A stretch of DNA of 64,000 nucleotides. It comes from a virus. Both the position numbers and the translations under genes were made by a program. Position 1 is the stretch's first letter. Each line of letters opens with the position of its first letter. Below are positions 1 to 64,000 of this stretch, one piece after another. The DNA lies in IMG/VR virus record IMGVR_UViG_3300037458_001730, positions 32,056 through 96,055 of that record. One strand, written 5' to 3'. Below the pieces are notes generated by a model. It did not search any database and was not told the DNA's origin. It saw only the letters and a program-made list of their open reading frames with translations.

Positions 1-1048
1 AATCTTTTAGCAAAGAGTTAAACAAGCTTCTGGCAAATTCTTTTTTTGTCGTGTTTGTTGGGTCGTTTGCTATGTCACAATTGCTAAAAATTACTGATTC
101 CATTGGGACTTTTTGACCTTCTGCTTGTAGGTTGTTTATTGTATTAAACACACTAGGCAAATAAGGCTGCACTAAGACGGACATAAAACTAAGAAGTTTT
201 TCTATTAAAATTTGAGAAAATCTTTTTCCGCCCTTATTCGCATTTTCTTCGTTGTTTATATTTTGAACTTGATTTCCAACATATTGATTTAATTGTATTA
301 AAGATGCTGCTGGCGATTGCACCGAGCTTGGTTGTGTATATTGACCACCTCCAGTAAATAAAAATCCTGGATCTTCTGGTAATTTAATTTTTACATCTTG
401 ACACGAGATTTCATAAATAACTTCGCCAGCCTCCAATTCTTTTTTTAGCTTTATTCTATTGAATTCGATATCTTGATTTCTTGTTACTGGCGGATTAGAC
501 AAACTAAATAAACCTTCGCTACAAACTGCATTATTTATAAAAAAATCAACCTGTTGTTGGTTTGTGTTTAAACTTAAGCTGTTTGTTTTTCTTGGACCAA
601 ATATCATAACCACAAGATCTTTGGCTATCTTTTGCTTATAAACTTGTAAAAAGCTGGTTGGAACTACACCTTTTAGATATTCTCTGTTTGATTTCTTATA
701 AGCTTTTTTTGTTGATTCTGATGCGTTTGGAGAGTCTATCCACGGCGACAACCTTACACCCTTTTGACCTATAGAGTCAGCTATTGCATCTATCACTTTT
801 TCTTCAAGAAATGTGTCAGTCACATCGAAAACTTTTGTCAAAAAAGCGTTAAAAACTATTTCTGGTGTTAAACCCATTACGCTTAATATTTTTAAAAGAT
901 AATCGAAAGTTGAAATTTGATTTGCTTTTGGGATGTTAACTTTTCTTATGCTTGGTATAGACAAAAGACTCTTCATTGAACCTATTTTTGCAGTAAGTTC
1001 AGCTTGAGTATCAGTTAAAGGAGCGTTTATTGGTAAGTCCAGTGCCAT
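1..1048 (-). CDS. Hypothetical protein, partial (runs off the left edge), possibly structural
   Basis: Not in the ORF track. ATG at 1048 (MALDLPINAPLTDTQAELTAKIGSMKSLLS...) and the frame stays open to position 1. Confidence 0.75.
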   Translation of the reverse strand, partial: MALDLPINAPLTDTQAELTAKIGSMKSLLSIPSIRKVNIPKANQISTFDYLLKILSVMGLTPEIVFNAFLTKVFDVTDTFLEEKVIDAIADSIGQKGVRLSPWIDSPNASESTKKAYKKSNREYLKGVVPTSFLQVYKQKIAKDLVVMIFGPRKTNSLSLNTNQQQVDFFINNAVCSEGLFSLSNPPVTRNQDIEFNRIKLKKELEAGEVIYEISCQDVKIKLPEDPGFLFTGGGQYTQPSSVQSPAASLIQLNQYVGNQVQNINNEENANKGGKRFSQILIEKLLSFMSVLVQPYLPSVFNTINNLQAEGQKVPMESVIFSNCDIANDPTNTTKKEFARSLFNSLLKD

Positions 1049-1058
1049 TTAAAATGTA

Positions 1059-1460
1059 TTAGTCTTCGTTTTCTGATTCTATATCTGTGCTTGAACGGTT
1101 TGTGGTTGAATAGTTAATTCCTAGCTCTTTTTCTTGCTGTTTTATTGCATCTATAATAGCTCTCATTTCTGCATCGTTTGATTCTGGGCTTTTATTGCTT
1201 GAATCTGAATTGTTTTCTTTGTAAATAATACTCTTTATTTCTTTAGAAAGAGCCATGATGTCATTTGTTATATCAGATGCTTGTCTTAAAAATGCGGCAG
1301 CGTTTTTTCCAAGAAGCATAAAGTGCTCATTATTAGTCATGCTTTCATCGGCTTTTCTATATCTATCTAGAGCTAAATCTCTTTCTTCTTCTTTGTTAGT
1401 TAAAATTTTGTTTAAAAGCATTAAATAACTGGTTTCATCTATCTTAATTTCTTTGGCCAT
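1059..1460 (-). CDS. Hypothetical helical protein
   Basis: 133-aa ORF preceded by the TATTTATA motif (1476-1483, - strand). Confidence 0.75.
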   Translation of the reverse strand: MAKEIKIDETSYLMLLNKILTNKEEERDLALDRYRKADESMTNNEHFMLLGKNAAAFLRQASDITNDIMALSKEIKSIIYKENNSDSSNKSPESNDAEMRAIIDAIKQQEKELGINYSTTNRSSTDIESENED

Positions 1461-1475
1461 ATTTTTGTGTTTTTA

Positions 1476-1483
1476 TATAAATA
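1476..1483 (-). promoter_or_regulatory. Putative late promoter motif TATTTATA
   Basis: Same motif that precedes most structural genes in the window; 15 nt upstream of the ATG at 1460. Confidence 0.6.
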
Positions 1484-1497
1484 ATCAGATAAAAAAG

Positions 1498-1866
1498 TTA
1501 TTTTAAAAGATACTCTTTTTTAGAAGTATCGTATATTTTGTACAATTCCGAGAATAGCACATCAAATTCTGTAGAACATTTTTCAGATATCTTGTATAGG
1601 GCTTTTTTGGTTATTACAAGATCATGTGGAGATAGATTGTTTTCTATTATTGTATCAAAACAATCTAGTATGTCTAAGGTAGATTTTAAAAATAAGTTTC
1701 TACCCTCAATATTACTTTCGAAAATATTTGATTCAAACTTTAAACTAAGGGTAAAATGTTTGTAAAAACCTATGCAATTATCTTGGTTTATATCTTGAGA
1801 ATAATCATTAAACCAATTTTCTAATATTTGTAAGAAAATTTCTTTTTTCTCAATTTTGGTCATCAT
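1498..1866 (-). CDS. Hypothetical protein
   Basis: 122-aa ORF whose start overlaps the end of the upstream gene. Confidence 0.6.
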   Translation of the reverse strand: MMTKIEKKEIFLQILENWFNDYSQDINQDNCIGFYKHFTLSLKFESNIFESNIEGRNLFLKSTLDILDCFDTIIENNLSPHDLVITKKALYKISEKCSTEFDVLFSELYKIYDTSKKEYLLK

Positions 1867-2806
1867 CTTTTTTTATAAAATCTTGTTTAAGTATTCTATA
1901 AAAAACTCTAAATCTACTTAAAGAATAAGTGATATCTTTTGTTTGTAAGCCAGTGTTTTCTTTTATTAGTTGATATATGTGATTTTTATTGTATGCGCCC
2001 AACACCTCGTGGCTTTTAAATATTTCAATAATCGCATCACCAACTTTCATGTCATTTTCAGATAAATGACCTTTATCTAGTTCTTCTTCTATGGATTTTA
2101 TTACGTGTTTAAACAATGAATACGAAGTTTCGAGCTCTGATTTTTGATCTAATTCAAAAGTGTCTACGCTGTCAGCCTCATCCCTGTGGTTGTCGTAATC
2201 AAGATTTATCTGTAGAGATTTATCAAAATCTTTTTTCTCTCCTTGCAAATAATGTTTTGCGACGGTTCCAAAATATGAAAAAGATTTTGTGTTTTTACCT
2301 GGGTTAAAGTTTGCAAATTTGCTATACACAAAAGATAAACAATCATTGTGCAACGTTTTTATATCCAAACCAGGTCTAAACAATTTAAAGTTAAATATGA
2401 TATTTTCGACTAATTTATTTAGGGGTTTTTGTATTCTTTCCCTATAAACTCTGTCTTTAGCATCTATAACACTTTGACTTGATGCTTCTAAAGATGCACT
2501 TCTAAGTCTTTGAACATATGATTCGTTAATTTGTTTTTTGTTTTTAAGACACTCTTCTAGATATTTTTCAATTTGAATGTTGTAATAATGAAAATCGTGG
2601 GTTAAATATTCAATAACTGCGTTTTCTGTGTCTTCTGTCCAGTAGGTCTTTTTTTTCTTTTCTAGTTCTTGGATTAACGAATCAACTTCAACTGGTGTCG
2701 ATTTATCTTTTTTTTCGACACCAGTTGGGTTTTCTATTTTTGTGTTATTTTTTTTTAACTTATTATTGTTAGCCTTCTTTTGTGTTTTATTTGAAGGTTT
2801 TTTCAT
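1850..2806 (-). CDS. Putative phage sigma factor (T4 gp55-like late sigma)
   Basis: Segment NFNPGKNTKSFSYFGTVAKHYL resembles sigma region 2 as seen in gp55 (NFDP.K..NPFAYFT.I). Lys/Asn-rich N-terminal tail. Confidence 0.55.
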   Translation of the reverse strand: MKKPSNKTQKKANNNKLKKNNTKIENPTGVEKKDKSTPVEVDSLIQELEKKKKTYWTEDTENAVIEYLTHDFHYYNIQIEKYLEECLKNKKQINESYVQRLRSASLEASSQSVIDAKDRVYRERIQKPLNKLVENIIFNFKLFRPGLDIKTLHNDCLSFVYSKFANFNPGKNTKSFSYFGTVAKHYLQGEKKDFDKSLQINLDYDNHRDEADSVDTFELDQKSELETSYSLFKHVIKSIEEELDKGHLSENDMKVGDAIIEIFKSHEVLGAYNKNHIYQLIKENTGLQTKDITYSLSRFRVFYRILKQDFIKKDDDQN

Positions 2807-2838
2807 GTTTTCTTTGTATGTTTTTTTTATTTTTAGAT

Positions 2839-3777
2839 TTAAATAGTTGGAGAATATACTTTTTTCCTATCTGAATCAAAAAAATACTCTTTTTTCGCAA
2901 GTTCAACATAAAATCTTCCTTCATCTGGGTTTACACCACCTCTTTCTGGTGGATATGAAATAATATCGTGCGGCAATTTACATGTAGCGTCTTTAAATAC
3001 TTCTTTTCTTGTAATTCTCATTTCGTAGCCAAGTCTTTGAATTGTGAAAACTTTTAGATCATTATAAACCATTCTCAAAAAGAATTCGTAATAATGACTT
3101 ATTTTCATGCTTTCTTTCATTGGCAAATATTTTCCATTCTCGTCAGTCTCACAATAGTTAGATATGTCTTCAATTTTGTAAACTGCCCCAAGAGGATTTA
3201 CACAATTATATTTCATGAGAAGGTTAATATCTGTTTTTCCAGCTTCTTCAGACTGACCTTCAGCCCAGCAAGCTTCGTTTATTAAACCAGTAAAAGATCC
3301 ATTTACTGAATTTTTTACAATAGGTAAAAATATAGAAATTTCTGGTTTTTCTTTCATGAACACATCTGCCGTGTTAAACCACTTTAAAGAAAAACTGTCT
3401 TCTGCTTCTGCAAAAGAAATGCATTCATAGCCACTTTCTTTTGCTAAATTAAAGGTTGTGTTGAAAATTTTTGAGAAGTTCATATCAACCTCAGATTCGA
3501 TAATCTTAAAATTTAATTTTTTAACAGCGTTTATTCTTTCTTCTATAATCTCTTCTTTTTCATTTTTTTTAATCAATGTGTAATAAGGAGCTTCAGCCAA
3601 AACTTTTATTTTTTCATTTTGCTCATTGGTTAAACCTCTTGTGTATATTACAACATCAACTGGTTTTGTTTGTTCACAAATGCTGTATAAACATTCTGCC
3701 AAAGATTTATCTGTTGGCATTTCGTATATGTAAATTGCTAGTAAGCAATTACTTTGTTTTGATTCCTTCAAGTTCAT
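2839..3777 (-). CDS. GT2-like glycosyltransferase (degenerate GT-A fold)
   Basis: LAECLYSICEQT..VDVVI N-terminus, EAED in place of DxDD, YEFFLRM motif; translationally coupled to a GT4 gene. Confidence 0.6.
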   Translation of the reverse strand: MNLKESKQSNCLLAIYIYEMPTDKSLAECLYSICEQTKPVDVVIYTRGLTNEQNEKIKVLAEAPYYTLIKKNEKEEIIEERINAVKKLNFKIIESEVDMNFSKIFNTTFNLAKESGYECISFAEAEDSFSLKWFNTADVFMKEKPEISIFLPIVKNSVNGSFTGLINEACWAEGQSEEAGKTDINLLMKYNCVNPLGAVYKIEDISNYCETDENGKYLPMKESMKISHYYEFFLRMVYNDLKVFTIQRLGYEMRITRKEVFKDATCKLPHDIISYPPERGGVNPDEGRFYVELAKKEYFFDSDRKKVYSPTI

Positions 3778-4969
3778 TTATTCTTTCGTTTTTATATTGG
3801 TTAATAATATTTAAAAATTCATTTTTTTCATTTTCTTCAGCGTATGGGGTTAAAGTTTTTTCATATGATTTTTGAACATCTTCGTGATCCAATTCTCCAG
3901 CCAACCATTTATCTATTGCCACACCTAATGTTTCAGCTGTTTGAAATATGTCGCCATTATTTGTCCAAAAACCATTTTCATTGCTAATGTACTCTTTGCC
4001 TCCAAAAGCTGCCCATCCAACAACATGAGTTCCGCAAGCCATAGCCTCAAGTGGTAAAGTGCCGAAACCAGCAATATCATCTGTATATAAAAGAAATGCA
4101 CAAGATGCCAATCTTTCTGCAAACTGCTCTCTATCCATGTTGGCAAGCTCAACAAATCTAATCCACTTAAGATGTGGATAAAATGCATAAAAATTTCTTA
4201 TTATGCTATGAGTTTTCATTTTGTTTTCTGATCCTCTGCTACCAGTAAAACCAACAATAGGTAATTTATCAGACATTTTTGGTGGTACTTTAAATATCTT
4301 TCTGTTTATACCTTGTTTGAAATTTTTTATTTTCAAACCTGGCATTACCGAATTTAGATATTCGGTTATAGCATCAGAAACACTAATTGCGTCGTATATT
4401 CCGAAATGTTGCCATTTTTCTGCTGGTCTCATTGCCAAAAGAACATAGAACCAACTTTGTGCAAACACAATTCTTTTACAAGAAACTTGCATGGTTTTTT
4501 GCATAACATTTGGAAACCCTTCTGGAATAATCAAAAAATCTTCTGGGTTAACATTTAAAGGTTCACATTTAAATGGTTTATAATCTCCTTTTTCATTTTT
4601 TTCTCCGACAATAAAAATATCTTTATCGCCAAGAGGAATAAAATCAACACCCTCCATGCTAAAGTCTAACCATGTTGGATTAAACTTTTGATATACGTGA
4701 ACTTCTTTCTTTTGTTTTACTGACTCTTCATAAGAAGCTTTTTCGTCAATCATTGGTTCGTATACAATTTTTGCATTAAACCCGTTGTCTTTTAAAAGTT
4801 TTGCGCTTTTTAATAACACTCCCACGCCACCACTTGGTGAATTCATTGAGGGTGAATAATAGTAAATTTTAAAATCATTATTCTCTATTTTCTTTATTGC
4901 CGAGTCAATGATTTCATTGTGGCTAGCTGGAGCTTCAACTGCAGTTACTTCAGTGATTTCTTTTTCCAT
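3749..4969 (-). CDS. GT4-like (GT-B) glycosyltransferase
   Basis: SGGVGV N-terminal loop and GFGTLPLEAMACGTHVV signature. Confidence 0.8.
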   Translation of the reverse strand: MEKEITEVTAVEAPASHNEIIDSAIKKIENNDFKIYYYSPSMNSPSGGVGVLLKSAKLLKDNGFNAKIVYEPMIDEKASYEESVKQKKEVHVYQKFNPTWLDFSMEGVDFIPLGDKDIFIVGEKNEKGDYKPFKCEPLNVNPEDFLIIPEGFPNVMQKTMQVSCKRIVFAQSWFYVLLAMRPAEKWQHFGIYDAISVSDAITEYLNSVMPGLKIKNFKQGINRKIFKVPPKMSDKLPIVGFTGSRGSENKMKTHSIIRNFYAFYPHLKWIRFVELANMDREQFAERLASCAFLLYTDDIAGFGTLPLEAMACGTHVVGWAAFGGKEYISNENGFWTNNGDIFQTAETLGVAIDKWLAGELDHEDVQKSYEKTLTPYAEENEKNEFLNIINQYKNERINELEGIKTK

Positions 4970-5038
4970 TGTTTATGATGTGTTTAATTTTAATAAATAT
5001 ATGTAGCTAACATGGTAAAGTAAATAGTTTTTTTAAAA

Positions 5039-5070
5039 AAAAAGTCAAAGAAACACTTCTTTGACTTTTT
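5039..5070. terminator. Intrinsic terminator (A/T-flanked hairpin)
   Basis: AAAAAGTCAAAGAA-acac-TTCTTTGACTTTTT directly downstream of the vWA gene. Confidence 0.8.
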
Positions 5071-5091
5071 CACTTTTATTTGACTTTTTAC

Positions 5092-6072
5092 TTATTTTTT
5101 ATTTTTACTTTTTAGTTTCTTTTCAGCATTTTCCAATTCTTCTTTTGAAACATTTCCAGAGAGATCTAACAAACTGGCATCTTCTCCAATATTATCTAAG
5201 CCATTTGTAACACTAGACATTAAATTATCTGTTACTGCAGCATAAACACCAGCGCTTATAAATACACCCCTTCTTTGTAAAGAGGCTCCAGCGGTTGCAA
5301 AAGCAAGTTTAGTGCCTTGTGAAGATGATGTATAATTTACTGTGTTAGACGTATTAACACCAAGGTTTTTAGCTGTTAAAACTGAATCCTGGTTAGCGCC
5401 TATAAAACTAAATGTCCACAAGCCAGTTTTTTCAAGATCTGTAATTAGATTTTTAATTTTATTTGTGTCATACTCTTTTGAAACATTTTCCTCACCGTCT
5501 GTTAATATAACAACTAAAGCAGATGCTTCTCCAGACTCTAATTTATGTTTTATTTTGTTTTTAAGACTGTTTACAGAAATACCAATAGCATCATGCAGAG
5601 CTGTCATACCGTTTGGTATATAACTTTCTGGTTTTAATTCATCAACTTTAGAAGCTTCCACATTTTCAATAAGTGGGTTTATGTCATCATTAAATTTTGT
5701 GATGTTAATGTAGTATTTTTGATCTGGGTATTTATTTGCTAAATTTTTTATAGTTTGAATTTGTTCTTTTAAACCATCAAAAGTACTTTCTTTAACATGG
5801 TGCATGGATCCGCTTTCATCTAAAATGAGCAAATAATAAGTTTCTGTTGGATTTAAATTTTTTACTCCAGACACTAAAATATTGTTGTCTTTTCCTTGTT
5901 TTTTGTGCTTAATATTGTTTGTTTTTTTTATTTTGATTTTAGAATTGTTCTTTTTTTTGTTAGCGGCGGCTTTGTTAATTTTTTTGTTTATTGTTTTAGG
6001 TGTTTTTTTAACAACCTTTTTAGTAGGTTTTTTTTGAGAGCTTTGCGCTTTTTTTGTTTTTGTGGTTTTCAT
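5092..6072 (-). CDS. von Willebrand factor A domain protein with a Lys-rich N-terminal tail
   Basis: MIDAS motifs LILDESGSM, GMTALHDAIG and VILTDGEEN. The start at 6072 (MKTTKTKK) avoids overlapping the upstream gene; the track starts it at 6150. Confidence 0.85.
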   Translation of the reverse strand: MKTTKTKKAQSSQKKPTKKVVKKTPKTINKKINKAAANKKKNNSKIKIKKTNNIKHKKQGKDNNILVSGVKNLNPTETYYLLILDESGSMHHVKESTFDGLKEQIQTIKNLANKYPDQKYYINITKFNDDINPLIENVEASKVDELKPESYIPNGMTALHDAIGISVNSLKNKIKHKLESGEASALVVILTDGEENVSKEYDTNKIKNLITDLEKTGLWTFSFIGANQDSVLTAKNLGVNTSNTVNYTSSSQGTKLAFATAGASLQRRGVFISAGVYAAVTDNLMSSVTNGLDNIGEDASLLDLSGNVSKEELENAEKKLKSKNKK

Positions 6073-6115
6073 TTTAGTATATTTTTTTGATGTTTTTTGT
6101 TTGTATAAAACAAAA

Positions 6116-6880
6116 CTATTTTGCTTTATTTGGATAAAATATTTTATCAAAAAGGGCTTCGTTGCAAGCTTCCTTAATAGATGAAAAAGAATAATCAGCT
6201 GTATCCCATTGATTAAAAAGATGAGAAATCTTAATGCTAGTTTTTCCTTTTGTTTTGCTTTGTAAAGCTAATGGTGACGCATCTATTAAAACATCACAAT
6301 GTTCCCATTTTTCAGAGTCACTACCAACAAAAATAATTTTTTTAATTCTACAATTTGTTTTGCTTAAAAAGAAATATGTGGCAGGAATAGCTTTTGATCT
6401 ATGTGTGCAAAATAACACAACATCGAATTTACCATTAACAAAACCTATGTTTTGCAATTTGTTAACACAGTCCATAGCACCCTTATATTCATCGGCTTGA
6501 CCAAAAACTTGAAAGGGGTAGTCTTCGTATAGAAACTTTTCTAGGTTTTGTTTTGGAGTATATTCTATAGGATCAAGATTAATGCCTTCTTTTCCCTCCA
6601 TTTCTATAAACTTTGACATTTCTATTGATTGAGATGAAAACTTATAGTGGTTTAAAATATCATAAGAATCCATGGGTAAATTAATCAAATCTTTTTCTCT
6701 TTCCTTGATCATATCATCTATTATTTTAGCCTCTTCTAGAGTTTGCTCTTTATATGTCATCGTTTTTTCGTCCATAGCTACAATGTTCGGGTTATGAATA
6801 AAAACTTTTCTGTATTGCATATCGAACTTGTCCATAGACATTCTTAAAACTTCATCAATTGCTATTCCTATTGTTTTCAT
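6116..6880 (-). CDS. HAD-superfamily 5'(3')-deoxyribonucleotidase-like protein, possibly inactive
   Basis: IGIAIDEVL (motif I with the first Asp replaced by Ala), DVLIDASP motif IV, FNQW tail. Confidence 0.55.
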   Translation of the reverse strand: MKTIGIAIDEVLRMSMDKFDMQYRKVFIHNPNIVAMDEKTMTYKEQTLEEAKIIDDMIKEREKDLINLPMDSYDILNHYKFSSQSIEMSKFIEMEGKEGINLDPIEYTPKQNLEKFLYEDYPFQVFGQADEYKGAMDCVNKLQNIGFVNGKFDVVLFCTHRSKAIPATYFFLSKTNCRIKKIIFVGSDSEKWEHCDVLIDASPLALQSKTKGKTSIKISHLFNQWDTADYSFSSIKEACNEALFDKIFYPNKAK

Positions 6881-6940
6881 ATTTTTTATTTAAAATTGTT
6901 TGGTATCTTCTTCAATATGATTATTTATGTGTGCATAAAT

Positions 6941-8506
6941 CTATTTAAAAGTTGTGAATTCTCCACGAATAAAATTTATGTGTTGCGCTTTTCCATCTTC
7001 GTGTATGATGATGTGACTATTTAACCAAGAGCTTTGTCCTTTATTATAACTAACTCTTAGTTTGGTGCTTGTGCCAACAGATAAAGCACCATCTAATCTT
7101 ACTGGTTGATGGCTGTGACCTGTAATGTTTTTAGTATTTAGTTTTCTGTATTGTGTTATAGATCCTCTGCTACCAGAGGCTCCTATATCTCCATGAACAC
7201 CAAGCTCAAAACCTTTTACTCTAAAACTTTCATCCCTTCCAAGACATTTAATTTTTGGGAACCTCTGGTTTATTACGTATGGTATTATTCCTTTTGGTGC
7301 TTTCTTTTGCATAATTAACGTTGAAAATTCAGTAAAAAGCAAATAATTCTTACTAGCCTTCATGTGTTTTGAATCACTTGACCTGAGCCACTTATCAACA
7401 ACATCGTTATGATTGCTTGGTACAACTACAATATTATAATCTTTGAATTGCTCCAACCAATTAAGCATTTCATCCAACTCTCTTTTTAAAGAGTTTGTAC
7501 CATTAACATCTCTCTCGTATTGTATAAATGGATCATTTAACTCGTGATGAGAAATCGAGTGACCATTAAAAATGTCATGCATAACTATATTTCCTGGGTG
7601 TAATTTTTTACACAACACATTTAAAGTTGAATTAATTACTTTTTCATCATGGTCTCCAACATGAATATCGCCCATTATAAGCGAAGCTATTTTATTATTC
7701 TTTCTTACTTTTCCATCAGTAACATTGTAATATAGGTCGTTAAAATTACCCTTATTGTCAGCTGTTACCTGTCTAATAAAAAATATTTCTTTGTTTTTTA
7801 TTTCAACTATGACAAACCCATAGCTATGATTAAATTCTCCTCTTTTTCCAGCTTTAGAATCTGTGTAGTTTTGTTTTGTACAAGCGCCAGTTGTAACCAT
7901 CATTTTTTGAACATAACTTTCTAAAACTGGCACCATTTTCAAGTGAACTTTCGGATGTCCAACTATACAAGATTTATCGCCAGTGAAACTTTCAAACCCC
8001 TCCAATGGGTTAATTGCTGTAGGTTGTGTTTTTATATTTCCTAACACTGTAAGAAATGGGTGAATATCATGTCTCGCAGCATCCAAATATCCTTTTTCTA
8101 GAAGTTCTGGGGCCCAAACCTCTTCATCTTTATCTTGAAAGACTGATGTTGGATTCTTGTACCTGCCAGCTATAACATGTATTGAAGCGTTGTGGTATTT
8201 TGCATATACTTCCATGTTTTTTAAAAATGGAGCATGTAAAGGCGTATTGTTTTGGGCCCAAGAAATAATGTAAACTTTTTTAGTTTTATCTAGCTTCTTT
8301 TTCTTAGCCTCCATAAATTCAAAAGACTCTTCTGGGGCTCTTTCTTTAAAGCCTAATGCCACAAGATTTCTTCTAACACTTCTCTCAGAAGTAACACCAA
8401 AAAAAGTTTTTAATTTACTAGTTCTTTCGTCCCAGGTAAGATTTGGGTCTATATAAATCTGTCTGATTTGTTCTTTGTCGCTCTCAGTTAGTTGTTTTAA
8501 CTTCAT
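6941..8506 (-). CDS. Calcineurin-like metallophosphoesterase, T5 A1-like
   Basis: GDIH, HDIFNG, SNHND, GVHGD and GHSH metal-binding motifs; C-terminal YNKGQSSW..SH; predicted N-terminal helix-turn-helix. Confidence 0.65.
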   Translation of the reverse strand: MKLKQLTESDKEQIRQIYIDPNLTWDERTSKLKTFFGVTSERSVRRNLVALGFKERAPEESFEFMEAKKKKLDKTKKVYIISWAQNNTPLHAPFLKNMEVYAKYHNASIHVIAGRYKNPTSVFQDKDEEVWAPELLEKGYLDAARHDIHPFLTVLGNIKTQPTAINPLEGFESFTGDKSCIVGHPKVHLKMVPVLESYVQKMMVTTGACTKQNYTDSKAGKRGEFNHSYGFVIVEIKNKEIFFIRQVTADNKGNFNDLYYNVTDGKVRKNNKIASLIMGDIHVGDHDEKVINSTLNVLCKKLHPGNIVMHDIFNGHSISHHELNDPFIQYERDVNGTNSLKRELDEMLNWLEQFKDYNIVVVPSNHNDVVDKWLRSSDSKHMKASKNYLLFTEFSTLIMQKKAPKGIIPYVINQRFPKIKCLGRDESFRVKGFELGVHGDIGASGSRGSITQYRKLNTKNITGHSHQPVRLDGALSVGTSTKLRVSYNKGQSSWLNSHIIIHEDGKAQHINFIRGEFTTFK

Positions 8507-8525
8507 AAAACGTAATTTTTAAAGA

Positions 8526-8557
8526 CTAATTTATATGTTTTTTTTATAATATGCAAA
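8526..8557 (-). promoter_or_regulatory. Bacteroidota-type sigma70 promoter (near consensus)
   Basis: On the - strand: TTTG-N20-TAAATTAG upstream of the gene starting at 8506. Confidence 0.5.
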
Positions 8558-8582
8558 TTTTTAAGAAAAAAGCTAGATAAAA

Positions 8583-9608
8583 CTACCTAGACAACTCGTG
8601 AGAAACCATTATTTCTACAAGTTCTTTAAATTTGACTTTTGGCTGCCAACCAAGAATTGTTTTTGCCTTAGAAGCGTCTCCAAGCAAAAGATCTACTTCT
8701 GATGGTCTAAAATATTTAGGATCTACCTCTACAAGTAATTTACCACTATGTAGATCATAACCCTTTTCTTCCACACCAGAACCGACCCAATTTATTTTGT
8801 AACCTATTATTTCGCAAGTTGTTTCGACTAATTCTCTAACTGAATGAGTTTCATTTGTCGCAAGAACAAAATCTTCTGGAACATCTCTTTGCAGCATTAA
8901 CCACATCCCTTCTACATAATCTTTTGCGTAACCCCAATCTCTTTTTGAGTCTAAATTACCAATGCTTAAAATATCTCTTTTTCCCTGTTTTATTTCGACT
9001 AAATTATTTATCACTTTTTTTGTAACAAATGTGCCGCCTCTTCTAGGGCTTTCATGGTTAAACAATATACCATTACACGCAAATATATCATATGCTTCTC
9101 TATAGTTTTTTACAGCCCAATAACCATATATTTTAGCTACACCATATGGGCTTCTTGGGTGAAAAACAGATTTTTCAGTATATCCAGTTTCTGGCATGTT
9201 ATAACTCATACCGCCATACAACTCTGATGTTGATGCCTGGTAAAATCTAGATGTTGGACAATGAATTCGCATTGCTTCTAAAATCGTAAGTGTTCCCAAA
9301 GCGTCAACCATACCAGTGTAATATGGCTGTTCAAATGAAACTTTAACATGCGATTGAGCTGCCAAATTATAAATTTCATCTGGTTTTATTGTGGCAATTA
9401 AATTTGTTGTACTTGCTGGGTCAGTAACATCTCCATAGTGCAAAGTCAGCTTGTTGAAAATGTGGTCTATTCTTTCAGTATTAAAGCTGCTAGATCTTCT
9501 TATTACACCGTGCACCTCATAACCTTTTTCTAAAAGAAGTTCTGCTAAATATGAACCATCTTGTCCAGTTATACCAAAACAAATTGCTATTTTTTTATCC
9601 TTTTTCAT
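8583..9608 (-). CDS. gmd: GDP-mannose 4,6-dehydratase
   Basis: [58 protein letters not shown]. Confidence 0.97.
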
Positions 9609-10807
9609 TGAGCCTCCTCTATTGCACTAAGTACGCAGTTGCACATGTGATCTATTTCTTCTCTTGTTAAATTGGGGTGATTAGGTATATACATACCACA
9701 ATCATCAATTCTTGAAACAGTCTCTAAAGATACTCTACCAAAACTTTTTACAAAAAATGGTTGAGTCCCCATAGATCCACATATTAAAGGTCTGCACTCA
9801 ACGTTGTTTTCTATTAGTTTCTTTACAACTCTTTCTTTTTCTTCTTTTGTTTCAGTTATTATTGGAATACAAAAACTAGCAGTGAAACTATCTTCTTCTT
9901 CAACTGGGAACCAAATATAAGGAGATAAACGATTTTTAAAAATTTGAAAATTTTTGTTTCTTTGTTCTATCATCGCATCAACTTTTTCAAGTTGTCTTAA
10001 TCCAATTACAGCTTGAAGATCTGTTGATCTAACATTGAAACCAGGGACATAGAAAGTATATAACGCAGAAAAATCATCTATACCCCATTTTTCTCGTAAT
10101 TCTATTTGTTTCGTTGAGTCTAAATCTCTATCCCACCCATGACTTCTTAGTTGTTTTAACATGTCATAAACTTCTTTATCGTTTGTTGAGATCATACCAC
10201 CTTCAATAGTGCTCATAGTATGACCAAAATAAGTAGAGAAACTAGACATTAAGCCAAAATTTCCAAGTTTTTTACCTTTGTACATTGTTCCTTGGGACTC
10301 ACAATTATCTTCAAGTAGTATAACTCCGTATTTTTTACAAAGATTTACAACTTCATCCATATTTGGAGATAAGCCAAGAACTGATACCAATATCATAGCT
10401 GCTGGTTGTTCATTTATAAAAATATACTCCAAATGTTCAAGATCAACAGATAAATTGCTTAAATTACAATCTACTATAAGTGGTTGAAATCCGAGTTGAA
10501 CGACTGGTGCTAGATCTGTAGCCCAAGCTAATGATGGCACAACTACTTTGCCATTTCTTAATTTATAAAGCTCTATTATAGCATAAAGCATTAAAAGGTT
10601 AGCAGATGATCCAGAATTAACAAAAACAGAATATTTACAACCAAGCCATTTTGACCAGGCTTCTTCAAACTCTATTGTTTTTTCTCCTTTTGTTAAGCGC
10701 GGGTAAGTTTTTAACCACTTAATTAAATGATCAATATCGCTTTTGTCTATAGTATCTTTTACGAGGGTAATTCGCTCGCGAACCTGATTTAAATCTTTGT
10801 TTTTCAT
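9605..10807 (-). CDS. colD: PLP-dependent GDP-4-keto-6-deoxymannose 3-dehydratase (ColD-like, DegT fold)
   Basis: VNSGSSANL and LLEDNCES motifs. [15 protein letters not shown] has His where aminotransferases have the Schiff-base Lys, and there is no Cys cluster loop (RSHGWDRDL). Adjacent to gmd. Confidence 0.75.
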
Positions 10808-10860
10808 TACCTTTATTATTTATAAAAACATAAACAAAAAAAGTTTTAAAACAAAGTTAA

Positions 10861-11802
10861 TTATATGAATTCTATCTTGTTTTCATCAAAAAAGTTTGTA
10901 TGTTCTTTTTTTGGTCCAATATTTTTTAAAAAATCAAACAATTCTGAATCGCTAAAAAAATGTTCTGTGATAAAATTTTTATATTTTTTTCTGGCTTCGA
11001 CAAGGGTGGTTCCATTGTATCCAAACTCTGGGTTGTCTATCCAACCTCCACCACCTAAAAAAATATAATTAGCCTCTGTTAAGCAATTTACATTTGCGCC
11101 ACCAGAATCTGCTATTGATATCACGCAATTTGATGCTAGATAAAAAGAAAGCATTTTACTAAAACTAATAGCTGGATTAAATATTTCAAAATAAGATTCT
11201 TTTGGAAATATAAACCCTGGGGGGTTTATTGTTAGATTAACAACAAAGTAACCAGCTCTTATTAAACCGATAATTGTGTTGTGATAAAGGTTGTTTCTGT
11301 GTAGTATCTTATTTAAATTTCTGCCATTTATAGCAATAATTTTTTTGTTTTCTACATTAATTGAATTTAAAAACGATACACACTCTTCGTAGTCAGATTT
11401 TTTTGGATTAATAAAAACCAGATCGTTTTCTAATAATCTTTTAGTGCTGTGACTAAACATGTATTTATACACGTGATCACCACCTCTAAATTTAGCTACA
11501 TCTTCATCTCCCAAAAACTCTATTTCAACATCTTTTGACGCTCTTTTTTTACCTATTTTTTCCATGTTATAGAATATGTTTCTATCCAAGGAGATATCTT
11601 CTATTAAATTAGTACCTGATTTAGATGTATAATTTTGCACATATATTTTATCATAATCTGGAAGCATAATATCAAAGTTTTCAAATGTAGATGTGTATAA
11701 TTCAAAATCTTTGTTTTGTTTTTTAAAATTATATGCATCTAAACTTGAAGCGTATATGTAATTGAATTCATCTATGTTTGTTGTTATAAATCTTTTTTTC
11801 AT
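10861..11802 (-). CDS. Putative GT-B glycosyltransferase (GT9-like)
   Basis: IIAINGRN and CVISIADSGGAN resemble the GT9 DSG motif; lies in the glycan cluster. Confidence 0.4.
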   Translation of the reverse strand: MKKRFITTNIDEFNYIYASSLDAYNFKKQNKDFELYTSTFENFDIMLPDYDKIYVQNYTSKSGTNLIEDISLDRNIFYNMEKIGKKRASKDVEIEFLGDEDVAKFRGGDHVYKYMFSHSTKRLLENDLVFINPKKSDYEECVSFLNSINVENKKIIAINGRNLNKILHRNNLYHNTIIGLIRAGYFVVNLTINPPGFIFPKESYFEIFNPAISFSKMLSFYLASNCVISIADSGGANVNCLTEANYIFLGGGGWIDNPEFGYNGTTLVEARKKYKNFITEHFFSDSELFDFLKNIGPKKEHTNFFDENKIEFI

Positions 11803-11821
11803 TTATTGTTTAATAAAATAG

Positions 11822-12763
11822 TTAATCTGTTAAAATATTTTTTTCAACTATGTTTTTATAAACTTTTTTTATACCATCATACAAATTTGTTGGTTTAAAG
11901 CTTGGTATAGTCGACTTTAATAATTCAATTGAAACGTCTTTTCTGTGTTGCCCATTTGGGTATGAACTATCAAAATGAACAGATAAGTGCTCAGCGTCGC
12001 AAGCTTTTAATGCTATGCTAGCCATTTCTTTTATAGTTAAATTTTCTTCTGTTGCAACATTCATGTTTGTATATATATCATTATCTATGCAATATTTTAT
12101 TATATGCGCTAAATCATCAGAGTGCATAAATTGTCTTAATGGTGTACCGTCCCCAAAAAGAACAATTCCCTTTTCATTGTTTTTTAGTGAATAGTGAATT
12201 TTTTTTATAAGAGCAGCTATAAAATGACTGTTATCTCCATATTTGTCAAATTCACCATATAAATTACATGGCGTTAAATATTGGTATTGAGTCCCATATT
12301 GTTTGTTATATGTGTCTGTTTGTACGGCCAGGCATCTTTTTGCATAACCATACGAAAAATTAGTTGGTGTTGGTGGTCCATTGTGCAATTGGCTTTCCTT
12401 CATGGGGTATAAATTTTCCACATCTGGATAAATACAAGTGCTTAACATGCTGATAAATCTTTTTACATTATTTTTATAAGCATAATCCATCAACAATGTA
12501 TTCATCAAAATATTATCTGTAAAATATTCTGCTGGTTTTTTGATGTTGTCTATTATGCCACCTACCTTAGCCGCCAAATGAATAATTGCATCTGGGTTAT
12601 GTTTTTCAAAAAGAAGTTTTACACTTGACTCTTTTGTTAAATCAAAATCTTTTGAAGATATGTATACAGCGTCTGGCATGATCTTTTTTAAAGACCTCCC
12701 CACCATACCTGAACCACCAGTGACTAATATTTTATTATATTTCATAATTAAATTTTTATCCAA
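11822..12763 (-). CDS. fcl: GDP-L-fucose/colitose synthase (epimerase-reductase)
   Basis: TGGSGMVG, HLAAKVGGI, STCIYP (catalytic Cys), YGYAK, PCNLYG, SHFIAAL (catalytic His), GDGTPLRQF. The true start may be an internal Met (MKYNKILV). Confidence 0.9.
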   Translation of the reverse strand: MDKNLIMKYNKILVTGGSGMVGRSLKKIMPDAVYISSKDFDLTKESSVKLLFEKHNPDAIIHLAAKVGGIIDNIKKPAEYFTDNILMNTLLMDYAYKNNVKRFISMLSTCIYPDVENLYPMKESQLHNGPPTPTNFSYGYAKRCLAVQTDTYNKQYGTQYQYLTPCNLYGEFDKYGDNSHFIAALIKKIHYSLKNNEKGIVLFGDGTPLRQFMHSDDLAHIIKYCIDNDIYTNMNVATEENLTIKEMASIALKACDAEHLSVHFDSSYPNGQHRKDVSIELLKSTIPSFKPTNLYDGIKKVYKNIVEKNILTD

Positions 12764-13539
12764 TTTTCACAATACAAATCATTTGTGTTATAATGATCAT
12801 AAGCAGAACCAAACCACTTTGCTGGAGCTACAACTTTCTTTTGGTCATTTTTATTAAGCCAAGCACCCCACCAACTAAATGTTGAGTTGCATATTATATT
12901 ATTTTTACATTTGCTCATCAAAAAAAGTTCTTCATAGTCTTTGTTTTCATCTATAAAAACAAACTTTTCTGGTAAATCTGGAAAGTTTTGTTTGCACCAA
13001 TATATATCATCTGAAAAAATCAAGAAAACAGAATCTTGATCCATGTGTTTAATTGCTTTCATGTAATAATTCATGCTTTGAATCGGGTGGTGGTCTTGAA
13101 ACTTTAAATAATCTCCTCTTCTGACATGAATAGAACAAGTGTTTTTATTTAACAAGTCAATATATTTTTTTGAAATACTTTCAGCTAATTCTTGTGGATA
13201 AGAAAAAATTTCCAAAACCTCTTTTCTGTGTTCTTTAAAATATTTTTCACTTTGAAAATATCCATTTAAACATATATTAGATTCAACATTTGGTATTTCG
13301 GTGTAATTAAACCCAGATTCATTAAACAAAATTTGACTTTCCATATTGTTTCTAGAAACGAAATTTATTTTAGAAAAAACGCTTCCCTTGTAATCACTAG
13401 CGTGTTTGTGGACAACAACAGAATCATCATATGAATATATTGCTTCTTTACCATATTTTAAAGAATAAGATAATGTACAAGCTATTTGAAACATCATGTT
13501 ACCTAAACCGCCTATTAACCTAGTTGTTACTTTTTTCAT
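12748..13539 (-). CDS. GT11 alpha-1,2-fucosyl/colitosyltransferase
   Basis: GGLGNMMFQ, GYFQSEKYF, SIHVRRGDY, IFSDD, NSTFSWWGAWL. Confidence 0.93.
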   Translation of the reverse strand: MKKVTTRLIGGLGNMMFQIACTLSYSLKYGKEAIYSYDDSVVVHKHASDYKGSVFSKINFVSRNNMESQILFNESGFNYTEIPNVESNICLNGYFQSEKYFKEHRKEVLEIFSYPQELAESISKKYIDLLNKNTCSIHVRRGDYLKFQDHHPIQSMNYYMKAIKHMDQDSVFLIFSDDIYWCKQNFPDLPEKFVFIDENKDYEELFLMSKCKNNIICNSTFSWWGAWLNKNDQKKVVAPAKWFGSAYDHYNTNDLYCENWIKI

Positions 13540-13542
13540 TTT

Positions 13543-14424
13543 TTAATATTCATAACATTTTTTTATACCATCATACAACGATATAAATTTGTAATCGGGT
13601 ATCATTTTTTTAAATTTTTCAACATCAACATCTCTCTTTTTTTGCCCATTTGGCTTTGATGGGTCGTATTGTATTTTTAGATCGCTATTTGACATGCTTA
13701 TTATCATCTTAGCTACACTTTCTATAGTATAAGATGTTGAAGGTGCTACATTAAAAGATTCTGTTATATCTCTTTCCAAAACCTCTTTTATTATGTTGGC
13801 AAAATCTTCAGCATACATAAATTGTCTAATGGGTGTGCCATCCCCAAAAAGAACGATTTTTTTTTCTTTGTTTTTTATAGCTTTTTTAACTTTGTTTATT
13901 ATAACTGGTATTATTTTGTCCTCTTTGTCTGTTGGCCCATAAAGATTGCACGGAATTAAATAATTGTATTTTGTGCCATATTCTTTATTGTAATTTTGTA
14001 TTTGTGTCGCCATTACTCTTTTAACCATAGCATATGAAAAAATGCTTTCATGTGGAACGCCATCGTAAATAAGATCTTCTGTAAATGGTTTGTTTGCTTT
14101 GTTTTCGCTTGGATACATAGTATAACTTAAAACAGTGAGGAATCTTTTAACGCCATACATATGAGCATATTTTAATGTCAAAGTATTCATAAGTAAGTTA
14201 TCATCTAAGTGACTAACTGGATGATTAATATTATCTAATATACCCCCAACTTTTGCAGCTAGATGAACTACTTTCTCTGGTTTGTGTTCAGAAAACATTT
14301 TTTCTACTTGATTTTGATTTGTTAGATCGAAATCGCTTGAACAAACGTAAGTTGCTTCTGGGATACACTTTTTTAACCAGGTACCTATTAATCCACCGCC
14401 TCCAGTTATTAATATTTTACTCAT
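13543..14424 (-). CDS. Second Fcl-like GDP-sugar reductase lacking the epimerase Cys/His pair
   Basis: TGGGGLIG, HLAAKVGGI, YAMVK, PCNLYG and GDGTPIRQF are retained, but SYTMYP replaces STCIYP and DKIIP replaces SHFIA. Confidence 0.8.
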   Translation of the reverse strand: MSKILITGGGGLIGTWLKKCIPEATYVCSSDFDLTNQNQVEKMFSEHKPEKVVHLAAKVGGILDNINHPVSHLDDNLLMNTLTLKYAHMYGVKRFLTVLSYTMYPSENKANKPFTEDLIYDGVPHESIFSYAMVKRVMATQIQNYNKEYGTKYNYLIPCNLYGPTDKEDKIIPVIINKVKKAIKNKEKKIVLFGDGTPIRQFMYAEDFANIIKEVLERDITESFNVAPSTSYTIESVAKMIISMSNSDLKIQYDPSKPNGQKKRDVDVEKFKKMIPDYKFISLYDGIKKCYEY

Positions 14425-14779
14425 TTTCTTTTTTTTCAGATTTTTGAAAACCGTTATAAAGTTTTGGGTTTTCTACATCTGGGTTAAACTTTCCATTGCA
14501 CATGTTTACAATAGTTTTGTCAATTGCCTTCACAAGCATTGGTCTTTTTTGTTTAAATGTTATATCAGCTTTTCTTTTTAAAGTCAGCATAGTTTCTGGA
14601 TTTTGCTCTAAACTCATAGCATCTTCTAAATACCACAATCTTATGTGTACTACTATTAATTTATCTATTAATTCAGAAAAAGAATCACTATGAATTTCAT
14701 CATATTCTGGAAATAAATTTTTATCTAATATTTCTTTTACCTTTTCTTTTATATAGTTGTCTAATTGCTCTCCTATCAT
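14417..14779 (-). CDS. DUF4254-like helical protein
   Basis: ELIDKLIVVHIRLWYLED...KR..LVKAID pattern. Confidence 0.6.
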   Translation of the reverse strand: MIGEQLDNYIKEKVKEILDKNLFPEYDEIHSDSFSELIDKLIVVHIRLWYLEDAMSLEQNPETMLTLKRKADITFKQKRPMLVKAIDKTIVNMCNGKFNPDVENPKLYNGFQKSEKKENE

Positions 14780-14786
14780 GTGTTTT

Positions 14787-15647
14787 TTATTTTTTTAATA
14801 AAGATAATAGTTCTTCTGGGGAAACTAAATTATTAATAAACTGTATTGGTATTTTTGTAAAATTTAAGCATGGATCAAAATATGAGGGATCGCTACCGTG
14901 TTTTTCTATTAGGTTATGATTGTCTATCATTGTCATTTTTGTTTTAAAACCAGAATTTCCAAAAAAATGAGCAAAGTGACAAGGACCAGATATTGTGCTA
15001 ACTATATCAACACAATTTGGGTGGTGTATATAGCTGCAATAATCCTTAAATTTGTCAACATAAATTATTTGATCATCTTTTAAGTGCGATACTCCTCTCC
15101 CAAAAACAAAAACTTTTTCATATTTTGATTTTGATAGCTTCAAAAAATCATTCCAATAGTTTATATCTAAATTTCTTCTTGTATCTGCGTTTTTTAATCT
15201 TGGTATACACATTAAAAAATCTGGCAAATCAGATTTTAAAATTTCGTCATTGTAGTTTATATTTAAAATCTCTTCTTTGTCTCTTTCGTAATTTTTATAA
15301 AATGGCTTATATGGCAAAGTTTTGCAAAGTTCGTCCAACTTCTCATCTGTTACTAAATCTAAACATTCTTCATAATTAACTGAAGGATTGTATGCTTGAA
15401 CATTTTTAAAAATGTTTTCGTATAAAAAAAATCTATCAGATAATGTTACAATTGTTGTGTCTTTATTAATCTTGCCCTCTTTTAAATAACATATTAATCC
15501 AAGTCTATTGATTATTAATTCAGTTGCAGACTCTGTTTGTTGTGTTGGTGTGCCAGCTTGAAAACTTCCGTTTCCAGAGTTTACATCTTCTGAACCTTTT
15601 GCTAATATTGCGTACTTAAACATTTTTTTTAAAAATTTTATTACCAA
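14787..15647 (-). CDS. Putative GT9-like glycosyltransferase
   Basis: RRNLDINYWNDFL and IVSTISGPCHFA resemble the GT9 KRWP..W and DSGPxHxA motifs. Confidence 0.4.
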   Translation of the reverse strand: MVIKFLKKMFKYAILAKGSEDVNSGNGSFQAGTPTQQTESATELIINRLGLICYLKEGKINKDTTIVTLSDRFFLYENIFKNVQAYNPSVNYEECLDLVTDEKLDELCKTLPYKPFYKNYERDKEEILNINYNDEILKSDLPDFLMCIPRLKNADTRRNLDINYWNDFLKLSKSKYEKVFVFGRGVSHLKDDQIIYVDKFKDYCSYIHHPNCVDIVSTISGPCHFAHFFGNSGFKTKMTMIDNHNLIEKHGSDPSYFDPCLNFTKIPIQFINNLVSPEELLSLLKK

Positions 15648-17205
15648 TTACTAAAATATCTAGCTCAGTATTGTCTAAAACAAAAAACGCATCTTCTATA
15701 GTTGTTAAAATAGGGAAGCCTCGAATATTGAAAGATGTGTTTAATATAACTGGTATTAGATCTTGGTTTTTCATTTCTGACAAAATGTTATAAAAAATTG
15801 GGTGTTGGTCTAAAGTTGTCGTTTGCAGTCTAGTCGTTTTATCAGTGTGAACAATAGATTTAAGCTTATCTTCAAACTCTTCTTTTACTTTTGGGGCATA
15901 GCTCATATATTTTGATTCACGGGCATTTTTAAAGTAAGTATTAGCATCTTCTATTCTACAAACTGGAGCAAAAGGTCTATACCATTCTCTAAACTTTACT
16001 TTTGCATTTAATATATCTTTCATTTCTGGAAAAGATGGGTAGCATATTATGCTTCTGTTACCAAGGGCTCTTGGGCCAACTTCAGAATTGCCATTTAAAA
16101 TGCCAATAATTTTACCTTCTTTTAAATAATTTACCAAAGAAACATATGAAAACTCTTCACTAAAGTGGTTTATTTCATATTTATTTAAATTTTGTTCATC
16201 TAAAATTTGGATTCCGCTGTATGCTATTTCTTGTGAACCAAAATTTGGAAACTTACTTAAAAAAATACCATATGATTGTCCACAATCATTTGGGTTTGGT
16301 GGCACAAATAATTTTAAGCCCATTTCGCATAAACGCTCATAAAGTTTTTGGTTATATAAAACATTAAGGGCGCAACCTCCAACTAAAACAATATCTGTGT
16401 TATATTTATCAATATATGGCATTATCAATTCATCCATTTTTGTTTCAAAAACGAACTGAGAAGTTGCAGCTAAATCATACGACAATTGACCGCTTGTTGT
16501 ATTAAAACCATATGGTATGTTTAACTCATGGCACAAATTTTTTAAAGAATTTGTGCTATAGTAATTTATAAAAGGTTGTACCCACTCTTGTCTTATCTTT
16601 CCATAAGCGCAAAGACCCATTATTTTACCTGCATACACCAAAGAATTTTCTACTGTTTCACCCTCTGCACCTGGTTTTATTTCTGATATTAAAAAACCAA
16701 TTGCTGAATATGGGTTCCCATAATCTAAATTTGGGCAATTAAGATCAACAATATTGTCGTTTTCGCCAAAATAGACCCTTGTAGATGACACTACATTGTC
16801 ATCCGTGCCACCACCATCAACAGAAAAAATTAGCGATTTTTTAAAGTTAGAATTATAAAAACCAGAACAAGCGTGTGCATAATGGTGGCCAACTTGTTCA
16901 AATCTTGCTTTTGGGAAAAAAGTTAAAATTAAATTTTTGTCAGACTCGCTTAAAGCTGAATATAAAACCAACTCTATTTCTGTATCAATTAAATTTTCTT
17001 TTATTAAATTTAAAAAATCTTCTCTTTCTTTTTGGTTAGATCCCATACCTGGTCTAGAATCAAAATCAGAAGAGAACATAGCATATCTTTTCTTTACAAA
17101 TCTCTCATATTCATAAACTCTTAAATTGTTGTATTTGTCAATAAAAGTAGCAGAAGCATCATGAGATCCATATAACGATATTGTTTTTGTTGGGGTTATT
17201 TTCAT
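15616..17205 (-). CDS. O-carbamoyltransferase (NodU/CmcH/TobZ family)
   Basis: SHDAS, EYERF, HHYAHA, SVDGGG, GKIMGLCAYG, GGCALNV, PNDCG, GPRALGNRSI, KFREWYRPFAP, LNTSFN. Confidence 0.93.
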   Translation of the reverse strand: MKITPTKTISLYGSHDASATFIDKYNNLRVYEYERFVKKRYAMFSSDFDSRPGMGSNQKEREDFLNLIKENLIDTEIELVLYSALSESDKNLILTFFPKARFEQVGHHYAHACSGFYNSNFKKSLIFSVDGGGTDDNVVSSTRVYFGENDNIVDLNCPNLDYGNPYSAIGFLISEIKPGAEGETVENSLVYAGKIMGLCAYGKIRQEWVQPFINYYSTNSLKNLCHELNIPYGFNTTSGQLSYDLAATSQFVFETKMDELIMPYIDKYNTDIVLVGGCALNVLYNQKLYERLCEMGLKLFVPPNPNDCGQSYGIFLSKFPNFGSQEIAYSGIQILDEQNLNKYEINHFSEEFSYVSLVNYLKEGKIIGILNGNSEVGPRALGNRSIICYPSFPEMKDILNAKVKFREWYRPFAPVCRIEDANTYFKNARESKYMSYAPKVKEEFEDKLKSIVHTDKTTRLQTTTLDQHPIFYNILSEMKNQDLIPVILNTSFNIRGFPILTTIEDAFFVLDNTELDILVIGNKIFKKNV

Positions 17206-18005
17206 GTAATAAATTCTTTGATTTTGTTTTCTAATCTATCGCTAATTGTAAAGAATTTTTTTGACAATTCAAAGTTCTCTTCTACATATTTTAATTTTTC
17301 AAAATATGTGTCTGGTTTTAAATCATTGCAAGCTTTAACTATATCCTCCAGGTTGTTTACCATTATAATCCCGTTCATATTAAACCAATCTCCTATGTTT
17401 GGGCACCCGTAATAAATTGGTATTGTTTTTGTTCTTAAGCAATCAATAAATTTTTCAGAAAACCAGTTTTTTCTTTTTGTATTTTCTATACAAATATGAA
17501 ATTGACTATTAAATAGAGGATTTTTCTCTTTTCCTAAAACTGGGTTGTTATTATAGTTTTCTATATCACTTAATACACCACTTAAGAAAAATCTTGTTTT
17601 TATGTTTTTTATTCTGTTTTCTTTAAACCAAAGCTTTTGTCTTAAATAGTGGCCCTCTGCATAAAGTTTACTACCAACTAAAGTAGAAACACTAAATTCT
17701 TTCTCTGGAAAATCGTATTCTTTTATCCATGTGCACCCTATTTCGAAAAGATGAGCTTTATCGCCACAGTTTTCAAGTAGAAAATCATTGTGAGTAAATA
17801 CATGATCAAAAAAATTGTTTTTTAAACCCTCAATTACATCTTTGTTTAAATTCAAAATTTCTTGAGGTTCAAAAAGTAAAATAAATCTTATCGTGTCCTT
17901 TGGAGTAACACTTTGCGGCAAACAGTCAACATATAATTCAATTTGTTTTTCGTGGTACAAATCAAATTTTAAATCCCAATAACAATATATTCTAATGTTT
18001 TTCAT
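17202..18005 (-). CDS. GT10-like alpha-1,3/4-fucosyltransferase
   Basis: ICIEN....WFSEKFIDCL...TIPIYYG matches the GT10 C-terminal motif. Confidence 0.8.
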   Translation of the reverse strand: MKNIRIYCYWDLKFDLYHEKQIELYVDCLPQSVTPKDTIRFILLFEPQEILNLNKDVIEGLKNNFFDHVFTHNDFLLENCGDKAHLFEIGCTWIKEYDFPEKEFSVSTLVGSKLYAEGHYLRQKLWFKENRIKNIKTRFFLSGVLSDIENYNNNPVLGKEKNPLFNSQFHICIENTKRKNWFSEKFIDCLRTKTIPIYYGCPNIGDWFNMNGIIMVNNLEDIVKACNDLKPDTYFEKLKYVEENFELSKKFFTISDRLENKIKEFIT

Positions 18006-18008
18006 TTT

Positions 18009-18890
18009 TTAAAACTCTTTTTTTATTTTTTCATAAATTTCATTGTCATATGGATAATCAATTTCTTCATTATAAAATAATTTAACATAAAGTGAATATC
18101 TTTTTTTTGCCCATTCAGCATAAGAATCTGGAACACTTCCGTTTCCGTTTAAATAAAAATTCATACCAGATCCAACACCAGCAAAGTGTATAAATTTTTT
18201 TCCAAAATCAAACATCATATTTAGTTCTGGATAAAAATTTGTCCAGACCCCATTTTCATCAGATGAACCATAATCTTCAGAAGTTAAATATTTTATTTTA
18301 CCTCCGTTATATAATATTGAAAAAGAAATTGGGTCAAAAAAATCTAAAATCGGATGTTTATGTGGGTTATGATAACCAACAACCATGTAATGAAGTGTGT
18401 TAAAATCTACTTTTGGCAATTTGTCCAACTTCATACCAAAAAAACAAGTTCCAACAACATCTGAAATACCTTTTAAATCATCTCTGTTGCATCTGTTTTT
18501 TTCATAAGACCTTCTTTGTCCAACTAAATCAAAGCCTTCGTTAAAGCCATTTTGAATATCTGAAACACATTCGCCTCTGAAAAACACATCACTATCAAAA
18601 TGTATTATTTTAGAATACTCACCATATTCTTTGTTTAGAACTTTTGCTACTATATAAGCTGTGCCAAGGTGGCCATTTTTATAATATTCCTTTAATTGTA
18701 CGTCCGATGAAAGCTCTATAAATTCTAAGTTTTCGTTAAACTGTTTTAATTCTTTAAAATCCTTAGCTGTTCCAAAAACATGAACTTTTAAATCTGGGTG
18801 AAATTTTAAAAAGCTCTCAAGTGCCTTTTTCAAAATTTTGCCACAATTGTAACATATAGTAAAAATAAATATATCCTGCTCTTTATTCAT
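18009..18890 (-). CDS. GT-A fold glycosyltransferase
   Basis: IHFDSDVF (DxD) and FIHFAG motifs; lies in the glycan cluster. Confidence 0.6.
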   Translation of the reverse strand: MNKEQDIFIFTICYNCGKILKKALESFLKFHPDLKVHVFGTAKDFKELKQFNENLEFIELSSDVQLKEYYKNGHLGTAYIVAKVLNKEYGEYSKIIHFDSDVFFRGECVSDIQNGFNEGFDLVGQRRSYEKNRCNRDDLKGISDVVGTCFFGMKLDKLPKVDFNTLHYMVVGYHNPHKHPILDFFDPISFSILYNGGKIKYLTSEDYGSSDENGVWTNFYPELNMMFDFGKKFIHFAGVGSGMNFYLNGNGSVPDSYAEWAKKRYSLYVKLFYNEEIDYPYDNEIYEKIKKEF

Positions 18891-19644
18891 AAAGTTTTTC
18901 TAATGTTTCATATGGTTTTCTTCCCCGAAGAAGCTGTTCTATCCTATTTATTTCTGATTGATTTTGTTTAGATTCATTCATAGGGTTTTCTCTGTTGTAT
19001 ACATATAATATATCTGGTATATATCTACTTTTGTTTACACCACACATTTCTAACATTGGAAATTGAAATGATAGATCTGGAGCGTAAGAAACAAAATCGT
19101 TTGTAGCTGGGTCTTTCATGTCTTCTACTTTTATTTTTAAAAACAATTCTCTTCTAAAAGTTCTTAAATGAGAAGCTAACCACTGATGTTTTCTAAATGT
19201 TTTATTTTGTCTGACATCTAAAGGATATTCGTGGTATATATGACTTACGCTAGCATATGGATATTCCTCATATGTGCCATAAGTCATCCAGCAGTCCGTT
19301 TTTTCATATTCAGAATTAACTCTGTGTAAAACATTTTCATGAGGAAACCAATCATCTCCATCCATTGTGATTATAATAGAATTTTCTTTAGACATTTCTG
19401 TTCCAATTCTTATATTTTCACCTTGATATTTTCTTTTTTCGTTTTGAATTACTCTGATATTATTATGTGTTTTCTCATATTCTTTAGCTTTTTCATAAGT
19501 GCCATCATCAGAACAGGCATCAATAAATATCACCTCAAAATCTGGGTAATCTTGAGATAAACTACTTGTTAAACACTTATCAACATATTTAACTGCATTT
19601 CTAGTGCTTATTACAATTGATATGTGGTTAATCTTTTTTGCCAT
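18883..19644 (-). CDS. GT2 glycosyltransferase
   Basis: CLTSSLSQDY, FIDACSDDGT, MDGDDWF, SHLRTF, LYVYNREN. Confidence 0.9.
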   Translation of the reverse strand: MAKKINHISIVISTRNAVKYVDKCLTSSLSQDYPDFEVIFIDACSDDGTYEKAKEYEKTHNNIRVIQNEKRKYQGENIRIGTEMSKENSIIITMDGDDWFPHENVLHRVNSEYEKTDCWMTYGTYEEYPYASVSHIYHEYPLDVRQNKTFRKHQWLASHLRTFRRELFLKIKVEDMKDPATNDFVSYAPDLSFQFPMLEMCGVNKSRYIPDILYVYNRENPMNESKQNQSEINRIEQLLRGRKPYETLEKLYE

Positions 19645-20518
19645 ATAAGTTTTCCTTCATAATATTATATGTCTTTGTAAAACCTTCTCTTAGTGAGTAT
19701 TTAGGTTTCCAATCAGTTAGTTTTTGTAAAAGTGAAATATCTGCAACAAATTCCATTACACCAGTTACTTTTTTGTTTAAAGAAGTAATTTTTTTACCAG
19801 AAATTTCTTCTATTATTTTACATATATCCTCTATTGAGGACATTGTGCCGCTTCCAAGATTAACATTTCCAGTATAATCTGTTTCTAAAAGTTTTACAAT
19901 TGCACTAGCTGCATCTGTGGTAAAAATAAAATCTCTTTTTGGTTCCATACTCCAAACCGTTGGGTTTGGTTTTGTTAGAACATCGTGTATAAGAGTTGGG
20001 ACCAAGTCTGGTCTAATCAAAGTTGTGTCTCCGTATATATTGCAAAGTCTAATATTAATAATTGGTATTTTTTCTTTGTAAAATTCAACAACTTGTTCTG
20101 CTAGATATTTGCTAAAAATATATTCATTCTGATATGGATATATTTCATCTTGCTCGTTAACTGGTCTTCCTTTCGGTTTGTCACCATACAATAAAATACT
20201 TGTGAAACAAACAAATTTGTTTATTTTTCTGTTTTGAAGATAGTGAAGTATTTTTTTTAATGGAATAACATTATATTCCATACCCATCATACAACTAGAG
20301 TTGATTTCGTGGTGGTTTGAATTGCCGATTAAAAAAACAACATTATCAAATTCTACATCGTCTAACAGATGTAAACTATCCATGTTTGGTATATCTATAT
20401 GCCTGTTTTTAATATCTGGACCAGGATGATTTCTTCCAGCAGAAATAATATCTGGATATTCTCTTAGAAAAATATGCCCTAAAAAACCACTTCCACCGAA
20501 CAATAATGTTTTTTTCAT
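19628..20518 (-). CDS. NAD-dependent epimerase/dehydratase (extended SDR)
   Basis: GGSGFLG, YIFSK (YxxxK), RLCNIYG, RDFIF. Confidence 0.88.
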   Translation of the reverse strand: MKKTLLFGGSGFLGHIFLREYPDIISAGRNHPGPDIKNRHIDIPNMDSLHLLDDVEFDNVVFLIGNSNHHEINSSCMMGMEYNVIPLKKILHYLQNRKINKFVCFTSILLYGDKPKGRPVNEQDEIYPYQNEYIFSKYLAEQVVEFYKEKIPIINIRLCNIYGDTTLIRPDLVPTLIHDVLTKPNPTVWSMEPKRDFIFTTDAASAIVKLLETDYTGNVNLGSGTMSSIEDICKIIEEISGKKITSLNKKVTGVMEFVADISLLQKLTDWKPKYSLREGFTKTYNIMKENLYGKKD

Positions 20519-22263
20519 ATACTTTTTTGATTTATAATTTGTTTGAAATAATTATGCCACATATAATCTTCAGGTATAACATATTTCTTGGCAGTTTCGA
20601 AATTCTCTTTAATTGCGTCCATTTTAGAAATATAAAAATTTTCATCACATTTATCAAGAATAGATGATAATTCTGAGGCATTATTAAAATTGATTATTCC
20701 ATCTATATTAAAATACTTACCTATATTTCCACCGCACCCCCAATATATTGGCACTGTGCCAGTCATTATACAATCAATTAATTTTTCACTAAATAAATCA
20801 GGGCAATTATCTTGCTCTATAACAATTGAAAATCTATAGTCTCTTAAAGCTTCTATTTTATTTTGTACGAATTTGTATCCGCCGCCATAAAGATCATCTA
20901 TTTTGCTTCTGTATAAATCAATAACTTCATGTCTCAATTTATGTCCAGAGGTTGTTTTTTTTATGGATGCTATTATTGAAATGTTTTTTGTTTTTTCATG
21001 TATTTTTTGATCTTCTTTTAAAATCCAGCACCCACCAAAAACATAATACTTAAATTTTTCTGGGTTTAAATTAATAAGTTCTTGATTAAAAGTTAAAATA
21101 TATTCAAATTTGTTATAATTTTCTGGTTGTCTGATATATTCATATGGTTTCATATTGCTACCAGGCGCTTCAATTATAAAACCAATTTTGTGCTTTTCTT
21201 TGTATAAATCTACGCTGGACAACATATCTTCTGAAAAAACAACAAGATCGTTTATGTTTTCATTACCTCTATACCAATCAAAATTTTCTGGTGGTATTTG
21301 TAAATCTCCAGTACCGAAACTTTTACCATGAGCGAATTGGTTGTCTACAAGCTTTATTTTAACTTTTTCCATTTTATTGGTGTTGAATTCTTTTAGGATA
21401 TCTGATTTTTTATTTATAAACAAAATCTTTTCACCATCCTCACTATTTTCAAAAGCATGATAAATGCGTTTCATTTCATCAATTTTTGGGTTGTCGTAAT
21501 AAGTTGGTCTATGATTCATGTGAAATATATCAATTTGAGGATTGTCACAAATATCCATTTTGCTTATAGCGTCAATTTTTTTCCAAAAAAAAGAATCTTC
21601 TGGAGCATTTGCCTGGAAAAGTTCTGGATCGTATCCACCAACATTAAAAAACAACTCCCTTTCAACATAAATAGAGCCACCAGGTGCGCCAATATAATAT
21701 GGCAAACTAATACCTGGGTTTCCCAACTTTAGGCTATCTATATCAATTTCTTTTTTTAAAACCGAATTGGTTAAATTTTCATCTAAATATAAAACTCTTC
21801 TACCGTGAAAACATTGTATTGCTTTTGAAGATTTGCTTTTAATGTTTTTTAAAAGCTTTTCAAAGAAATCGCTCTGTATTAAACAGTCTATGTCGTGAAA
21901 TAAATATGATTTTGATATAACTGAAAATAAAGCTCCAAAATTTAAACAAAGACACTTGTTGAATAGTTGGTTTTCTTCAGATTTTATCCAGATATAATTT
22001 ATTTTGTTTTTTTTACAAAATTTTGAGTGTTCTGGTATGTGAGAAAACTCAACAACAGTATAAGATATTTTAAGATCAACATTAGATGCAGCTTTACAAA
22101 AACTGCTATACATAGCATCAGCAAAATTAATTCTGCCGCGAACAGGTACAATAAAGTTTATATCAAAAACAGTTTTTGTGTCGTATATAATTATAATGCT
22201 GTCATCTTTTATGACATTATAATTTATTTTACCTTTTTCTAGAAAACTATATATTTCTTTCAT
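20515..22263 (-). CDS. Bifunctional glycosyltransferase: N-terminal GT2/GT7-like domain plus C-terminal GT10-like domain
   Basis: N-half FNKCLCLNFG, FHDID, VGGYDPEL..PEDSFF; C-half YRFSIVIEQ...FSEKLIDC..TGTVPIYWG. Confidence 0.8.
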   Translation of the reverse strand: MKEIYSFLEKGKINYNVIKDDSIIIIYDTKTVFDINFIVPVRGRINFADAMYSSFCKAASNVDLKISYTVVEFSHIPEHSKFCKKNKINYIWIKSEENQLFNKCLCLNFGALFSVISKSYLFHDIDCLIQSDFFEKLLKNIKSKSSKAIQCFHGRRVLYLDENLTNSVLKKEIDIDSLKLGNPGISLPYYIGAPGGSIYVERELFFNVGGYDPELFQANAPEDSFFWKKIDAISKMDICDNPQIDIFHMNHRPTYYDNPKIDEMKRIYHAFENSEDGEKILFINKKSDILKEFNTNKMEKVKIKLVDNQFAHGKSFGTGDLQIPPENFDWYRGNENINDLVVFSEDMLSSVDLYKEKHKIGFIIEAPGSNMKPYEYIRQPENYNKFEYILTFNQELINLNPEKFKYYVFGGCWILKEDQKIHEKTKNISIIASIKKTTSGHKLRHEVIDLYRSKIDDLYGGGYKFVQNKIEALRDYRFSIVIEQDNCPDLFSEKLIDCIMTGTVPIYWGCGGNIGKYFNIDGIINFNNASELSSILDKCDENFYISKMDAIKENFETAKKYVIPEDYMWHNYFKQIINQKSI

Positions 22264-23012
22264 TATTTGTAAGAGCTTATTGGCTGCAAATTTGGTTTAT
22301 TACTTACCTCTTGATGTACGGCCCACTGCCAAGCTTGGTCCACCTTGTCTTCTGAAATTGGGTTACTTCTGTTATAGATATACAAAATTTCGTCTACAAA
22401 TTTTGCCTTTTCATATGGCGTTAAGTTTAACAAACAAAACATCATTGCTGTGTCATAACTCATACGATAAAATTTCCCCTCTTTATCTTTTAATCTGCTG
22501 AAATTTGGGTCTTGTTCTTTTATTTTTTGGTAAACTCCAGCTCTCCAAGTTCTTAAGTGTGATATTTTAAACGGAGCCTTTCTCACATTAGCGTATTCTT
22601 CTGGTGTATAAAAAGTGGCAAAACCACGTCTACCATCAGTCCATGATGCTTGCCCCCAGGTAACCCAACAATCGTTTTCATTATATATATCATTAACTCT
22701 AGATAAAACATTTCTGGTTGGAAACCAATCATCCCCATCAAGTATAACTACAATATCATCTTTTTCACAATGATCCATAACAGCGATATGAATGTTTTCA
22801 AGAGCTGTTTTTCTTTCTGTGTTCCGCATTATTTTAACGCGAGAGTCATCTTTGGGTAATTTATCATAAGAACCATCAGTTGAACAGTCGTCAATAAAAA
22901 TAACTTCAAAGTTTTCATATTTTTGACTCATAATTGATGCGATGCATTTTTCTAAGAATTCACCTGGGTTATAAAATGGTGTAATTACCTTAATCTTGTT
23001 TTTCATATTCAA
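22263..23012 (-). CDS. GT2 glycosyltransferase (paralog of 18883-19644)
   Basis: ITPFYN, FIDDCSTDGS, LDGDDWF, SHLRTW, LYIYNRSN. Confidence 0.9.
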   Translation of the reverse strand: MNMKNKIKVITPFYNPGEFLEKCIASIMSQKYENFEVIFIDDCSTDGSYDKLPKDDSRVKIMRNTERKTALENIHIAVMDHCEKDDIVVILDGDDWFPTRNVLSRVNDIYNENDCWVTWGQASWTDGRRGFATFYTPEEYANVRKAPFKISHLRTWRAGVYQKIKEQDPNFSRLKDKEGKFYRMSYDTAMMFCLLNLTPYEKAKFVDEILYIYNRSNPISEDKVDQAWQWAVHQEVSNKPNLQPISSYK

Positions 23013-23598
23013 TTTTGTTTATTATTTTTTCAAGTTTTAAAATTAGCTCTTTTTCTATTTTTTCTTCAACTTTAAAAGTTGGATAAATACACTCTATTCT
23101 GGAACATGTTGATTCTGGGTCTGCAAGATATAAAAATGTAAAACCAGGTATCTGTATTGTTTCAGATAGTTTTTTTACTATATCTGGAATATCTTTTGGA
23201 TCTGCGTTTTTGACTGCAATATAAACAGCGACCAATATTTGGTCTTGAATTGGTGTTAATAAATTTAACAACCTGGTCTTTTCTTTTTGAGACTCTTCAA
23301 GCAATCTTTTGTATTCAAGTTTTAATTTTATTCCTGGGGTCGGTAAATCACCGTCATATTTACCTCTTATCATACTAAGTGTTTCTTTGCATAAAGCATA
23401 AAAAAAACACTCAATCCAATAATCTCTCATTGATTCTAGTTTGTTTTCTTCAATCTTTGAGGCGTTTGAATATGTTTTCCACTGGGATTTAGCTACATCT
23501 AAAATATCTTTAAAAGACTCATAAGTAATTTCAACATTTACAGTTGGTTCTCCAAGTAAGCTTTTTGCTTTTTCTATAATGCTTTTAATTTCTAACAT
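22990..23598 (-). CDS. Truncated paralog of the gp13-like neck protein with an unrelated C-terminal extension
   Basis: LLGEPTVNVEI and ALCKETLSMIRGKYDGDLPTPG match FLGEPVLQVEL and ALSKESLGIGIRGKFNGTLPIPG of the gene at 43066. Confidence 0.7.
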   Translation of the reverse strand: MLEIKSIIEKAKSLLGEPTVNVEITYESFKDILDVAKSQWKTYSNASKIEENKLESMRDYWIECFFYALCKETLSMIRGKYDGDLPTPGIKLKLEYKRLLEESQKEKTRLLNLLTPIQDQILVAVYIAVKNADPKDIPDIVKKLSETIQIPGFTFLYLADPESTCSRIECIYPTFKVEEKIEKELILKLEKIINKIEYEKQD

Positions 23599-23600
23599 TG

Positions 23601-24233
23601 TTATTTGTTTTTTATTGTTTGTTCTACGCTGTTTATGTTAGAAAAATCTAGTTCATCTAACACTGGAAAATCTGGGGTTGATACATCTTTTACATTTACT
23701 AAAACACTTTGTTTGTAAGAAGCCATCTTTTCTCTTGGTAGAAACTCAAAGATTTGAAGACCTTCTTCGAGTTTTGATGGGTTGGTGAACGGGACTTTTT
23801 TTATTAGTTTTAAAAGTTCTTTTGTTCTAAATATATGGCCATTTATAGATAAGGGAAAGCCAAAATCTAAATAATGTTTGGACCATTCCCATTTCATAAT
23901 ATTACCTGTTATTTCCTGGCCATGTAAGTTATTAACCATTTCAAAAAGACTGCAATAAGTTGTGTTTTCTCCAAGTCTAAGAGAAAAACAAATTACATCA
24001 TCATCAGATAACGCGTTAACAATATCTTCTTCTTGTATCTTGTTGAAAAGAATATTGCTTTTTGTAAAAAGAGCTGTGTGTTCTTTGTCGCTATCTATGG
24101 CTTTTAAAACATCTTCTTTAAAGTTAGGCGTATTTTTAATTTCTGTGCATTGAAAAATTCCTTTAGCGTTTTTTTCTAAACTTTCTAAAAACAAACCGTA
24201 ATTATCTTCTCCAAAAACAACAGCGTTTATCAT
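23601..24233 (-). CDS. Hypothetical protein, possibly a degenerate GT-A
   Basis: 210 aa with FSLRLG and GFPLSINGHIFR; lies in the glycan operon. Confidence 0.55.
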   Translation of the reverse strand: MINAVVFGEDNYGLFLESLEKNAKGIFQCTEIKNTPNFKEDVLKAIDSDKEHTALFTKSNILFNKIQEEDIVNALSDDDVICFSLRLGENTTYCSLFEMVNNLHGQEITGNIMKWEWSKHYLDFGFPLSINGHIFRTKELLKLIKKVPFTNPSKLEEGLQIFEFLPREKMASYKQSVLVNVKDVSTPDFPVLDELDFSNINSVEQTIKNK

Positions 24234-24538
24234 GCAATAAGTTTTAAAATATCTTCCTTTGTTTTTAAACCAACAAATTTATTCACGATTTCTCCGCTTT
24301 TAAATATGTAAACGGTTGGAATGCTTCTTATACCGTATTGCATTGATAGATCTGAGTTGCTATCTACATCTACTTTTACAATCTGTAGTTCTGGATTTTC
24401 CTCGGCTATCTTGTCGAGTATTGGACTTAATGTCCTGCATGGACCACACCATGTTGCCCAAAAATCTACGATAGTTATCTTTTCGCTTGAAATTAGGTCT
24501 TTAAAATTGTCATTTGTGCCTTCTTTTATATTTTCCAT
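24230..24538 (-). CDS. trxA: Thioredoxin
   Basis: VDFWATWCGPC active site and IRSIPT. Confidence 0.97.
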   Translation of the reverse strand: MENIKEGTNDNFKDLISSEKITIVDFWATWCGPCRTLSPILDKIAEENPELQIVKVDVDSNSDLSMQYGIRSIPTVYIFKSGEIVNKFVGLKTKEDILKLIA

Positions 24539-24646
24539 GAGTTTTCTGTTTTTTGATATATTTATTATTGTGTTATTGAGATAAAAAATATCTTAATAAA
24601 AGCGAAAAATCAAATTTTTTAGAATATTTATTAAAAAAGATTCAAT

Positions 24647-25006
24647 ATGCCAACTAAAAAAATAGGTCCTGAAACATTAAAAAAGGCCATAATCGAAGAA
24701 GCTCTTAGAGTAAAAAGAAAAGCAGAGATTTACCAAGAAGCTCTTAAATTAAATTCTGAGTTAGCTAAACTTAATGAAAACATGGGCATGATTGCAAGTT
24801 TTGGTTTTAAAACACCAAATGATGCTTCTAATCATACCAAAAATGGTTTTGTTAATGATAAAAATCTTGCTCACATAACAGATTTAGCCAAAGAAATGGC
24901 TGAAGAACCAAGCCTTCAAGAAGATGTTCTAAACGAAGTCGATAAACTTAAAGAGGAGATCGCTAAGTTAAAACAAGAGAATGAGGAATTGAAAAACAAA
25001 AAATAA
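24647..25006 (+). CDS. Putative prohead core/internal head protein
   Basis: Coiled-coil, LNE sites, TATTTATT motif at 24625-24632. Confidence 0.6.
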   Translation: MPTKKIGPETLKKAIIEEALRVKRKAEIYQEALKLNSELAKLNENMGMIASFGFKTPNDASNHTKNGFVNDKNLAHITDLAKEMAEEPSLQEDVLNEVDKLKEEIAKLKQENEELKNKK

Positions 25007-25033
25007 TTAACCACCCAATAGATTAAAAACATT

Positions 25034-25891
25034 ATGAAAATAACAAAAAAAGAAATAGACCAAATGATAAAGGAAGAATTCCAAAAAATGTGGAAAAAAC
25101 GTACTTTATCTAAAAGATTAAGCGAAATTAATGAATCTCTTAGCCAAATGGAAAAAGAAGATTCTTTGTTAAGCGAGGTTGAAGCTAGCGGAATGCAAAA
25201 AACAAGTTCTGCAACTGGGTTGGTACCTGGAGAGCAACCTGGTGTTAAATTTGATAAATTGAATGCTACAACCTTAAAAGAAGACGGAGTAGAATCAGAT
25301 GGTAACACTCTCGCTGATATGGGTCTTGATGTGGGTGTTGAAAAACCTTCAGAAGTTGAAATGTCTATGGAAAAACCTGCTATGGGAGAATTTGAAGCTA
25401 AATTTGCTGAGTTAGGAAAATCTATTGATGCTAAATTAGCATCTGAAACAGGTGCTGATTCTGATTCAGAAGAAATAAGCGTTGATCTTGACAAAGATTC
25501 TGAGTCTGACGAATTTGAGGAAGTTGAAGTTGATTCTTCTTCTGAGGAAGGTTCTGAAAATGGAGAGTCTGGTGCTGAAGACACAGAAAAAGAAGAAGAA
25601 ATTGATGAAACAAAAGTTGTTTCTGAAATGGAAAAAACTGAAGAGGAAGGCATAGAGGGAAAAAGTGTTGCTCAAGATGCTCCACTTAGCGAGCCAGATG
25701 GCGACATGAAAAAAGATACAGTTGTAAACGAAAGCGAAGAAAAAGAAGCTAAAGTTATCACAGAAGTATCTGCGCCTAAAAATAAAAATATTTTCTTAGA
25801 AGGTATAGATTCTGAAAAACAAGCTAAAATTTTAGCTGAACAAAAAAGAATGAGAAAATTTGCTGGATTAAGCAACGAAGACGAAGAATAA
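25034..25891 (+). CDS. Acidic scaffold-like internal head protein
   Basis: MKITKKEIDQMIKEE N-terminus, Glu/Asp-rich, C-terminal RMRKFAGL similar to the scaffold C-terminus. Confidence 0.6.
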   Translation: MKITKKEIDQMIKEEFQKMWKKRTLSKRLSEINESLSQMEKEDSLLSEVEASGMQKTSSATGLVPGEQPGVKFDKLNATTLKEDGVESDGNTLADMGLDVGVEKPSEVEMSMEKPAMGEFEAKFAELGKSIDAKLASETGADSDSEEISVDLDKDSESDEFEEVEVDSSSEEGSENGESGAEDTEKEEEIDETKVVSEMEKTEEEGIEGKSVAQDAPLSEPDGDMKKDTVVNESEEKEAKVITEVSAPKNKNIFLEGIDSEKQAKILAEQKRMRKFAGLSNEDEE

Positions 25892-25893
25892 AA

Positions 25894-26565
25894 ATGAAAA
25901 TTACAAATAAAGACCAACTTTTGGAATTTATTAGAAAAGAAAGCCTTAAGATATTAAATCAAGAGGCTTTTTCTTCTAATGAACAGGAGCTAGATGTTTT
26001 AACAGATTCTAAAATTGAAACAATTAAGGACAAGTTAAAAGATTTAGAAGATGGCTTTATTGATGTTAACGAAAAAAGACTTAGCAAGTTAGAAAAAGAC
26101 GAAGATTCTGCTCGCGAAAAAGAGGAATACGTAGAACTTCAAAAAGTTAAAAAAGAGAAAGCTGTAGTTTTAGACAAATTAATACTTTCTTATCAAAAGA
26201 AAATAGAATATTTATCTCAAACAAGAGATATATTAAACAACGAACTAAAAGAACTTGGTATAAAAGGAAGCAGTGTTTTTCAAAACAAGGAAATGAGCGA
26301 ATTTGTAAACGACGAAAACGTTCCTAATAATACTGTTATTAAAATAAACACAGTTAGTTCAGAACTTGTGTTGAAAAAGGTTTCAAACAATAGTTTTTTG
26401 GTAGTTTCAACAACAGCTCCAGGAGTTAAAAGTGGCGATATTGTTAAGTTGTCGCCATATTTAAAAGTTGGTTATCAGGCAAATATAGATATATTTAGAG
26501 ATAATAAGCCGCTAACAAAATCAATAATAAACAATGTAACTAAGATAACAAAAAACCCAAGCTAA
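25894..26565 (+). CDS. Hypothetical protein (putative internal head protein)
   Basis: MKITNKDQLLEFIRKES N-terminal motif; coiled coil followed by a beta-rich C-terminus. Confidence 0.65.
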   Translation: MKITNKDQLLEFIRKESLKILNQEAFSSNEQELDVLTDSKIETIKDKLKDLEDGFIDVNEKRLSKLEKDEDSAREKEEYVELQKVKKEKAVVLDKLILSYQKKIEYLSQTRDILNNELKELGIKGSSVFQNKEMSEFVNDENVPNNTVIKINTVSSELVLKKVSNNSFLVVSTTAPGVKSGDIVKLSPYLKVGYQANIDIFRDNKPLTKSIINNVTKITKNPS

Positions 26566-26578
26566 ACTTGGGTTTTTT
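26551..26578. terminator. Bidirectional intrinsic terminator
   Basis: AAAAACCCAAG-ctaaa-CTTGGGTTTTT between convergent genes. Confidence 0.8.
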
Positions 26579-26747
26579 ATTTTAAAAGTTCTCGGCCATC
26601 TTCTATGACAACTTTTTGATCTAATCTCTCTATGATGTCATTGGAGTTTGAACTTATTTTTTTTATCTGTTCTTTTGGCTCTTCTTTTTTATTTGGAGAT
26701 ATCAAATCTCTTGATGATGTCTTTTTATTTTTGGATTCTTCTAGCAT
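26577..26747 (-). CDS. 56-aa microprotein ending VIEDGRELLK
   Basis: Not in the ORF track. Manual translation: MLEESKNKKTSSRDLISPNKKEEPKEQIKKISSNSNDIIERLDQKVVIEDGRELLK. Confidence 0.65.
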   Translation of the reverse strand: MLEESKNKKTSSRDLISPNKKEEPKEQIKKISSNSNDIIERLDQKVVIEDGRELLK

Positions 26748-26752
26748 AATAT

Positions 26753-26959
26753 TTAAAAATTTTCGTTTAACATTTCTCTTCCGTCGTTTGTTAAAAGTTT
26801 TTGATCCTCTTTTTGCATAATGTCGTTTTTTGGTTTTTTCATAGACGCAGCTTTTCTTTGAGCTTCCATATAAGCTTCTTGAGGATTTAAAAGTTCATTT
26901 ACAAACTTTTTACTTTTTGGATTTTTGGGGTCCAATTCTGGGTAAAAATATTCTATCAT
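26753..26959 (-). CDS. 68-aa microprotein ending LTNDGREMLNENF
   Basis: Start re-assigned to the ATG at 26959 (MIEYFYPELD), 14 nt downstream of TATTTATA (26974-26981). The track start at 27064 overlaps phoH. Confidence 0.7.
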   Translation of the reverse strand: MIEYFYPELDPKNPKSKKFVNELLNPQEAYMEAQRKAASMKKPKNDIMQKEDQKLLTNDGREMLNENF

Positions 26960-26993
26960 AATAAATTCTTTATTATAAATAGCCTTGTTTTTT

Positions 26994-27767
26994 CTAATTT
27001 CCCTTAATTGTGTCAGTAAACCTACCGCTTTCTTCAAATTCATCAAATCTATCAACAATATCAATCAATATTTGCTCACGGACGATATCGGATCTTTCAA
27101 ATTTAAATATAGCACAACCCTTTATTGGTTCTATTATTTCGTTAAACAGGTTTATAGCAACGAATTTTTTATTGATATCATTCTGCTTAGTGTCTCCCAT
27201 AAATACTATTGTGCTGTTTCTACCTAGCCTTGTAACTATACTTTTTAAAGCTTTTATGTCAAAGTTTTGGAATTCATCTATTATAATAAAAGAATCTTTA
27301 AGTGTTCTTCCTCTTAAAAATTGGGCTGGTTTAAATTCAATAATTTTATCATCCCACAAATGTTTAAAATCTTTTCCTTCAAGCATTTCAGAAAAAGAAT
27401 CAAAAAAAGACTCTGCATAAACAGACATTTTATCATCTAAAGAGCCTGGTAAAGCACCAGTATCTTTTGTTCCAGACAATATTTCAGTTGGTTTACATAA
27501 AACTATTTTTTTGCATTTTCCAGCTATGTAAGCTTGCATTGCGGCATAACAAGAGATAAATGTTTTTGAAGTACCTGGAGGACCAGACACGGTTATAATC
27601 TTGTTGTTAGATAAAATTTTAATTAATTCTTTTTGTTTTTTTGTTAATTCGAAATCCAGTTTTTTAAGCTTTATAAAGTCAGATGCTTCATATTTTTTGG
27701 ATTTATAATTTTCTATTTCTTCTTGAATATACTTTGGGTTTTTCTTTTCTCTAGATTTATGCCTCAT
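26994..27767 (-). CDS. phoH: PhoH-like ATPase
   Basis: GPPGTSKT, GALPG, FLRGRT, IIDEFQN, TRLG, GDTKQND, DIVR. Confidence 0.93.
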   Translation of the reverse strand: MRHKSREKKNPKYIQEEIENYKSKKYEASDFIKLKKLDFELTKKQKELIKILSNNKIITVSGPPGTSKTFISCYAAMQAYIAGKCKKIVLCKPTEILSGTKDTGALPGSLDDKMSVYAESFFDSFSEMLEGKDFKHLWDDKIIEFKPAQFLRGRTLKDSFIIIDEFQNFDIKALKSIVTRLGRNSTIVFMGDTKQNDINKKFVAINLFNEIIEPIKGCAIFKFERSDIVREQILIDIVDRFDEFEESGRFTDTIKGN

Positions 27768-27869
27768 ATAATTTTATCTTTATTAATAAATAAGCTTATT
27801 TTTTAATAATGTAAACAGGTAAACTAAAAAAATAAAAAACAACCTATTTATATGAAAAACACACACAAA

Positions 27870-28925
27870 ATGAACATGCAGCAACTTAAAGACATGATCC
27901 ACGATCAAGTTTCACAAATGAACTTAGAAGGTGTTTTAGACGATTCAGCTATTGAGCAAATAAAACTAAAAGTGATGAGCGCATATAATCACGAGAAAGC
28001 TATAAACGAAATTCCAGAAATTATACCAGAGATGGACGAATCAAATTCTGATGAAAACACTATGTTGGAAAATGAATTTAACGAAAACCCTGAAGTTGTT
28101 GATACAGAGGCAGACTCAGTTCAAATTAATGGACAAAAAATAGATCAGGGAACTAGTGGAAATATACCAGCTCATACGCCAGAGTTGCCTTATTTTTTAG
28201 ACAAAGTACAACCAGGAAAATTAATTATTTTTAATCAAAACGAATTAAGTGAGGGTGGTGAAAATCTTTCAAACAAACCAATTAGAACTTTTGCTGATCC
28301 AGATGTAAAAAAATCAATGCGCGAATTGTGGCTTGAAAATGGTCAAAAAAGAGCTGAGGTATTTCTAAGTAAATTAGAAAAAATAGGAGAATTAGAATAT
28401 GATGTAGCAAATGGAACAACTGTTTTTACAGAAAAAAGATTTGAACCAGATTTTAATATTCAAAATCAATACAAAGAAAATCCTTATGTAGATAAAAATT
28501 CTATGATTTCTTCTGTTCCAAGTGTTGACGATTCTCAAATAGTAAGACAAATAGCTTCGTCTGTAGATCTGCAAAAAACTGTTGAAAATATTGTTTTAAA
28601 AATGCTTCAACAACAAGCTATACAAGCTAACCCTACCTCTAATGTGTTGCACACTGATAATAACATTGATGTTAACAAAGGTGTAAATAAAGCTTTAGAA
28701 GAAAACGCATCTACAACAGATAAAGCATTTGATTTAAAAATGAGAACTGTTGCGGATACATTTCAAAAAGTAGATACTCCAAAACAATTAAAAGAAGCTA
28801 TAGAAAAAGAAGATAAAAGTTTTCTTTTAAGAGAAAACGAAGAGGTTCAAGAGTGGGTTTTTGAAGGTGAAAAATATTATCTCCCAGTGATCAAAATATC
28901 AACAAGGAAATGTTATATTAAATAA
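27870..28925 (+). CDS. Hypothetical protein (putative internal head protein)
   Basis: TATTTATA at 27845-27852 overlaps the track's ATG (27852), which favours the next ATG at 27870 (MNMQQLKDMIHDQV). Confidence 0.65.
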   Translation: MNMQQLKDMIHDQVSQMNLEGVLDDSAIEQIKLKVMSAYNHEKAINEIPEIIPEMDESNSDENTMLENEFNENPEVVDTEADSVQINGQKIDQGTSGNIPAHTPELPYFLDKVQPGKLIIFNQNELSEGGENLSNKPIRTFADPDVKKSMRELWLENGQKRAEVFLSKLEKIGELEYDVANGTTVFTEKRFEPDFNIQNQYKENPYVDKNSMISSVPSVDDSQIVRQIASSVDLQKTVENIVLKMLQQQAIQANPTSNVLHTDNNIDVNKGVNKALEENASTTDKAFDLKMRTVADTFQKVDTPKQLKEAIEKEDKSFLLRENEEVQEWVFEGEKYYLPVIKISTRKCYIK

Positions 28926-28970
28926 GTGTTTATTTTAATTAATAATACATTTAAATTTTAAAAAAAAAGT

Positions 28971-29243
28971 ATGTGGAAAATTAAAAACATAAGCAATAAC
29001 CCCGTTAAAGTAGCGGTTGCTAAATCAAACACAACAACAATAGGTTTAATATTAAATCCAGAAGAATTTTGTGTAGCTGACTCAAGAATGACTACAACAA
29101 TAGATATTCAAGAAAGAAGAAAATTGATTGAGGTAGATAGAGATTTTAAAAACGATCTAAACCTTCAATTATGTGAGCGTTATAGTGAAACAAAGTTAAA
29201 AGAAGCCAGCGAAGCTGTAAAAGATTATAAAAGCGCTGAATAA
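28971..29243 (+). CDS. Hypothetical protein
   Basis: 90-aa ORF with an A-rich leader, followed by a terminator. Confidence 0.7.
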   Translation: MWKIKNISNNPVKVAVAKSNTTTIGLILNPEEFCVADSRMTTTIDIQERRKLIEVDRDFKNDLNLQLCERYSETKLKEASEAVKDYKSAE

Positions 29244-29261
29244 TCTTTCAAAAAATAAAAT

Positions 29262-29290
29262 AAAACCACCTCAAAACGAGGTGGTTTTTT
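29262..29290 (+). terminator. Intrinsic terminator
   Basis: AAAACCACCTC-aaaac-GAGGTGGTTTTTT. Confidence 0.85.
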
Positions 29291-29410
29291 GTTTTATAAA
29301 ACAAAACAAATAATTGAACAAAAAAGTCAGAATAAACCCTTTATTATTTAGCAATAACGTTATATGTTTAATAAACTAAAAAGAAATTGAACATATAAAA
29401 CAAAAAACAA

Positions 29411-30760
29411 ATGAGCAATAATAGAAAAATACGAGTGTTAATGGTGCCTAGTGATAGTCACGGAGTTGGACATTGGAGAAATATCTGGCCAGCGCAATCT
29501 CTTGAAAAACATTATGGTGATGAATTTGAATTAGAAATTAATATAGGTCCAAATGTTGAAAATATGGCTTATTTGAAGCAATTTGATATTATTCATTTTC
29601 ATAGAAATCTTGGCCCCGCTGAAACACAGGAAAAAGTTTTCGCTGAACTTAGAGCAGCTGGTGTAACGCTTGTAATGGACATTGATGACTATTGGGCCCC
29701 ATCTTCGACTCACCCACTTTATGAAGTTGTAAAAAATGAAAAACTTACAGAAAAAATATTGGGCACTTTAAAAATTGCTGATTATGTAACTTGTACAACT
29801 GATATTTTTGCTGAACACATTAAAAAGCATAACAAAAACGTTTTCGTAATACCTAATGCAATTGATTCTGAACATGCAATGTGGAAATCAGAAGTTCAAC
29901 CAAACCAAACAGATAAATGCAGGATATCTTGGATAGGTGGAAGTTCTCATATGAATGATTTAAATCTTATTTCTCATTCTATGAATCTTTTGTACAACAA
30001 TAAAGAACTTAAAGATAAATTTCAACTTATTATGTGTGGTTTTGATACCAGGGGGACAATAACAGAAGTGTCTCAAGATGGATCTAGAAACACAAGAAAT
30101 ATATTGCCACATGAAACTATATGGTGCAAATTTGAAGAAATTTTTACAAACAAGTATTCTTATTTAAAAACTGAAGATCCAGAATATTACAAGTGGCTTT
30201 TGAAAATAAAAAGAGAAGATTACGAAGATCAATACAAAAAAAGCTATGTTCGCAGATGGACTTTGCCATTGACTCAATATGGTAAACATTATGATTATTG
30301 CGATGTAACATTAGCGCCAATTCAAGAAATTGATAGGGTTAAAATTATGCAGAACGGAGAGGTGATCAACGAGAACGATCCAAGACCAGGCACTATGAGA
30401 TCTATACCTAACTATTTTAACTTAGTTAAATCTGAGCTTAAAATTGTAGAGGCTGGAATGAAGAAAAAATGTATAATTGCTCAAGATTTTGGTATTTACA
30501 AAGAATTAATTAAAGATGGAGTAAACGGTATTCTTGTAAAAGATAATAAAGATGGATGGTATAAAGCCATGAGAAAAGTTATCTTGGATAAAGACTACAG
30601 GGAAAGTCTTGCGAATAATCTTCATGAGTGGGTAAAAAACACTTACGAAATGAAAATTGTAAGTGCGCACAGGGTTCAATTTTACAGAGATTTATATAAC
30701 CTGAAAAAAGAAAAAAGAAACTCGTATATAAATTCTTTATCCACAGCTCAAATCATATAA
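29411..30760 (+). CDS. GT4-like (GT-B) glycosyltransferase
   Basis: GVGHWRNIWP, MDIDDYW, VIPNAID, WIGGSSH, KSELKIVEAG, IKDGVNGILV. Confidence 0.8.
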   Translation: MSNNRKIRVLMVPSDSHGVGHWRNIWPAQSLEKHYGDEFELEINIGPNVENMAYLKQFDIIHFHRNLGPAETQEKVFAELRAAGVTLVMDIDDYWAPSSTHPLYEVVKNEKLTEKILGTLKIADYVTCTTDIFAEHIKKHNKNVFVIPNAIDSEHAMWKSEVQPNQTDKCRISWIGGSSHMNDLNLISHSMNLLYNNKELKDKFQLIMCGFDTRGTITEVSQDGSRNTRNILPHETIWCKFEEIFTNKYSYLKTEDPEYYKWLLKIKREDYEDQYKKSYVRRWTLPLTQYGKHYDYCDVTLAPIQEIDRVKIMQNGEVINENDPRPGTMRSIPNYFNLVKSELKIVEAGMKKKCIIAQDFGIYKELIKDGVNGILVKDNKDGWYKAMRKVILDKDYRESLANNLHEWVKNTYEMKIVSAHRVQFYRDLYNLKKEKRNSYINSLSTAQII

Positions 30761-30763
30761 AAA

Positions 30764-31076
30764 ATGAAAAAAAATATTAAGTGTCTTAGCGTTATTTTTT
30801 ATTTTAAATTTTAACGCACAATCTGGTTGGTCAGCTGGAAATTATTACGCCCACAAAGGCCAGGAATCAATTTCTTGCGGAAATCCATTTCCAGTGTACA
30901 ACAACTATGGTAACTATGTTGGAACATATCAGTGGTGTAGAAAATTAGTTTGGACACAAAGACAATACTCAGGATATGTATATTTTTGGGGACCACAAGG
31001 GTGGTATACGCAATGGTATAGCGGATATTCTTGGTATTGTTATTGGAATGACTTTCAATCCTGGTGTGGATATTAA
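30764..31076 (+). pseudogene. Secreted Trp/Tyr-rich peptide gene carrying a +1 frameshift in an A8 tract
   Basis: ATG at 30764 is followed by 8 A. With 7 A the frame reads MKKILSVLALFFILNFNA-QSGWSAGNYY... and joins the track ORF 30894-31076, giving 103 aa. Confidence 0.7.
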
Positions 31077-31106
31077 AAAAGGCCTCAATTTTTTGAGGCC
31101 TTTTTT
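31075..31106. terminator. Bidirectional intrinsic terminator
   Basis: AAAAAAGGCCTCAA-tttt-TTGAGGCCTTTTTT between convergent genes. Confidence 0.85.
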
Positions 31107-31116
31107 GTGGTGTGTT

Positions 31117-33426
31117 TTAAAGTTTTACTGTTGTTAACTTGTCTTCTACAATAAATTTTATATCCTTTGAATCTAAGTTTAAAACCATTTCTTTTTGACT
31201 TCTATCTGAAAATTCTTTAAACCATGATTTTCCAACGATTGTTAAGAATTTAGATTTTGATATTTCTGTCATTAACCTTGTTTTTTGAGTTCTAAAAGTT
31301 TTGGATTTTTCATACAACCAATCCTGTATAGCTTGATTGTCGTTTGGATCTTTTAGATTTTTGACGAATTGCCTAAACTCTTTAATTGCTGGAACTAATA
31401 ACTCTTGACGGCCCGTTACTGAACCATTGGCATCTAAAGTTCTTTCTGCAGTCTCCACATCTTTTGCGCTCATGCTAGTAGATAGTTTATCTATCTTTAT
31501 TTCAAGCGTGTTAACAACAATTTCTTCTCCAGATTTTTCAACAACTTTTGCTGGAGCAAATCCGTTATCTTTTAAACCAAGTGATGCTAACCACAAAGCA
31601 GCTTCGGAGCCATATTGTTCCTCAAAGTTTTTATCAACACCTTTAAACAACCTCTTTTTAAGAGCTGTAAATACTGTGTTTGCAGCTTGTAGTTTTAACA
31701 ATTCCCAAGAATTAATAAAAACGTCTTTAGCAGAAAGAGAACTTACCATTTTTCTGTTTATCACTGGTATATTCTCGAAATTTAAAACATAGATTTTTCC
31801 ACTTTGATATTGTTCGCCATGCAATAAACCATTTAATTGTAATTTGTTGAATGTTTCTTCTGATAAAGACACTGGTAAATTATAAGAGTGTATAATTCCA
31901 TCCTTTACAATTGTGTAATTTCTGAAAATTTTTGTTGGAAATTTTGATTTTATTCCAAAATTATTTTTAGGTAGAAAAACATAACCTGGAAAAGTAACCG
32001 AAACAGACAGGTTTGCTCTTTTGTCATTCCATGTTAAATCATTAAAAGAACATGGCTGTAATTCGTTGTCATAATTAAATTCAAGCTCTTCATTTGTTTT
32101 CTCTTTAATTTCGTCTATGGTTTTTTGTATATCTGATAAATTTCCGTCTTTTAATTTTTGCTCTATTTTTTCTTTATCTTCTTCGCTTAATCTATCTGAT
32201 TTAGAAACTGTTTTTGAACTTATCTTTTTATAAGAAAAAGATTCATGTTGTGGATACCAAAAATTTTGTTCGTTGCTCATTAAATCAGATAACATGTCAA
32301 TTACACAATATGCGTCTTCTGATGGTTCTAAATTTGGGTTATAACCATCTTTGTATCTATCTGATGGGTTGTTTATACAGGAGACAAATTTTTCTTCAAG
32401 CTCTGTAATTTTTTGAGTCCCAAACGTGTTTGCTTTAATTTTTATAAGATTAGCGTCGCCAATCATTTTTAGCAACTCAGAAACGGTATTGTAGTCATTT
32501 TTTCTGCTAAACGCAAAAAGAGATGCATAAAAACCAACCAACATTTCGTCATTTGCATATTCTCCACTTATATATTTTTTATTAAAATATTCAGCGCCAC
32601 CTAAATAGTTTCCGATTGGCTCTTGTTTTGTGATGTAAAAAATGTTTGTTTGTCCATTTACGCTAATAGAAACTTCATTACTTGCGTTTGGCGAATAAAG
32701 AATAACATCTTTGTCAACAACATTCCAAACGACATCAAACTCTGGTGTTCTATCTAAGTGAACATATGTTCTTCTGTTTTGATTTTTATTTGTAAACTGC
32801 TTACTTAAATAAGGATCTAGATCTTGAAAGCTTTTTGACACTGTGTGTATTCCACCAAACACCTGGGCCATTCTACTCATAAGCTCTCTGTTACAGTAAT
32901 AACCGTATTCTACAATAGTAGCTCCATTTATATAATCTTTTAGATCATCAATGGTATTTAAAATTTCTTTTTCTGACCAGCAATTGTCACAACCATCGGT
33001 TAAAAAAAACAATGAGTGTAAATAATCTTTTTTGTAAGAATTTATGTTTTTAATTACTTTTTTAGCCTCTTCTAATGGTTGTTTGAACGCTGTTAAACCT
33101 TGAGGGGTTAAATATTTATCTATGGCATTCTTTACGTTTGTGAGGCTTATATTGCTACTTACTTGATAATCTTCTAAAACCACACCAAATTCATTTTTGC
33201 CTGAAAACCAAATAATTGTAGTTGAATCGTTTGGTTTTAATATGGTTGAAATTTTATTAAACAGATCTTTTCTTATTTTTACAAGTTGGTCGCTCATGGA
33301 ACCAGAACAATCAATTATAAACAAATGGTGCGTGTTAATATCTACCAATCTTTCTCTTTGTTCTGTAAAATCGACAATTTGTTGAGCGAAATACAGGTCT
33401 TTGTTTATTTTTAAATAATTAATCAT
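31117..33426 (-). CDS. Large vWA-domain protein
   Basis: IIDCSGSM, GLTAF and FFLTDGCDN MIDAS motifs at the N-terminus; long C-terminal region of unknown function. Confidence 0.8.
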   Translation of the reverse strand: MINYLKINKDLYFAQQIVDFTEQRERLVDINTHHLFIIDCSGSMSDQLVKIRKDLFNKISTILKPNDSTTIIWFSGKNEFGVVLEDYQVSSNISLTNVKNAIDKYLTPQGLTAFKQPLEEAKKVIKNINSYKKDYLHSLFFLTDGCDNCWSEKEILNTIDDLKDYINGATIVEYGYYCNRELMSRMAQVFGGIHTVSKSFQDLDPYLSKQFTNKNQNRRTYVHLDRTPEFDVVWNVVDKDVILYSPNASNEVSISVNGQTNIFYITKQEPIGNYLGGAEYFNKKYISGEYANDEMLVGFYASLFAFSRKNDYNTVSELLKMIGDANLIKIKANTFGTQKITELEEKFVSCINNPSDRYKDGYNPNLEPSEDAYCVIDMLSDLMSNEQNFWYPQHESFSYKKISSKTVSKSDRLSEEDKEKIEQKLKDGNLSDIQKTIDEIKEKTNEELEFNYDNELQPCSFNDLTWNDKRANLSVSVTFPGYVFLPKNNFGIKSKFPTKIFRNYTIVKDGIIHSYNLPVSLSEETFNKLQLNGLLHGEQYQSGKIYVLNFENIPVINRKMVSSLSAKDVFINSWELLKLQAANTVFTALKKRLFKGVDKNFEEQYGSEAALWLASLGLKDNGFAPAKVVEKSGEEIVVNTLEIKIDKLSTSMSAKDVETAERTLDANGSVTGRQELLVPAIKEFRQFVKNLKDPNDNQAIQDWLYEKSKTFRTQKTRLMTEISKSKFLTIVGKSWFKEFSDRSQKEMVLNLDSKDIKFIVEDKLTTVKL

Positions 33427-33461
33427 GTGTTTTAGTTTAAAAGTTTTTTATATTTTACTAT

Positions 33462-33493
33462 CAAATATATTGTTTTTTTTGTTGACATGCAAA
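33462..33493 (-). promoter_or_regulatory. Bacteroidota sigma70 promoter (-33 TTTG / -7 TAnnTTTG)
   Basis: On the - strand: TTTG-N20-TATATTTG, a perfect consensus upstream of the vWA gene. Confidence 0.7.
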
Positions 33494-33526
33494 AAAAATA
33501 GATATTTATTGTAAAACGCTTATATT

Positions 33527-34354
33527 ATGAAAGAAACTAGCTATAATTTTGGTGCAATAAGAGATTCCATAATGAGATTATCTGCAGCAGAAATGATTAA
33601 AGAATCAAAAAGTCCAACTTTAGATAAATTTGCAAGCATTGTTCAAAAAAACCCAATTTTTCAAAAACAACATTTATTTTTTAAAAACATACAAGAATGT
33701 AAAGCGTTTGAAAAAGAAAGGTTGGCGGATAGATTTTTAAATCAAAATCTTCAACTTTTTATAAATGAAAGGTGGGAAAACATTATTGCCGAAAATAAGA
33801 AAATAAGAAAAGAGTTTTTGGATAATGCCCATGTAGAAGCCAGAAAAGATGGCAAATTATTTGAAGCTATTAATGTTTTAATTGAAGCTAGGACCAGGCC
33901 AGGTTTTTCTGATTTTGAAAGAGAACAGGAAAGTTATGAAGTAGTAATGAATCATTTGACCAGGCCAGTTATTTCAGAATCTGAAAAATCAAAAGAAAAG
34001 AACGATTCCCCAAAATTGGTAAAAGACGCTTGGAAGTTTATAACTAAAGTAGCTGTAAGCAATTTTAACGAAAGATTTTCTCATCTTAACGAAAATGAAA
34101 AAAAGGTTTTTAAGATCTTAATCTCTGATTTTGAAACAAAGCGCGATTATTTTGAGTCTCTTAGAGCAGAAAATATTCAGACTATAAACAAAAAAATAAC
34201 TGAGGAAAAATCTAAAAATATTTCTGATTTAAAAACAATTGGTTTATTACATGAGTTTAAAAACAAGCTTGAAAAAATGAAAGGAATAGATTTTAACTCA
34301 ATTGATGATGGTATAATATCTTGTTTTGAGTTAAAAGAAACTTTAAACAAATAA
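33527..34354 (+). CDS. Hypothetical helical protein of the head module
   Basis: TATTTATT at 33503-33510; lies upstream of the protease/scaffold/capsid block. Confidence 0.7.
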   Translation: MKETSYNFGAIRDSIMRLSAAEMIKESKSPTLDKFASIVQKNPIFQKQHLFFKNIQECKAFEKERLADRFLNQNLQLFINERWENIIAENKKIRKEFLDNAHVEARKDGKLFEAINVLIEARTRPGFSDFEREQESYEVVMNHLTRPVISESEKSKEKNDSPKLVKDAWKFITKVAVSNFNERFSHLNENEKKVFKILISDFETKRDYFESLRAENIQTINKKITEEKSKNISDLKTIGLLHEFKNKLEKMKGIDFNSIDDGIISCFELKETLNK

Positions 34355-34356
34355 AT

Positions 34357-34383
34357 AAAGCCCACTTTTTAGTGGGTTTTTTT
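34357..34383 (+). terminator. Intrinsic terminator
   Basis: AAAGCCCACT-tttt-AGTGGGTTTTTTT. Confidence 0.8.
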
Positions 34384-34429
34384 GTTTTTAACAAACATAA
34401 TTGTTATATTTTTTAAACAATATTATGTT

Positions 34430-34939
34430 ATGTCTAAATACAAAAGAACAGCTAGAGAAATAATTGTTTCTGATAAACTCATAAACAATAAAAATATAAA
34501 TGTAAAAATAGGAACCGTAGAAAATAGAGATGGGCCAGATACTATTTATATATTTATTAGTTTTTGGCTTCAACCTAAAAAACAATTTAAAAACAACGAA
34601 CAAGAAGATCTAAAAAATTTGTTATCTCAAGAGCTTGGAAAAATTTACAACGAATCTCTAAAAAAAGAATTAGCTAAAAACAATCTTTTTCCACAAGAAA
34701 AAGAAAACATATACATAAAAAACATACCTGAAAACCTAAATTATAACGATAAAAGAAACTTTATTTCAATAGAATTATATCTACATACATGTAATTTGTT
34801 TAATAATGTAAAATTACCTTTAAATGCCAAGAAAAACACAACTTTATATGACGAAGCTGTCAGAATAAGTAATATAATGGGTGAGTCTAAAATTCTTAAA
34901 GGTGAATCTAGTTTTGAAATAAGTAAAAAATCAATTTAA
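34430..34939 (+). CDS. Hypothetical protein
   Basis: The ATG at 34430 (MSKYKRTARE) follows TTTG-N20-TATATTTT (34381-34412). The track's TTG start lies inside the terminator tail. Confidence 0.7.
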   Translation: MSKYKRTAREIIVSDKLINNKNINVKIGTVENRDGPDTIYIFISFWLQPKKQFKNNEQEDLKNLLSQELGKIYNESLKKELAKNNLFPQEKENIYIKNIPENLNYNDKRNFISIELYLHTCNLFNNVKLPLNAKKNTTLYDEAVRISNIMGESKILKGESSFEISKKSI

Positions 34940-34975
34940 AATCACAATTTTATTTGTCTATTTATAATAAAAAAT

Positions 34976-35494
34976 ATGACAAAGAAAGTAACCTTATCTG
35001 AATTAAAAAATTATATAATTTCAGAATCAAAAAAGTTATACAACAACGAAGTTGCTAAAGATAAAGGTTCAAAATTAAAAAAAGAATTTTTGTCGTTATA
35101 CGAAAACGTTGAAAGCTATGTATCAACTCAATTAATTGACCCAGAAGAACTGAAGAAAATTAGACAAAACTTGCTAAAAAAAGCAGCTGGTTGGCAATTT
35201 ACTGAACTTACACAGGTTCTTTCAGAAAAAAAAGTAAACCCCTGGGCCGTATGCCACGCTTCAACTGGACCTGAAAAAGACGATAAATTTGAAAAGTGTG
35301 TTATAGCTGTAAAAGATAAACAAGGTCTAAAAAAAGAATCACAAGATGAATACAAAGAATTTAGATTTAAATTAAAACACGATAAAGGTACAATAACAAT
35401 AAAGACAAAAGCTAAAGATTTAGAGACAGCAAAGAAAAACATCGCAAAAGCAGAAGGTTGTCCAGAAAGCGCCTTAACACTGATAAAAAAATAA
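34976..35494 (+). CDS. Putative internal head protein
   Basis: MTKKVTLSELKNYIISES N-terminal motif, NPWAVC...FEKCV Cys pair, TATTTATA at 34959-34966. Confidence 0.65.
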   Translation: MTKKVTLSELKNYIISESKKLYNNEVAKDKGSKLKKEFLSLYENVESYVSTQLIDPEELKKIRQNLLKKAAGWQFTELTQVLSEKKVNPWAVCHASTGPEKDDKFEKCVIAVKDKQGLKKESQDEYKEFRFKLKHDKGTITIKTKAKDLETAKKNIAKAEGCPESALTLIKK

Positions 35495-35509
35495 AACGAC
35501 ATTTTTTAT

Positions 35510-35537
35510 AAAACCCCCACAAAATGGGGGTTTTTTT
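35510..35537 (+). terminator. Intrinsic terminator
   Basis: AAAACCCCCA-caaaa-TGGGGGTTTTTTT. Confidence 0.85.
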
Positions 35538-35593
35538 ATGCTCATATAGAAAATTAAAAAAATCTGATTATTTATAATAAATTATTTTACAAT

Positions 35594-36265
35594 ATGTTAA
35601 ACGACAATCCTAAATATATAATCTCTGAATTCTTCGAATTCAAAACTAGTGATAAAATCATTAAGGAATCGGAGCAACTTGGAAAACCTCTCGTAATGAC
35701 TGGCATCCTTCAAAAAGCAGACACAGAAAATAGAAATGGTAGAATATATCCATTTGCAATTTTAAAAAGAGAGGTTGATAAGTATATGGAACTTGTAGAA
35801 AGCAATACCGCTGGTGGAGAATTAGATCACCCAGATAATGCTGTTGTATCACTAGCTAATGTGTCTCATAGAGTAATTGATATGTGGTGGGAAGGAAAAG
35901 ATCTTTATGGTAGAGTTTTAGTTGCCGAAGATGTTGAAGCTGGTAAAAAATTAAAGGGTTTATTAAAAGCTGGTTTTACTTTAGGTATTTCATCAAGAGG
36001 TGTAGGTTCTGTAAAATCTATTCATGGCGCAGATGTTGTTCAAGATGACTTTGAATTAATCGCTTTTGATTTCGTTTCAACTCCTTCAACACCTGGAGCA
36101 TATTTATTTAAAGAAGGTAAAGAAAAATTAAAAAGAGGTATGGTGCCTTTTAACGAAGCTGCAAAAAGCATTGTAATACCAGCTTCTGAAGCTTTACAGG
36201 AAGAATACGAGCATTATACTAAGCTTTTTGAGTTGTCTAAGAAAGATTTTTGGAAAAAAATGTAA
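35594..36265 (+). CDS. gp21: Prohead core protease (T4 gp21-like)
   Basis: NRNGRIYP, GELDHP, NVSH, GISSRGVGS, DFVSTPS. Confidence 0.95.
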   Translation: MLNDNPKYIISEFFEFKTSDKIIKESEQLGKPLVMTGILQKADTENRNGRIYPFAILKREVDKYMELVESNTAGGELDHPDNAVVSLANVSHRVIDMWWEGKDLYGRVLVAEDVEAGKKLKGLLKAGFTLGISSRGVGSVKSIHGADVVQDDFELIAFDFVSTPSTPGAYLFKEGKEKLKRGMVPFNEAAKSIVIPASEALQEEYEHYTKLFELSKKDFWKKM

Positions 36266-36341
36266 AAAAAATATTTTTTGGAATTTTTATAATATTTATT
36301 AACAAATACTTTTACAAAATAAAGAGTTAATCTACATCAAA

Positions 36342-37772
36342 ATGAGCGATAACAAAAATAAATCACCGCTAGAAGAAGCTAAAGAAAAATATGAGGAAAT
36401 TACCAAGTTTGCTCAAGAACAAGCTGCTGAGGCTTTAGAAGAAAAAGTGGCTGAGACTCTAAAAGAATTTTTCAACAAAAAGTTGAACGAAGACACAACT
36501 ATAAACATTGATTCAACTGGCAATGTTGAAATTAAAACTGATGGTGAAGTTGTTGATCTTGAAAATGGGTCAAATGGTGTTGATTTAGATTCCGAAGATA
36601 ATTCAATAGAAAACATAGATACAGACCCTTCAGATGATGAAGAGTTTGAAGTATCTGATGATGAAGATGAAATTGCTATTGGAGAAGCTGAGTGGCTACC
36701 AGAAATGTCAAATGAAATCAAAACTCCAATGGAGGAAAAAATTGAACAAGAAAATATGGAAGAAATAAACAAAATGATGGAAGATAATGTTGCTCCTGCA
36801 ACAACTCCAGCTCAAGCCCCAGAGGGTGAAGTAGAAACGCAAGCAGCTCCTGTGACAAATCCAGAAGCAGCTTCAGCCGAAACAGCGGAAAAACCATCTG
36901 CTACTATTGATGATTTACTTCCAAAACTTGACACAGTTATAAATTTAATGATGCAACAAATGGGTGGTGAAACAGATAAGGCTCCTGAAGCTAATGTAGC
37001 GCCAAACGCAGAAGCTGGAACAGAACAAGAATTTGAAGTTATTGATGATGAAGCGCAAAGCGCAGCACCAGCAACTCCAGCTCCAGCTCCAGCTCCAGCA
37101 GCTCCAACAATGGAAGAAGAAATAGAAATTGAAGATTTTGAAGATAATAATTTTATCGACGAGATGGAAGAAGAAATGTTGGAGATTGAAGGCATTGATG
37201 ATGAAGACAAAGTTGATGAAGTTAGAGGCGTAGGATTCACCGCATTAAAAACAGGACAAAGACAAATGGCAGCTGATAACATGAAATCAAACAAAGGACA
37301 TCATGCGCCAGTTGGTATAAACGAAAATAAAGCTCACGATGAGTCTAAATTAGACGAGCTAATAAAGGAAAACAATAGTTTGAAAAAAGAAATAGATTCT
37401 CTTAAAAAAGAGAGAAAAAATTTCGAATCAGCGTTTTCTAAACTGAGAACTCAGTTCAATGAAATGCAATTGTTCAATGGTAAACTTGTATTGGTGAATA
37501 AAGTGTTAACAAATGGTGGACTTACAAAAGAAGAAAAACTTAAAGTATGCGAACAATTTGATAGCGCTAAAACACACGAAGAGGCTGCTAAGATTTACAA
37601 AAACATTATGAAAGAAAACAACATTAAAGTTGAAAGTAATGGTATGGAGAGATTAAAAGCCGCAGGAACAAATACAGCTAAACCAAAAAGTACTTCAGAG
37701 CCACTTTACGAAAGTGCAGAGGCAAGAAGAAACAGGCAACTTGCTGGAATTGATAAATTAGAAGAAAACTAA
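36342..37772 (+). CDS. Prohead scaffolding protein (gp22-like)
   Basis: Sits between protease and capsid genes; acidic, Pro/Ala linker, C-terminal coiled coil ending RNRQLAGI. Confidence 0.75.
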   Translation: MSDNKNKSPLEEAKEKYEEITKFAQEQAAEALEEKVAETLKEFFNKKLNEDTTINIDSTGNVEIKTDGEVVDLENGSNGVDLDSEDNSIENIDTDPSDDEEFEVSDDEDEIAIGEAEWLPEMSNEIKTPMEEKIEQENMEEINKMMEDNVAPATTPAQAPEGEVETQAAPVTNPEAASAETAEKPSATIDDLLPKLDTVINLMMQQMGGETDKAPEANVAPNAEAGTEQEFEVIDDEAQSAAPATPAPAPAPAAPTMEEEIEIEDFEDNNFIDEMEEEMLEIEGIDDEDKVDEVRGVGFTALKTGQRQMAADNMKSNKGHHAPVGINENKAHDESKLDELIKENNSLKKEIDSLKKERKNFESAFSKLRTQFNEMQLFNGKLVLVNKVLTNGGLTKEEKLKVCEQFDSAKTHEEAAKIYKNIMKENNIKVESNGMERLKAAGTNTAKPKSTSEPLYESAEARRNRQLAGIDKLEEN

Positions 37773-37826
37773 AAAACAAAAAAAAGAAAAAATAGTAAAA
37801 AAAATATAAAAAACATTTTTTGTTAC

Positions 37827-37834
37827 TATTTATA
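37827..37834 (+). promoter_or_regulatory. Putative late promoter motif TATTTATA
   Basis: Upstream of the major capsid gene; the motif recurs before most structural genes. Confidence 0.65.
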
Positions 37835-37860
37835 ACAAACAATTTAAAAAAACAAAAAAA

Positions 37861-39522
37861 ATGAGCGAATTATTAAATAGCGGAAAAGTAGGTCTAACCG
37901 TGTTTAAATCATTAGCAGAACAAAGAAATGCTATTGTAAACAACTGGAAAGACTCTGGATTACTTGAAGGCCTTCGTGGTATCAAGAAATCAAACATTGC
38001 GCAACTTTTGGAAAGTCAAGCTCAGTCTATGTTGAATGAGGTTACTCTAGACTCGGCTGCAGGTAGATTTGACACTGTTGCGTTCCCAATCGTGAGAAGA
38101 GTATTCTCAAGATTATTAGCTAATGAGATTGTATCTGTACAACCTTTAGCTTTACCTTCTGGTTTATTGTTCTACATGGACGCAAGAGTTTCATTTAACG
38201 GTGCTGACTCTACACAAGCTAACCCAGCGTATCCAACAATGCCAGATAACTCTGGTGCAGGAGCATACAGCAAAAAATCACCTTTCAATCAAGCAACAAA
38301 CCAAACTGGTCCTACATTTGCATCTACAAGTGCTTATGAAAGATTCTATAACAATAGAGGTTTTGATTTGTCATTTGGTACTGGTGAAACTGCTGTTGGT
38401 ACTACTGCAACTATGAATATGGGTGTATTCAGCGGAAGTGGTATTGCAAACAAAACTTTCACTTTGGGTGCTGGTTTCAGCTTCTCAAGAGCACAATCTT
38501 CAGCATCTCTTAGATTGTCTGCTGTTACTGCTGTGTATTACTCAGCTGCAACTGGTAACATTCTAATTGTTCCTGCTGGTGGAAGATTACCTTATTACTC
38601 ACAAGTTCAAACTTGGACTAACGACCAATTCGAAAACAACGAATTAGACGCAGTTGTTGACCTTCGTGTAAACGGTATCTATGGTTCAGATTTCAATTAC
38701 CTTATGCTTAACAACGGTGCTGGTACTTTCGGTACTTCATACACTTTAAGCATTGTTCCAGCTTATGAGGTTTATAATGACCTTGAAGCTAGATCAGAAA
38801 TGGGTGAGATCACCATCAGATTCTCTTCTGTAACAGTTAACACTATTACTAGAAAACTTAGAGCACACTGGACTCCTGAACTTGCTCAAGATTTGGAAGC
38901 ATACCACTCAATCGACGCTGAAGCTGAATTGACAGCTTTATTGTCTGAGCATATCGCTGCTGAGATCGACAGAGAAATCTTAATCGACCTTATCAATGGT
39001 GCACCTTTCAGAGCTCGTTGGGATTACAAAGGTTTGTCAAACAACGCAAACTTCTTTGGTACTCAAAAAGACTGGAACCAAACTTTGATTACAAGAATCA
39101 ATGAGGTTTCTGCTCAAATCCACAAAGCAACTCTTAGAGGTGGTGCTAACTGGGTAGTATGTTCAGCTGAGGCTGGAGCTATCTTCGACGATTTGGAATA
39201 CTTCCACGTTGATGGTTCAGCTCAACCTGAGTCAGAAAAATACAACCTTGGTGTAGAAAAAATTGGTAACCTTGGTTCAAGATATGTGGTTTACAAAGAC
39301 CCTTACTTGCCTGCTCCAATTGTGTTGATTGGTCACAAAGGAAATACTTTCCTTGAGGCTGGTTACATCTACGCACCATACATCCCTCTTCAGTTAACTC
39401 AAACTATCTATGACGCTAACGATTTCACACCAAGAAAAGGAATCATGACTCGTTACGCTAAGAAAATGGTTAACAACAGGTTCTACGGTGTTATCTACAT
39501 CGACAACATCAACACTTACTAA
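37861..39522 (+). CDS. gp23: Major capsid protein (T4 gp23-like)
   Basis: VSVQPL..PSGLLFY, TRKLRAHWTPELAQDLEAYH, IAAEIDREI, YAPYIPL, FTPRKGIMTRYA; visibly biased toward C-ending codons. Confidence 0.97.
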   Translation: MSELLNSGKVGLTVFKSLAEQRNAIVNNWKDSGLLEGLRGIKKSNIAQLLESQAQSMLNEVTLDSAAGRFDTVAFPIVRRVFSRLLANEIVSVQPLALPSGLLFYMDARVSFNGADSTQANPAYPTMPDNSGAGAYSKKSPFNQATNQTGPTFASTSAYERFYNNRGFDLSFGTGETAVGTTATMNMGVFSGSGIANKTFTLGAGFSFSRAQSSASLRLSAVTAVYYSAATGNILIVPAGGRLPYYSQVQTWTNDQFENNELDAVVDLRVNGIYGSDFNYLMLNNGAGTFGTSYTLSIVPAYEVYNDLEARSEMGEITIRFSSVTVNTITRKLRAHWTPELAQDLEAYHSIDAEAELTALLSEHIAAEIDREILIDLINGAPFRARWDYKGLSNNANFFGTQKDWNQTLITRINEVSAQIHKATLRGGANWVVCSAEAGAIFDDLEYFHVDGSAQPESEKYNLGVEKIGNLGSRYVVYKDPYLPAPIVLIGHKGNTFLEAGYIYAPYIPLQLTQTIYDANDFTPRKGIMTRYAKKMVNNRFYGVIYIDNINTY

Positions 39523-39537
39523 TCAATTAGTATATCT

Positions 39538-39570
39538 AAAAAGAGAGCTCAAAAGGCTCTCTTTTTTTTT
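39538..39570 (+). terminator. Intrinsic terminator after the capsid gene
   Basis: AAAAAGAGAGC-tcaaaag-GCTCTCTTTTTTTTT. Confidence 0.88.
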
Positions 39571-39621
39571 GAAAAAATTTAACTCCTAAATTTGGTGTAA
39601 TGACTTTTTTATTGTATATTT

Positions 39622-41106
39622 ATGTATATGAAAAAACTACAATGTAAAATAACAAAAAAACAATTCGGCGATATTGATAATAGAAGTGGTATAATTACTG
39701 ATCATCTTAAAAAATTAAACATAAATATTCCTTCTTCATTTTTAAGGAGACAATTTTTAAAAAAAGAAGGTAAATCATGGCACTCTCAATATTTTGATAT
39801 TATCGAGGTTGGTGATAAGGAAATATTTTGTTGTAAATATTGTAGCTGGAAAACTTATGATTTAGAAAATAAAAGCGGATGCTATACAACTCATTTACTA
39901 GAAGAACATGGTAAAAATATAGAAATTTATATTGAAGAATTTCCTGAAGAAAAAACAAAGTTTAAAACTTATTTTAATAAAAAACAAAATTTAGAAAAAA
40001 CTCAAAAAGATGGAAATTATGTTGTTTGCAAGATTTGCAACTTTAAAGTTAGATATTTAACAAATACACATCTAGCTAAACATAATATAAGCCCAGAAGA
40101 ATATAAAATTAAATTTGGAATTAACGAATATGCCAGCAAAAACTTTATAAATACAACTAGAAATATTTTAGTTGAGGCTTCTAAAAATATAACACACTCT
40201 TTTGTATCTAAACCAGAAAAAGATTTGAAAGAATACATTACAAATGATCTAGGTATAAATATTATACATAATGATAAAAAATTTTTAAAAGGTGTTGAAA
40301 TTGATATATTAATTCCAGATTTAAAAATTGCTATCGAATTTAATGGGAACCTATATCATTGTGAGAATTATGGTGGTAAAGATAAATATTTTCATTTAGG
40401 TAAAACAGAAAAATGTAGCGAAATTGGGTATAAATTAATACATATATTTGAAGATGAATGGTTTTTAAAAAACGACATAGTTAAATCTAAAATTCGTCAT
40501 TTGTTTGGATTAAACACATTTAAAAAAAGAATTCATGCTAGAAAATGTGAAATAAAATTAATTTCTCCCTCTGAAAAGAATGTTTTTTTAAATAAACATC
40601 ATATTCAAGGCGAAGATAAAAGTTTAATTCATTTAGGGGCATTTTTTGATGAAAAATTAATGGCAGTTACAACCTTTGATAATAAAAGAAAGATGTCAAA
40701 TCACAACAATAAAAAAGATATATATGAACTAAAAAGATTCGTGGTAGATAATGATTATAACATACCTGGAATATTTAGTAAAATTTTAAAAAAATTTATT
40801 GATTTATATGCTCCAGGTGAGATTATAAGTTTTGCTGATAAAAGGTGGACCATTAATAATGAAAACCTATATAGTAAGTCTGGGTTTAAGCTTATAGATA
40901 CTTTAAAACCAGACTATACATATTACAATTCAAAAGTTTCAAGATATAAGAGGTTTCACAAATTTTCTTTTGGAAAAAAAACTCTTAAAAAGAAGTTTCC
41001 AGATCTATATTCTGATGATAAAACTGAGTGGCAAATTATGCAGGAGGCTGGTTATGATAGAATTTGGGATTGTGGAAAGTTGAAATATTCAATGCTTCTA
41101 AGTTAA
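39622..41106 (+). mobile_element. Free-standing homing-endonuclease-like gene (C2H2 zinc fingers, Vsr/PD-(D/E)XK-like domain, C-terminal RIWDCG domain)
   Basis: CKYC..H....H and CKIC..H...H fingers; EIDILIPDLKIAIEFNGNLYH; HIFEDEW; HHIQG; YELKRF; RIWDCG. Inserted after the gp23 terminator. Confidence 0.75.
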
Positions 41107-41133
41107 TTTTTTATCTTTCAACTTTTGTTATAG

Positions 41134-41274
41134 CTAAAATCTGTGTATTACATTAAGAAAAAATACAAAGAAATATACCCATATGATTGAAATCACACAA
41201 ACAATTGCTATAACAAATAAAGCTATATTGTTTAAAATTAGCTCTTTTAAGTAATTTGTTATTTTCTTCCACAT
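41134..41274 (-). CDS. 46-aa single-TM membrane protein
   Basis: Not in the track. MWKKITNYLKELILNNIALFVIAIVCVISIIWVYFFVFFLNVIHRF. Confidence 0.5.
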   Translation of the reverse strand: MWKKITNYLKELILNNIALFVIAIVCVISIIWVYFFVFFLNVIHRF

Positions 41275-41280
41275 TTTATT

Positions 41281-41460
41281 TTACCTGTATTCTGAAAGCA
41301 TAATAGCCGCTACGAATAACGATGCTATTACGGCAATAACCATAGAAGGTCCAAGCAAAAATAATTTTATAATTAAATAAAGAATTAAACCGCAAATTAA
41401 AACAGCGATCATAAAAATGCAAAAATAATATGCGATGCTTAAAAAATCTCTTAATTTCAT
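41281..41460 (-). CDS. 59-aa two-TM membrane protein
   Basis: Not in the track. MKLRDFLSIAYYFCIFMIAVLICGLILYLIIKLFLLGPSMVIAVIASLFVAAIMLSEYR; ATGA overlap with the HD gene stop. Confidence 0.6.
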   Translation of the reverse strand: MKLRDFLSIAYYFCIFMIAVLICGLILYLIIKLFLLGPSMVIAVIASLFVAAIMLSEYR

Positions 41461-41984
41461 ATTAAACTTATCAACTCTTCATGTCTGTTTAAATACTTTA
41501 TTTTAGCCTCTTTTGGGCTCCAAAATTCAAAGTGTGGATCTCTTTCACCTTCTCCACCATAAAATGCTTTATATTCGAGTTTAAGCATCTCATTATCCAC
41601 CCAGTGAATATCGTCAGTAAATGGATATTCTAATCCTAACCATGGAAATATTATAGATTGTAAACGCTCTTCTATTTCTACGTATTGAGGTAAGTTTTTT
41701 TTGATGGGTCTTGGCATGTCAACCAATAAACCCTCAGAATCATCGTGGTGTAAGAATTTAAGTTGTTGAATTGGTGTACCAGGGAAATAAGAACACAAAA
41801 CAGCATGTTGAGCTACAGAATAAAACTCTGGCGAATGCCCACCATATCTACACAAATTTGATAAGGCGTGAGCAATATCTATTAATCTAAGATCCTCTGG
41901 TTTTGGATTTAAAACATCAAAAACCACCAAAGAATGAGTTAATAGACCATTTGGCGAAATCTTTTGTACATCTTCTAATTTCAT
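41457..41984 (-). CDS. HD-domain phosphohydrolase (YfbR/YfdR-like deoxynucleotidase)
   Basis: IAHALSNLCRYGGH, YSVAQH, LHHDDSE, DMPRPIK; TTTG-N20-TATTTTTA promoter at 42003-42034 (-). Confidence 0.85.
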   Translation of the reverse strand: MKLEDVQKISPNGLLTHSLVVFDVLNPKPEDLRLIDIAHALSNLCRYGGHSPEFYSVAQHAVLCSYFPGTPIQQLKFLHHDDSEGLLVDMPRPIKKNLPQYVEIEERLQSIIFPWLGLEYPFTDDIHWVDNEMLKLEYKAFYGGEGERDPHFEFWSPKEAKIKYLNRHEELISLI

Positions 41985-42068
41985 GGCATTTCGTATTAAA
42001 TATAAAAATACAACAAAAATTCAACATTTGCAAATTAGAGTTTTTCTAAATTATTTATAACAAATAAA

Positions 42069-42731
42069 ATGAACGTAAGAAGTATAATTAAGGAGACTAT
42101 TGAAAACTTGTTAGACAAGCAAGATTTGGCAGATAAATTTGATAAAGATATCAAGTATTTAAATGGTTTTAAGCTAATTAAGACAAGAAATGACGAAAAA
42201 ATGTCTTTGTGGGTTTTTGAATGTAAAGTTAAAAATTACATTTTGAGATTTTTTATAGAAAAAAACAAAATAAAAAACACTTGGGCTTCTAAAATTTTTA
42301 TTTATTGGAAAGAAATAAGTAAAAATTTAACAAACGCAAGAGGAAAAGAATATGAATTTTCTTTTGGTCCATTTGATTCTTATGAATCAATGGTTGATGA
42401 AATAAACAACAAACTTAAAAATAACCCAAATCTTTCATTAAAAAACTTTATAGACGACAATAGACTTCAATTTGATTTGGATCTTATTTATATGCTTAAA
42501 CTTTTGCAAAAAAATTCTTCTTTATTGTTTTCAGTTAACGACAAAATTTTTAATAAGATAAAAGGCATTTACGAAAAAATTAAAGAGTCAAATTCAGATG
42601 AAGATTTAAGAAAATTTATTGCCCAAAATGCTTACGATATACAAGATAAACAAAGAATGATTTTAGATTTACAAATCCTGTATAAGCTTGATTTTTTCAA
42701 TAAAAAAGAGAAGGTCGATTCAATTTTCTAA
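42069..42731 (+). CDS. Hypothetical protein
   Basis: TATTTATA at 42052-42059; MNVRSIIKETIE N-terminus. Confidence 0.7.
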   Translation: MNVRSIIKETIENLLDKQDLADKFDKDIKYLNGFKLIKTRNDEKMSLWVFECKVKNYILRFFIEKNKIKNTWASKIFIYWKEISKNLTNARGKEYEFSFGPFDSYESMVDEINNKLKNNPNLSLKNFIDDNRLQFDLDLIYMLKLLQKNSSLLFSVNDKIFNKIKGIYEKIKESNSDEDLRKFIAQNAYDIQDKQRMILDLQILYKLDFFNKKEKVDSIF

Positions 42732-42755
42732 CATATTTATAAATAAAAATAAGAA

Positions 42756-43052
42756 ATGGCTTTTAATAACGTAAATTACTCAATGATACCACTTACAAGT
42801 GGTACTTATACAGGAAATGATCTTGGAAATGGCATAACTGGAAGTTGTGTTTGTCAAATACAATGTTTAACAGCTGGATCTATAACAGTTTCAGCGCTTG
42901 GTGGTGGTATAGCTACTTTCACACTGACAGCTGGACAAACTATTGATGTTATGGTTGGTGCTTGTACTGTTGTTTCTGGAACCTATGTTGGCTTTAAACC
43001 AGCCTTTTCAAATAAAGGCATGGGAGCAATATCATGGGGTGGTAATCTTTAA
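42756..43052 (+). CDS. Small Gly/Thr-rich beta protein, probably a virion component
   Basis: TATTTATA at 42734-42741; beta-strand composition; precedes the neck genes. Confidence 0.65.
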   Translation: MAFNNVNYSMIPLTSGTYTGNDLGNGITGSCVCQIQCLTAGSITVSALGGGIATFTLTAGQTIDVMVGACTVVSGTYVGFKPAFSNKGMGAISWGGNL

Positions 43053-43065
43053 TAATTAAATAAAA

Positions 43066-44256
43066 ATGGGAATATTTTGTGCAGATGGGTGTTTAACTGG
43101 AATGACTCCTTATGAGCAGACTAAACTTAAAAATCGAATAAGAAGATTTTTAGGTGAACCTGTTTTACAAGTAGAACTTCATGATGAACAAATAGAGGAA
43201 AACATTTGCATTGCAATAGAGGAATATTCTTCTATGGTAAATAACTGGGTTTTATATAATAGACTCCCAGAAATGTTGGGCTTGCCTTCTGAAATAGATT
43301 TTACATTAAAATACATTTCAAACAGTCTCTATTTTGAAAAAGCTCAAACAACTACATATGGAGAACAAGTTGGTGGTGGTGTAAACTCGAACAGAGAACT
43401 TAAAAGAGACGCGATAGTATTAACTGCTGGCACACAAGATTATACAATACCAGCTGGAAGAGAAGTTAACGAAGTTCTTTGGTTTACTCCAAGTTTTGTA
43501 AATATAACTGGTTTAGATCCATTTAATACTGATGTTTTAGCTGTTACGGAATTTCAAGGAACATACCTTGGAAATTCTATGATAAGTGTTCTACCAGTTT
43601 TTAACACATTACTCACTGCACAAGCTGCTGAATTGAGAAATAGAGTAAGAGGAAATGAATATTCTTATGTTTTAAGAGGTGGTCCTAATGGAACAAAAGT
43701 TTTAAAATTATTTCCAGTTCCTTTTCCAAATAACGCAAACGCTGGAAGTGGTTTTGGTGTTGTTGGTACTCCTGGTACAATTTTTTATACATACTACGAC
43801 AGAGTATCACCATATGGAAACTCTGAATATAGTGGAAACAGCGCAAACCCTGGATATACTGGAGTTACAGATTATCAAGCTTCTTTAGGTTATCAAGGAA
43901 ATGGTTTAGTATCAACACCTGCGGATGCTCAATTACATTACATAAGTTACAATCAATTAAATTCAGTTGCACAAACTTGGGTAAAAAGATATGCTTTAGC
44001 CCTTTCAAAAGAATCTCTTGGAATTGGTATTAGAGGAAAATTTAATGGCACATTACCTATACCTGGCGCTGAACTTTCCATGAACAAAGATGATCTTATT
44101 CAAACAGGTAGAGAAGATCAAGCAAAATTGAAAGAAGAATTAACTAAACAATTAGAGGATTTGAGTTATGATAAACTCATGGAAAGAAGAGCTAGTATTC
44201 AGGAAAATATAAATAAAAATTTGGGTTATGGCCCATTGGGTATTTCAGTTTTTTAA
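43066..44256 (+). CDS. gp13: Neck protein (T4 gp13-like adaptor)
   Basis: RFLGEPVLQVEL, WVKRYALALSKE..G...GKF..LPIPG; position in the head-tail module. Confidence 0.8.
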   Translation: MGIFCADGCLTGMTPYEQTKLKNRIRRFLGEPVLQVELHDEQIEENICIAIEEYSSMVNNWVLYNRLPEMLGLPSEIDFTLKYISNSLYFEKAQTTTYGEQVGGGVNSNRELKRDAIVLTAGTQDYTIPAGREVNEVLWFTPSFVNITGLDPFNTDVLAVTEFQGTYLGNSMISVLPVFNTLLTAQAAELRNRVRGNEYSYVLRGGPNGTKVLKLFPVPFPNNANAGSGFGVVGTPGTIFYTYYDRVSPYGNSEYSGNSANPGYTGVTDYQASLGYQGNGLVSTPADAQLHYISYNQLNSVAQTWVKRYALALSKESLGIGIRGKFNGTLPIPGAELSMNKDDLIQTGREDQAKLKEELTKQLEDLSYDKLMERRASIQENINKNLGYGPLGISVF

Positions 44257-44267
44257 AATAATTTTTT

Positions 44268-44834
44268 ATGCCAGATTTAAATGAATTAAGTGATCGTCCC
44301 GAAAGAATGAACGAAGCCGAGGCTAAGCCCGAAGGTATTGGCATGTTCTTTACTGATAAAGAAGCTAATTTGTTTATGTCAAATGGTAGAGAAATTACAG
44401 AAAAAGTAGTGAGTGAATTTTTTTTATTATATAGAGTTGATATTCAAAAAACTCAAACTGATTTTTACGGGCAATCAAAAAAGAAAGTATATCTACCAGA
44501 AATTAAAATTTATGGTAGAATAAATGTGGAAGTTAAAGCTCCAGAAGTTATGTTCAAAGGTGGTATAGAAAAAAAAGGTATGGGAAATTTAACTGCTCAT
44601 GTTTATCTTTCACACCTGGAAGAACTTGGATTAATTGAAAAAAGAGAAAATACAAACATTATTGTTTCTGGAATTAAAATGGGTCATTTTATAGGATATA
44701 AAGGTCAATTCTATAAAATAATAAATGATGGATATTCACAAATATCAAATGAGTTTTCATGGGCTGGTGATAGAAGATTCTTTATAACCATAGAGGCAGT
44801 AGAGGTAGATGAAGATGTATTTAAAGGTCGTTAA
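44268..44834 (+). CDS. Neck/head-closure protein (gp14-like)
   Basis: Follows gp13; LLYRVD...TDFYGQ pattern; beta-barrel-like composition. Confidence 0.6.
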   Translation: MPDLNELSDRPERMNEAEAKPEGIGMFFTDKEANLFMSNGREITEKVVSEFFLLYRVDIQKTQTDFYGQSKKKVYLPEIKIYGRINVEVKAPEVMFKGGIEKKGMGNLTAHVYLSHLEELGLIEKRENTNIIVSGIKMGHFIGYKGQFYKIINDGYSQISNEFSWAGDRRFFITIEAVEVDEDVFKGR

Positions 44835-45165
44835 TTAAATTAATAATTATTTTATCAATTTTAATAAATTTTACTATAACTGTGTTTATAGTAAAAACCT
44901 ACTGTGTTTAACTGTGTTTAAATGATATTAATATACTACCAGATTAGGGAAAAACGTACAAAAACTCAACGCCCCCCTCCCCCACACATGTTAAAAAAAC
45001 ACATGGTTCTTTAAAAGAAAAACAACTAAAAAATTAGTTATTTGGAGAGGTAAAAGACTTTAAGTTTTTATCTGGATTTGGTTATACTACCATCTTCAGT
45101 GTAAAAACTCCCGTGGGTTGAAACCAACGCCCCCAGAAGAAAACAACTTCACGAGTTAAAAAGCT
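44835..45165 (-). other. Structured non-coding locus: candidate replication origin or ncRNA
   Basis: Longest ORF-free gap in the window, with a G5AG6 tract, internal direct repeats, hairpins and an AT-rich end; preceded by a host-type promoter. Confidence 0.5.
44869..44920. repeat. Three ACTGTGTTTA direct repeats; the first sits within an 11-bp inverted repeat
   Basis: Copies at 44879-44888, 44901-44910 and 44911-44920; TTTTACTATAA/TTATAGTAAAA at 44869-44879 and 44886-44896. Confidence 0.85.
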
Positions 45166-45169
45166 ATGT

Positions 45170-45201
45170 CAAATATAATAACAAACTTAGACATTTCCAA
45201 A
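45170..45201 (-). promoter_or_regulatory. Bacteroidota sigma70 promoter pointing into the non-coding locus
   Basis: On the - strand: TTTG-N20-TATATTTG, perfect consensus, with no downstream ORF. Confidence 0.7.
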
Positions 45202-45227
45202 CTTTTTTGAACTATTTATAAAAAAAC

Positions 45228-45947
45228 ATGGGAATACTTGATAATATTGGAAAAAACCTAGACGAAAACTTTGAGAATTACGCTTTTTTACCGCAGCGTA
45301 TTGGGTTTTTAGACATTGATAAAGGTATTTATGAATTTATTAAAGGTTTAAACTTATCAATTTCTGATGAAAATGGAATATTGAGATCAGTACCTGTAAT
45401 TTTTAATTCTCAAGAACTTTGGGCTGAAAGAAGAATGAACTGGAAAGCCATGAGAAATGAGAATGGAGAAGAGATAACAAGGCCATTTATGGTCATATCA
45501 AGAGTGGGTGCAGAACAAGGAACATCACCTCTAAAATTTACAATACCAAATAAAAAGAAATTCACCTTTGTCAAAGTTCCAAAAACAGATGGCACTTTGA
45601 AGGGTTATGATCTGTATAAAATACCACAACCAACTTATGTAGATATTAAATATGAATTGGTGTTTGTTACAACATATGTTGTAGATGCTAATGAGTATTA
45701 TGAAAAAATTTTCAGAGATGGTTTTTCCAATAACCAGGGGTATATGAATATAAATGGTTATTGGACATCTTCAAGGATTGATGCCCCTTCAGAGAGTAGG
45801 CAAGAAGAGATTTCTTCTGAAAAAGTTTATGAAATAACATTTCCGATTACTGTATTTGGAAAGTTGGTTGATCCTACTCAATTTGAGAGGGTTAACACCA
45901 TTAATAAAGTTCAAATTAAAATAACTGAGAAAAAAACAAATAGCTAA
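45228..45947 (+). CDS. Tail terminator/sheath stabiliser (gp15-like)
   Basis: VPVIF..QELW, RPFMVISR, IPQPTYVDIKYEL; lies between neck and sheath genes; TATTTATA at 45213-45220. Confidence 0.7.
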   Translation: MGILDNIGKNLDENFENYAFLPQRIGFLDIDKGIYEFIKGLNLSISDENGILRSVPVIFNSQELWAERRMNWKAMRNENGEEITRPFMVISRVGAEQGTSPLKFTIPNKKKFTFVKVPKTDGTLKGYDLYKIPQPTYVDIKYELVFVTTYVVDANEYYEKIFRDGFSNNQGYMNINGYWTSSRIDAPSESRQEEISSEKVYEITFPITVFGKLVDPTQFERVNTINKVQIKITEKKTNS

Positions 45948-46076
45948 TCAGATTTTGATATTTTTTTAATATTTATAATAAAAAGTTTTTGAGCGGTTAA
46001 CTATAGAAAAAATGATAGAAAACAGCAAAAAGTTTGTAAAAATAGTAACTAACAACAAAAAAAATAAACAATAAAT

Positions 46077-48461
46077 ATGGCAACAATTTTCGTTTCACCA
46101 GGGGTATATGACAAAGAACAAGACTTTTCAGTATTTGCCTCAAGGATTGGTATCACACGCTTAGGTCTTGTAGGTAAGACACCTAAAGGACCAGCATTTG
46201 AAGCCATCCGCGTATCAAGTGCTGAAGAATATAATTTAAGATTTGGCTCTACATCCCCAGATTATCCATTATCTTATGTGGCAAATTCGTTTTTAACTCA
46301 ATCAAATGAGTTGACAGTTACAAGAATTTTGGGTGGTGAAGGCTTTGTTAATTCACCAGCTTGGGTTTTGGTGGCAGACTCTGCTTCTACTCTTTCTGGT
46401 ATGACACTTGCAGTTATTAGAAGTAAAAGAAATCAAATTTCTGGAAGCTTTTATGCAAATTATGCTAACGATATAAAACTTGGAGGAACACCTTCAACAG
46501 TTTTATCTAATTTTATACTTTCTGGTACTGGAATATCTCCACTTACTGCTGTTACAAATAGTGGTTATACAGTTTCTCTTGATGAGACTGCAGATAGTTA
46601 TATTGTTAAAATTTTGGGTAAAGATCCAAAAGTTATCGCTGGTTCTGCAAATATTTATGTTGAATCTATTTATCCTCACTTAATAAGAGAAGCTAGAGCA
46701 AGAGGTGCAATGTCAAGTTTGAACTTGATTTATTTCTCTGGTGCAACAGCAACAGATTATCAAAGCAGTTACACAAACGCTGTGACTCCTTACATAGTTT
46801 CAAGAGTTGTTGGTGGACAAGTTAAAGATTTGTTTAGATTTCAAACCATTTCTGATGGTGATGCTTCTAATAGAGAAATAAAAATTTCTATTGCTAACTT
46901 AGATTTGGTTAACTACACATTTGATGTTATAGTTAGAAGATTTGATGATACAGATGCTACAGTGCAACAAACAGCTCTTGAAAGATGGAGTAATTGTTCT
47001 CTTGATCCAAAAAGCACAACCTATATCGGTAAAATAATTGGAACAACAGATGAGTCTTATCCAAAAAGATCTAAATTTATTACTGTTGATATTGCTGAAA
47101 ATGTTTCACCAACATCAATACCTGCTGGTTTTAGAGGATACAACCTTAGAGCTTATGGTGTAAGTGGTGCAACTACAGTAGTTCCTGCTGGTATTTATTA
47201 TAAAACTACATACCTTTCAGGAGATTCTAAGTTTAAAACTTATCTTGGTATATCTGAATTGGGTTATACAAGTTTGACTCAATCACAAGTTTCAACGTTT
47301 AATGCTGTTAAAACTCTTGAAGCAGATTTGTTTAGCTATCCAGGAGGTGTTACCTCTGGTATGACAACCATAAAAGGTTTTCACTTGGAAAATACTGCAG
47401 ATTCTTCTGAATTTATTTCTGGAGATAAGGCTACTTTAACAGCTTACACAAACACCGCTGGAACACTTCTTGACAAAACCTTGTTAAAGTTTACACTTGT
47501 TCCTTATGGTGGATTTGATGGTTGGGACAAATATGATCAATTCGAAAATCACTATGAGCAATTTACTGATACCTATACATCAAACGTTGCAGCATTTACA
47601 GCTGGTATTGATACCATGTCTTCTCCAGAAGAAGTAGATATCAATATTTTTGCAACTCCTGGTATTGACTTTGATAACAACGAAAGTTTGATCAGATATG
47701 GTCTTGACATGGTTGAGACAAGAACAGACGCTATTTACATCATAGATTCACCAAGAATCACTGTTGGTGATGAGAAAGGTACACCAGAAGAATTGGTAGC
47801 CACTCTTGAAACAACTGGTTTAGATAGCAGTTATGCTGCTACATACTGGCCATGGATCCAAATAGAAGATGTTAACACTAATGAATATACTTATCAAGCA
47901 CCAACTTTAATGGTTGTTAAAGCAATGGCTTACACAGATAATGTGGCAGCTCCATGGTTTGCGCCAGCTGGTCTTAATAGAGGTATCGCTGATAACTCAG
48001 TTATCAGAGCAGATATCAAATTGTCAAAAGATCAAAGAGATGTGCTGTATCAAGGAAGAGTAAATCCAATTGCAACATTTGTTCAACAAGGTGTTTCGAT
48101 TTGGGGTCAAAAAACTCTTCAAGTTAGACAATCTGCTCTTGACAGAATCAATATTAGAAGATTGCTTCTTCAGGTTAGAAGATTGATAGCTGCAGCATCA
48201 TTGACATTAGTGTTTGAACAAAATGATCAAACATTAAGAAATCAATTCCTTGCAAAAGTTGAGCCTATCCTTCTTCAAATTCAAAATCAAAGAGGTTTAA
48301 CAGCTTTCAAAGTTGTAATGGACGATAGCAACAATACTGCTGATACAATCGACAGAAACACTTTGGTTGGTAGAATACAATTGAAACCTACAAGAACTGC
48401 AGAATTTATAGATCTTACGTTTGAAGTTTTGCCAACTGGAGCTAATTTTTCAGATTTTTGA
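46077..48461 (+). CDS. gp18: Tail sheath protein (gp18-like)
   Basis: FVSPGVY..EQD, GKTPKGP, YAATYWPW, PWFAPAGLNRG, VNPIA, IWGQKTLQ, LDRINIRRL, FEQND. Confidence 0.96.
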   Translation: MATIFVSPGVYDKEQDFSVFASRIGITRLGLVGKTPKGPAFEAIRVSSAEEYNLRFGSTSPDYPLSYVANSFLTQSNELTVTRILGGEGFVNSPAWVLVADSASTLSGMTLAVIRSKRNQISGSFYANYANDIKLGGTPSTVLSNFILSGTGISPLTAVTNSGYTVSLDETADSYIVKILGKDPKVIAGSANIYVESIYPHLIREARARGAMSSLNLIYFSGATATDYQSSYTNAVTPYIVSRVVGGQVKDLFRFQTISDGDASNREIKISIANLDLVNYTFDVIVRRFDDTDATVQQTALERWSNCSLDPKSTTYIGKIIGTTDESYPKRSKFITVDIAENVSPTSIPAGFRGYNLRAYGVSGATTVVPAGIYYKTTYLSGDSKFKTYLGISELGYTSLTQSQVSTFNAVKTLEADLFSYPGGVTSGMTTIKGFHLENTADSSEFISGDKATLTAYTNTAGTLLDKTLLKFTLVPYGGFDGWDKYDQFENHYEQFTDTYTSNVAAFTAGIDTMSSPEEVDINIFATPGIDFDNNESLIRYGLDMVETRTDAIYIIDSPRITVGDEKGTPEELVATLETTGLDSSYAATYWPWIQIEDVNTNEYTYQAPTLMVVKAMAYTDNVAAPWFAPAGLNRGIADNSVIRADIKLSKDQRDVLYQGRVNPIATFVQQGVSIWGQKTLQVRQSALDRINIRRLLLQVRRLIAAASLTLVFEQNDQTLRNQFLAKVEPILLQIQNQRGLTAFKVVMDDSNNTADTIDRNTLVGRIQLKPTRTAEFIDLTFEVLPTGANFSDF

Positions 48462-48480
48462 TTTTAAAAAATAAATTATT

Positions 48481-48515
48481 AAAAAAGGGATACGAAAAAA
48501 GTATCCCTTTTTTTT
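48481..48515 (+). terminator. Intrinsic terminator after the sheath gene
   Basis: AAAAAAGGGATAC-gaaaaaa-GTATCCCTTTTTTTT. Confidence 0.88.
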
Positions 48516-48583
48516 ATGTCATTTTTTTGTTTTATATTTATATATAAATACAGCTACACTTGTAGCTTTTATTTGAATATATT

Positions 48584-50371
48584 ATGAAACAAACATGTGA
48601 AAATTGTTTTTGTGAATTTGAAAAACCGCAAATACAAAAAACTTGCTCAAGAAAATGTGGGGATGAATTAAAAAAGAAAAATAATAGAGAGAAAAGATTT
48701 TGTAAAAAATGCGAGGTGGATTTTGAAGTTAAGAAAAAATCTAAAACCACAATGTGTTCTGCAAAGTGTAGAAAAGAGTGGGCTTTGATCCCAGAAAATA
48801 AATTTACAAGAATAGAAAAGGCTAAAATGGCGATGCTTGAAAAGTATGGTCAAGATTCTGCTTTTAAATTAAGTGGTTTTGAAGAAAAATCAAAAAAAAC
48901 AAAAAAAGAAAGATATGGCGATGAGAATTTTGTTAATATCGAAAAGGTGATGAAAACAAAAGAAAAACTTTATGGTGATGCTTATTATAACAACATAGAA
49001 AAGAATAGAAAGACAAAAAAAGAAAATCATGGAGATGAGAATTATAACAATAGAGATAAAGCCTTAAACACAACGCGTGAATTATATGGTGTGGACCATG
49101 CACTAAAAAAAGAAGAGTTTAAGAATAAACAAAAGGAAACCAATTTGGGGTTGTATGGTGTTGAATACCCGCTTCAAAATAAATCTATTTTAAAGAAAGC
49201 CCAGGAAACTAATATTAAATTATACGGTTTTAATTCTCCTTCTAAAAATGAAGAGGTTAAAAATAAAATTAGACAGTCTTGGTATGAAAAATTTGATGAC
49301 TCTATTGTTTTTGAAAAAATGAAGCAAATGAATATAGAGATTTTAGGTGAATACAAAGGTTTAAGAATAAAAAATATTTACAACGAATATAAATTTTTGT
49401 GCCACAGTTGTAGTAACACATATATGGGAACATTTTCAAATAATATTCCACCAATTTGCAGAGTGTGTTATCCAATAACAGCTAACAACAAATATCAAAT
49501 TGATTTTGCTAATATATTAAGAGATGTTGGTGTTGATTTCGTTGAAAACACTAAACAGGTTATAAAGCCATATGAATTAGATTTTTATTTTCCAGTCAAT
49601 AAATTAGCTGTAGAGTTGAATGGTAATTATTATCACTCAGAAATAGGCGGTGAAAAATCAAAAGATTATCATCTTAAAAAAACCGTTTTATGCAACGAAA
49701 AAAATATAAATTTGTTACACTTTTTTGAAGATGAAATTTTGTTTAAAAAAGATATAATAATATCTATGCTAAAAAACAAGTTAGGTATAACTGAAAACAA
49801 GATATTTGCTAGAAGTTGTGAAATAAAGGAAGTTGGTAAAAAAGAAAAAGCAGACTTTTTAGATAAAAACCACATCCAAGGCAATTCAAAAGATAAAGTT
49901 AGAATTGGATTATATTATGAAAACAATCTTGTCGCTGTAATGACTTTTGGAAAGCTTAGAAAAAGTATGGGAAATAAAGAGGAAAGTGAAAATTTTTATG
50001 AGCTTGTAAGATTTTGTTCTTTATTAAATCATAATGTCATAGGATCTTTTTCTAAACTTTTAAATTACTTTACAAAAAAATATGCTCCTAAAAAGATAGT
50101 CACTTTTGCTGATTGTAGATTAAGTGGACTTAATCATGAAAACACAATTTATTCAAAAAACGGGTTTAAATATACAAACACTATAAAACCAAGATATTGG
50201 TATTTTCAAAAAGGAAACTACTTCAAAAGATATCATAGGTTTAAATTTAATAAAAAGAGCTTATTGAAGTTTCTAGATAGACCAGAGTTATCAGAATGGC
50301 AAATAGCTCAATTATTGGGTATGGATAGAATTTGGGATTGTGGAAATTTAAGGTTTGAAAAAATTTTTTAG
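48584..50371 (+). mobile_element. Free-standing homing-endonuclease-like gene (CxxC fingers, KYG-type repeats, Vsr-like domain, RIWDCG domain)
   Basis: CENC..CSRKC, repeated T..E.YG motifs, ELDFYFPVNKLAVELNGNYYH, HFFEDE, NHIQG, YELVRF, RIWDCG. Paralog of the gene at 39622. Confidence 0.75.
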
Positions 50372-50733
50372 AAAGAATTCACATCTTTCCCAATCTCTAT
50401 TGAAATGCTTCCTATTTGTGGGATAGACATTCTACCACCATTGTCAAACAATAACTGAAATTCTCCGTTGTACATTCCACTTTCATTTGTGTCTTCTTCA
50501 TCCCAGGAATAGCTAATTGTGCCACCGCTTGCAGATGTTATGTTTGCTGTTTTGGCCATTATTTTTATATCACCATTTGAGTTGGTCATGCTAAATGTGC
50601 AAGCTGTTACACCGCTAAGATTAAAAGGAGTTTTAGCACCAAGACATTCTCTATCTATAACCACAATTTCAAGTGTTGGAAGTGTGTCGTTTCTTTTTAT
50701 AAAAAACTTATTTTTTAGTGTTTGAGAATACAT
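50368..50733 (-). CDS. BppU-N-like Ig-fold virion protein
   Basis: FFIKRNDTLPTLE, GTISYSW..EDT..SGMYNGEF; TATTTATA at 50749-50756 (-). Confidence 0.65.
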   Translation of the reverse strand: MYSQTLKNKFFIKRNDTLPTLEIVVIDRECLGAKTPFNLSGVTACTFSMTNSNGDIKIMAKTANITSASGGTISYSWDEEDTNESGMYNGEFQLLFDNGGRMSIPQIGSISIEIGKDVNSF

Positions 50734-50757
50734 GATTAATGTCTTTTATATAAATAT

Positions 50758-51168
50758 TTACTTAATCTCAAATTCTAGAGATTGATTTAAAATTTCTATC
50801 TCTATAGTTTGTCCGATTATTTCTGCTTCTAATTGATTTACAATTCTTGATGATGGTGTTGCTAATCTAAATCTTGTGCTTATTTTTTTAGAGGGCGCAC
50901 CAACCACATATTGTACAGACCAAACCAAGTCATATATTGTATCAACCGAATAAAGGTTTGAGTCTAATGTTGCAAAATAAACACCGATAGAATCTTGTGA
51001 TATTGGCAAATTTGCTTCTATTAAAATGTTGCTTTCTGTAGCGCCAGTTCCAGCCTCGTATGTATTGGCTTCAAGAAAATATGGATTAATTAAATCATAA
51101 CTTTGACTATTCAAACTTGAGTCGTTTGTTATGAGATAAAATTTTTTATATAATCTTAAGCTTGCCAT
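50758..51168 (-). CDS. Hypothetical virion protein
   Basis: Beta-rich (GVYFATLD, YDLVW); downstream of the tail tube gene. Confidence 0.6.
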   Translation of the reverse strand: MASLRLYKKFYLITNDSSLNSQSYDLINPYFLEANTYEAGTGATESNILIEANLPISQDSIGVYFATLDSNLYSVDTIYDLVWSVQYVVGAPSKKISTRFRLATPSSRIVNQLEAEIIGQTIEIEILNQSLEFEIK

Positions 51169-51177
51169 TTTTTATTA

Positions 51178-51221
51178 AAAAAACCTTGGGATGATTGCAA
51201 GATATGCAATTCCCAAGGTTT
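51178..51221 (-). terminator. Intrinsic terminator after the tail tube gene
   Basis: AAACCTTGGGA..ATTGCA-agata-TGCAATTCCCAAGGTTT, with the U-tract on the - strand. Confidence 0.7.
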
Positions 51222-51249
51222 CTAAGTTGTTTTTATAATTTAGCAGTAA

Positions 51250-51738
51250 TTAAGCTGCTAAAATACATCTAGAAGGTTGGAGGGTAATTGTTACCTCTTG
51301 TAGATCCGAAGAACCATAATCATTGTCTCCAAAAGAAGCATCAGTGATCATGCAACCAATAAGAGTCCATTTTTCTACCTCAACACCAGTTGGATCAAGA
51401 GCTGTAAGTACAAGATTTTTCTTGTAACCTACTGCGTAACCCATACGTCCAGTGGTTGATTCGTAATGAAGTCTTACCCATTCCATGATTTTTTGAGTCG
51501 TAGAAGGACCAATCACATCAATGAATTTTACTTCAATTGGCTCCCATTTAGAACGACCAGCAACCCAATCACTTCCATTCATGTACATGATTTCTGTTGA
51601 TTCGATTGTGATTTTTGGTTTACCAGAAGTTTGAACTAAAAATGAGTCAATACCAAGCTCTGTTGGGAAAGAGAGTTGGAATCTATTTTTTCTTTTTGGT
51701 TCCTGTTCAATAGGAACTGGTCTGAACATGTCTGCCAT
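51250..51738 (-). CDS. gp19: Tail tube protein (gp19-like)
   Basis: EPKRKNRF, GRSKWEPIEVKFID, MEWVRLH, GYAVGYKK, VEKWTL.GC; TATTTATA at 51766-51773 (-). Confidence 0.9.
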   Translation of the reverse strand: MADMFRPVPIEQEPKRKNRFQLSFPTELGIDSFLVQTSGKPKITIESTEIMYMNGSDWVAGRSKWEPIEVKFIDVIGPSTTQKIMEWVRLHYESTTGRMGYAVGYKKNLVLTALDPTGVEVEKWTLIGCMITDASFGDNDYGSSDLQEVTITLQPSRCILAA

Positions 51739-51900
51739 AGTTGTTATTTTAAGTTTTTTCTTTGTTATAAATAAATACGTAGAAAAAAAAATTTTTAATT
51801 CATACAGAACATTAAAATAATTTTATGGCCCAATAAAGGCAGGTTTTTTCATATATAACTGTTTTTGAATCTATTTATTAAGAAAAATAGTTGTTAGCCA

Positions 51901-53598
51901 ATGTCTGGTACTTATTTTAATCCATTACACAGAGTTTTTCTAAATCTTTCAGGTGGAACTGTGACTGGAAACACTTTGTTTACGCAAAGTGTTTCTGCTG
52001 CAACCATTTACTCTGGTGCAACTGATCTTTATGATATTTTTGCTCCCTTTGGAGGTGGTGGTGGTGGTGGAAATACATATTTATCGCCAACACATATTGG
52101 TTTCGGAAGTTCAATTTCTGGTTTAACAGGTTCAACTGGTTTAACTTATTTAAATAATACATTAACAGTTAGTGGCGATGGAAGTTCAAACCAAATTCTT
52201 GTAAGAGTTGGGAATAATTTTTACATACAGGATAATATTTCTGGTTTTTCTGACAGAAGTATAATGGCTGTTGCTGGTATGGTATTTTCAAATGCTGCAT
52301 CTACACCAAACATTTCTGCAACGTATCTTGAATTTACAGCTGGTGGACATTTTTATGTCAACACACCAAATATGTACTTTAACGACACAAAATTGTATCT
52401 TGGTACATATCCACATGTCAATACGCATAATTTTGAAGTCGCTGGTATAACAAAATTAAGTGCTTTAACAGCAAACACAATAGTTGTTGGACAAGCACAA
52501 AATAGTGGAGCAGTATTTGAGGTACGACAGGGGGCTAGCAATTTTAATGTTGGTTTAGATACTCAATATAGTGCTTATACAGCTATTCATTTTGGGTCAG
52601 CTAGAACAGATACAAATTTTGCTCTTAGGGGCGATGCTACAAATGCAATGCAGCTTAACGGTGGAACAAGACTTGATTTAGGTGTTGGTGGATTTGGCAA
52701 AATATTAGTTTATTCCGATCATAACAGGATTAATATTCCAACTCATATTGGAGATCCATTTCACACAATAACACCAACAGCTTATTTGGATTTATACTCA
52801 GCCTCAACCGCAATAGCTTCTTTGAGAATTAGAAGTGGTACAACCGTGTCTTCACCTAATGATGGTGATATATGGAATGAGGGAACACACTTATATGGAA
52901 AAATTGGTGGAGTTGTAAGACAGTTAGATAACGACAATGGAAGTGGTACCACTTTTATGGGACCAACTCAAATTGCGTTTGGTTCGTCAGTGTCTGGTTT
53001 GACTGGAAGTACTGGTTTTTATTACAATAACAATTCAGCTGGTGGTTATTCTGTTGTTGGAAATTATTTAATTGCTGGTACACCAAACGCAGGTCTTCCA
53101 TTTTATCAGGAAATTTATTCTCCATATTCATTAAAAGTTGGTGCAACGAATTTAACAAATAACACTTGGTATTATTATGATACTCAAAGTAATATTCACA
53201 CAGCGCCAGGTGGACATATTTTTGATTCTGTTTTAAGAGCAAACTCTCTTTCTGCAACATCTTTAACTGCAACCACAGCAAGGGTTAATATAATAACAGC
53301 TACAACTATTTCCGCGAACACAATTCAATCTGATTCGTTAAGAGGTTCTACTGAAAGAATGGTGCAGGCTGATACTGGTGGAACAATACACGCTGTTCAA
53401 GAAATTGTGTCTGGTATTGTAACAGATCCAACAGCTATTGCGCTTTTAACCACTTTTTCTAATTGGAATATGGCTGGAGTTTACACAGGCGCTACAATTA
53501 CAAATACATATCAGGGACAATTTTATGGAGACACAGGAGACACTTATGTTTATTTGGCGCTGGCCGACAATTATTTTGCAAGAATACCTAGAGTTTAA
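51901..53598 (+). CDS. Fibre-like virion protein (Gly/Ser/Thr-rich, modular)
   Basis: Repeated FGS..SGLTGS modules and a DGDIWN module shared with 58507; late motif at 51872-51879. Confidence 0.7.
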   Translation: MSGTYFNPLHRVFLNLSGGTVTGNTLFTQSVSAATIYSGATDLYDIFAPFGGGGGGGNTYLSPTHIGFGSSISGLTGSTGLTYLNNTLTVSGDGSSNQILVRVGNNFYIQDNISGFSDRSIMAVAGMVFSNAASTPNISATYLEFTAGGHFYVNTPNMYFNDTKLYLGTYPHVNTHNFEVAGITKLSALTANTIVVGQAQNSGAVFEVRQGASNFNVGLDTQYSAYTAIHFGSARTDTNFALRGDATNAMQLNGGTRLDLGVGGFGKILVYSDHNRINIPTHIGDPFHTITPTAYLDLYSASTAIASLRIRSGTTVSSPNDGDIWNEGTHLYGKIGGVVRQLDNDNGSGTTFMGPTQIAFGSSVSGLTGSTGFYYNNNSAGGYSVVGNYLIAGTPNAGLPFYQEIYSPYSLKVGATNLTNNTWYYYDTQSNIHTAPGGHIFDSVLRANSLSATSLTATTARVNIITATTISANTIQSDSLRGSTERMVQADTGGTIHAVQEIVSGIVTDPTAIALLTTFSNWNMAGVYTGATITNTYQGQFYGDTGDTYVYLALADNYFARIPRV

Positions 53599-53601
53599 AA
53601 T

Positions 53602-56600
53602 ATGGCGACAAATGCAGAATTATCAAACCTAACCAATGGTCTTGTTTCATATTGGAAATTAGATGGCAACAGCAATGATGCAATAGGAACTAACCATGGA
53701 GTTGATGCAAATATATCTTATAGTGTTGGTGGAAAAATAGTTTCTGGAGCAAGTTTTAACGGAGTTTCAAGCAATGTTGTTATATCTAGTTCTAGTACAT
53801 TAACTTCAATAACAACAGCCGTAACACTTTCTTGTTGGGTTTATCCAAGATCAACATCTAGTTGTATGCTTGCGATTAAATATTTTGATGGTTCTGGAAA
53901 TGGTGAATATTTTCTTTCCGTTTCCAGCGGATATTTTAGAGCAGCTTCAAATGGTGGTAATGGATCTGTGTTTTCTTTGTCACCTTTTAGTCTTAATACA
54001 TGGTATCATTTGACTCTTGTGTTTATTGAAAACTCGTTTCTTGATTTTTTTGTTAACGGGGTAAGTCAAGGGGTAGACTACACCCCTGGAGTTATTAATT
54101 CATCTGAATTTCCTTTAGAGTTTGGAAATACTGTGGTGCCAGGGATACTAGGTTTTGCTTTTGATGGAGTTTTAGATGAGGTTGGTTTATGGAATAGAAA
54201 TTTAACAGCGCAAGAAATATCTATTATTTACAATAATGGTAACGGTCTTTCTTTCCCATTTCAAAACTTGATTGTCCCAAGAAGGGTTTTAAGATATAAC
54301 AACACAAGCCTTTCAAATGGTTTGTTGTCTTACTGGAAATTAGACGGGGACTCTAGTGATTCTTTGGGTTATGGAATTAATAATGGTTCTGGAACTGGTA
54401 TTACATATTCAATTGGAAAAGTGGGTTATGCAGCAAATTTTGATGGAAGTACAAGTAAAATTTTTGTGCCAGATTCTGCTGTGTTTTCATATGCTTCAAG
54501 TGATTTTACGATTTCGGCTTGGTTTAAAAAAGCTGTAAATGGAACCAGAATGTTTATTTATGGGCAAAGCGATAATGTTGGATCTAACATTTCCTGTTCT
54601 GTGCTTGTGAGTTTAGAGGCTTCAAATTATATAAGAGTTTTTATAGCCTCGCAAACAGATCCAGACAGTACATATATTGAACTTATCTCTTCTTATGCAA
54701 TAACAGACTTTAATTGGCATCATTTCATCGTTCAAAGAGACGGAACAACATTAAGAACATTTATAGATGGTGTTGCTGATAACACATCTGCTATTGTTTG
54801 GGCGATAAATAACAGCTCAAACTATTTTGCAATTGGTGCGGCTGGAGAATATGCGCTTGAAAAATGGAATGGTTCAATAGATGAAGTGGCGATTTGGCAC
54901 AGAAAATTGAGTGTTTCTGAAATTTTATCTTTATACAATAACGGCAATGGAAATCCAACATTTTCCAAAAACCAATTGGTTGCACATTGGAAGTTGGATC
55001 AAAATGCACTGGATTCTGCTGGTAATTTTGGTGTGGACACAAATATATCTTATGTAACAGGAAAAATAAATGGCGGCGCAAGCTTTAATGGTTTAACATC
55101 TTATATTACCGTTAATAATAATATTTGGTCTGAAGAATTAACACTCTCTTGTTGGGTTAAAGTTAATGACTACGGAACTTCTAATCCAGCTCTAGCAGGA
55201 AAACAAATAATTTTTAAAGCGCCTGATACTGGCTTTGTGCAGGATTATACTTTATCTGTTGGCGATAATCCTGGTGGCAAATATGTTGCTTTTGTTTTTA
55301 GCAATAATAACCCAGACTATCATTCTGTTGGTTATTTTTTAACTGGTAATTTTTTTGAATGGATGCATATTGTAGCTACAAGAGCTGCAGGAACTTCAAA
55401 AATTTATGTTAACGGAGAATTGGTTGTTACAGGTACATATTCTTTTACACCAGTCAACAATGGGAATTTGTTGTATCTTGGTAATAACCCAGTAGCAGGA
55501 ATTCAAAGATTTGATGGGTTATTAGATGAAGTTGGTATTTGGAATAGAGCAATTTCACAAACAGAGGTAACTCAACTTTATAATTTTACATCTGGCAATC
55601 AATATCCATTTACAAGACAATTGTCGAAAAATTTACCAGTATTAAAATCAACACTTGAAAATGGTATTGCAGTTTATTGGAAATTGGATGGAAATGCAAA
55701 CGATGCTTTAAATTTGAATCATGGAACTGGAGAAACTGTTACATATATTGATGGTATATCTAATAAGTGTGCTTATTTTAATGGGTCAAGTAGTAGAATT
55801 TTAATTGATGATTCTAGTATTTTTACATTTGGCGCAAACGATTTTACAGTAAGTTGTTGGATTAAAACTAATACATCTGGCGTTTTATGGATTTCTGCAC
55901 ACGAAGATGCTAGTGGTGGAAATTCAAATTGTGGAATTTTTTCTTATCTAGATTCTGGTAGATATGGCTTTGGTTTTTGCTATGGATCATCAGCAATTAG
56001 CGCTGTTGGTAGTCAAGTATTGAATGATAATAATTGGCATCATGTTGTATCAGTTAGAAGTGGTAATACAATCTCTAGCTATGTTGATGGAGTTTATGAA
56101 ACTGGTTTTACATCTTCTCAATCCGTTAATAATTCTACTGCAAAGTTTGGTATTGGATCTCTTGGTGAATATGTTTTTAATAAATTCCTCGGTTCAATTG
56201 ATGAATATGGGATTTGGCATAAGGCTTTAACTGTTGATGAAATTGTAACTCTTTATAATAATAGACGCGGACTTGCTTACCCTTTTCATAAAACTATAAA
56301 TTCCTCAAATGAACAAGGTGTTGAAGAAGGCTTGATTGGTTATTGGAAGTTAAATGGGGACTCAAAAGATTGTGTTGGTTTAAATAACGGCATAGACACA
56401 GATGTATCTTATGTTGCAGGAAAAATTGGTCAAGGAGCAAGTTTTAATGGAAGCACATCTGATGTTGTTCTTGGAAGCATCATACCATTATCGCCAATAA
56501 AGGGTTCAGTGTCAATTTGGTGTTATCATGATAATTATAATCAAATAAAAAGACCATATTCTGATGCTGGTGGATATGCTTATTTTGAACAAGGTACTTT

Positions 56601-58440
56601 TGTTTCGGGTAGATTTTATTGGCTTATGTATGATGGGGCTTCTGGTGTTTCGGTTAGTGCACCATATGAATTAAACACCTGGATTCATTGGGTTGCTACA
56701 TGGGAAAACAATAACATTATAAAATTATACAAAAATGGTGTTTTGGTAGACACAAACAGTATAAGTCCTGCTTCTATAATATTAAATTTATCTTATGCTA
56801 ATCATTTTGGTAATTATGGTGGTGCTGGATTTTTTTCTGGAAAAATTGATGAGTTTGGAGTTTGGAATAGAGCTTTATCTCAAAATGAAGTTGGTAAGTT
56901 ATACAATTCTGGTATAGGCCTCACATATCCGTTTAATAGAAATGTTATTACAACGTTTAACGGACTTGTATCTTATCATAAATTTGAGAATAATTTGCTA
57001 GATTCTGTTGGAACTGCTCATGGGACCGATATTAATTTAGATTATCAATCTGGAAAAGTAAATCAAGGTATTTACCTTGATGGGTCTGCATATGTTGAAA
57101 ATGTTGGTACAGTATCCACATACTCATTTTTTCATAACACTGGAGTTTTTACAATTTCCTTTTGGGTAAAAATGGATAATTATACATCTGTTCCACAATA
57201 TTTTATGGGAAACACTCCTACAACAATTGAGAATGGGTTTTTTCTTGGTACCGATGTGGCTGGAAACTTAAGAATAGCGGTTATATACGGCGTAAGTTCA
57301 CAATATGTTATTTTACACACTGTAAACAGTTTTTTTACAGACAATAATTGGTATCACGTAGCGGTGGTTTCCAATGGTTCAAAGGTTCAATTTTATAGAA
57401 ATGGTCAACCATTTGGTGCTATTGGATCATGTTATCCCATAAATGTTGGAGATAGTTCAAGAAAATTAAGGTTTGGCGATATACAACCTGGTGGATATAG
57501 AATGACAGGAAAATTAGATGAAATTGGAATTTGGAATAGAGCTTTAACTTCAGATGAAATTTCTGTTTTGTGTAATAATGGCAATGGTTTGCAATATGAT
57601 AATTATGGAAAAATATCTACAACAAAAAGATTGCCTCTTGATAATTACCCTGGTGCTCTTGCTGGTTATTCTTTGAGAAAATTGAGAGACAGATATACTG
57701 GATCATGTGTAAGAATCAGAAGGTCAAGTGATAATGCTGAGCAAGATTTTGGTTTTGTAAATGATTATTTTGATACAGCTTCATTTGCGAATTTTGTTGG
57801 AAATGGGATTGGGTATATTAAAACCTGGTACGATCAAGGCTTAAATGGTCTTGATGTAACTCAGACAACAGATATATATCAACCATATATTCAACTTAAT
57901 ATGTTAAATGGAAAAGCTGTAGTTAGGTTTGTGCAAAAAACTTCAAATTCATTTTTGTCAAATTCAAACGCTTTGGTACAATCAGAAATGAGTGGAATAC
58001 TAAAAAAATCCTCTGTTTTTATGGCGTATAGGGAAAGTGGAGATGTAACATTTAGTACGCCAATTATATTTAATCACCCACCAAATAGTTATTTTTCTTA
58101 TTTGCATTTATGGGCGGGATATTTATATCAAAATTTTTCAGAAAGAACTGATGTTGGTTCAAGTCAAACACAGTCATTTGCTAATAATGTATCAAACTGG
58201 TCTTTGGTTTCATCGCTTTATAACACACACATTGATGGTTACATAAATGGTTCTTCGGTTGGAACACCAGTTTCAAGAATTAATAGTCAAATTACGATAA
58301 GTCAAATAAATATTGGGGGTGGAAGTCCATCGTATTGTTTGGATGGTCAGATATTAGAGTGTATTATTTACGCATCTGATAAAACCAATATTAGACCAGA
58401 AATAGAAAGAAATATAAATGATTATTATAAACTTTACTAA
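53602..58440 (+). CDS. Multi-LamG (concanavalin A-like) virion protein: six LamG repeats plus a C-terminal ConA-fold domain
   Basis: Six repeats of (L/I)xx(Y/H)(W/H)K(L/F)...W.H...NG...G.(L/I)DE..(I/L/V)W.(R/K).L, then AGYSLRKL...RIRRSSDNAEQDFGF...TWYDQ. Confidence 0.88.
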   Translation: MATNAELSNLTNGLVSYWKLDGNSNDAIGTNHGVDANISYSVGGKIVSGASFNGVSSNVVISSSSTLTSITTAVTLSCWVYPRSTSSCMLAIKYFDGSGNGEYFLSVSSGYFRAASNGGNGSVFSLSPFSLNTWYHLTLVFIENSFLDFFVNGVSQGVDYTPGVINSSEFPLEFGNTVVPGILGFAFDGVLDEVGLWNRNLTAQEISIIYNNGNGLSFPFQNLIVPRRVLRYNNTSLSNGLLSYWKLDGDSSDSLGYGINNGSGTGITYSIGKVGYAANFDGSTSKIFVPDSAVFSYASSDFTISAWFKKAVNGTRMFIYGQSDNVGSNISCSVLVSLEASNYIRVFIASQTDPDSTYIELISSYAITDFNWHHFIVQRDGTTLRTFIDGVADNTSAIVWAINNSSNYFAIGAAGEYALEKWNGSIDEVAIWHRKLSVSEILSLYNNGNGNPTFSKNQLVAHWKLDQNALDSAGNFGVDTNISYVTGKINGGASFNGLTSYITVNNNIWSEELTLSCWVKVNDYGTSNPALAGKQIIFKAPDTGFVQDYTLSVGDNPGGKYVAFVFSNNNPDYHSVGYFLTGNFFEWMHIVATRAAGTSKIYVNGELVVTGTYSFTPVNNGNLLYLGNNPVAGIQRFDGLLDEVGIWNRAISQTEVTQLYNFTSGNQYPFTRQLSKNLPVLKSTLENGIAVYWKLDGNANDALNLNHGTGETVTYIDGISNKCAYFNGSSSRILIDDSSIFTFGANDFTVSCWIKTNTSGVLWISAHEDASGGNSNCGIFSYLDSGRYGFGFCYGSSAISAVGSQVLNDNNWHHVVSVRSGNTISSYVDGVYETGFTSSQSVNNSTAKFGIGSLGEYVFNKFLGSIDEYGIWHKALTVDEIVTLYNNRRGLAYPFHKTINSSNEQGVEEGLIGYWKLNGDSKDCVGLNNGIDTDVSYVAGKIGQGASFNGSTSDVVLGSIIPLSPIKGSVSIWCYHDNYNQIKRPYSDAGGYAYFEQGTFVSGRFYWLMYDGASGVSVSAPYELNTWIHWVATWENNNIIKLYKNGVLVDTNSISPASIILNLSYANHFGNYGGAGFFSGKIDEFGVWNRALSQNEVGKLYNSGIGLTYPFNRNVITTFNGLVSYHKFENNLLDSVGTAHGTDINLDYQSGKVNQGIYLDGSAYVENVGTVSTYSFFHNTGVFTISFWVKMDNYTSVPQYFMGNTPTTIENGFFLGTDVAGNLRIAVIYGVSSQYVILHTVNSFFTDNNWYHVAVVSNGSKVQFYRNGQPFGAIGSCYPINVGDSSRKLRFGDIQPGGYRMTGKLDEIGIWNRALTSDEISVLCNNGNGLQYDNYGKISTTKRLPLDNYPGALAGYSLRKLRDRYTGSCVRIRRSSDNAEQDFGFVNDYFDTASFANFVGNGIGYIKTWYDQGLNGLDVTQTTDIYQPYIQLNMLNGKAVVRFVQKTSNSFLSNSNALVQSEMSGILKKSSVFMAYRESGDVTFSTPIIFNHPPNSYFSYLHLWAGYLYQNFSERTDVGSSQTQSFANNVSNWSLVSSLYNTHIDGYINGSSVGTPVSRINSQITISQINIGGGSPSYCLDGQILECIIYASDKTNIRPEIERNINDYYKLY

Positions 58441-58506
58441 CAAAATTTAGCTCATTAACAACAAAAAGAAATCTATTTATAGAGGAAAAATATAACAAAA
58501 AAACAA

Positions 58507-60630
58507 ATGTCGTTTAATCCAAATATACCAGGTCATAAAATTTATGGAAACATAGAGTTAACTGGCGGTTCTATTTACGCAAGTTCTTTGTCTGGTGGAA
58601 CGATATATTCTGGGTCAACTCCATTAAATCAAATATTTGCAACAACTGGAAACACATTTTTACCAACAAATCAAATTGGGTTTGGAAGTGCTTTTTCTGG
58701 TTTATCAGGTTCAAGTGGATTTACTTATAATGATGTATCAAAAGTATTTGCTGTATCACCAACAACTTTCTCTTTTAGGGTTACAGATTGGATTGGTTAT
58801 GTTGGTGTTTATATGCAAGATAACGCCACAACATTAACACCATTTAATTATACATTAACAAGCGATGGTCCAAATACATATATTAACGCCCCATCTTCGC
58901 TTGGAGCAATAAAGTTTGTGGTTGGCGGAAATGCTTTAAGAGCAACAATTGACGATTTAATAACTTATGTTTATACTGGTTTTTATACCCATTCAGCAAG
59001 GACAAATTCTTTGTCCGCAGCAACTTTAACAGGCGGTTCAATAAATACACAATCAAACCAATTTGTTGTAAATGTTGGACAAGTAAATGATTCGATAAAA
59101 GTAAATTCAAATGGTTTAATTGAGTTCAACCCTAACAATTCTGTAACCAGAAATTATAATTATTTCAATACAGATTATTTAAGTAAACCTAGTGGCCAAA
59201 TTCTTTATTTCCTTGAAGAAAATTTATCATATAATCAAGGTTACATAACTTATGGTAGCAGTGTAGGTGGTGGTATATTTAATTGGTTGGGCGCTTTTTC
59301 TGCAGCAACTTTATCAGCTGAAACTGGAAATATTAGGAGCGGTCTAACAATTGGTCATGTTGATAATGGTAGAGCTTATGTTGGTACAAGCCCAGGTTCT
59401 CCAAATTTTAGAATAGTGGTTGAAAAACCTGGGTTTGGTTTGCATTTAAACACCAATTCAACTTATGGGTTGTACTTAGCAGATTCTGGTTCACAAACTT
59501 TTGTTGGTCAGTTTTCCTTATACAATTCAACACCATCACTTTCAACTCTTGCATTTGCAACTGCTGCTGGTTATGATTACGACACAAATGTAAGTCATAA
59601 ACCACTTTCTGCAATTAGTGTAAGTGCTGAAACAGCATTTATTCGTGGTGCTAATAGTTTATATAACTTTAGACATGGCAGTCTTTTGATGGGTCCAGAT
59701 TCTGGGGGTAATTATTTGTGGAGAGCTGATCAACCTAATGCTTTACCAATAATTGGTTTTGCAACTTATTTTGGAGGAACTACATACCCAGCTTGGTTTA
59801 GAAGTAATTCTGCTAGTTTTGGTAGCACAACGTTGCAATCTTTAAACGTAGGCGCATATGTAAATATTGCTGGCTCTGTTTCTAATAGAGCATCTTTAGA
59901 AATTGACTCTGGTTCAACTGTATCCAACCCTTATGATGGCGATATATGGAATGATGGTCAACATTTGTATGGAAAATTTGGTGGAGTTGTAAGACAATTA
60001 GATAATGACAATGGTAGCGGTACAACATTTGTTCAACCAAATCAAATAGCATATGGTTCATCTGGTTCAGGTGTAACATATTCTAGTGGTTTAACTTATT
60101 CTAATGGTGGTGTTACTATTACAAGTCCGTATACTTCTGTTTTAAGAGTTGTAGGTTCTGGAACAACTCAACCAATATTCTCAGTTCAGGGTTCACAGGG
60201 TGAACTGTTTTCTGTTACAGATGATTTAAGTGGTTCTTTATTTTCTGTAAACGATATTTCTGGTTTACCAATTGTAGAAGTGTTTTCTGATGGCACAACT
60301 TTAATGGGTGATTATCAAGCTCCAGGTTTATATACATCTAAAAACAAAACATTAACAGCTGGTACAAACACAATATATTTTATACCAACAAGTGCTTATA
60401 CTGGAGCATTTTTTGACTATACGGTTATTGGCACATCTGGTGCTAGAGCTGGAAGTATTATGTCTATATGGAGTGGTGTATCGGTTAATTACACAGAGGT
60501 AACAACAAATGATATAGGTCAAACAAGTGGTGTGACATTTACAATGTCTATAAGTGGTTCTTATGCTGTGCTTAACGCATCTGGATCAACAAGTGGTTGG
60601 ATAGTGAAAACAATAATAAGATCAATATAA
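58507..60630 (+). CDS. Fibre-like virion protein
   Basis: Shares modules with 51901; C-terminal GSQGELFSVTD.LSGSLFSVNDISGLP and GAFFDY..RAG domain; TATTTATA at 58474-58481. Confidence 0.7.
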   Translation: MSFNPNIPGHKIYGNIELTGGSIYASSLSGGTIYSGSTPLNQIFATTGNTFLPTNQIGFGSAFSGLSGSSGFTYNDVSKVFAVSPTTFSFRVTDWIGYVGVYMQDNATTLTPFNYTLTSDGPNTYINAPSSLGAIKFVVGGNALRATIDDLITYVYTGFYTHSARTNSLSAATLTGGSINTQSNQFVVNVGQVNDSIKVNSNGLIEFNPNNSVTRNYNYFNTDYLSKPSGQILYFLEENLSYNQGYITYGSSVGGGIFNWLGAFSAATLSAETGNIRSGLTIGHVDNGRAYVGTSPGSPNFRIVVEKPGFGLHLNTNSTYGLYLADSGSQTFVGQFSLYNSTPSLSTLAFATAAGYDYDTNVSHKPLSAISVSAETAFIRGANSLYNFRHGSLLMGPDSGGNYLWRADQPNALPIIGFATYFGGTTYPAWFRSNSASFGSTTLQSLNVGAYVNIAGSVSNRASLEIDSGSTVSNPYDGDIWNDGQHLYGKFGGVVRQLDNDNGSGTTFVQPNQIAYGSSGSGVTYSSGLTYSNGGVTITSPYTSVLRVVGSGTTQPIFSVQGSQGELFSVTDDLSGSLFSVNDISGLPIVEVFSDGTTLMGDYQAPGLYTSKNKTLTAGTNTIYFIPTSAYTGAFFDYTVIGTSGARAGSIMSIWSGVSVNYTEVTTNDIGQTSGVTFTMSISGSYAVLNASGSTSGWIVKTIIRSI

Positions 60631-60632
60631 AA

Positions 60633-61370
60633 ATGGGTTTTCATTATTCGCCAAAAATAATTAAAGACGGATTAGTAGCTTGTTTTGATGCAGGAAACAC
60701 GAGAAGTTATCCTGGTAGTGATTATACTTGGACTGATATAAGTAAAGGAGAAAATCATGCGATAATAAACCCAGGAGGTGTAGCTTTTGATTCTGGAAAT
60801 GGAGGTAATTTAGTTTTTACAGGAATTTTTGCAGATTATATTACCGTATCAGATACAACGTTGAGAAGTTTGTTTAGTAATACTGATACTAAGCATAGTA
60901 TTTCTTTTTGGTTAAAAAGCACAACTTTCGCAGTTTCAGGGGGAGTACAAATATTGTTTAATGTATATAGCACTGGTTATAGTGGTGGAAGAAGTTTTGG
61001 TACGTATAATAACGGCGGCTCTTTTGAAATATTTTCAAATATGTTTCAAGCTCCAACTAATTATGCTGCTAAAGCGATTGATTTTAATAATTTTTTTAAT
61101 CGCATAGTTAATTTACATTTTCAATGGAATGGATTAAACTATGATATTTACGCAAATGGTGTTTTACAAACTGTGCTATCATCAAATGATCTTACAACAA
61201 CGGGGCTTGCTCTATTTGATTCGCCAATAACTATAGGTGCTGATGCCTCTATATTTGGAAATCCACATTTTATAGGCAATTTATATCAAGTTCTTTTTTA
61301 CGATAGAGAATTAACTTCAGATGAAATTTTAAGAAATTATAATACAACGAAGGGGAGGTTTGGGTTATGA
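60633..61370 (+). CDS. LamG-domain protein
   Basis: Start re-assigned to 60633 (MGFHYSPKI). DGLVACFDAGN..SYPG..WTDIS and YDRELTSDEILRNYN..KGRFGL. Confidence 0.85.
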   Translation: MGFHYSPKIIKDGLVACFDAGNTRSYPGSDYTWTDISKGENHAIINPGGVAFDSGNGGNLVFTGIFADYITVSDTTLRSLFSNTDTKHSISFWLKSTTFAVSGGVQILFNVYSTGYSGGRSFGTYNNGGSFEIFSNMFQAPTNYAAKAIDFNNFFNRIVNLHFQWNGLNYDIYANGVLQTVLSSNDLTTTGLALFDSPITIGADASIFGNPHFIGNLYQVLFYDRELTSDEILRNYNTTKGRFGL

Positions 61371-62056
61371 GTACAGTAAGTGGGGGTCCATACATAAAAA
61401 AAGACTTAATTGGGTATTGGTCACTAAATGGTAATTCTAATGATTTAGTTGGTGGTAATAATGGCACTGATACTGCTATATCTTATGTGTCTGGAAAAGT
61501 TGGTCAGGGGGCAAGTTTTAATGGATCTTCTAGTCAAATATCAATACCTTATAAAACAATTTTTGATTTTACAGATGGATCAAATGATTTGCCGTTTAGT
61601 TTTTCTTTTTGGCTTTATAATTCAGGGGGAAACAACTTGCAATGGATAATTAGTAAAAGAACGCAAAATAATAGTTGGCAAATTACAATGTTTAATAAAC
61701 AATTAGGTGTAGCATTTTTTACAACCAACTCTAATTATATTAATAATACAACTGTAAATACAATATCTGATAATGTTTGGACGCACGTGTCAATTACATA
61801 CAATGGAAATAAAACAAATAATGGAATTTTAATTTATTTTAATAGCATATTACAAAATATAACCACAGGAAATGTGGGTAATTATACAGGTATGGCTATT
61901 GAATTTCAAAATGTGGTAATTGGTAATGCACTCATTGGTGGTAGTTATTATTTAAATGGTAATTTAGATGAAGTAACAATGTGGAGTAGAGTCTTAACCC
62001 AATCAGAAATAAATGGCCTCTATAACAACGGAAACGGTTTAAGTTTAAGGGTATAA
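61367..62056 (+). CDS. LamG-domain protein
   Basis: LIGYWSLNGNSND, WTHV, GNLDEVTMWSRVL. Confidence 0.85.
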   Translation: MSTVSGGPYIKKDLIGYWSLNGNSNDLVGGNNGTDTAISYVSGKVGQGASFNGSSSQISIPYKTIFDFTDGSNDLPFSFSFWLYNSGGNNLQWIISKRTQNNSWQITMFNKQLGVAFFTTNSNYINNTTVNTISDNVWTHVSITYNGNKTNNGILIYFNSILQNITTGNVGNYTGMAIEFQNVVIGNALIGGSYYLNGNLDEVTMWSRVLTQSEINGLYNNGNGLSLRV

Positions 62057-62061
62057 ATAAT

Positions 62062-63372
62062 ATGGCAGGAAGAGTAGCATATATAGGTGGAATCATTACA
62101 AATGGATTAATTCTAAATTTAGATGCAGCGAAAGAAGATTCGTATCCAAAGCAGGGAGCAAATTGGAATGATATCTCTGGAAATAGAAACAGTGGAGTTT
62201 TAAATGGAACTGTTGTTTATAATAATTCAGATAAATCAATTGCGTTTGGGGCAAACGTGGGCGATTATATCACTCTTCCAAATGGTTTACTATATGGTGT
62301 ATCAGATTTTACAATAAATCAATGGATTAAATCGGATGGCGACACTACCCTCGACCAATATACAACATTTACTAATTACCCTGCAGGTAATTTACAGGTG
62401 TTATATGGAAAATACTTTATAGGTTTATATCTTGGTAATAATGAAGCATATTTAGGGGCAGCTCCATGGAACACTTTGCTTACAGAATTTAATACCAGAG
62501 CAAACATGATCACTGTTTTGAGATTTGGAACTACAACTCAAGTTTATTTAAATGGTCTTTTAGTTAAAACAGGTACCTCTAATGCTACAATAGGAACACA
62601 AAGCTCTGCTTTTAGAATTGGTGCAAATACTGATGGTGGTGAAAGATATAAGGGAAAAATTTATTCTACTCAAGTTTATAATCGCGCTTTGTCAGCAGCA
62701 GAAATTTTACAAAACTACAATACTTTAAAGGGTCGTTATGGATTAGCAACATTCCCTGCAAATTTATTAGCTTCACTAGTTTCAAGATGGAAGCTTGATG
62801 GCAATAGTTTAGATTCAGTGGGAACTAACAATGGAACGAACACTTCAATAACGTATGTACCAGGTACAAATTTTGAAGGTAAGGCTGCTGAATTTGATGG
62901 CGCTAATTCTTATATAAATGTTGCAGATAATACAAGTTTAAATTTTGGAACTGGTGATTTTACAGTATCAGCCTGGGTTTATCCTTATGTTGTTAATTAT
63001 GCTTTGGATAAAGCAGGTACGATTATAACCAAAGACTTTACAGCCTATGAATTTTCTGTATATGAAGGTCAAATTGCTGCTTATATAGGCGGATCTGGTA
63101 TTCTTGCTGGGTCAGTTTCTATAAATAATTGGTATCATGTTGTTTTGTTGAGAATCTCTGGTGTTGTTAAGATGTATATTAACGCAATTGAGGTGCATTC
63201 TTCTACTATAACAACTTCAGCATCTAGTGGATATGATTTTCAAATTGGGATAAGAGGTACCAATCCAACAAACAGCAAAATGAATGGAAGAATAGACGAT
63301 GTTTGTGTTTGGAAAAACAGGGGACTAAACGAAGAAGAGGTTTCACAACTTTATAAATACTATAATTCATAA
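62062..63372 (+). CDS. Tandem LamG-domain protein
   Basis: GLILNLDAA..SYP...YNRALSAAEILQNYN, then LVSRWKLDGNSLD...GRIDDVCVW. Confidence 0.85.
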   Translation: MAGRVAYIGGIITNGLILNLDAAKEDSYPKQGANWNDISGNRNSGVLNGTVVYNNSDKSIAFGANVGDYITLPNGLLYGVSDFTINQWIKSDGDTTLDQYTTFTNYPAGNLQVLYGKYFIGLYLGNNEAYLGAAPWNTLLTEFNTRANMITVLRFGTTTQVYLNGLLVKTGTSNATIGTQSSAFRIGANTDGGERYKGKIYSTQVYNRALSAAEILQNYNTLKGRYGLATFPANLLASLVSRWKLDGNSLDSVGTNNGTNTSITYVPGTNFEGKAAEFDGANSYINVADNTSLNFGTGDFTVSAWVYPYVVNYALDKAGTIITKDFTAYEFSVYEGQIAAYIGGSGILAGSVSINNWYHVVLLRISGVVKMYINAIEVHSSTITTSASSGYDFQIGIRGTNPTNSKMNGRIDDVCVWKNRGLNEEEVSQLYKYYNS

Positions 63373-63445
63373 ATCAGATTAAAACAAACAGTTTTAAAAT
63401 AAAATTTTAATATTTATTGATAACCTGGAAAGTGAAAGGTGAAAA

Positions 63446-64000
63446 ATGAATGAATTTAAGGTCAAAAATGGTCTCATTGTTAATGGGGATACAACATTAA
63501 ATGGTGTTGTATATTATAGTGGCGCACCATTAACTCAAATATTTGCAACAACTGGGTCGACATTTGTTCAACCAAATGAGGTTCTTTTTGGTTCAGGGAC
63601 ATCTGGTTTAACTGGTTCATCATCGCTCTCATTTGATAATCACGCCCTTTCAAATACGATTGGTAGATTAAATGTTGGTAATTCCACAAATAGAACTGGG
63701 CAAATAGATTTGTATAATTATACAACCCCAACTAATTACTTAAGGATTGAAGGTGGTGCTGATTCATATATAACACAATTTGGGGGTGGTGATATTTATT
63801 TTAGAAATTATTTAGGCAATCACTCGCTTGTATTACAAGTTAATAACACTGTTAGGGCTTTAAATTTTTCAGCCACCACACTTTCAGCTGGGACTTTATA
63901 TTCTGGAACAACCAATCTTTATAACATATTTGCAACACAAGGCGCATCTGGAGAGGCAAATACAGCGAGCAATGTGAACGGTGTTCCATTGGGAACAAGT
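63446..64000 (+). CDS. Fibre-like virion protein, partial (runs off the right edge)
   Basis: Not in the track. MNEFKVKNGLIVNGDTTLNGVVYYSGAPLTQIFATTGSTFVQPNEVLFGSGTSGLTGS... is open to the end; TATTTATT at 63411-63418. Confidence 0.8.
   Translation, partial: MNEFKVKNGLIVNGDTTLNGVVYYSGAPLTQIFATTGSTFVQPNEVLFGSGTSGLTGSSSLSFDNHALSNTIGRLNVGNSTNRTGQIDLYNYTTPTNYLRIEGGADSYITQFGGGDIYFRNYLGNHSLVLQVNNTVRALNFSATTLSAGTLYSGTTNLYNIFATQGASGEANTASNVNGVPLGTS

Follow-up and report, generated by a model that had tools for sequence, protein, structure and literature searches.

This locus raises the question of why a single tetrapeptide, [ST][GA]xT, recurs in the structural proteins of an uncultured jumbo T4-like phage that also carries a large set of genes for sugar synthesis and transfer. 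The original prediction, made on the 64,000-nucleotide stretch of DNA that we refer to as the window, was that the tetrapeptide is a dedicated sequon for O-glycosylation of the virion. Our analysis showed that the motif is specific and confined to virion proteins, and we tentatively read it, with somewhat less than even confidence, as a cytoplasmic O-glycosylation acceptor motif that is recognized by one of the phage's own transferases.

For each protein, the expected number of sites was taken from 500 shuffles of the whole sequence. The 16 virion-module proteins of the window contain 70 sites where 13.5 are expected, or about five times chance, against 2 versus 5.7 expected in the 36 non-virion proteins, which include the enzymes. 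The four LamG proteins jointly have 5 sites versus 5.1 expected. This is the contrast between virion and non-virion genes that had been anticipated, with the enzymes and LamG repeats at or below expectation. Shuffling in blocks of 10, 20, and 40 residues left 28, 25, and 25 occurrences versus 125 observed, and permuted or reversed versions of the motif occur at about 1x. It is the top-enriched gapped tripeptide, and the seven top enriched words of the form a-b-x-c include SG.T, SA.T, TG.T, and TA.T. Hydrophobic residues stand at positions -1 and +4, and the flanked form, hydrophobic-[ST]-[GA]-x-T-hydrophobic, reaches 8-15x across six genomes. In the same six genomes, [DN][GA]xT occurs at 0.6-1.4x, [ST][GA]x[VI] at about 1.0x, and [ST][GA]xS at 1.3-2.2x. 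The form [GA]xT preceded by [NQ], [DN], or other residues stays at about 1x. As the Asp/Asn and Val/Ile look-alikes are not enriched, the hydroxyls of the motif are required, a need that would not be expected of a simple turn-plus-strand motif. Codons at the sites match background usage, 106 of the 125 sites lie in unique contexts (a paralogous context is common to only 19), and the enriched proteins belong to 14 families that are unrelated by BLAST, suggesting selection on the protein that is not tied to one fold. The enrichment is thus no composition artefact, and it extends well beyond a structural repeat of the fibres.

The highest counts are in three tail fibres, all on the plus strand. 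The 565-aa fibre at 51901-53598, for which we found no Pfam family, has 22 sites versus 3.05 in shuffles, including short runs such as SGLTGSTGLT, and it has modules in common with both other fibres. The second fibre (58507-60630, 707 aa) shares two modules with it and has 19 sites versus 3.27, and the third (63446-64000), a partial 185-aa paralog of the first that ends at the contig end, has 5 versus 0.99. A small 121-aa tail protein with a weak Pfam match to BppU_N (50368-50733, minus strand) has 3 sites versus 0.26. The neck protein at 43066-44256 (plus strand), named gp13 in the original prediction, also has 3, versus 0.54; no Pfam family was found for it, but orthologues are present in G002, G005, G006, and G010. 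The gp23-like major capsid protein (37861-39522, plus strand; Pfam Gp23, E 8.6e-73) has 4 sites versus 1.02. All four fall in a variable insertion, at residues 149-231 of 553, and outside the best Gp23 stretch at residues 302-543. No site occurs in the tail tube protein (51250-51738). The 1612-aa product of 53602-58440 (plus strand), with six LamG domains (Laminin_G_3, E 1.3e-131), has 5 versus 2.8 and can be taken as a negative control from the phage itself, since it is beta-rich without being enriched. The LamG proteins lie among the fibre genes and are probably virion proteins. Manual counts in the original prediction of about 21 sites in the first fibre (with about 3 expected), about 19 in the second, 5 in the partial ORF, 3 in each of the BppU-like and gp13-like proteins, and four out of four capsid sites in the variable insertion with none in the core are all borne out, as is its estimate that about nine of ten sheath sites lie in the inserted region.

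The gp18-like tail sheath (46077-48461, plus strand, 794 aa, Pfam sheath domains at 511-784) has 10 sites versus 2.14, of which nine lie in inserted domains at residues 102-463 and one at residue 754. An AF2 model of this protein (pLDDT 78.6) has T4 gp18 as its best solved match. In published gp18 structures, the extra domains are placed on the outside. The first motif residue is in coil at nine of the ten modelled sites; in this one model, five sites lead from a loop into a strand, one is a hairpin turn, one is a helix cap, and three are in loops. Full-length sheath homologues have 4-13 sites versus 1.8-3.3 expected, mostly 8-13 among those 51-92% identical and 5-9 in a clade at 37-40%. Nearly all motif columns of the alignment are in the insertion domains; among them are columns common to 33 of 45 sequences as well as many lineage-specific ones. 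Substitutions in conserved columns stay within class (S/T, G/A, with x free), and where a conserved site is lost, Val or Ile often stands in place of Thr. Individual sites thus come and go, but their total is maintained.

The motif is conserved in a family of 290-372-kb phages. Two complete relatives, G002 and G005, have 117 and 114 sites in 10 and 9 proteins, versus 23.5 and 17.3 expected. We did not find enrichment in the structural proteins of T4, which taken together have 26 sites versus 24.8 (gp18, 2 versus 1.6; gp23, 1 versus 0.8), and Flavobacterium phage immuto has 48 versus 32. The enrichment is specific to this phage lineage. All complete relatives carry both the motif and GT2-type genes. 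No transferase was detected in the motif-bearing fragments G006+G023 (318 kb joined), G032 (125 kb), and G029 (72 kb), but these also lack essential genes: none of the three has the sigma-like gene, and gp6 and gp25 are missing from G006+G023.

Family-wide conservation among the transferases is limited to a small core of three genes. One of these encodes a GT4 enzyme (3749-4969, minus strand; Pfam Glycos_transf_1) that is syntenic in G002 and G005 and has 925 relatives, the best 120 of which are at least 59% identical. It is preceded at -30 by TATTTAT, a promoter-like motif that is also found before most structural genes. Its closest solved relative is the Agt homologue AmGGT, as a profile of the protein and two orthologues matched 8xsg with an E value of 4.7e-16 over about 255 residues; it is a candidate chain-extending enzyme. 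Adjoining it in the same orientation is a GT-A (GT2-like) gene (2839-3777, minus strand) that itself has no Pfam match, but its homologues have weak matches to PF00535, its language-model look-alikes are viral GT2 clusters, and an orthologue is present in G005 at 75635-76468. The third gene encodes a 449-aa GT4-fold transferase (29411-30760, plus strand; Pfam GT1 C-terminal match, phrog_7162). It has orthologues in relatives and adjoins the baseplate gene gp6 in many distant ones. Its AF2 model resembles the retaining GT4 enzymes MshA, GlgM, PglA, and BshA; the protein O-GlcNAc transferase SdgB ranks 26th, and the predicted fold is that of a generic retaining GT4. Both conserved GT4 genes adjoin structural modules. 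A further gene, 1850-2806 (minus strand), belongs to the same gene string as the first two and is conserved beside them in G002, G005, and G027. It encodes a sigma-70 region-2-like protein and not a transferase; among its language-model look-alikes are sigma-factor clusters of viruses and Bacillota (PF04542, score 0.93-0.98). We did not identify an initiating protein O-transferase among the enzymes of the window.

The remaining sugar genes form a variable island (8583-24233, minus strand) of ORFs that are predicted from Pfam matches and sequence to be soluble. As originally predicted, the window encodes GDP-deoxysugar synthesis and a carbamoyltransferase: the island contains GMD, a DegT aminotransferase, four NAD-epimerase/reductase paralogues, the carbamoyltransferase, and several ORFs without an assigned function, together with a GT11, a GT10-like enzyme, a GT2+GT10 fusion, and two GT2 enzymes. 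Of the roughly 11 glycosyltransferase-like genes first proposed for the window, eight have family support and the rest do not. Pfam supports those at 3749, 12748, 18883, 20515 (two domains), 22263, and 29411, and weakly that at 17202, while the gene at 2839 is supported by its look-alikes and by the weak GT2 matches of its homologues. Synteny of the island is kept in G002, whereas most of it is missing from G005, and the TATTTAT motif of structural genes is absent before its large GDP-sugar/GT2/GT10/GT11 part. None of the 60 ORFs of the window has a transmembrane- or signal-like hydrophobic 19-mer, and no exporter for an island glycan was seen in the window. The window also encodes two Mom-family/DUF7487 proteins.

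Several explanations of the motif have to be weighed against glycosylation. The main rival is a lineage-specific structural motif that is left unmodified, in which an [ST][GA] turn precedes an exposed strand-opening Thr and serves folding, solubility, or a hydrophilic surface. Although we regard this as rather unlikely, it accounts for the hydrophobic residues at -1 and +4, for the five of ten sheath sites where a coil at [ST][GA] leads into a strand opened by x-T (with one helix cap and one hairpin besides), for the replacement of Thr by Val or Ile at lost conserved sites, and for the enrichment in fragment contigs where no transferase was detected. The hydrophobic setting, the strand-opening x-T at half of the sheath sites, the Val or Ile at lost sites, and the motif-bearing fragments where no transferase was detected also count against the glycosylation reading, as do the LamG proteins, which are beta-rich, probably part of the virion, and not enriched. 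These same LamG beta-sandwiches also count against a structural motif, as do the T4 proteins of like architecture that show no enrichment. Asx residues, which commonly take the structural place of Ser/Thr in turns of this kind, are not enriched at position 1, nor are Val/Ile at position 4, and the sites are spread over 14 unrelated families and over settings that include loops, a hairpin, and a helix cap. Furthermore, a universal preference should not vary five-fold among phage lineages.

Another reader acting in trans, such as a kinase, an acyl- or carbamoyltransferase, an assembly chaperone, or a decoration protein, is an improbable explanation, under which the island would serve another acceptor such as phage DNA or host envelope glycans. 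In its favour, the variable island is not tied to the motif and has no late-type promoter motif. T4-like cyanophages also have large sugar clusters whose role is not established. The two Mom-family/DUF7487 proteins hint at DNA modification, and there is precedent for viral transferases that glycosylate DNA and for temperate-phage transferases that alter the host serotype (reviewed in PMC12619734). Nevertheless, the window revealed no kinase or other candidate for the reader, and it has no membrane protein for passing a glycan to the envelope; at least eight transferases with deoxysugar and carbamoyl chemistry far exceed the known needs of DNA glycosylation, and both conserved GT4 enzymes have structural neighbours. 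It is very improbable that the enrichment is a by-product of common fibre modules or of low-complexity Ser/Thr/Gly-rich sequence. Modules do recur among the three fibres, and for 19 of the 125 sites a similar context is found elsewhere, but the other 106 are in unique contexts, the 10-residue block shuffle retains only 28 of 125, patterns of the same composition in permuted order stay near 1x, and the fibres have no relationship to the proteins of the sheath, capsid, neck, and baseplate.

The glycosylation reading that we prefer holds that [ST][GA]xT is a recognition motif that would be kept by selection on exposed loops of the fibres, peripheral baseplate, outer sheath domains, capsid insertion, and neck. 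The most likely reader would be a soluble phage glycosyltransferase that modifies virion proteins in the cytoplasm, during or after their folding. The conserved core (the GT4 at 3749, the GT2-like enzyme at 2839, and the GT4-fold enzyme at 29411) may start and extend the glycan, and the variable island, with its GDP-deoxyhexose synthesis, GT2, GT10, GT11, and carbamoyltransferase, may finish it. We infer that the enzymes act on proteins and read [ST][GA]xT, as we do which of its hydroxyls would bear the sugar. The idea of a dedicated virion sequon thus stands in part: the motif is specific, confined to the virion, and placed in outer sheath and capsid domains, and the island is soluble, but the large island is neither conserved across the family nor preceded by TATTTAT. 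If the reading is true, the lineage-variable island would give each phage lineage a coat of its own.

Comparison with known systems shows partial likenesses. The general O-glycosylation system of Bacteroidota is periplasmic and uses the sequon D-[ST]-[AILVMT]. It has in common with the present phage a short Ser/Thr-centred motif and probably the host phylum, but the enriched word here is [ST][GA]xT, and the ORFs of the window have no signal- or membrane-like 19-mer. In the Actinobacillus NGT/Agt system of adhesin glycosylation, Agt enzymes (alpha-1,6-glucosyltransferases) extend protein-linked glucose in the cytoplasm (PMC12159676). The present phage has an Agt-like GT4 elongating enzyme in the product of 3749, a sequence relative of AmGGT (PDB 8XSG/8XSH), although AmGGT acts on oligosaccharides and not on glycopeptides (PMC12159676). 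In the known system, however, a GT41 N-transferase first acts on Asn-x-Ser/Thr, and we did not find a Pfam match to GT41 (HMW1C-like) among the 60 ORFs of the window. In Clostridioides difficile, the soluble transferase SgtA glycosylates Thr in short Gly-x-Thr units of the surface fibre protein BclA3 (PMC7157674). The phage motif contains [GA]-x-T, and the fibre runs are reminiscent of these units, but Ser/Thr is required before Gly/Ala and most sites are isolated rather than in collagen-like repeats. We also did not find a GT2-TPR enzyme in the window, where the GT2 genes encode 249-312 aa with no Pfam TPR match.

As in actinobacteriophages, the transferases are encoded by the phage itself, with eight genes that have family support. 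In virion O-glycosylation of the Che8 type in mycobacteriophages, glycans have been described on the C-termini of capsid and tail-tube subunits (as mentioned in PMC12619734). Judged from sequence, soluble phage glycosyltransferases would likewise decorate virion proteins in the host cytoplasm here. The candidate sites differ in being internal loop motifs in many outer proteins (capsid residues 149-231 of 553, none in the tube), and the host phylum is different. A further comparison is with the moraphages, freshwater jumbo phages with predicted Bacteroidota hosts, which encode a sigma factor and whose core genes include four orthologue groups of glycosyltransferases (PMC12619734). That paper reports no motif. 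Like the present phage, the moraphages have T4-like gp6, gp25, gp19, sheath, gp13, and gp23 (PMC12619734), and judging by this description, they may be the same lineage as the present phage family or a sister to it.

The tetrapeptide [ST][GA]xT (Ser/Thr-Gly/Ala-x-Thr), the supposed O-glycosylation sequon of the virion, behaves like a recognition site under selection on exposed parts of the outer virion proteins. Our analysis showed that 16 virion-module proteins of the window carry 70 motif sites versus 13.5 expected, while the highest count in 1000 shuffles was 28. The counts given in the original prediction were borne out, with 22, 19, and 5 sites in the three fibres (51901-53598, 58507-60630, and 63446-64000), 10 in the sheath (46077-48461), 4 in gp23 (37861-39522), and 3 each in the neck protein (43066-44256) and a 121-aa tail protein (50368-50733). 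It had also noted no obvious enrichment in the enzymes or the LamG proteins, and we found the same: 36 enzymes and other non-virion proteins of the window have 2 sites versus 5.7 expected, and the four beta-rich LamG proteins encoded on the plus strand at 53602-58440 and 60597-63372 (a 1612-aa six-domain protein and three smaller ones) are at chance level, with 5 versus 5.1. Baseplate and fibre proteins encoded in the 32 kb that precede the window have 57 sites, where 13.3 are expected. When the sequences were shuffled in 10-, 20-, or 40-residue blocks, so that local composition was preserved, there were 25-28 sites compared with 125 observed. In a scan with no prior choice of pattern, covering every word of the types abc, ab.c, a.bc, and the like, SG.T, SA.T, TG.T, and TA.T came 1st, 2nd, 4th, and 7th among the ab.c words.

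Reversed and permuted patterns reached 1.0-1.5x, except for T[GA]x[ST] (2.5x), which in part overlaps the motif itself. Enrichment at position 2 is the same for Gly and Ala (5.2x and 5.1x), Thr occupies position 4, where Ser reaches only 1.25x, and about half of the sites have hydrophobic residues at -1 and +4, with Ser frequent at +5. Across protein sets from six genomes, which were picked by the motif itself, so that motif ratios are inflated but contrasts within the sets still hold, the flanked form of the motif was 8-15 times enriched, Asp or Asn for Ser/Thr at position 1 gave 0.6-1.4x, and Val or Ile for Thr at position 4 gave about 1.0x. A DNA-level cause was rejected because codon usage at the motif matches the background of the genes concerned, with Ser encoded by TCN and AGY alike, which places the cause of the enrichment at the protein level. 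A single repeated module was rejected as well, as the 16 enriched proteins of the window phage genome fall into 14 groups unrelated by BLAST, only the three fibres being related to one another. Site spacing in the fibres is irregular, and 19 of 125 sites have a similar 13-residue context at another site.

The AlphaFold model of the sheath (29 sequences, pLDDT 78.6) matched T4 gp18. Nine of the 10 sheath sites are at residues 102-463 and not in the conserved C-terminal core; in published gp18 structures, the additional domains are directed outward. In the model, the first motif residue lies in coil at 9 sites; x-T opens a strand at five, and there is also one two-residue hairpin turn and one short-helix cap. 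Full-length sheath homologues have 4-13 sites versus 1.8-3.3 expected, mostly 8-13 in those that are 51-92% identical and 5-9 in a clade at 37-40%, and nearly all sites in the alignment fall in the insertion region. Several site columns occur in 22-33 of the roughly 45 sequences; many others are lineage-specific. The shared columns hold Ser or Thr at position 1, Gly or Ala at position 2, almost anything at position 3, and Thr with some Val, Ile, or Ser at position 4.

The window is the final 64 kb of a 96-kb IMG/VR contig (29% complete by CheckV) with a GC content of ~30%, and its Pfam matches include T4-type proteins of the head and tail, namely prohead protease, gp23, sheath, and the gp19 tube, as well as LamG-rich proteins in the fibre region. 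Judged by the capsid protein, Flavobacterium phage immuto and Microcystis phage Mel-JY01 are its closest cultured relatives (~44% identity), and a search for fibre homologues in cultured phages found none. Complete members of the family defined by IMG/VR sheath homologues are 290-372 kb in length. In the complete relative G002 (372 kb), 10 of 408 proteins are significantly enriched (117 sites versus 23.5 expected), and in G005 (322 kb, complete with terminal repeats) 9 of 378 are (114 versus 17.3), mostly from tail, baseplate, and fibre modules. The motif was not enriched in 22 structural proteins of T4, including fibres and sheath (26 sites versus 24.8 expected), or in the baseplate proteins of the more distant relative G027, while immuto, which has two GT2 genes, showed a weak excess (48 versus 32), chiefly from two fibre proteins. 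Two von Willebrand A-domain proteins are encoded on the minus strand of the window (31117-33426 and 5092-6150), and the former (769 aa) is kept across the family from G002 to G005. Two plus-strand paralogues lie within the structural module (39622-41106 and 48584-50371), one with DUF7487 and a Mom-family domain and the other with a match to a ROS/MucR-like zinc finger; these may point to DNA modification.

The sugar island occupies positions 2 to 24538 of the minus strand. Based on Pfam, it encodes GDP-mannose 4,6-dehydratase, a DegT aminotransferase, four NAD-epimerase/reductase paralogues, and a carbamoyltransferase, together with GT11, GT10-like, GT2+GT10 fusion, two GT2, and one GT4 transferases and several ORFs without a family, and a second GT4-type gene lies at 29411. 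We looked for a hydrophobic stretch of 19 residues in all window ORFs and found none, so no flippase, polymerase, or polyprenyl-phosphate transferase is encoded there. The whole island is syntenic in G002; in the more distant G005, only a core is kept, consisting of the string 6116, 3749 (GT4), 2839 (GT2-like), and 1850, plus 29411. The GT4 family of 3749 is large and well conserved (925 relatives, the top 120 at >=59% identity), and among solved structures AmGGT, an Agt homologue, is closest to it. Agt enzymes perform cytoplasmic glucose extension on adhesins, and AmGGT itself favours free oligosaccharides (PMC12159676). ORF 2839-3777 is similar to viral GT2 clusters. The 29411 family adjoins the baseplate gene gp6 in many distant lineages and has relatives in phi92-like coliphages; its model is a generic retaining GT4 fold, with the protein O-GlcNAc transferase SdgB at rank 26 rather than as best match, and we therefore rejected the fold as a pointer to the acceptor. 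The exact product of 3749-4969 (-) was found on four contigs, the longest 190 kb, and a longer public assembly of the same phage thus exists. Inside the island, a 521-aa ORF at 6941-8506 (-) matches phrog_1745 ("DNA transfer protein", E 1.8e-146); it has no Pfam family and is kept in G002.

The 318-aa ORF at 1850-2806 (-) was dropped as an unknown or transferase of the island because it resembles sigma-factor clusters instead, and judging from its language-model features, which are sigma-70 region-2-like, it is probably not a transferase. In G000, G002, and G005 it adjoins the conserved pair of GT4 and GT2 genes, in G027 it lies near baseplate genes, and we regard it as a candidate late sigma factor. 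Most structural genes, and also the GT4 gene 3749, have a TATTTAT heptamer (frequently cTATTTATaa) 15-35 nt ahead of their starts; it precedes the starts at 35594, 37861, 42069, 42756, 45228, 50733(-), 51738(-), 51901, 58507, 63446, 4969(-), 1460(-), and others, and is absent before the main sugar island. The heptamer looks like a late promoter. Upstream of 33426(-), there is instead TAtaTTTG, a Bacteroidota-type -7 box.

All seven tested relatives with a complete or near-complete genome (G001-G005, G033, and G035) have GT2 genes, and the motif is present in both that were analysed in full (G002 and G005). Two contigs, G006 (222 kb, without gp25 and gp6) and G010, had no GT2, GT1, or epimerase matches, yet are enriched in the motif. 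G006 joins G023 (L085, L180-L185), a contig from a different sample, through a 12,369-base overlap at 99.96% identity into 318 kb, and its CheckV completeness of 87% is therefore an overestimate. The join lacks gp6, gp25, the sigma-like gene, the von Willebrand A protein, and half of the 64 genes common to G002 and G005, so its lack of transferases proves nothing. G032 and G029 bear the motif and no transferase, even where they are syntenic to the G005 transferase core, and are merely 39% and 20% complete. All motif-bearing contigs without a detectable transferase (the join, G032, and G029) are fragments, and the sigma-like gene, which adjoins the transferase core in three divergent genomes, is absent from each. 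Extension from the fibre end failed because every contig breaks in the same collagen-like fibre gene. This gene (L052:20871-22736, at the end of G006) has collagen-like Gly-x-y runs (SGSSGANG, AGTSGVDG), and at least eight contigs of the clade have their breaks at one common point, give or take about 2 kb. G027 was set aside for this comparison, as it proved to be more distantly related and its baseplate proteins are not enriched. Across 80 loci, enrichment within 10 kb of gp6 had no clear relation to the presence of a 29411-type gene, a poor measure because inner baseplate proteins near gp6 never bear the motif.

The most plausible readers of the motif are the phage's own soluble transferases, a putative assignment that we make tentatively. 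Throughout this family of 290-372-kb Bacteroidota-type phages, conserved and soluble GT4/GT2 enzymes would recognise the hydrophobic-[ST]-[GA]-x-T-hydrophobic sequence in the cytoplasm, and the glycan would then be finished in each lineage by its own variable sugar island. The broader proposal that tailed phages can have a code for protein glycosylation across the virion, with a family-wide sequon and a lineage-specific glycan finish, is one to which we give somewhat less than even credence. A generic, purely structural motif would explain the hydrophobic flanks and the frequent loop-to-strand setting, but we consider it somewhat less likely, as the Asx and Val/Ile equivalents are not enriched, the T4 and LamG proteins serve as negative controls, and the motif occurs in varied folds. 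That the motif has another reader, or the sugar island another use, seems improbable.

If the transferase reading is true, phage-encoded protein glycosylation would have its first defined acceptor sequon, with sites predictable from sequence alone. As a glycan acceptor, the motif would imply a sugar coat at sequence-readable positions on the outer surface of a large, widespread family of aquatic jumbo phages, with a bearing on host recognition, particle stability, and escape from host and grazer defences, and it would help account for the big sugar-gene clusters of so many large phages. It would also offer a short portable tag and soluble enzymes for glyco-engineering in the bacterial cytoplasm. 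Even without a sugar, the strong selection for this tetrapeptide in 14 unrelated virion proteins, specific to the lineage, is unexplained and points to an undescribed reader. The moraphages, jumbo phages with predicted Bacteroidota hosts and four core transferase groups that were described in 2025 (PMC12619734), share the T4-like core of the window phage and may be the same lineage or a sister lineage. In the SgtA/BclA3 system (PMC7157674), the Thr of G-x-T is used, as it would be in the window phage, although the repeats and the enzyme differ.

What the first reader, a model, noticed from the sequence alone, without database searches (positions are those of the whole stretch)
44835..45227. 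Non-coding locus resembling a transcription-primed (R-loop) replication origin with a mitochondrial CSB II-like G5AG6 tract
Seen: the largest ORF-free gap, lying between gp14 and gp15. Reading the - strand there is first a perfect host promoter (45201-45170), then a hairpin-rich segment. Next come GGGGGAGGGGGGC (44983-44971), a striking G-tract in this AT-rich DNA, and three TAAACACAGT iterons (44920-44879), one inside an 11-bp palindrome. It ends in an almost pure A/T stretch (about 44831-44875). Short blocks are duplicated about 150 nt apart (TATACTACCA at 44932 and 45083; CAACGCCCCC at 44967 and 45125). Known: T4 origins use promoter-driven R-loops with a downstream unwinding element, and G-tracts in ColE1 RNA II and mtDNA CSB II stabilise primer RNA-DNA hybrids. 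Inference: a primer-RNA origin, or otherwise a structured antisense ncRNA.
Basis: partly seen in the sequence, partly recalled or inferred. Interest (0 to 1): 0.8.

Follow-up and report, generated by a model that had tools for sequence, protein, structure and literature searches.

The report
New structured RNA gene in phage
The gap between two tail-assembly genes of this uncultured giant phage holds a previously undescribed, well-conserved folded RNA gene read backwards from a host-type promoter, and the evidence points away from a DNA replication start site.

Summary
The promoter at 45201-45170 (- strand) is TTTG-N20-TATATTTG, an exact match to the Bacteroidota sigma-A consensus.

The gap is conserved. 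About 60 related metagenomic phage loci keep 290-500 non-coding bases between the gp14-like gene and the gp15 tail-terminator gene. A covariance model finds the same element in 36 distinct loci. In these, 93.6% of cells are paired, 47 of 53 pairs show compensatory changes, and the score is 0.47 against 0.17 in shuffles.

G.U outnumbers A.C 164 to 20, so the RNA is read from the minus strand (about 45165 to 44929, then a hairpin). The G5AG6 tract is the 3' strand of junction helices, not a free G-quadruplex tract. The two 'duplicated blocks' are two homologous modules of one RNA.

The iterons and the A/T stretch are not conserved. GC skew shows no inflection here. One intact homologue lies in a Flavobacteriales chromosome with no phage genes nearby.

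No Rfam family matches. Sister phages carry a second, different structured RNA at the same site.

Verdict: a new stand-alone structured ncRNA family whose function is unknown, most likely acting in trans. The origin-primer reading is unlikely. I found no expression data.

The parts
45198..45201 (-). -33 box TTTG of the predicted Bacteroidota-type sigma-A promoter
   Evidence: TTG/TTTG at this spacing in 33 of 36 related loci
45170..45177 (-). -7 box TATATTTG (TAnnTTTG); predicted transcription start about 45165
   Evidence: Invariant CAAAnnTA columns on the + strand. The box is present 0-3 nt before the model start in 34 of 36 loci. Box geometry from PMC9723704. The start site is inferred, not measured.
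44929..45165 (-). core of the structured RNA (short form of the family, about 237 nt)
   Evidence: Covariance model R1 hit 44929-45168, 94 bits, E 5e-29. Single copy in the 96-kb contig. Fold energy -61.2 kcal/mol, z -2.4, against z -1.2 for the + strand.
45108..45156 (-). 5' hairpin H1, whose large loop carries the near-invariant motif GUUUU..UGGGGGCGUUG (G run at 45134-45125)
   Evidence: Helices 1-2: all 11 pairs show compensatory changes. Loop columns are invariant.
45079..45092 (-). small hairpin UGGU/ACCA (the 'J' hairpin)
   Evidence: Helix 3. It varies as GGU/ACC, UGC/GCA, CGC/GCG and GUGG/CCAC among relatives.
45044..45075 (-). 5' strands of the long-range helices: CCAGAU (45075-45070), AAAAACUUAA (45069-45060) and CCUCUCC (45050-45044)
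   Evidence: searches (MFE; coordinates), helix 4. The CCAGAU/AUCUGG closing helix is tentative.
44972..44983 (-). the G5AG6 tract: GGGGAGG pairs with CCUCUCC (one U.G pair)
   Evidence: Helices 4 and 9 (C/U opposite G; the central pairs change on both sides).
44959..44976 (-). second copy of the GGGGGCGUUG motif with its U-rich tail, pairing in the window with AAAAACUUAA
   Evidence: (D6)
44938..44954 (-). 3' tail UUUUUCCCUAAUCUGGU; a second same-sense copy of the UGGUA element
   Evidence: the two UGGUA-type copies and their common partner change together across the family.
44869..44896 (-). perfect 11-bp hairpin followed by UUUAUU: terminator-like end of the RNA (it may also stop gp14 transcripts)
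   Evidence: I9. The generic terminator scan found none. Relatives carry unrelated hairpins here, and one is followed by T7.
44879..44920 (+). three copies of ACTGTGTTTA ('iterons'); specific to this phage
   Evidence: Absent from the same place in relatives.
45211..45220 (+). CTATTTATA, a late-promoter-like motif for gp15; not part of the RNA
   Evidence: The sense-orientation motif TATTTATA lies 8-28 nt before many structural genes: 30 copies against 11 expected. The column is conserved in all relatives.
   Evidence: conserved synteny
45228..45947 (+). tail terminator gene (T4 gp15 fold)

Best explanation
The gap holds a stand-alone gene for a structured non-coding RNA of a family not yet described.

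How it is made (inferred from sequence):
- Host RNA polymerase with sigma-A starts at about 45165 from the TTTG-N20-TAnnTTTG promoter.
- It transcribes leftward, opposite to the flanking late genes.
- It stops at the hairpin 44896-44869.

How it folds:
- A 5' hairpin whose 24-nt loop displays a near-invariant UGGGGGCGUUG motif.
- A small second hairpin.
- A multi-helix domain closed by pairing of the 3' tail. At the junction of this domain the two G runs form the 3' strands of helices, followed by a second copy of GGGGGCGUUG.

How it probably acts (inferred): the RNA works in trans on a protein or RNA partner, which it contacts through the two repeated G-rich motifs, from early in infection onward. 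It is not a replication primer. The fold and the strand are shown by comparative evidence; transcription, timing and partner are inferred.
For: 1. Conservation. Relatives that share only 44-90% protein identity in the flanking genes all keep a 290-500 nt non-coding gap.
2. Homology. Model R1 detects the element at E down to 1e-98, in 36 distinct loci at E <= 1e-6.
3. Structure. 93.6% of 1565 cells are paired and 47 of 53 pairs change on both sides. The covariation score is 0.470, against 0.168 in shuffles (0 of 500 reach it) and 0.08-0.12 for slid partners.
4. Strand. On the same pairs G.U = 164 and A.C = 20. Even a structure derived from the + strand shows more A.C (72) than G.U (46). Alifold energy is -109 for the - strand against -83 for the + strand.
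5. Promoter. The TAnnTTTG box abuts the model start in 34 of 36 loci, and its consensus is documented for Flavobacterium.
6. Autonomy. An intact copy (66.9 bits, E 4e-19) lies in a Flavobacteriales chromosome among IS1595, TPR-CHAT, HTH and T9SS genes, with no phage structural genes nearby.
7. Coding is excluded. There is no conserved ORF and there are indels throughout the alignment.
8. No known family matches at any threshold.
Against: - No transcript has been seen.
- The promoter pattern alone is not enriched in the window.
- The terminator is weak by the generic scan.
- Presence in every clade member at a fixed site suggests a core phage function. That fits a cis or replication role at least as well as an accessory trans-acting one.
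- The chromosomal homologue is a single case: 1 of 87 genomes of its family.
- The closing helix and the alternative pairing are only modestly better than chance: mean longest duplex 9.0 bp against 6.2 bp, and 19% of shuffles do as well.
- The partner and the function are unknown.
Confidence: 0.72

Rival explanations
1. Primer-RNA (R-loop) replication origin. The leftward transcript stays hybridised to its C-rich template through the G runs and is processed into a primer. The A/T-rich repeat region downstream then melts.
For: - A conserved promoter points into an A/T-rich, hairpin- and repeat-bearing stretch.
- G clusters in the RNA are conserved in all relatives.
- ColE1 RNA II shows that a primer RNA can need a defined fold (own knowledge).
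- The element is universal at a fixed site in the clade, as a core function would be.
- Several relatives have their own short direct repeats in the same 3' region (read: L075, L028, L040).
Against: - The G runs are helix strands with covarying neighbours.
- The spacer between the runs is A, AAA or a 6-7-nt helix strand.
- The iteron and A/T-stretch sequences are not conserved.
- There is no GC-skew inflection. The turning point lies at window position ~22-24 kb, where the gene strand switches. The contig is only ~29% of the genome, and skew is a poor origin marker in T4-like phages.
- An intact homologue lies in a bacterial chromosome without phage replication or structural genes.
Confidence: 0.08
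2. Cis-acting insulator or antisense device for the late operon. Leftward transcription, or the RNA pairing with read-through gp14 transcripts, separates gp14 from gp15 expression, and the fold only stabilises the RNA.
For: - The RNA gene is convergent with gp13-gp14 and sits exactly between two late transcription units.
- gp15 has its own late-promoter-like motif.
- The site is fixed across the clade.
- Sister phages carry a different RNA at the same place, which suggests that position matters.
Against: - Near-invariant loop sequences and a multi-helix fold are more than an antisense or roadblock role needs.
- The chromosomal homologue works, if at all, outside any late operon.
- The RNA overlaps no coding sequence.
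Confidence: 0.1
3. Element of the + strand late mRNA (a 3' UTR of gp14 or a leader of gp15), such as a processing or translation-control structure.
For: Both flanking genes are on the + strand, and helices are by nature compatible with both strands.
Against: - G.U outnumbers A.C by 164 to 20 on the - strand, so the + strand would carry 164 A.C mismatches.
- Paired cells are 93.6% on the - strand against 84.4% on the + strand.
- The gp15 promoter-like motif lies downstream of the element.
- The + strand fold has z -1.2.
Confidence: 0.03
4. Phage copy of a host island RNA that controls a host defence protein, for example an RNA inhibitor of the neighbouring TPR-CHAT protease. The phage would use it as a decoy against abortive infection, as ToxI mimics are used.
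For: - The only non-phage homologue ends 10 nt from the stop codon of a 788-aa TPR-CHAT gene, in a variable island with IS elements.
- In the 87 genomes of that family, the RNA and this CHAT gene both occur only in that one genome.
- The phage copy has a host-type promoter.
Against: - This rests on a single genome.
- The RNA and the CHAT gene are convergent, not in one operon.
- No CHAT or other island protein is encoded in the 96-kb phage contig.
- Anti-defence genes are usually patchy, whereas this RNA slot is universal in the clade.
Confidence: 0.05

Closest known systems
ColE1 RNA II and the T4 ori(uvsY)/ori(34) primer transcripts
   Same: A promoter-driven, non-coding transcript with G-rich segments that points into A/T-rich DNA. 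RNA II also needs a defined fold.
   Different: Here the G runs are intramolecular helix strands. No conserved unwinding element or iterons were found. The family has a member in a bacterial chromosome. There is no evidence of a hybrid or of initiation. T4 origin transcripts have no conserved covarying fold (own knowledge).
Mitochondrial CSB II (G5-6AG7-8)
   Same: In this one phage the tract reads G5AG6, within a transcript that starts at a nearby promoter.
   Different: In relatives the single A is replaced by AAA or by a 6-7-nt segment that base-pairs with a covarying partner. The resemblance is therefore an accident of the short form.
Large orphan structured RNAs linked to phages (GOLLD, ROOL) and the other ornate RNAs reviewed in 10.1101/2024.12.08.627333
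   Same: Found mainly in phage or metagenomic DNA; strong covariation; complex multi-helix fold; unknown function; not next to an obviously regulated gene.
   Different: No sequence or structure match (Rfam). It is smaller (240-300 nt against 580-800 nt). It has a fixed site between a gp14-like gene and the tail-terminator gene. It has a Bacteroidota-type promoter.
phi29 pRNA
   Same: A phage-encoded structured RNA made from an early host-type promoter. Its short complementary elements co-vary across relatives.
   Different: pRNA belongs to small terminal-protein podoviruses, is about 120-174 nt, and sits at a genome end. There is no sequence or fold similarity, and no evidence for a packaging role or for multimers.
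Type III antitoxin RNAs (ToxI) and the phage mimics of them
   Same: A phage carries a relative of an RNA that, in a host, lies beside a defence-type gene.
   Different: There is no tandem 34-36-nt repeat array, no toxin gene in an operon with it, and only one host example.

Membership tests
Transcription-primed (R-loop) origin, ColE1 / T4 oriF-oriG type | Promoter whose transcript enters the origin | tested here: met
   Conserved TTTG-N20-TAnnTTTG on the - strand. This is a prediction only; no transcript data exist.
Transcription-primed (R-loop) origin, ColE1 / T4 oriF-oriG type | Conserved DNA unwinding element and/or iterons downstream of the promoter | tested here: not met
   The 10-mer repeats and the A/T stretch have no counterpart in sequence in relatives. 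Only unrelated hairpins or repeats occupy that place.
Transcription-primed (R-loop) origin, ColE1 / T4 oriF-oriG type | Replication starts here (skew, marker frequency) | tested here: inconclusive
   There is no GC-skew inflection at the locus. However, the contig is about 29% of the genome, and skew follows gene strand.
Transcription-primed (R-loop) origin, ColE1 / T4 oriF-oriG type | Persistent RNA-DNA hybrid processed into a primer | not testable with these tools
   Needs RNase H, S9.6 or primer-extension experiments.
CSB II-type G-quadruplex hybrid element | Conserved G5-6AG6-8 tract free to form a quadruplex | tested here: not met
   The interior of the tract is variable, and the tract flanks or contains covarying Watson-Crick pairs.
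Any Rfam 15 family (including 6S, tmRNA, RNase P, riboswitches, ribozymes, GOLLD, ROOL, HEARO, Flavo-1) | Covariance-model score at or near the gathering threshold | tested here: not met
   No hit at gathering in the 64-kb window. Only chance-level hits at E up to 10 on the locus. No hits in relatives or in the chromosomal copy.
6S RNA | Long rod with a central open-promoter-like bubble | tested here: not met
   The consensus fold is a 5' hairpin plus a branched domain.
phi29-type pRNA | Intermolecular loop-loop pairing, and a packaging motor that needs RNA | not tested
   Three co-varying short segments exist, but intermolecular pairing cannot be told from intramolecular pairing here.
Type III antitoxin RNA | Tandem short repeats directly upstream of a toxin endoribonuclease gene | tested here: not met
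   There are two dissimilar modules rather than a tandem array. No such gene is adjacent in the phage.
Stand-alone structured ncRNA gene (generic) | Own promoter, no ORF, covarying helices, conservation beyond that of neighbours, strand-specific G.U | tested here: met

The most novel reading that the evidence does not exclude
The RNA is an essential core component of this clade of giant Bacteroidota phages. Two versions of this reading remain open:
- A folded primer or organiser RNA for replication.
- An RNA that self-associates through its three co-varying UGGUA/UACCA-type segments and takes part in neck-tail morphogenesis or DNA packaging, as pRNA does in phi29. That would be unprecedented in a T4-like virus.

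The evidence does not exclude either. It only shows that the RNA is structured, that it has a conserved host-type promoter and so is presumably transcribed independently, and that it is universal at this site.
Probability: 0.12. Interest if true: 0.88.

Novelty: new variant of a known kind. Interest (0 to 1): 0.62.

Why it matters
Few phage non-coding RNAs of this size have both strong covariation support and a fixed genomic address. This one, together with a second unrelated-looking RNA at the same site in sister phages, marks an 'RNA slot' inside the neck-tail gene block of a widespread clade of uncultured jumbo myoviruses. These occur in wetland, lake, marine and sediment metagenomes and probably infect Flavobacteriales or other Bacteroidota.

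The finding gives RNA biologists a compact 240-300 nt target with an alignment and a model ready for probing. It has an unusual trio of co-varying segments that suggests alternative or intermolecular pairing. For phage biologists it is a candidate early function that protein-centred annotation misses.

It also corrects an attractive but unsupported origin reading: the CSB II look-alike arises by accident from a shortened helix.

Tried and rejected
- Generic sigma-70 and terminator scan. The site scores at chance level and no terminator is called. The scan is not suited to Bacteroidota promoters.
- BLAST of the gap and of gp15 against 50,697 GenBank phages. No match, so there is no cultured relative.
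- Metatranscriptome contigs of two wetland RNA runs laid on 37000-50000. They cover the major capsid gene (37854-39508) and small pieces of other genes, but not the gap. These are contigs at low depth, so this is no evidence either way.
- Scan of 185,579 species genomes for the loop motif. It returned 120+ rows. All were chance matches inside unrelated sequence except one Flavobacteriales contig.
- Looser loop motif in IMG/VR. Of 45 new loci, none was confirmed by the model.
- Model search of the 87 genomes of that Flavobacteriales family. Only the one genome has the RNA. The weak hits of 20-25 bits are short and taken as noise.
A protein search of 401 genomes of the class found only one distant CHAT homologue, in an unpublished genome (G179), which I did not use.
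- tblastn of the island's proteins against the phage contig: no hits.
- PDB sequence searches for the gp14-like and gp15-like proteins: no hits. The fold search settled gp15.
- The idea that the two large 'homing endonuclease' genes nearby are IscB-like RNA-guided nucleases using this RNA. Pfam shows ROS/MucR zinc-finger, DUF7487, DUF559 and Mom-like domains instead.
- The idea that CCCU in the 3' tail pairs with the G runs. It is not maintained in L036-L038, where that segment pairs elsewhere.
- Earlier notes of this scan held nothing on this element.

Full report
**What is in the sequence.** The window is part of a 96-kb IMG/VR virus contig estimated to be about 29% complete. It is about 30% G+C. 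Around the finding it carries a T4-like structural block:
- major capsid gene, 37861-39522
- head-tail adaptor-like gene, 43066-44256
- the gap, 44835-45227
- a 239-aa gene, 45228-45947
- tail sheath gene, 46077-48461

The 239-aa protein folds like T4 gp15, the tail terminator: Foldseek matches 9MKB at E 7e-9 and 4HUD at E 2.5e-7. The 'gp14' label has no independent support.

The G5AG6 tract is unique in 64 kb, with none found in 100 shuffles.

**The promoter.** A generic sigma-70 scan rates the site 9/12, no better than chance. Read with the Bacteroidota rules, it is exact: TTTG (45201-45198), 20 nt, TATATTTG (45177-45170) on the - strand. In Flavobacterium the sigma-A box TAnnTTTG occupies -12 to -5 (PMC9723704), which puts the start near 45165.

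The pattern occurs only twice in the window, against 3.9 expected. The other copy sits directly before a - strand gene. Its significance therefore rests on conservation, described below. Genes here have no Shine-Dalgarno sequence (seen directly), which also fits a Bacteroidota host.

The conserved CTATTTAT(A) just before the gp15 start is a different signal. In sense orientation, TATTTATA lies 8-28 nt before many structural genes: 30 copies against 11 expected. It is most simply the clade's late promoter and is not part of the RNA.

**The gap is conserved.** Protein-guided searches brought in 20 viral and 60 metagenomic loci with relatives of the two flanking genes at 43-90% identity. Wherever both genes are on the contig, they are separated by a non-coding gap, usually 290-500 nt. 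The gap sequences align, with long invariant blocks.

Most relatives carry an extra middle domain that this phage lacks. The window holds a short form, as do L017, L036-L042 and others.

**It is an RNA, and it is read leftward.** RNAalifold on 21 full-length copies predicts 53 pairs, 34 of them with compensatory changes. A covariance model built on that alignment (R1) finds the window copy at 44929-45168 (- strand, 94 bits, E 5e-29). It also finds more distant copies that were not in the seed. On the resulting 36-sequence alignment:
- 93.6% of 1565 cells are standard pairs.
- 47 of 53 pairs change on both sides.
- The covariation score is 0.470.
- The 500 shuffles give 0.168 and none reaches the observed score; structures slid by 1-3 columns give 0.08-0.12.

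The strand is settled by wobble pairs. On those pairs G.U = 164 and A.C = 20, so a + strand RNA would carry 164 mismatches. This is not just bias from how the model was built: a structure predicted from the + strand alignment also shows more A.C (72) than G.U (46).

The TAnnTTTG box ends 0-3 nt before the model start in 34 of 36 loci, with TTG/TTTG about 20 nt upstream in 33. The window RNA alone folds to -61.2 kcal/mol (z -2.4), against z -1.2 for the + strand. The gap has no conserved ORF.

**Anatomy in window coordinates, - strand**:
- Hairpin H1, 45156-45108. Its large loop holds the near-invariant GUUUU..UGGGGGCGUUG.
- A U-rich linker with ACACUG.
- A small hairpin, UGGU/ACCA, 45092-45079.
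- The 5' strands CCAGAU, AAAAACUUAA and CCUCUCC, 45075-45044.
- Small internal hairpins.
- GGGGGAGGGGGG, 44983-44972. Its GGGGAGG pairs with CCUCUCC through one U.G pair.
- A second GGGGGCGUUG motif with a U-rich tail, 44976-44959.
- The tail UUUUUCCCUAAUCUGGU, 44954-44938.
- An 11-bp perfect hairpin, 44896-44869, followed by UUUAUU.

In full-length relatives a 6-7-nt segment lies between the two G runs. It pairs with a covarying partner, for example UAUAG/CUAUA against UAAUA/UAUUA. In other relatives the spacer is AAA. The G-tract is therefore helix and junction material.

One feature remains unexplained. Three short segments change together across the family: the 'J' copy, a same-sense 3' copy, and one complementary partner. 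The variants are UGGUA/UGGUA/UACCA, UGCAA/UGCAA/UUGCA, CGCAAG/CGCAAG/UGCG, UGGAAGA/UGGAAGA/CCAC and GGCAAG/GGCAAG/UUGC. This points to alternative pairing or to pairing between molecules. The long-range closing helix is only modestly better than chance: mean 9.0 bp against 6.2 bp, with 19% of shuffles as good.

**What is not conserved.** The three ACTGTGTTTA copies and the A/T stretch have no counterpart in relatives. That place holds unrelated palindromes, and in a few cases other short repeats; one hairpin is followed by T7. Cumulative GC skew rises steadily through the locus. Its minimum lies at window position ~22-24 kb, where the gene strand switches.

**Where else it occurs.**
- No Rfam 15 family matches the window, the relatives or the chromosomal copy.
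- In IMG/VR the loop motif occurs only in this clade.
- The contig has one copy.
- A motif scan of 185,579 species genomes gave chance hits plus one real homologue. This is contig JACJZB010000006.1 of a Flavobacteriales MAG, at 66.9 bits and E 4e-19, with the H1 loop, both G motifs and the co-varying trio intact.
- That copy has no gp13, gp14, gp15 or gp18 within 8 kb. It lies among HtrA, T9SS-tail, Fib_succ_major, TPR-CHAT, HTH, DUF2130 and IS1595 genes, which marks a bacterial chromosome island. It ends 10 nt from the TPR-CHAT stop codon and is convergent with that gene.
- Neither the RNA nor that CHAT gene was found in the other 86 genomes of the family.

**Sister RNAs.** In six more distant loci the same gap holds a different RNA of about 335 nt, also on the - strand and also behind TAnnTTTG. 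Nineteen of its 48 predicted pairs are compensatory among only six sequences. One locus, L071, has yet another sequence. The site is thus a conserved slot for structured RNAs.

**Interpretation.** Shown by comparative evidence:
- a conserved, strand-specific, multi-helix RNA fold
- a conserved host-type promoter at the right distance
- no coding potential
- no known family

Inferred: transcription by host polymerase (hence early or constitutive), termination at the hairpin, and action in trans.

I favour trans action for two reasons. The loops are conserved in sequence well beyond what stability needs, and an intact copy exists outside any phage. Against this, its presence in every clade member at one site would suit a core cis function, and no transcript has been seen. 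The two RNA runs that hold this phage give contigs over the capsid gene only, which proves nothing about the gap.

The origin reading keeps a small probability. It explains the promoter, the G clusters and the A/T-rich 3' region. It does not explain the covarying helices that use the G runs, the non-conserved 'iterons', or the chromosomal homologue.

**Limits.**
- E-values from R1 are rough because the calibration is short.
- The alignments used for pair counts were fitted to the model.
- The relatives are not independent samples.

Noticed in passing
L005:2595-2929, L049:1590-1924, L057:1605-1939, L064:1237-1571, L065:1604-1938, L072:1582-1916 (all - strand): A second, different-looking structured RNA of about 335 nt sits at the same site, between the gp14-like gene and the tail-terminator gene, in sister phages. 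It also lies behind a TAnnTTTG box. Of 48 predicted pairs, 19 are compensatory in six sequences. There is no Rfam hit. L071 has a third, G+C-richer sequence there.
   Followed up: partly
G001:C19:74713-74905 (= L180:2713-2905, L218:1501-1693): A chromosomal homologue of the RNA lies in a Flavobacteriales MAG. It ends 10 nt from the stop codon of a convergent 788-aa TPR-CHAT protease gene, in an island with IS1595 transposases, HTH, DUF2130 and AAA-DUF4143 genes. Both the RNA and this CHAT gene are absent from the 86 other genomes of the family that were searched.
   Followed up: partly
L002/L008:1628-3000 and L010:3565-4937: In the closest relatives (gp15 79% identical) the gap is 1373 nt. After the RNA gene comes a duplicated copy of the first 22 codons of gp15, followed by an extra ORF. 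This looks like insertion of a mobile, homing-endonuclease-like gene at the 5' end of gp15.
   Followed up: no
L005:4090-4349, L011:3508-3854, L013:5405-5667 and others: In many relatives the tail sheath match is interrupted after about residue 110 by 260-340 extra bases that are absent from the window's gene. There is no intron hit in Rfam, so it is probably an in-frame inserted domain.
   Followed up: no
window, e.g. 27845, 34959, 35569, 37827, 42052, 42734, 45213, 58474 (+ genes); 1476, 50749, 51766 (- genes): The motif TATTTATA, in the orientation of the gene, lies 8-28 nt before the start codons of many structural genes: 30 copies against 11 expected. It is probably the clade's late promoter and reads as the reverse complement of T4's TATAAATA.
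   Followed up: partly
window 39622-41106 and 48584-50371: Two large genes called 'homing endonuclease' by PHROGs sit right after the capsid gene and after the sheath gene. Pfam finds a ROS/MucR-type zinc finger in the first, and DUF7487, a weak sub-threshold DUF559 (Vsr-like) match and a Mom-like domain in the second.
   Followed up: partly
window 33462-33493 (- strand): This is the only other exact TTTG-N19-21-TAnnTTTG in the window. It lies 36 nt before the - strand gene 33426..31117, a likely early or host-type promoter.
   Followed up: no
window 37854-39508: Two wetland metatranscriptomes hold error-free contigs of the major capsid gene, so this phage was transcriptionally active in the sampled environment.
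   Followed up: no
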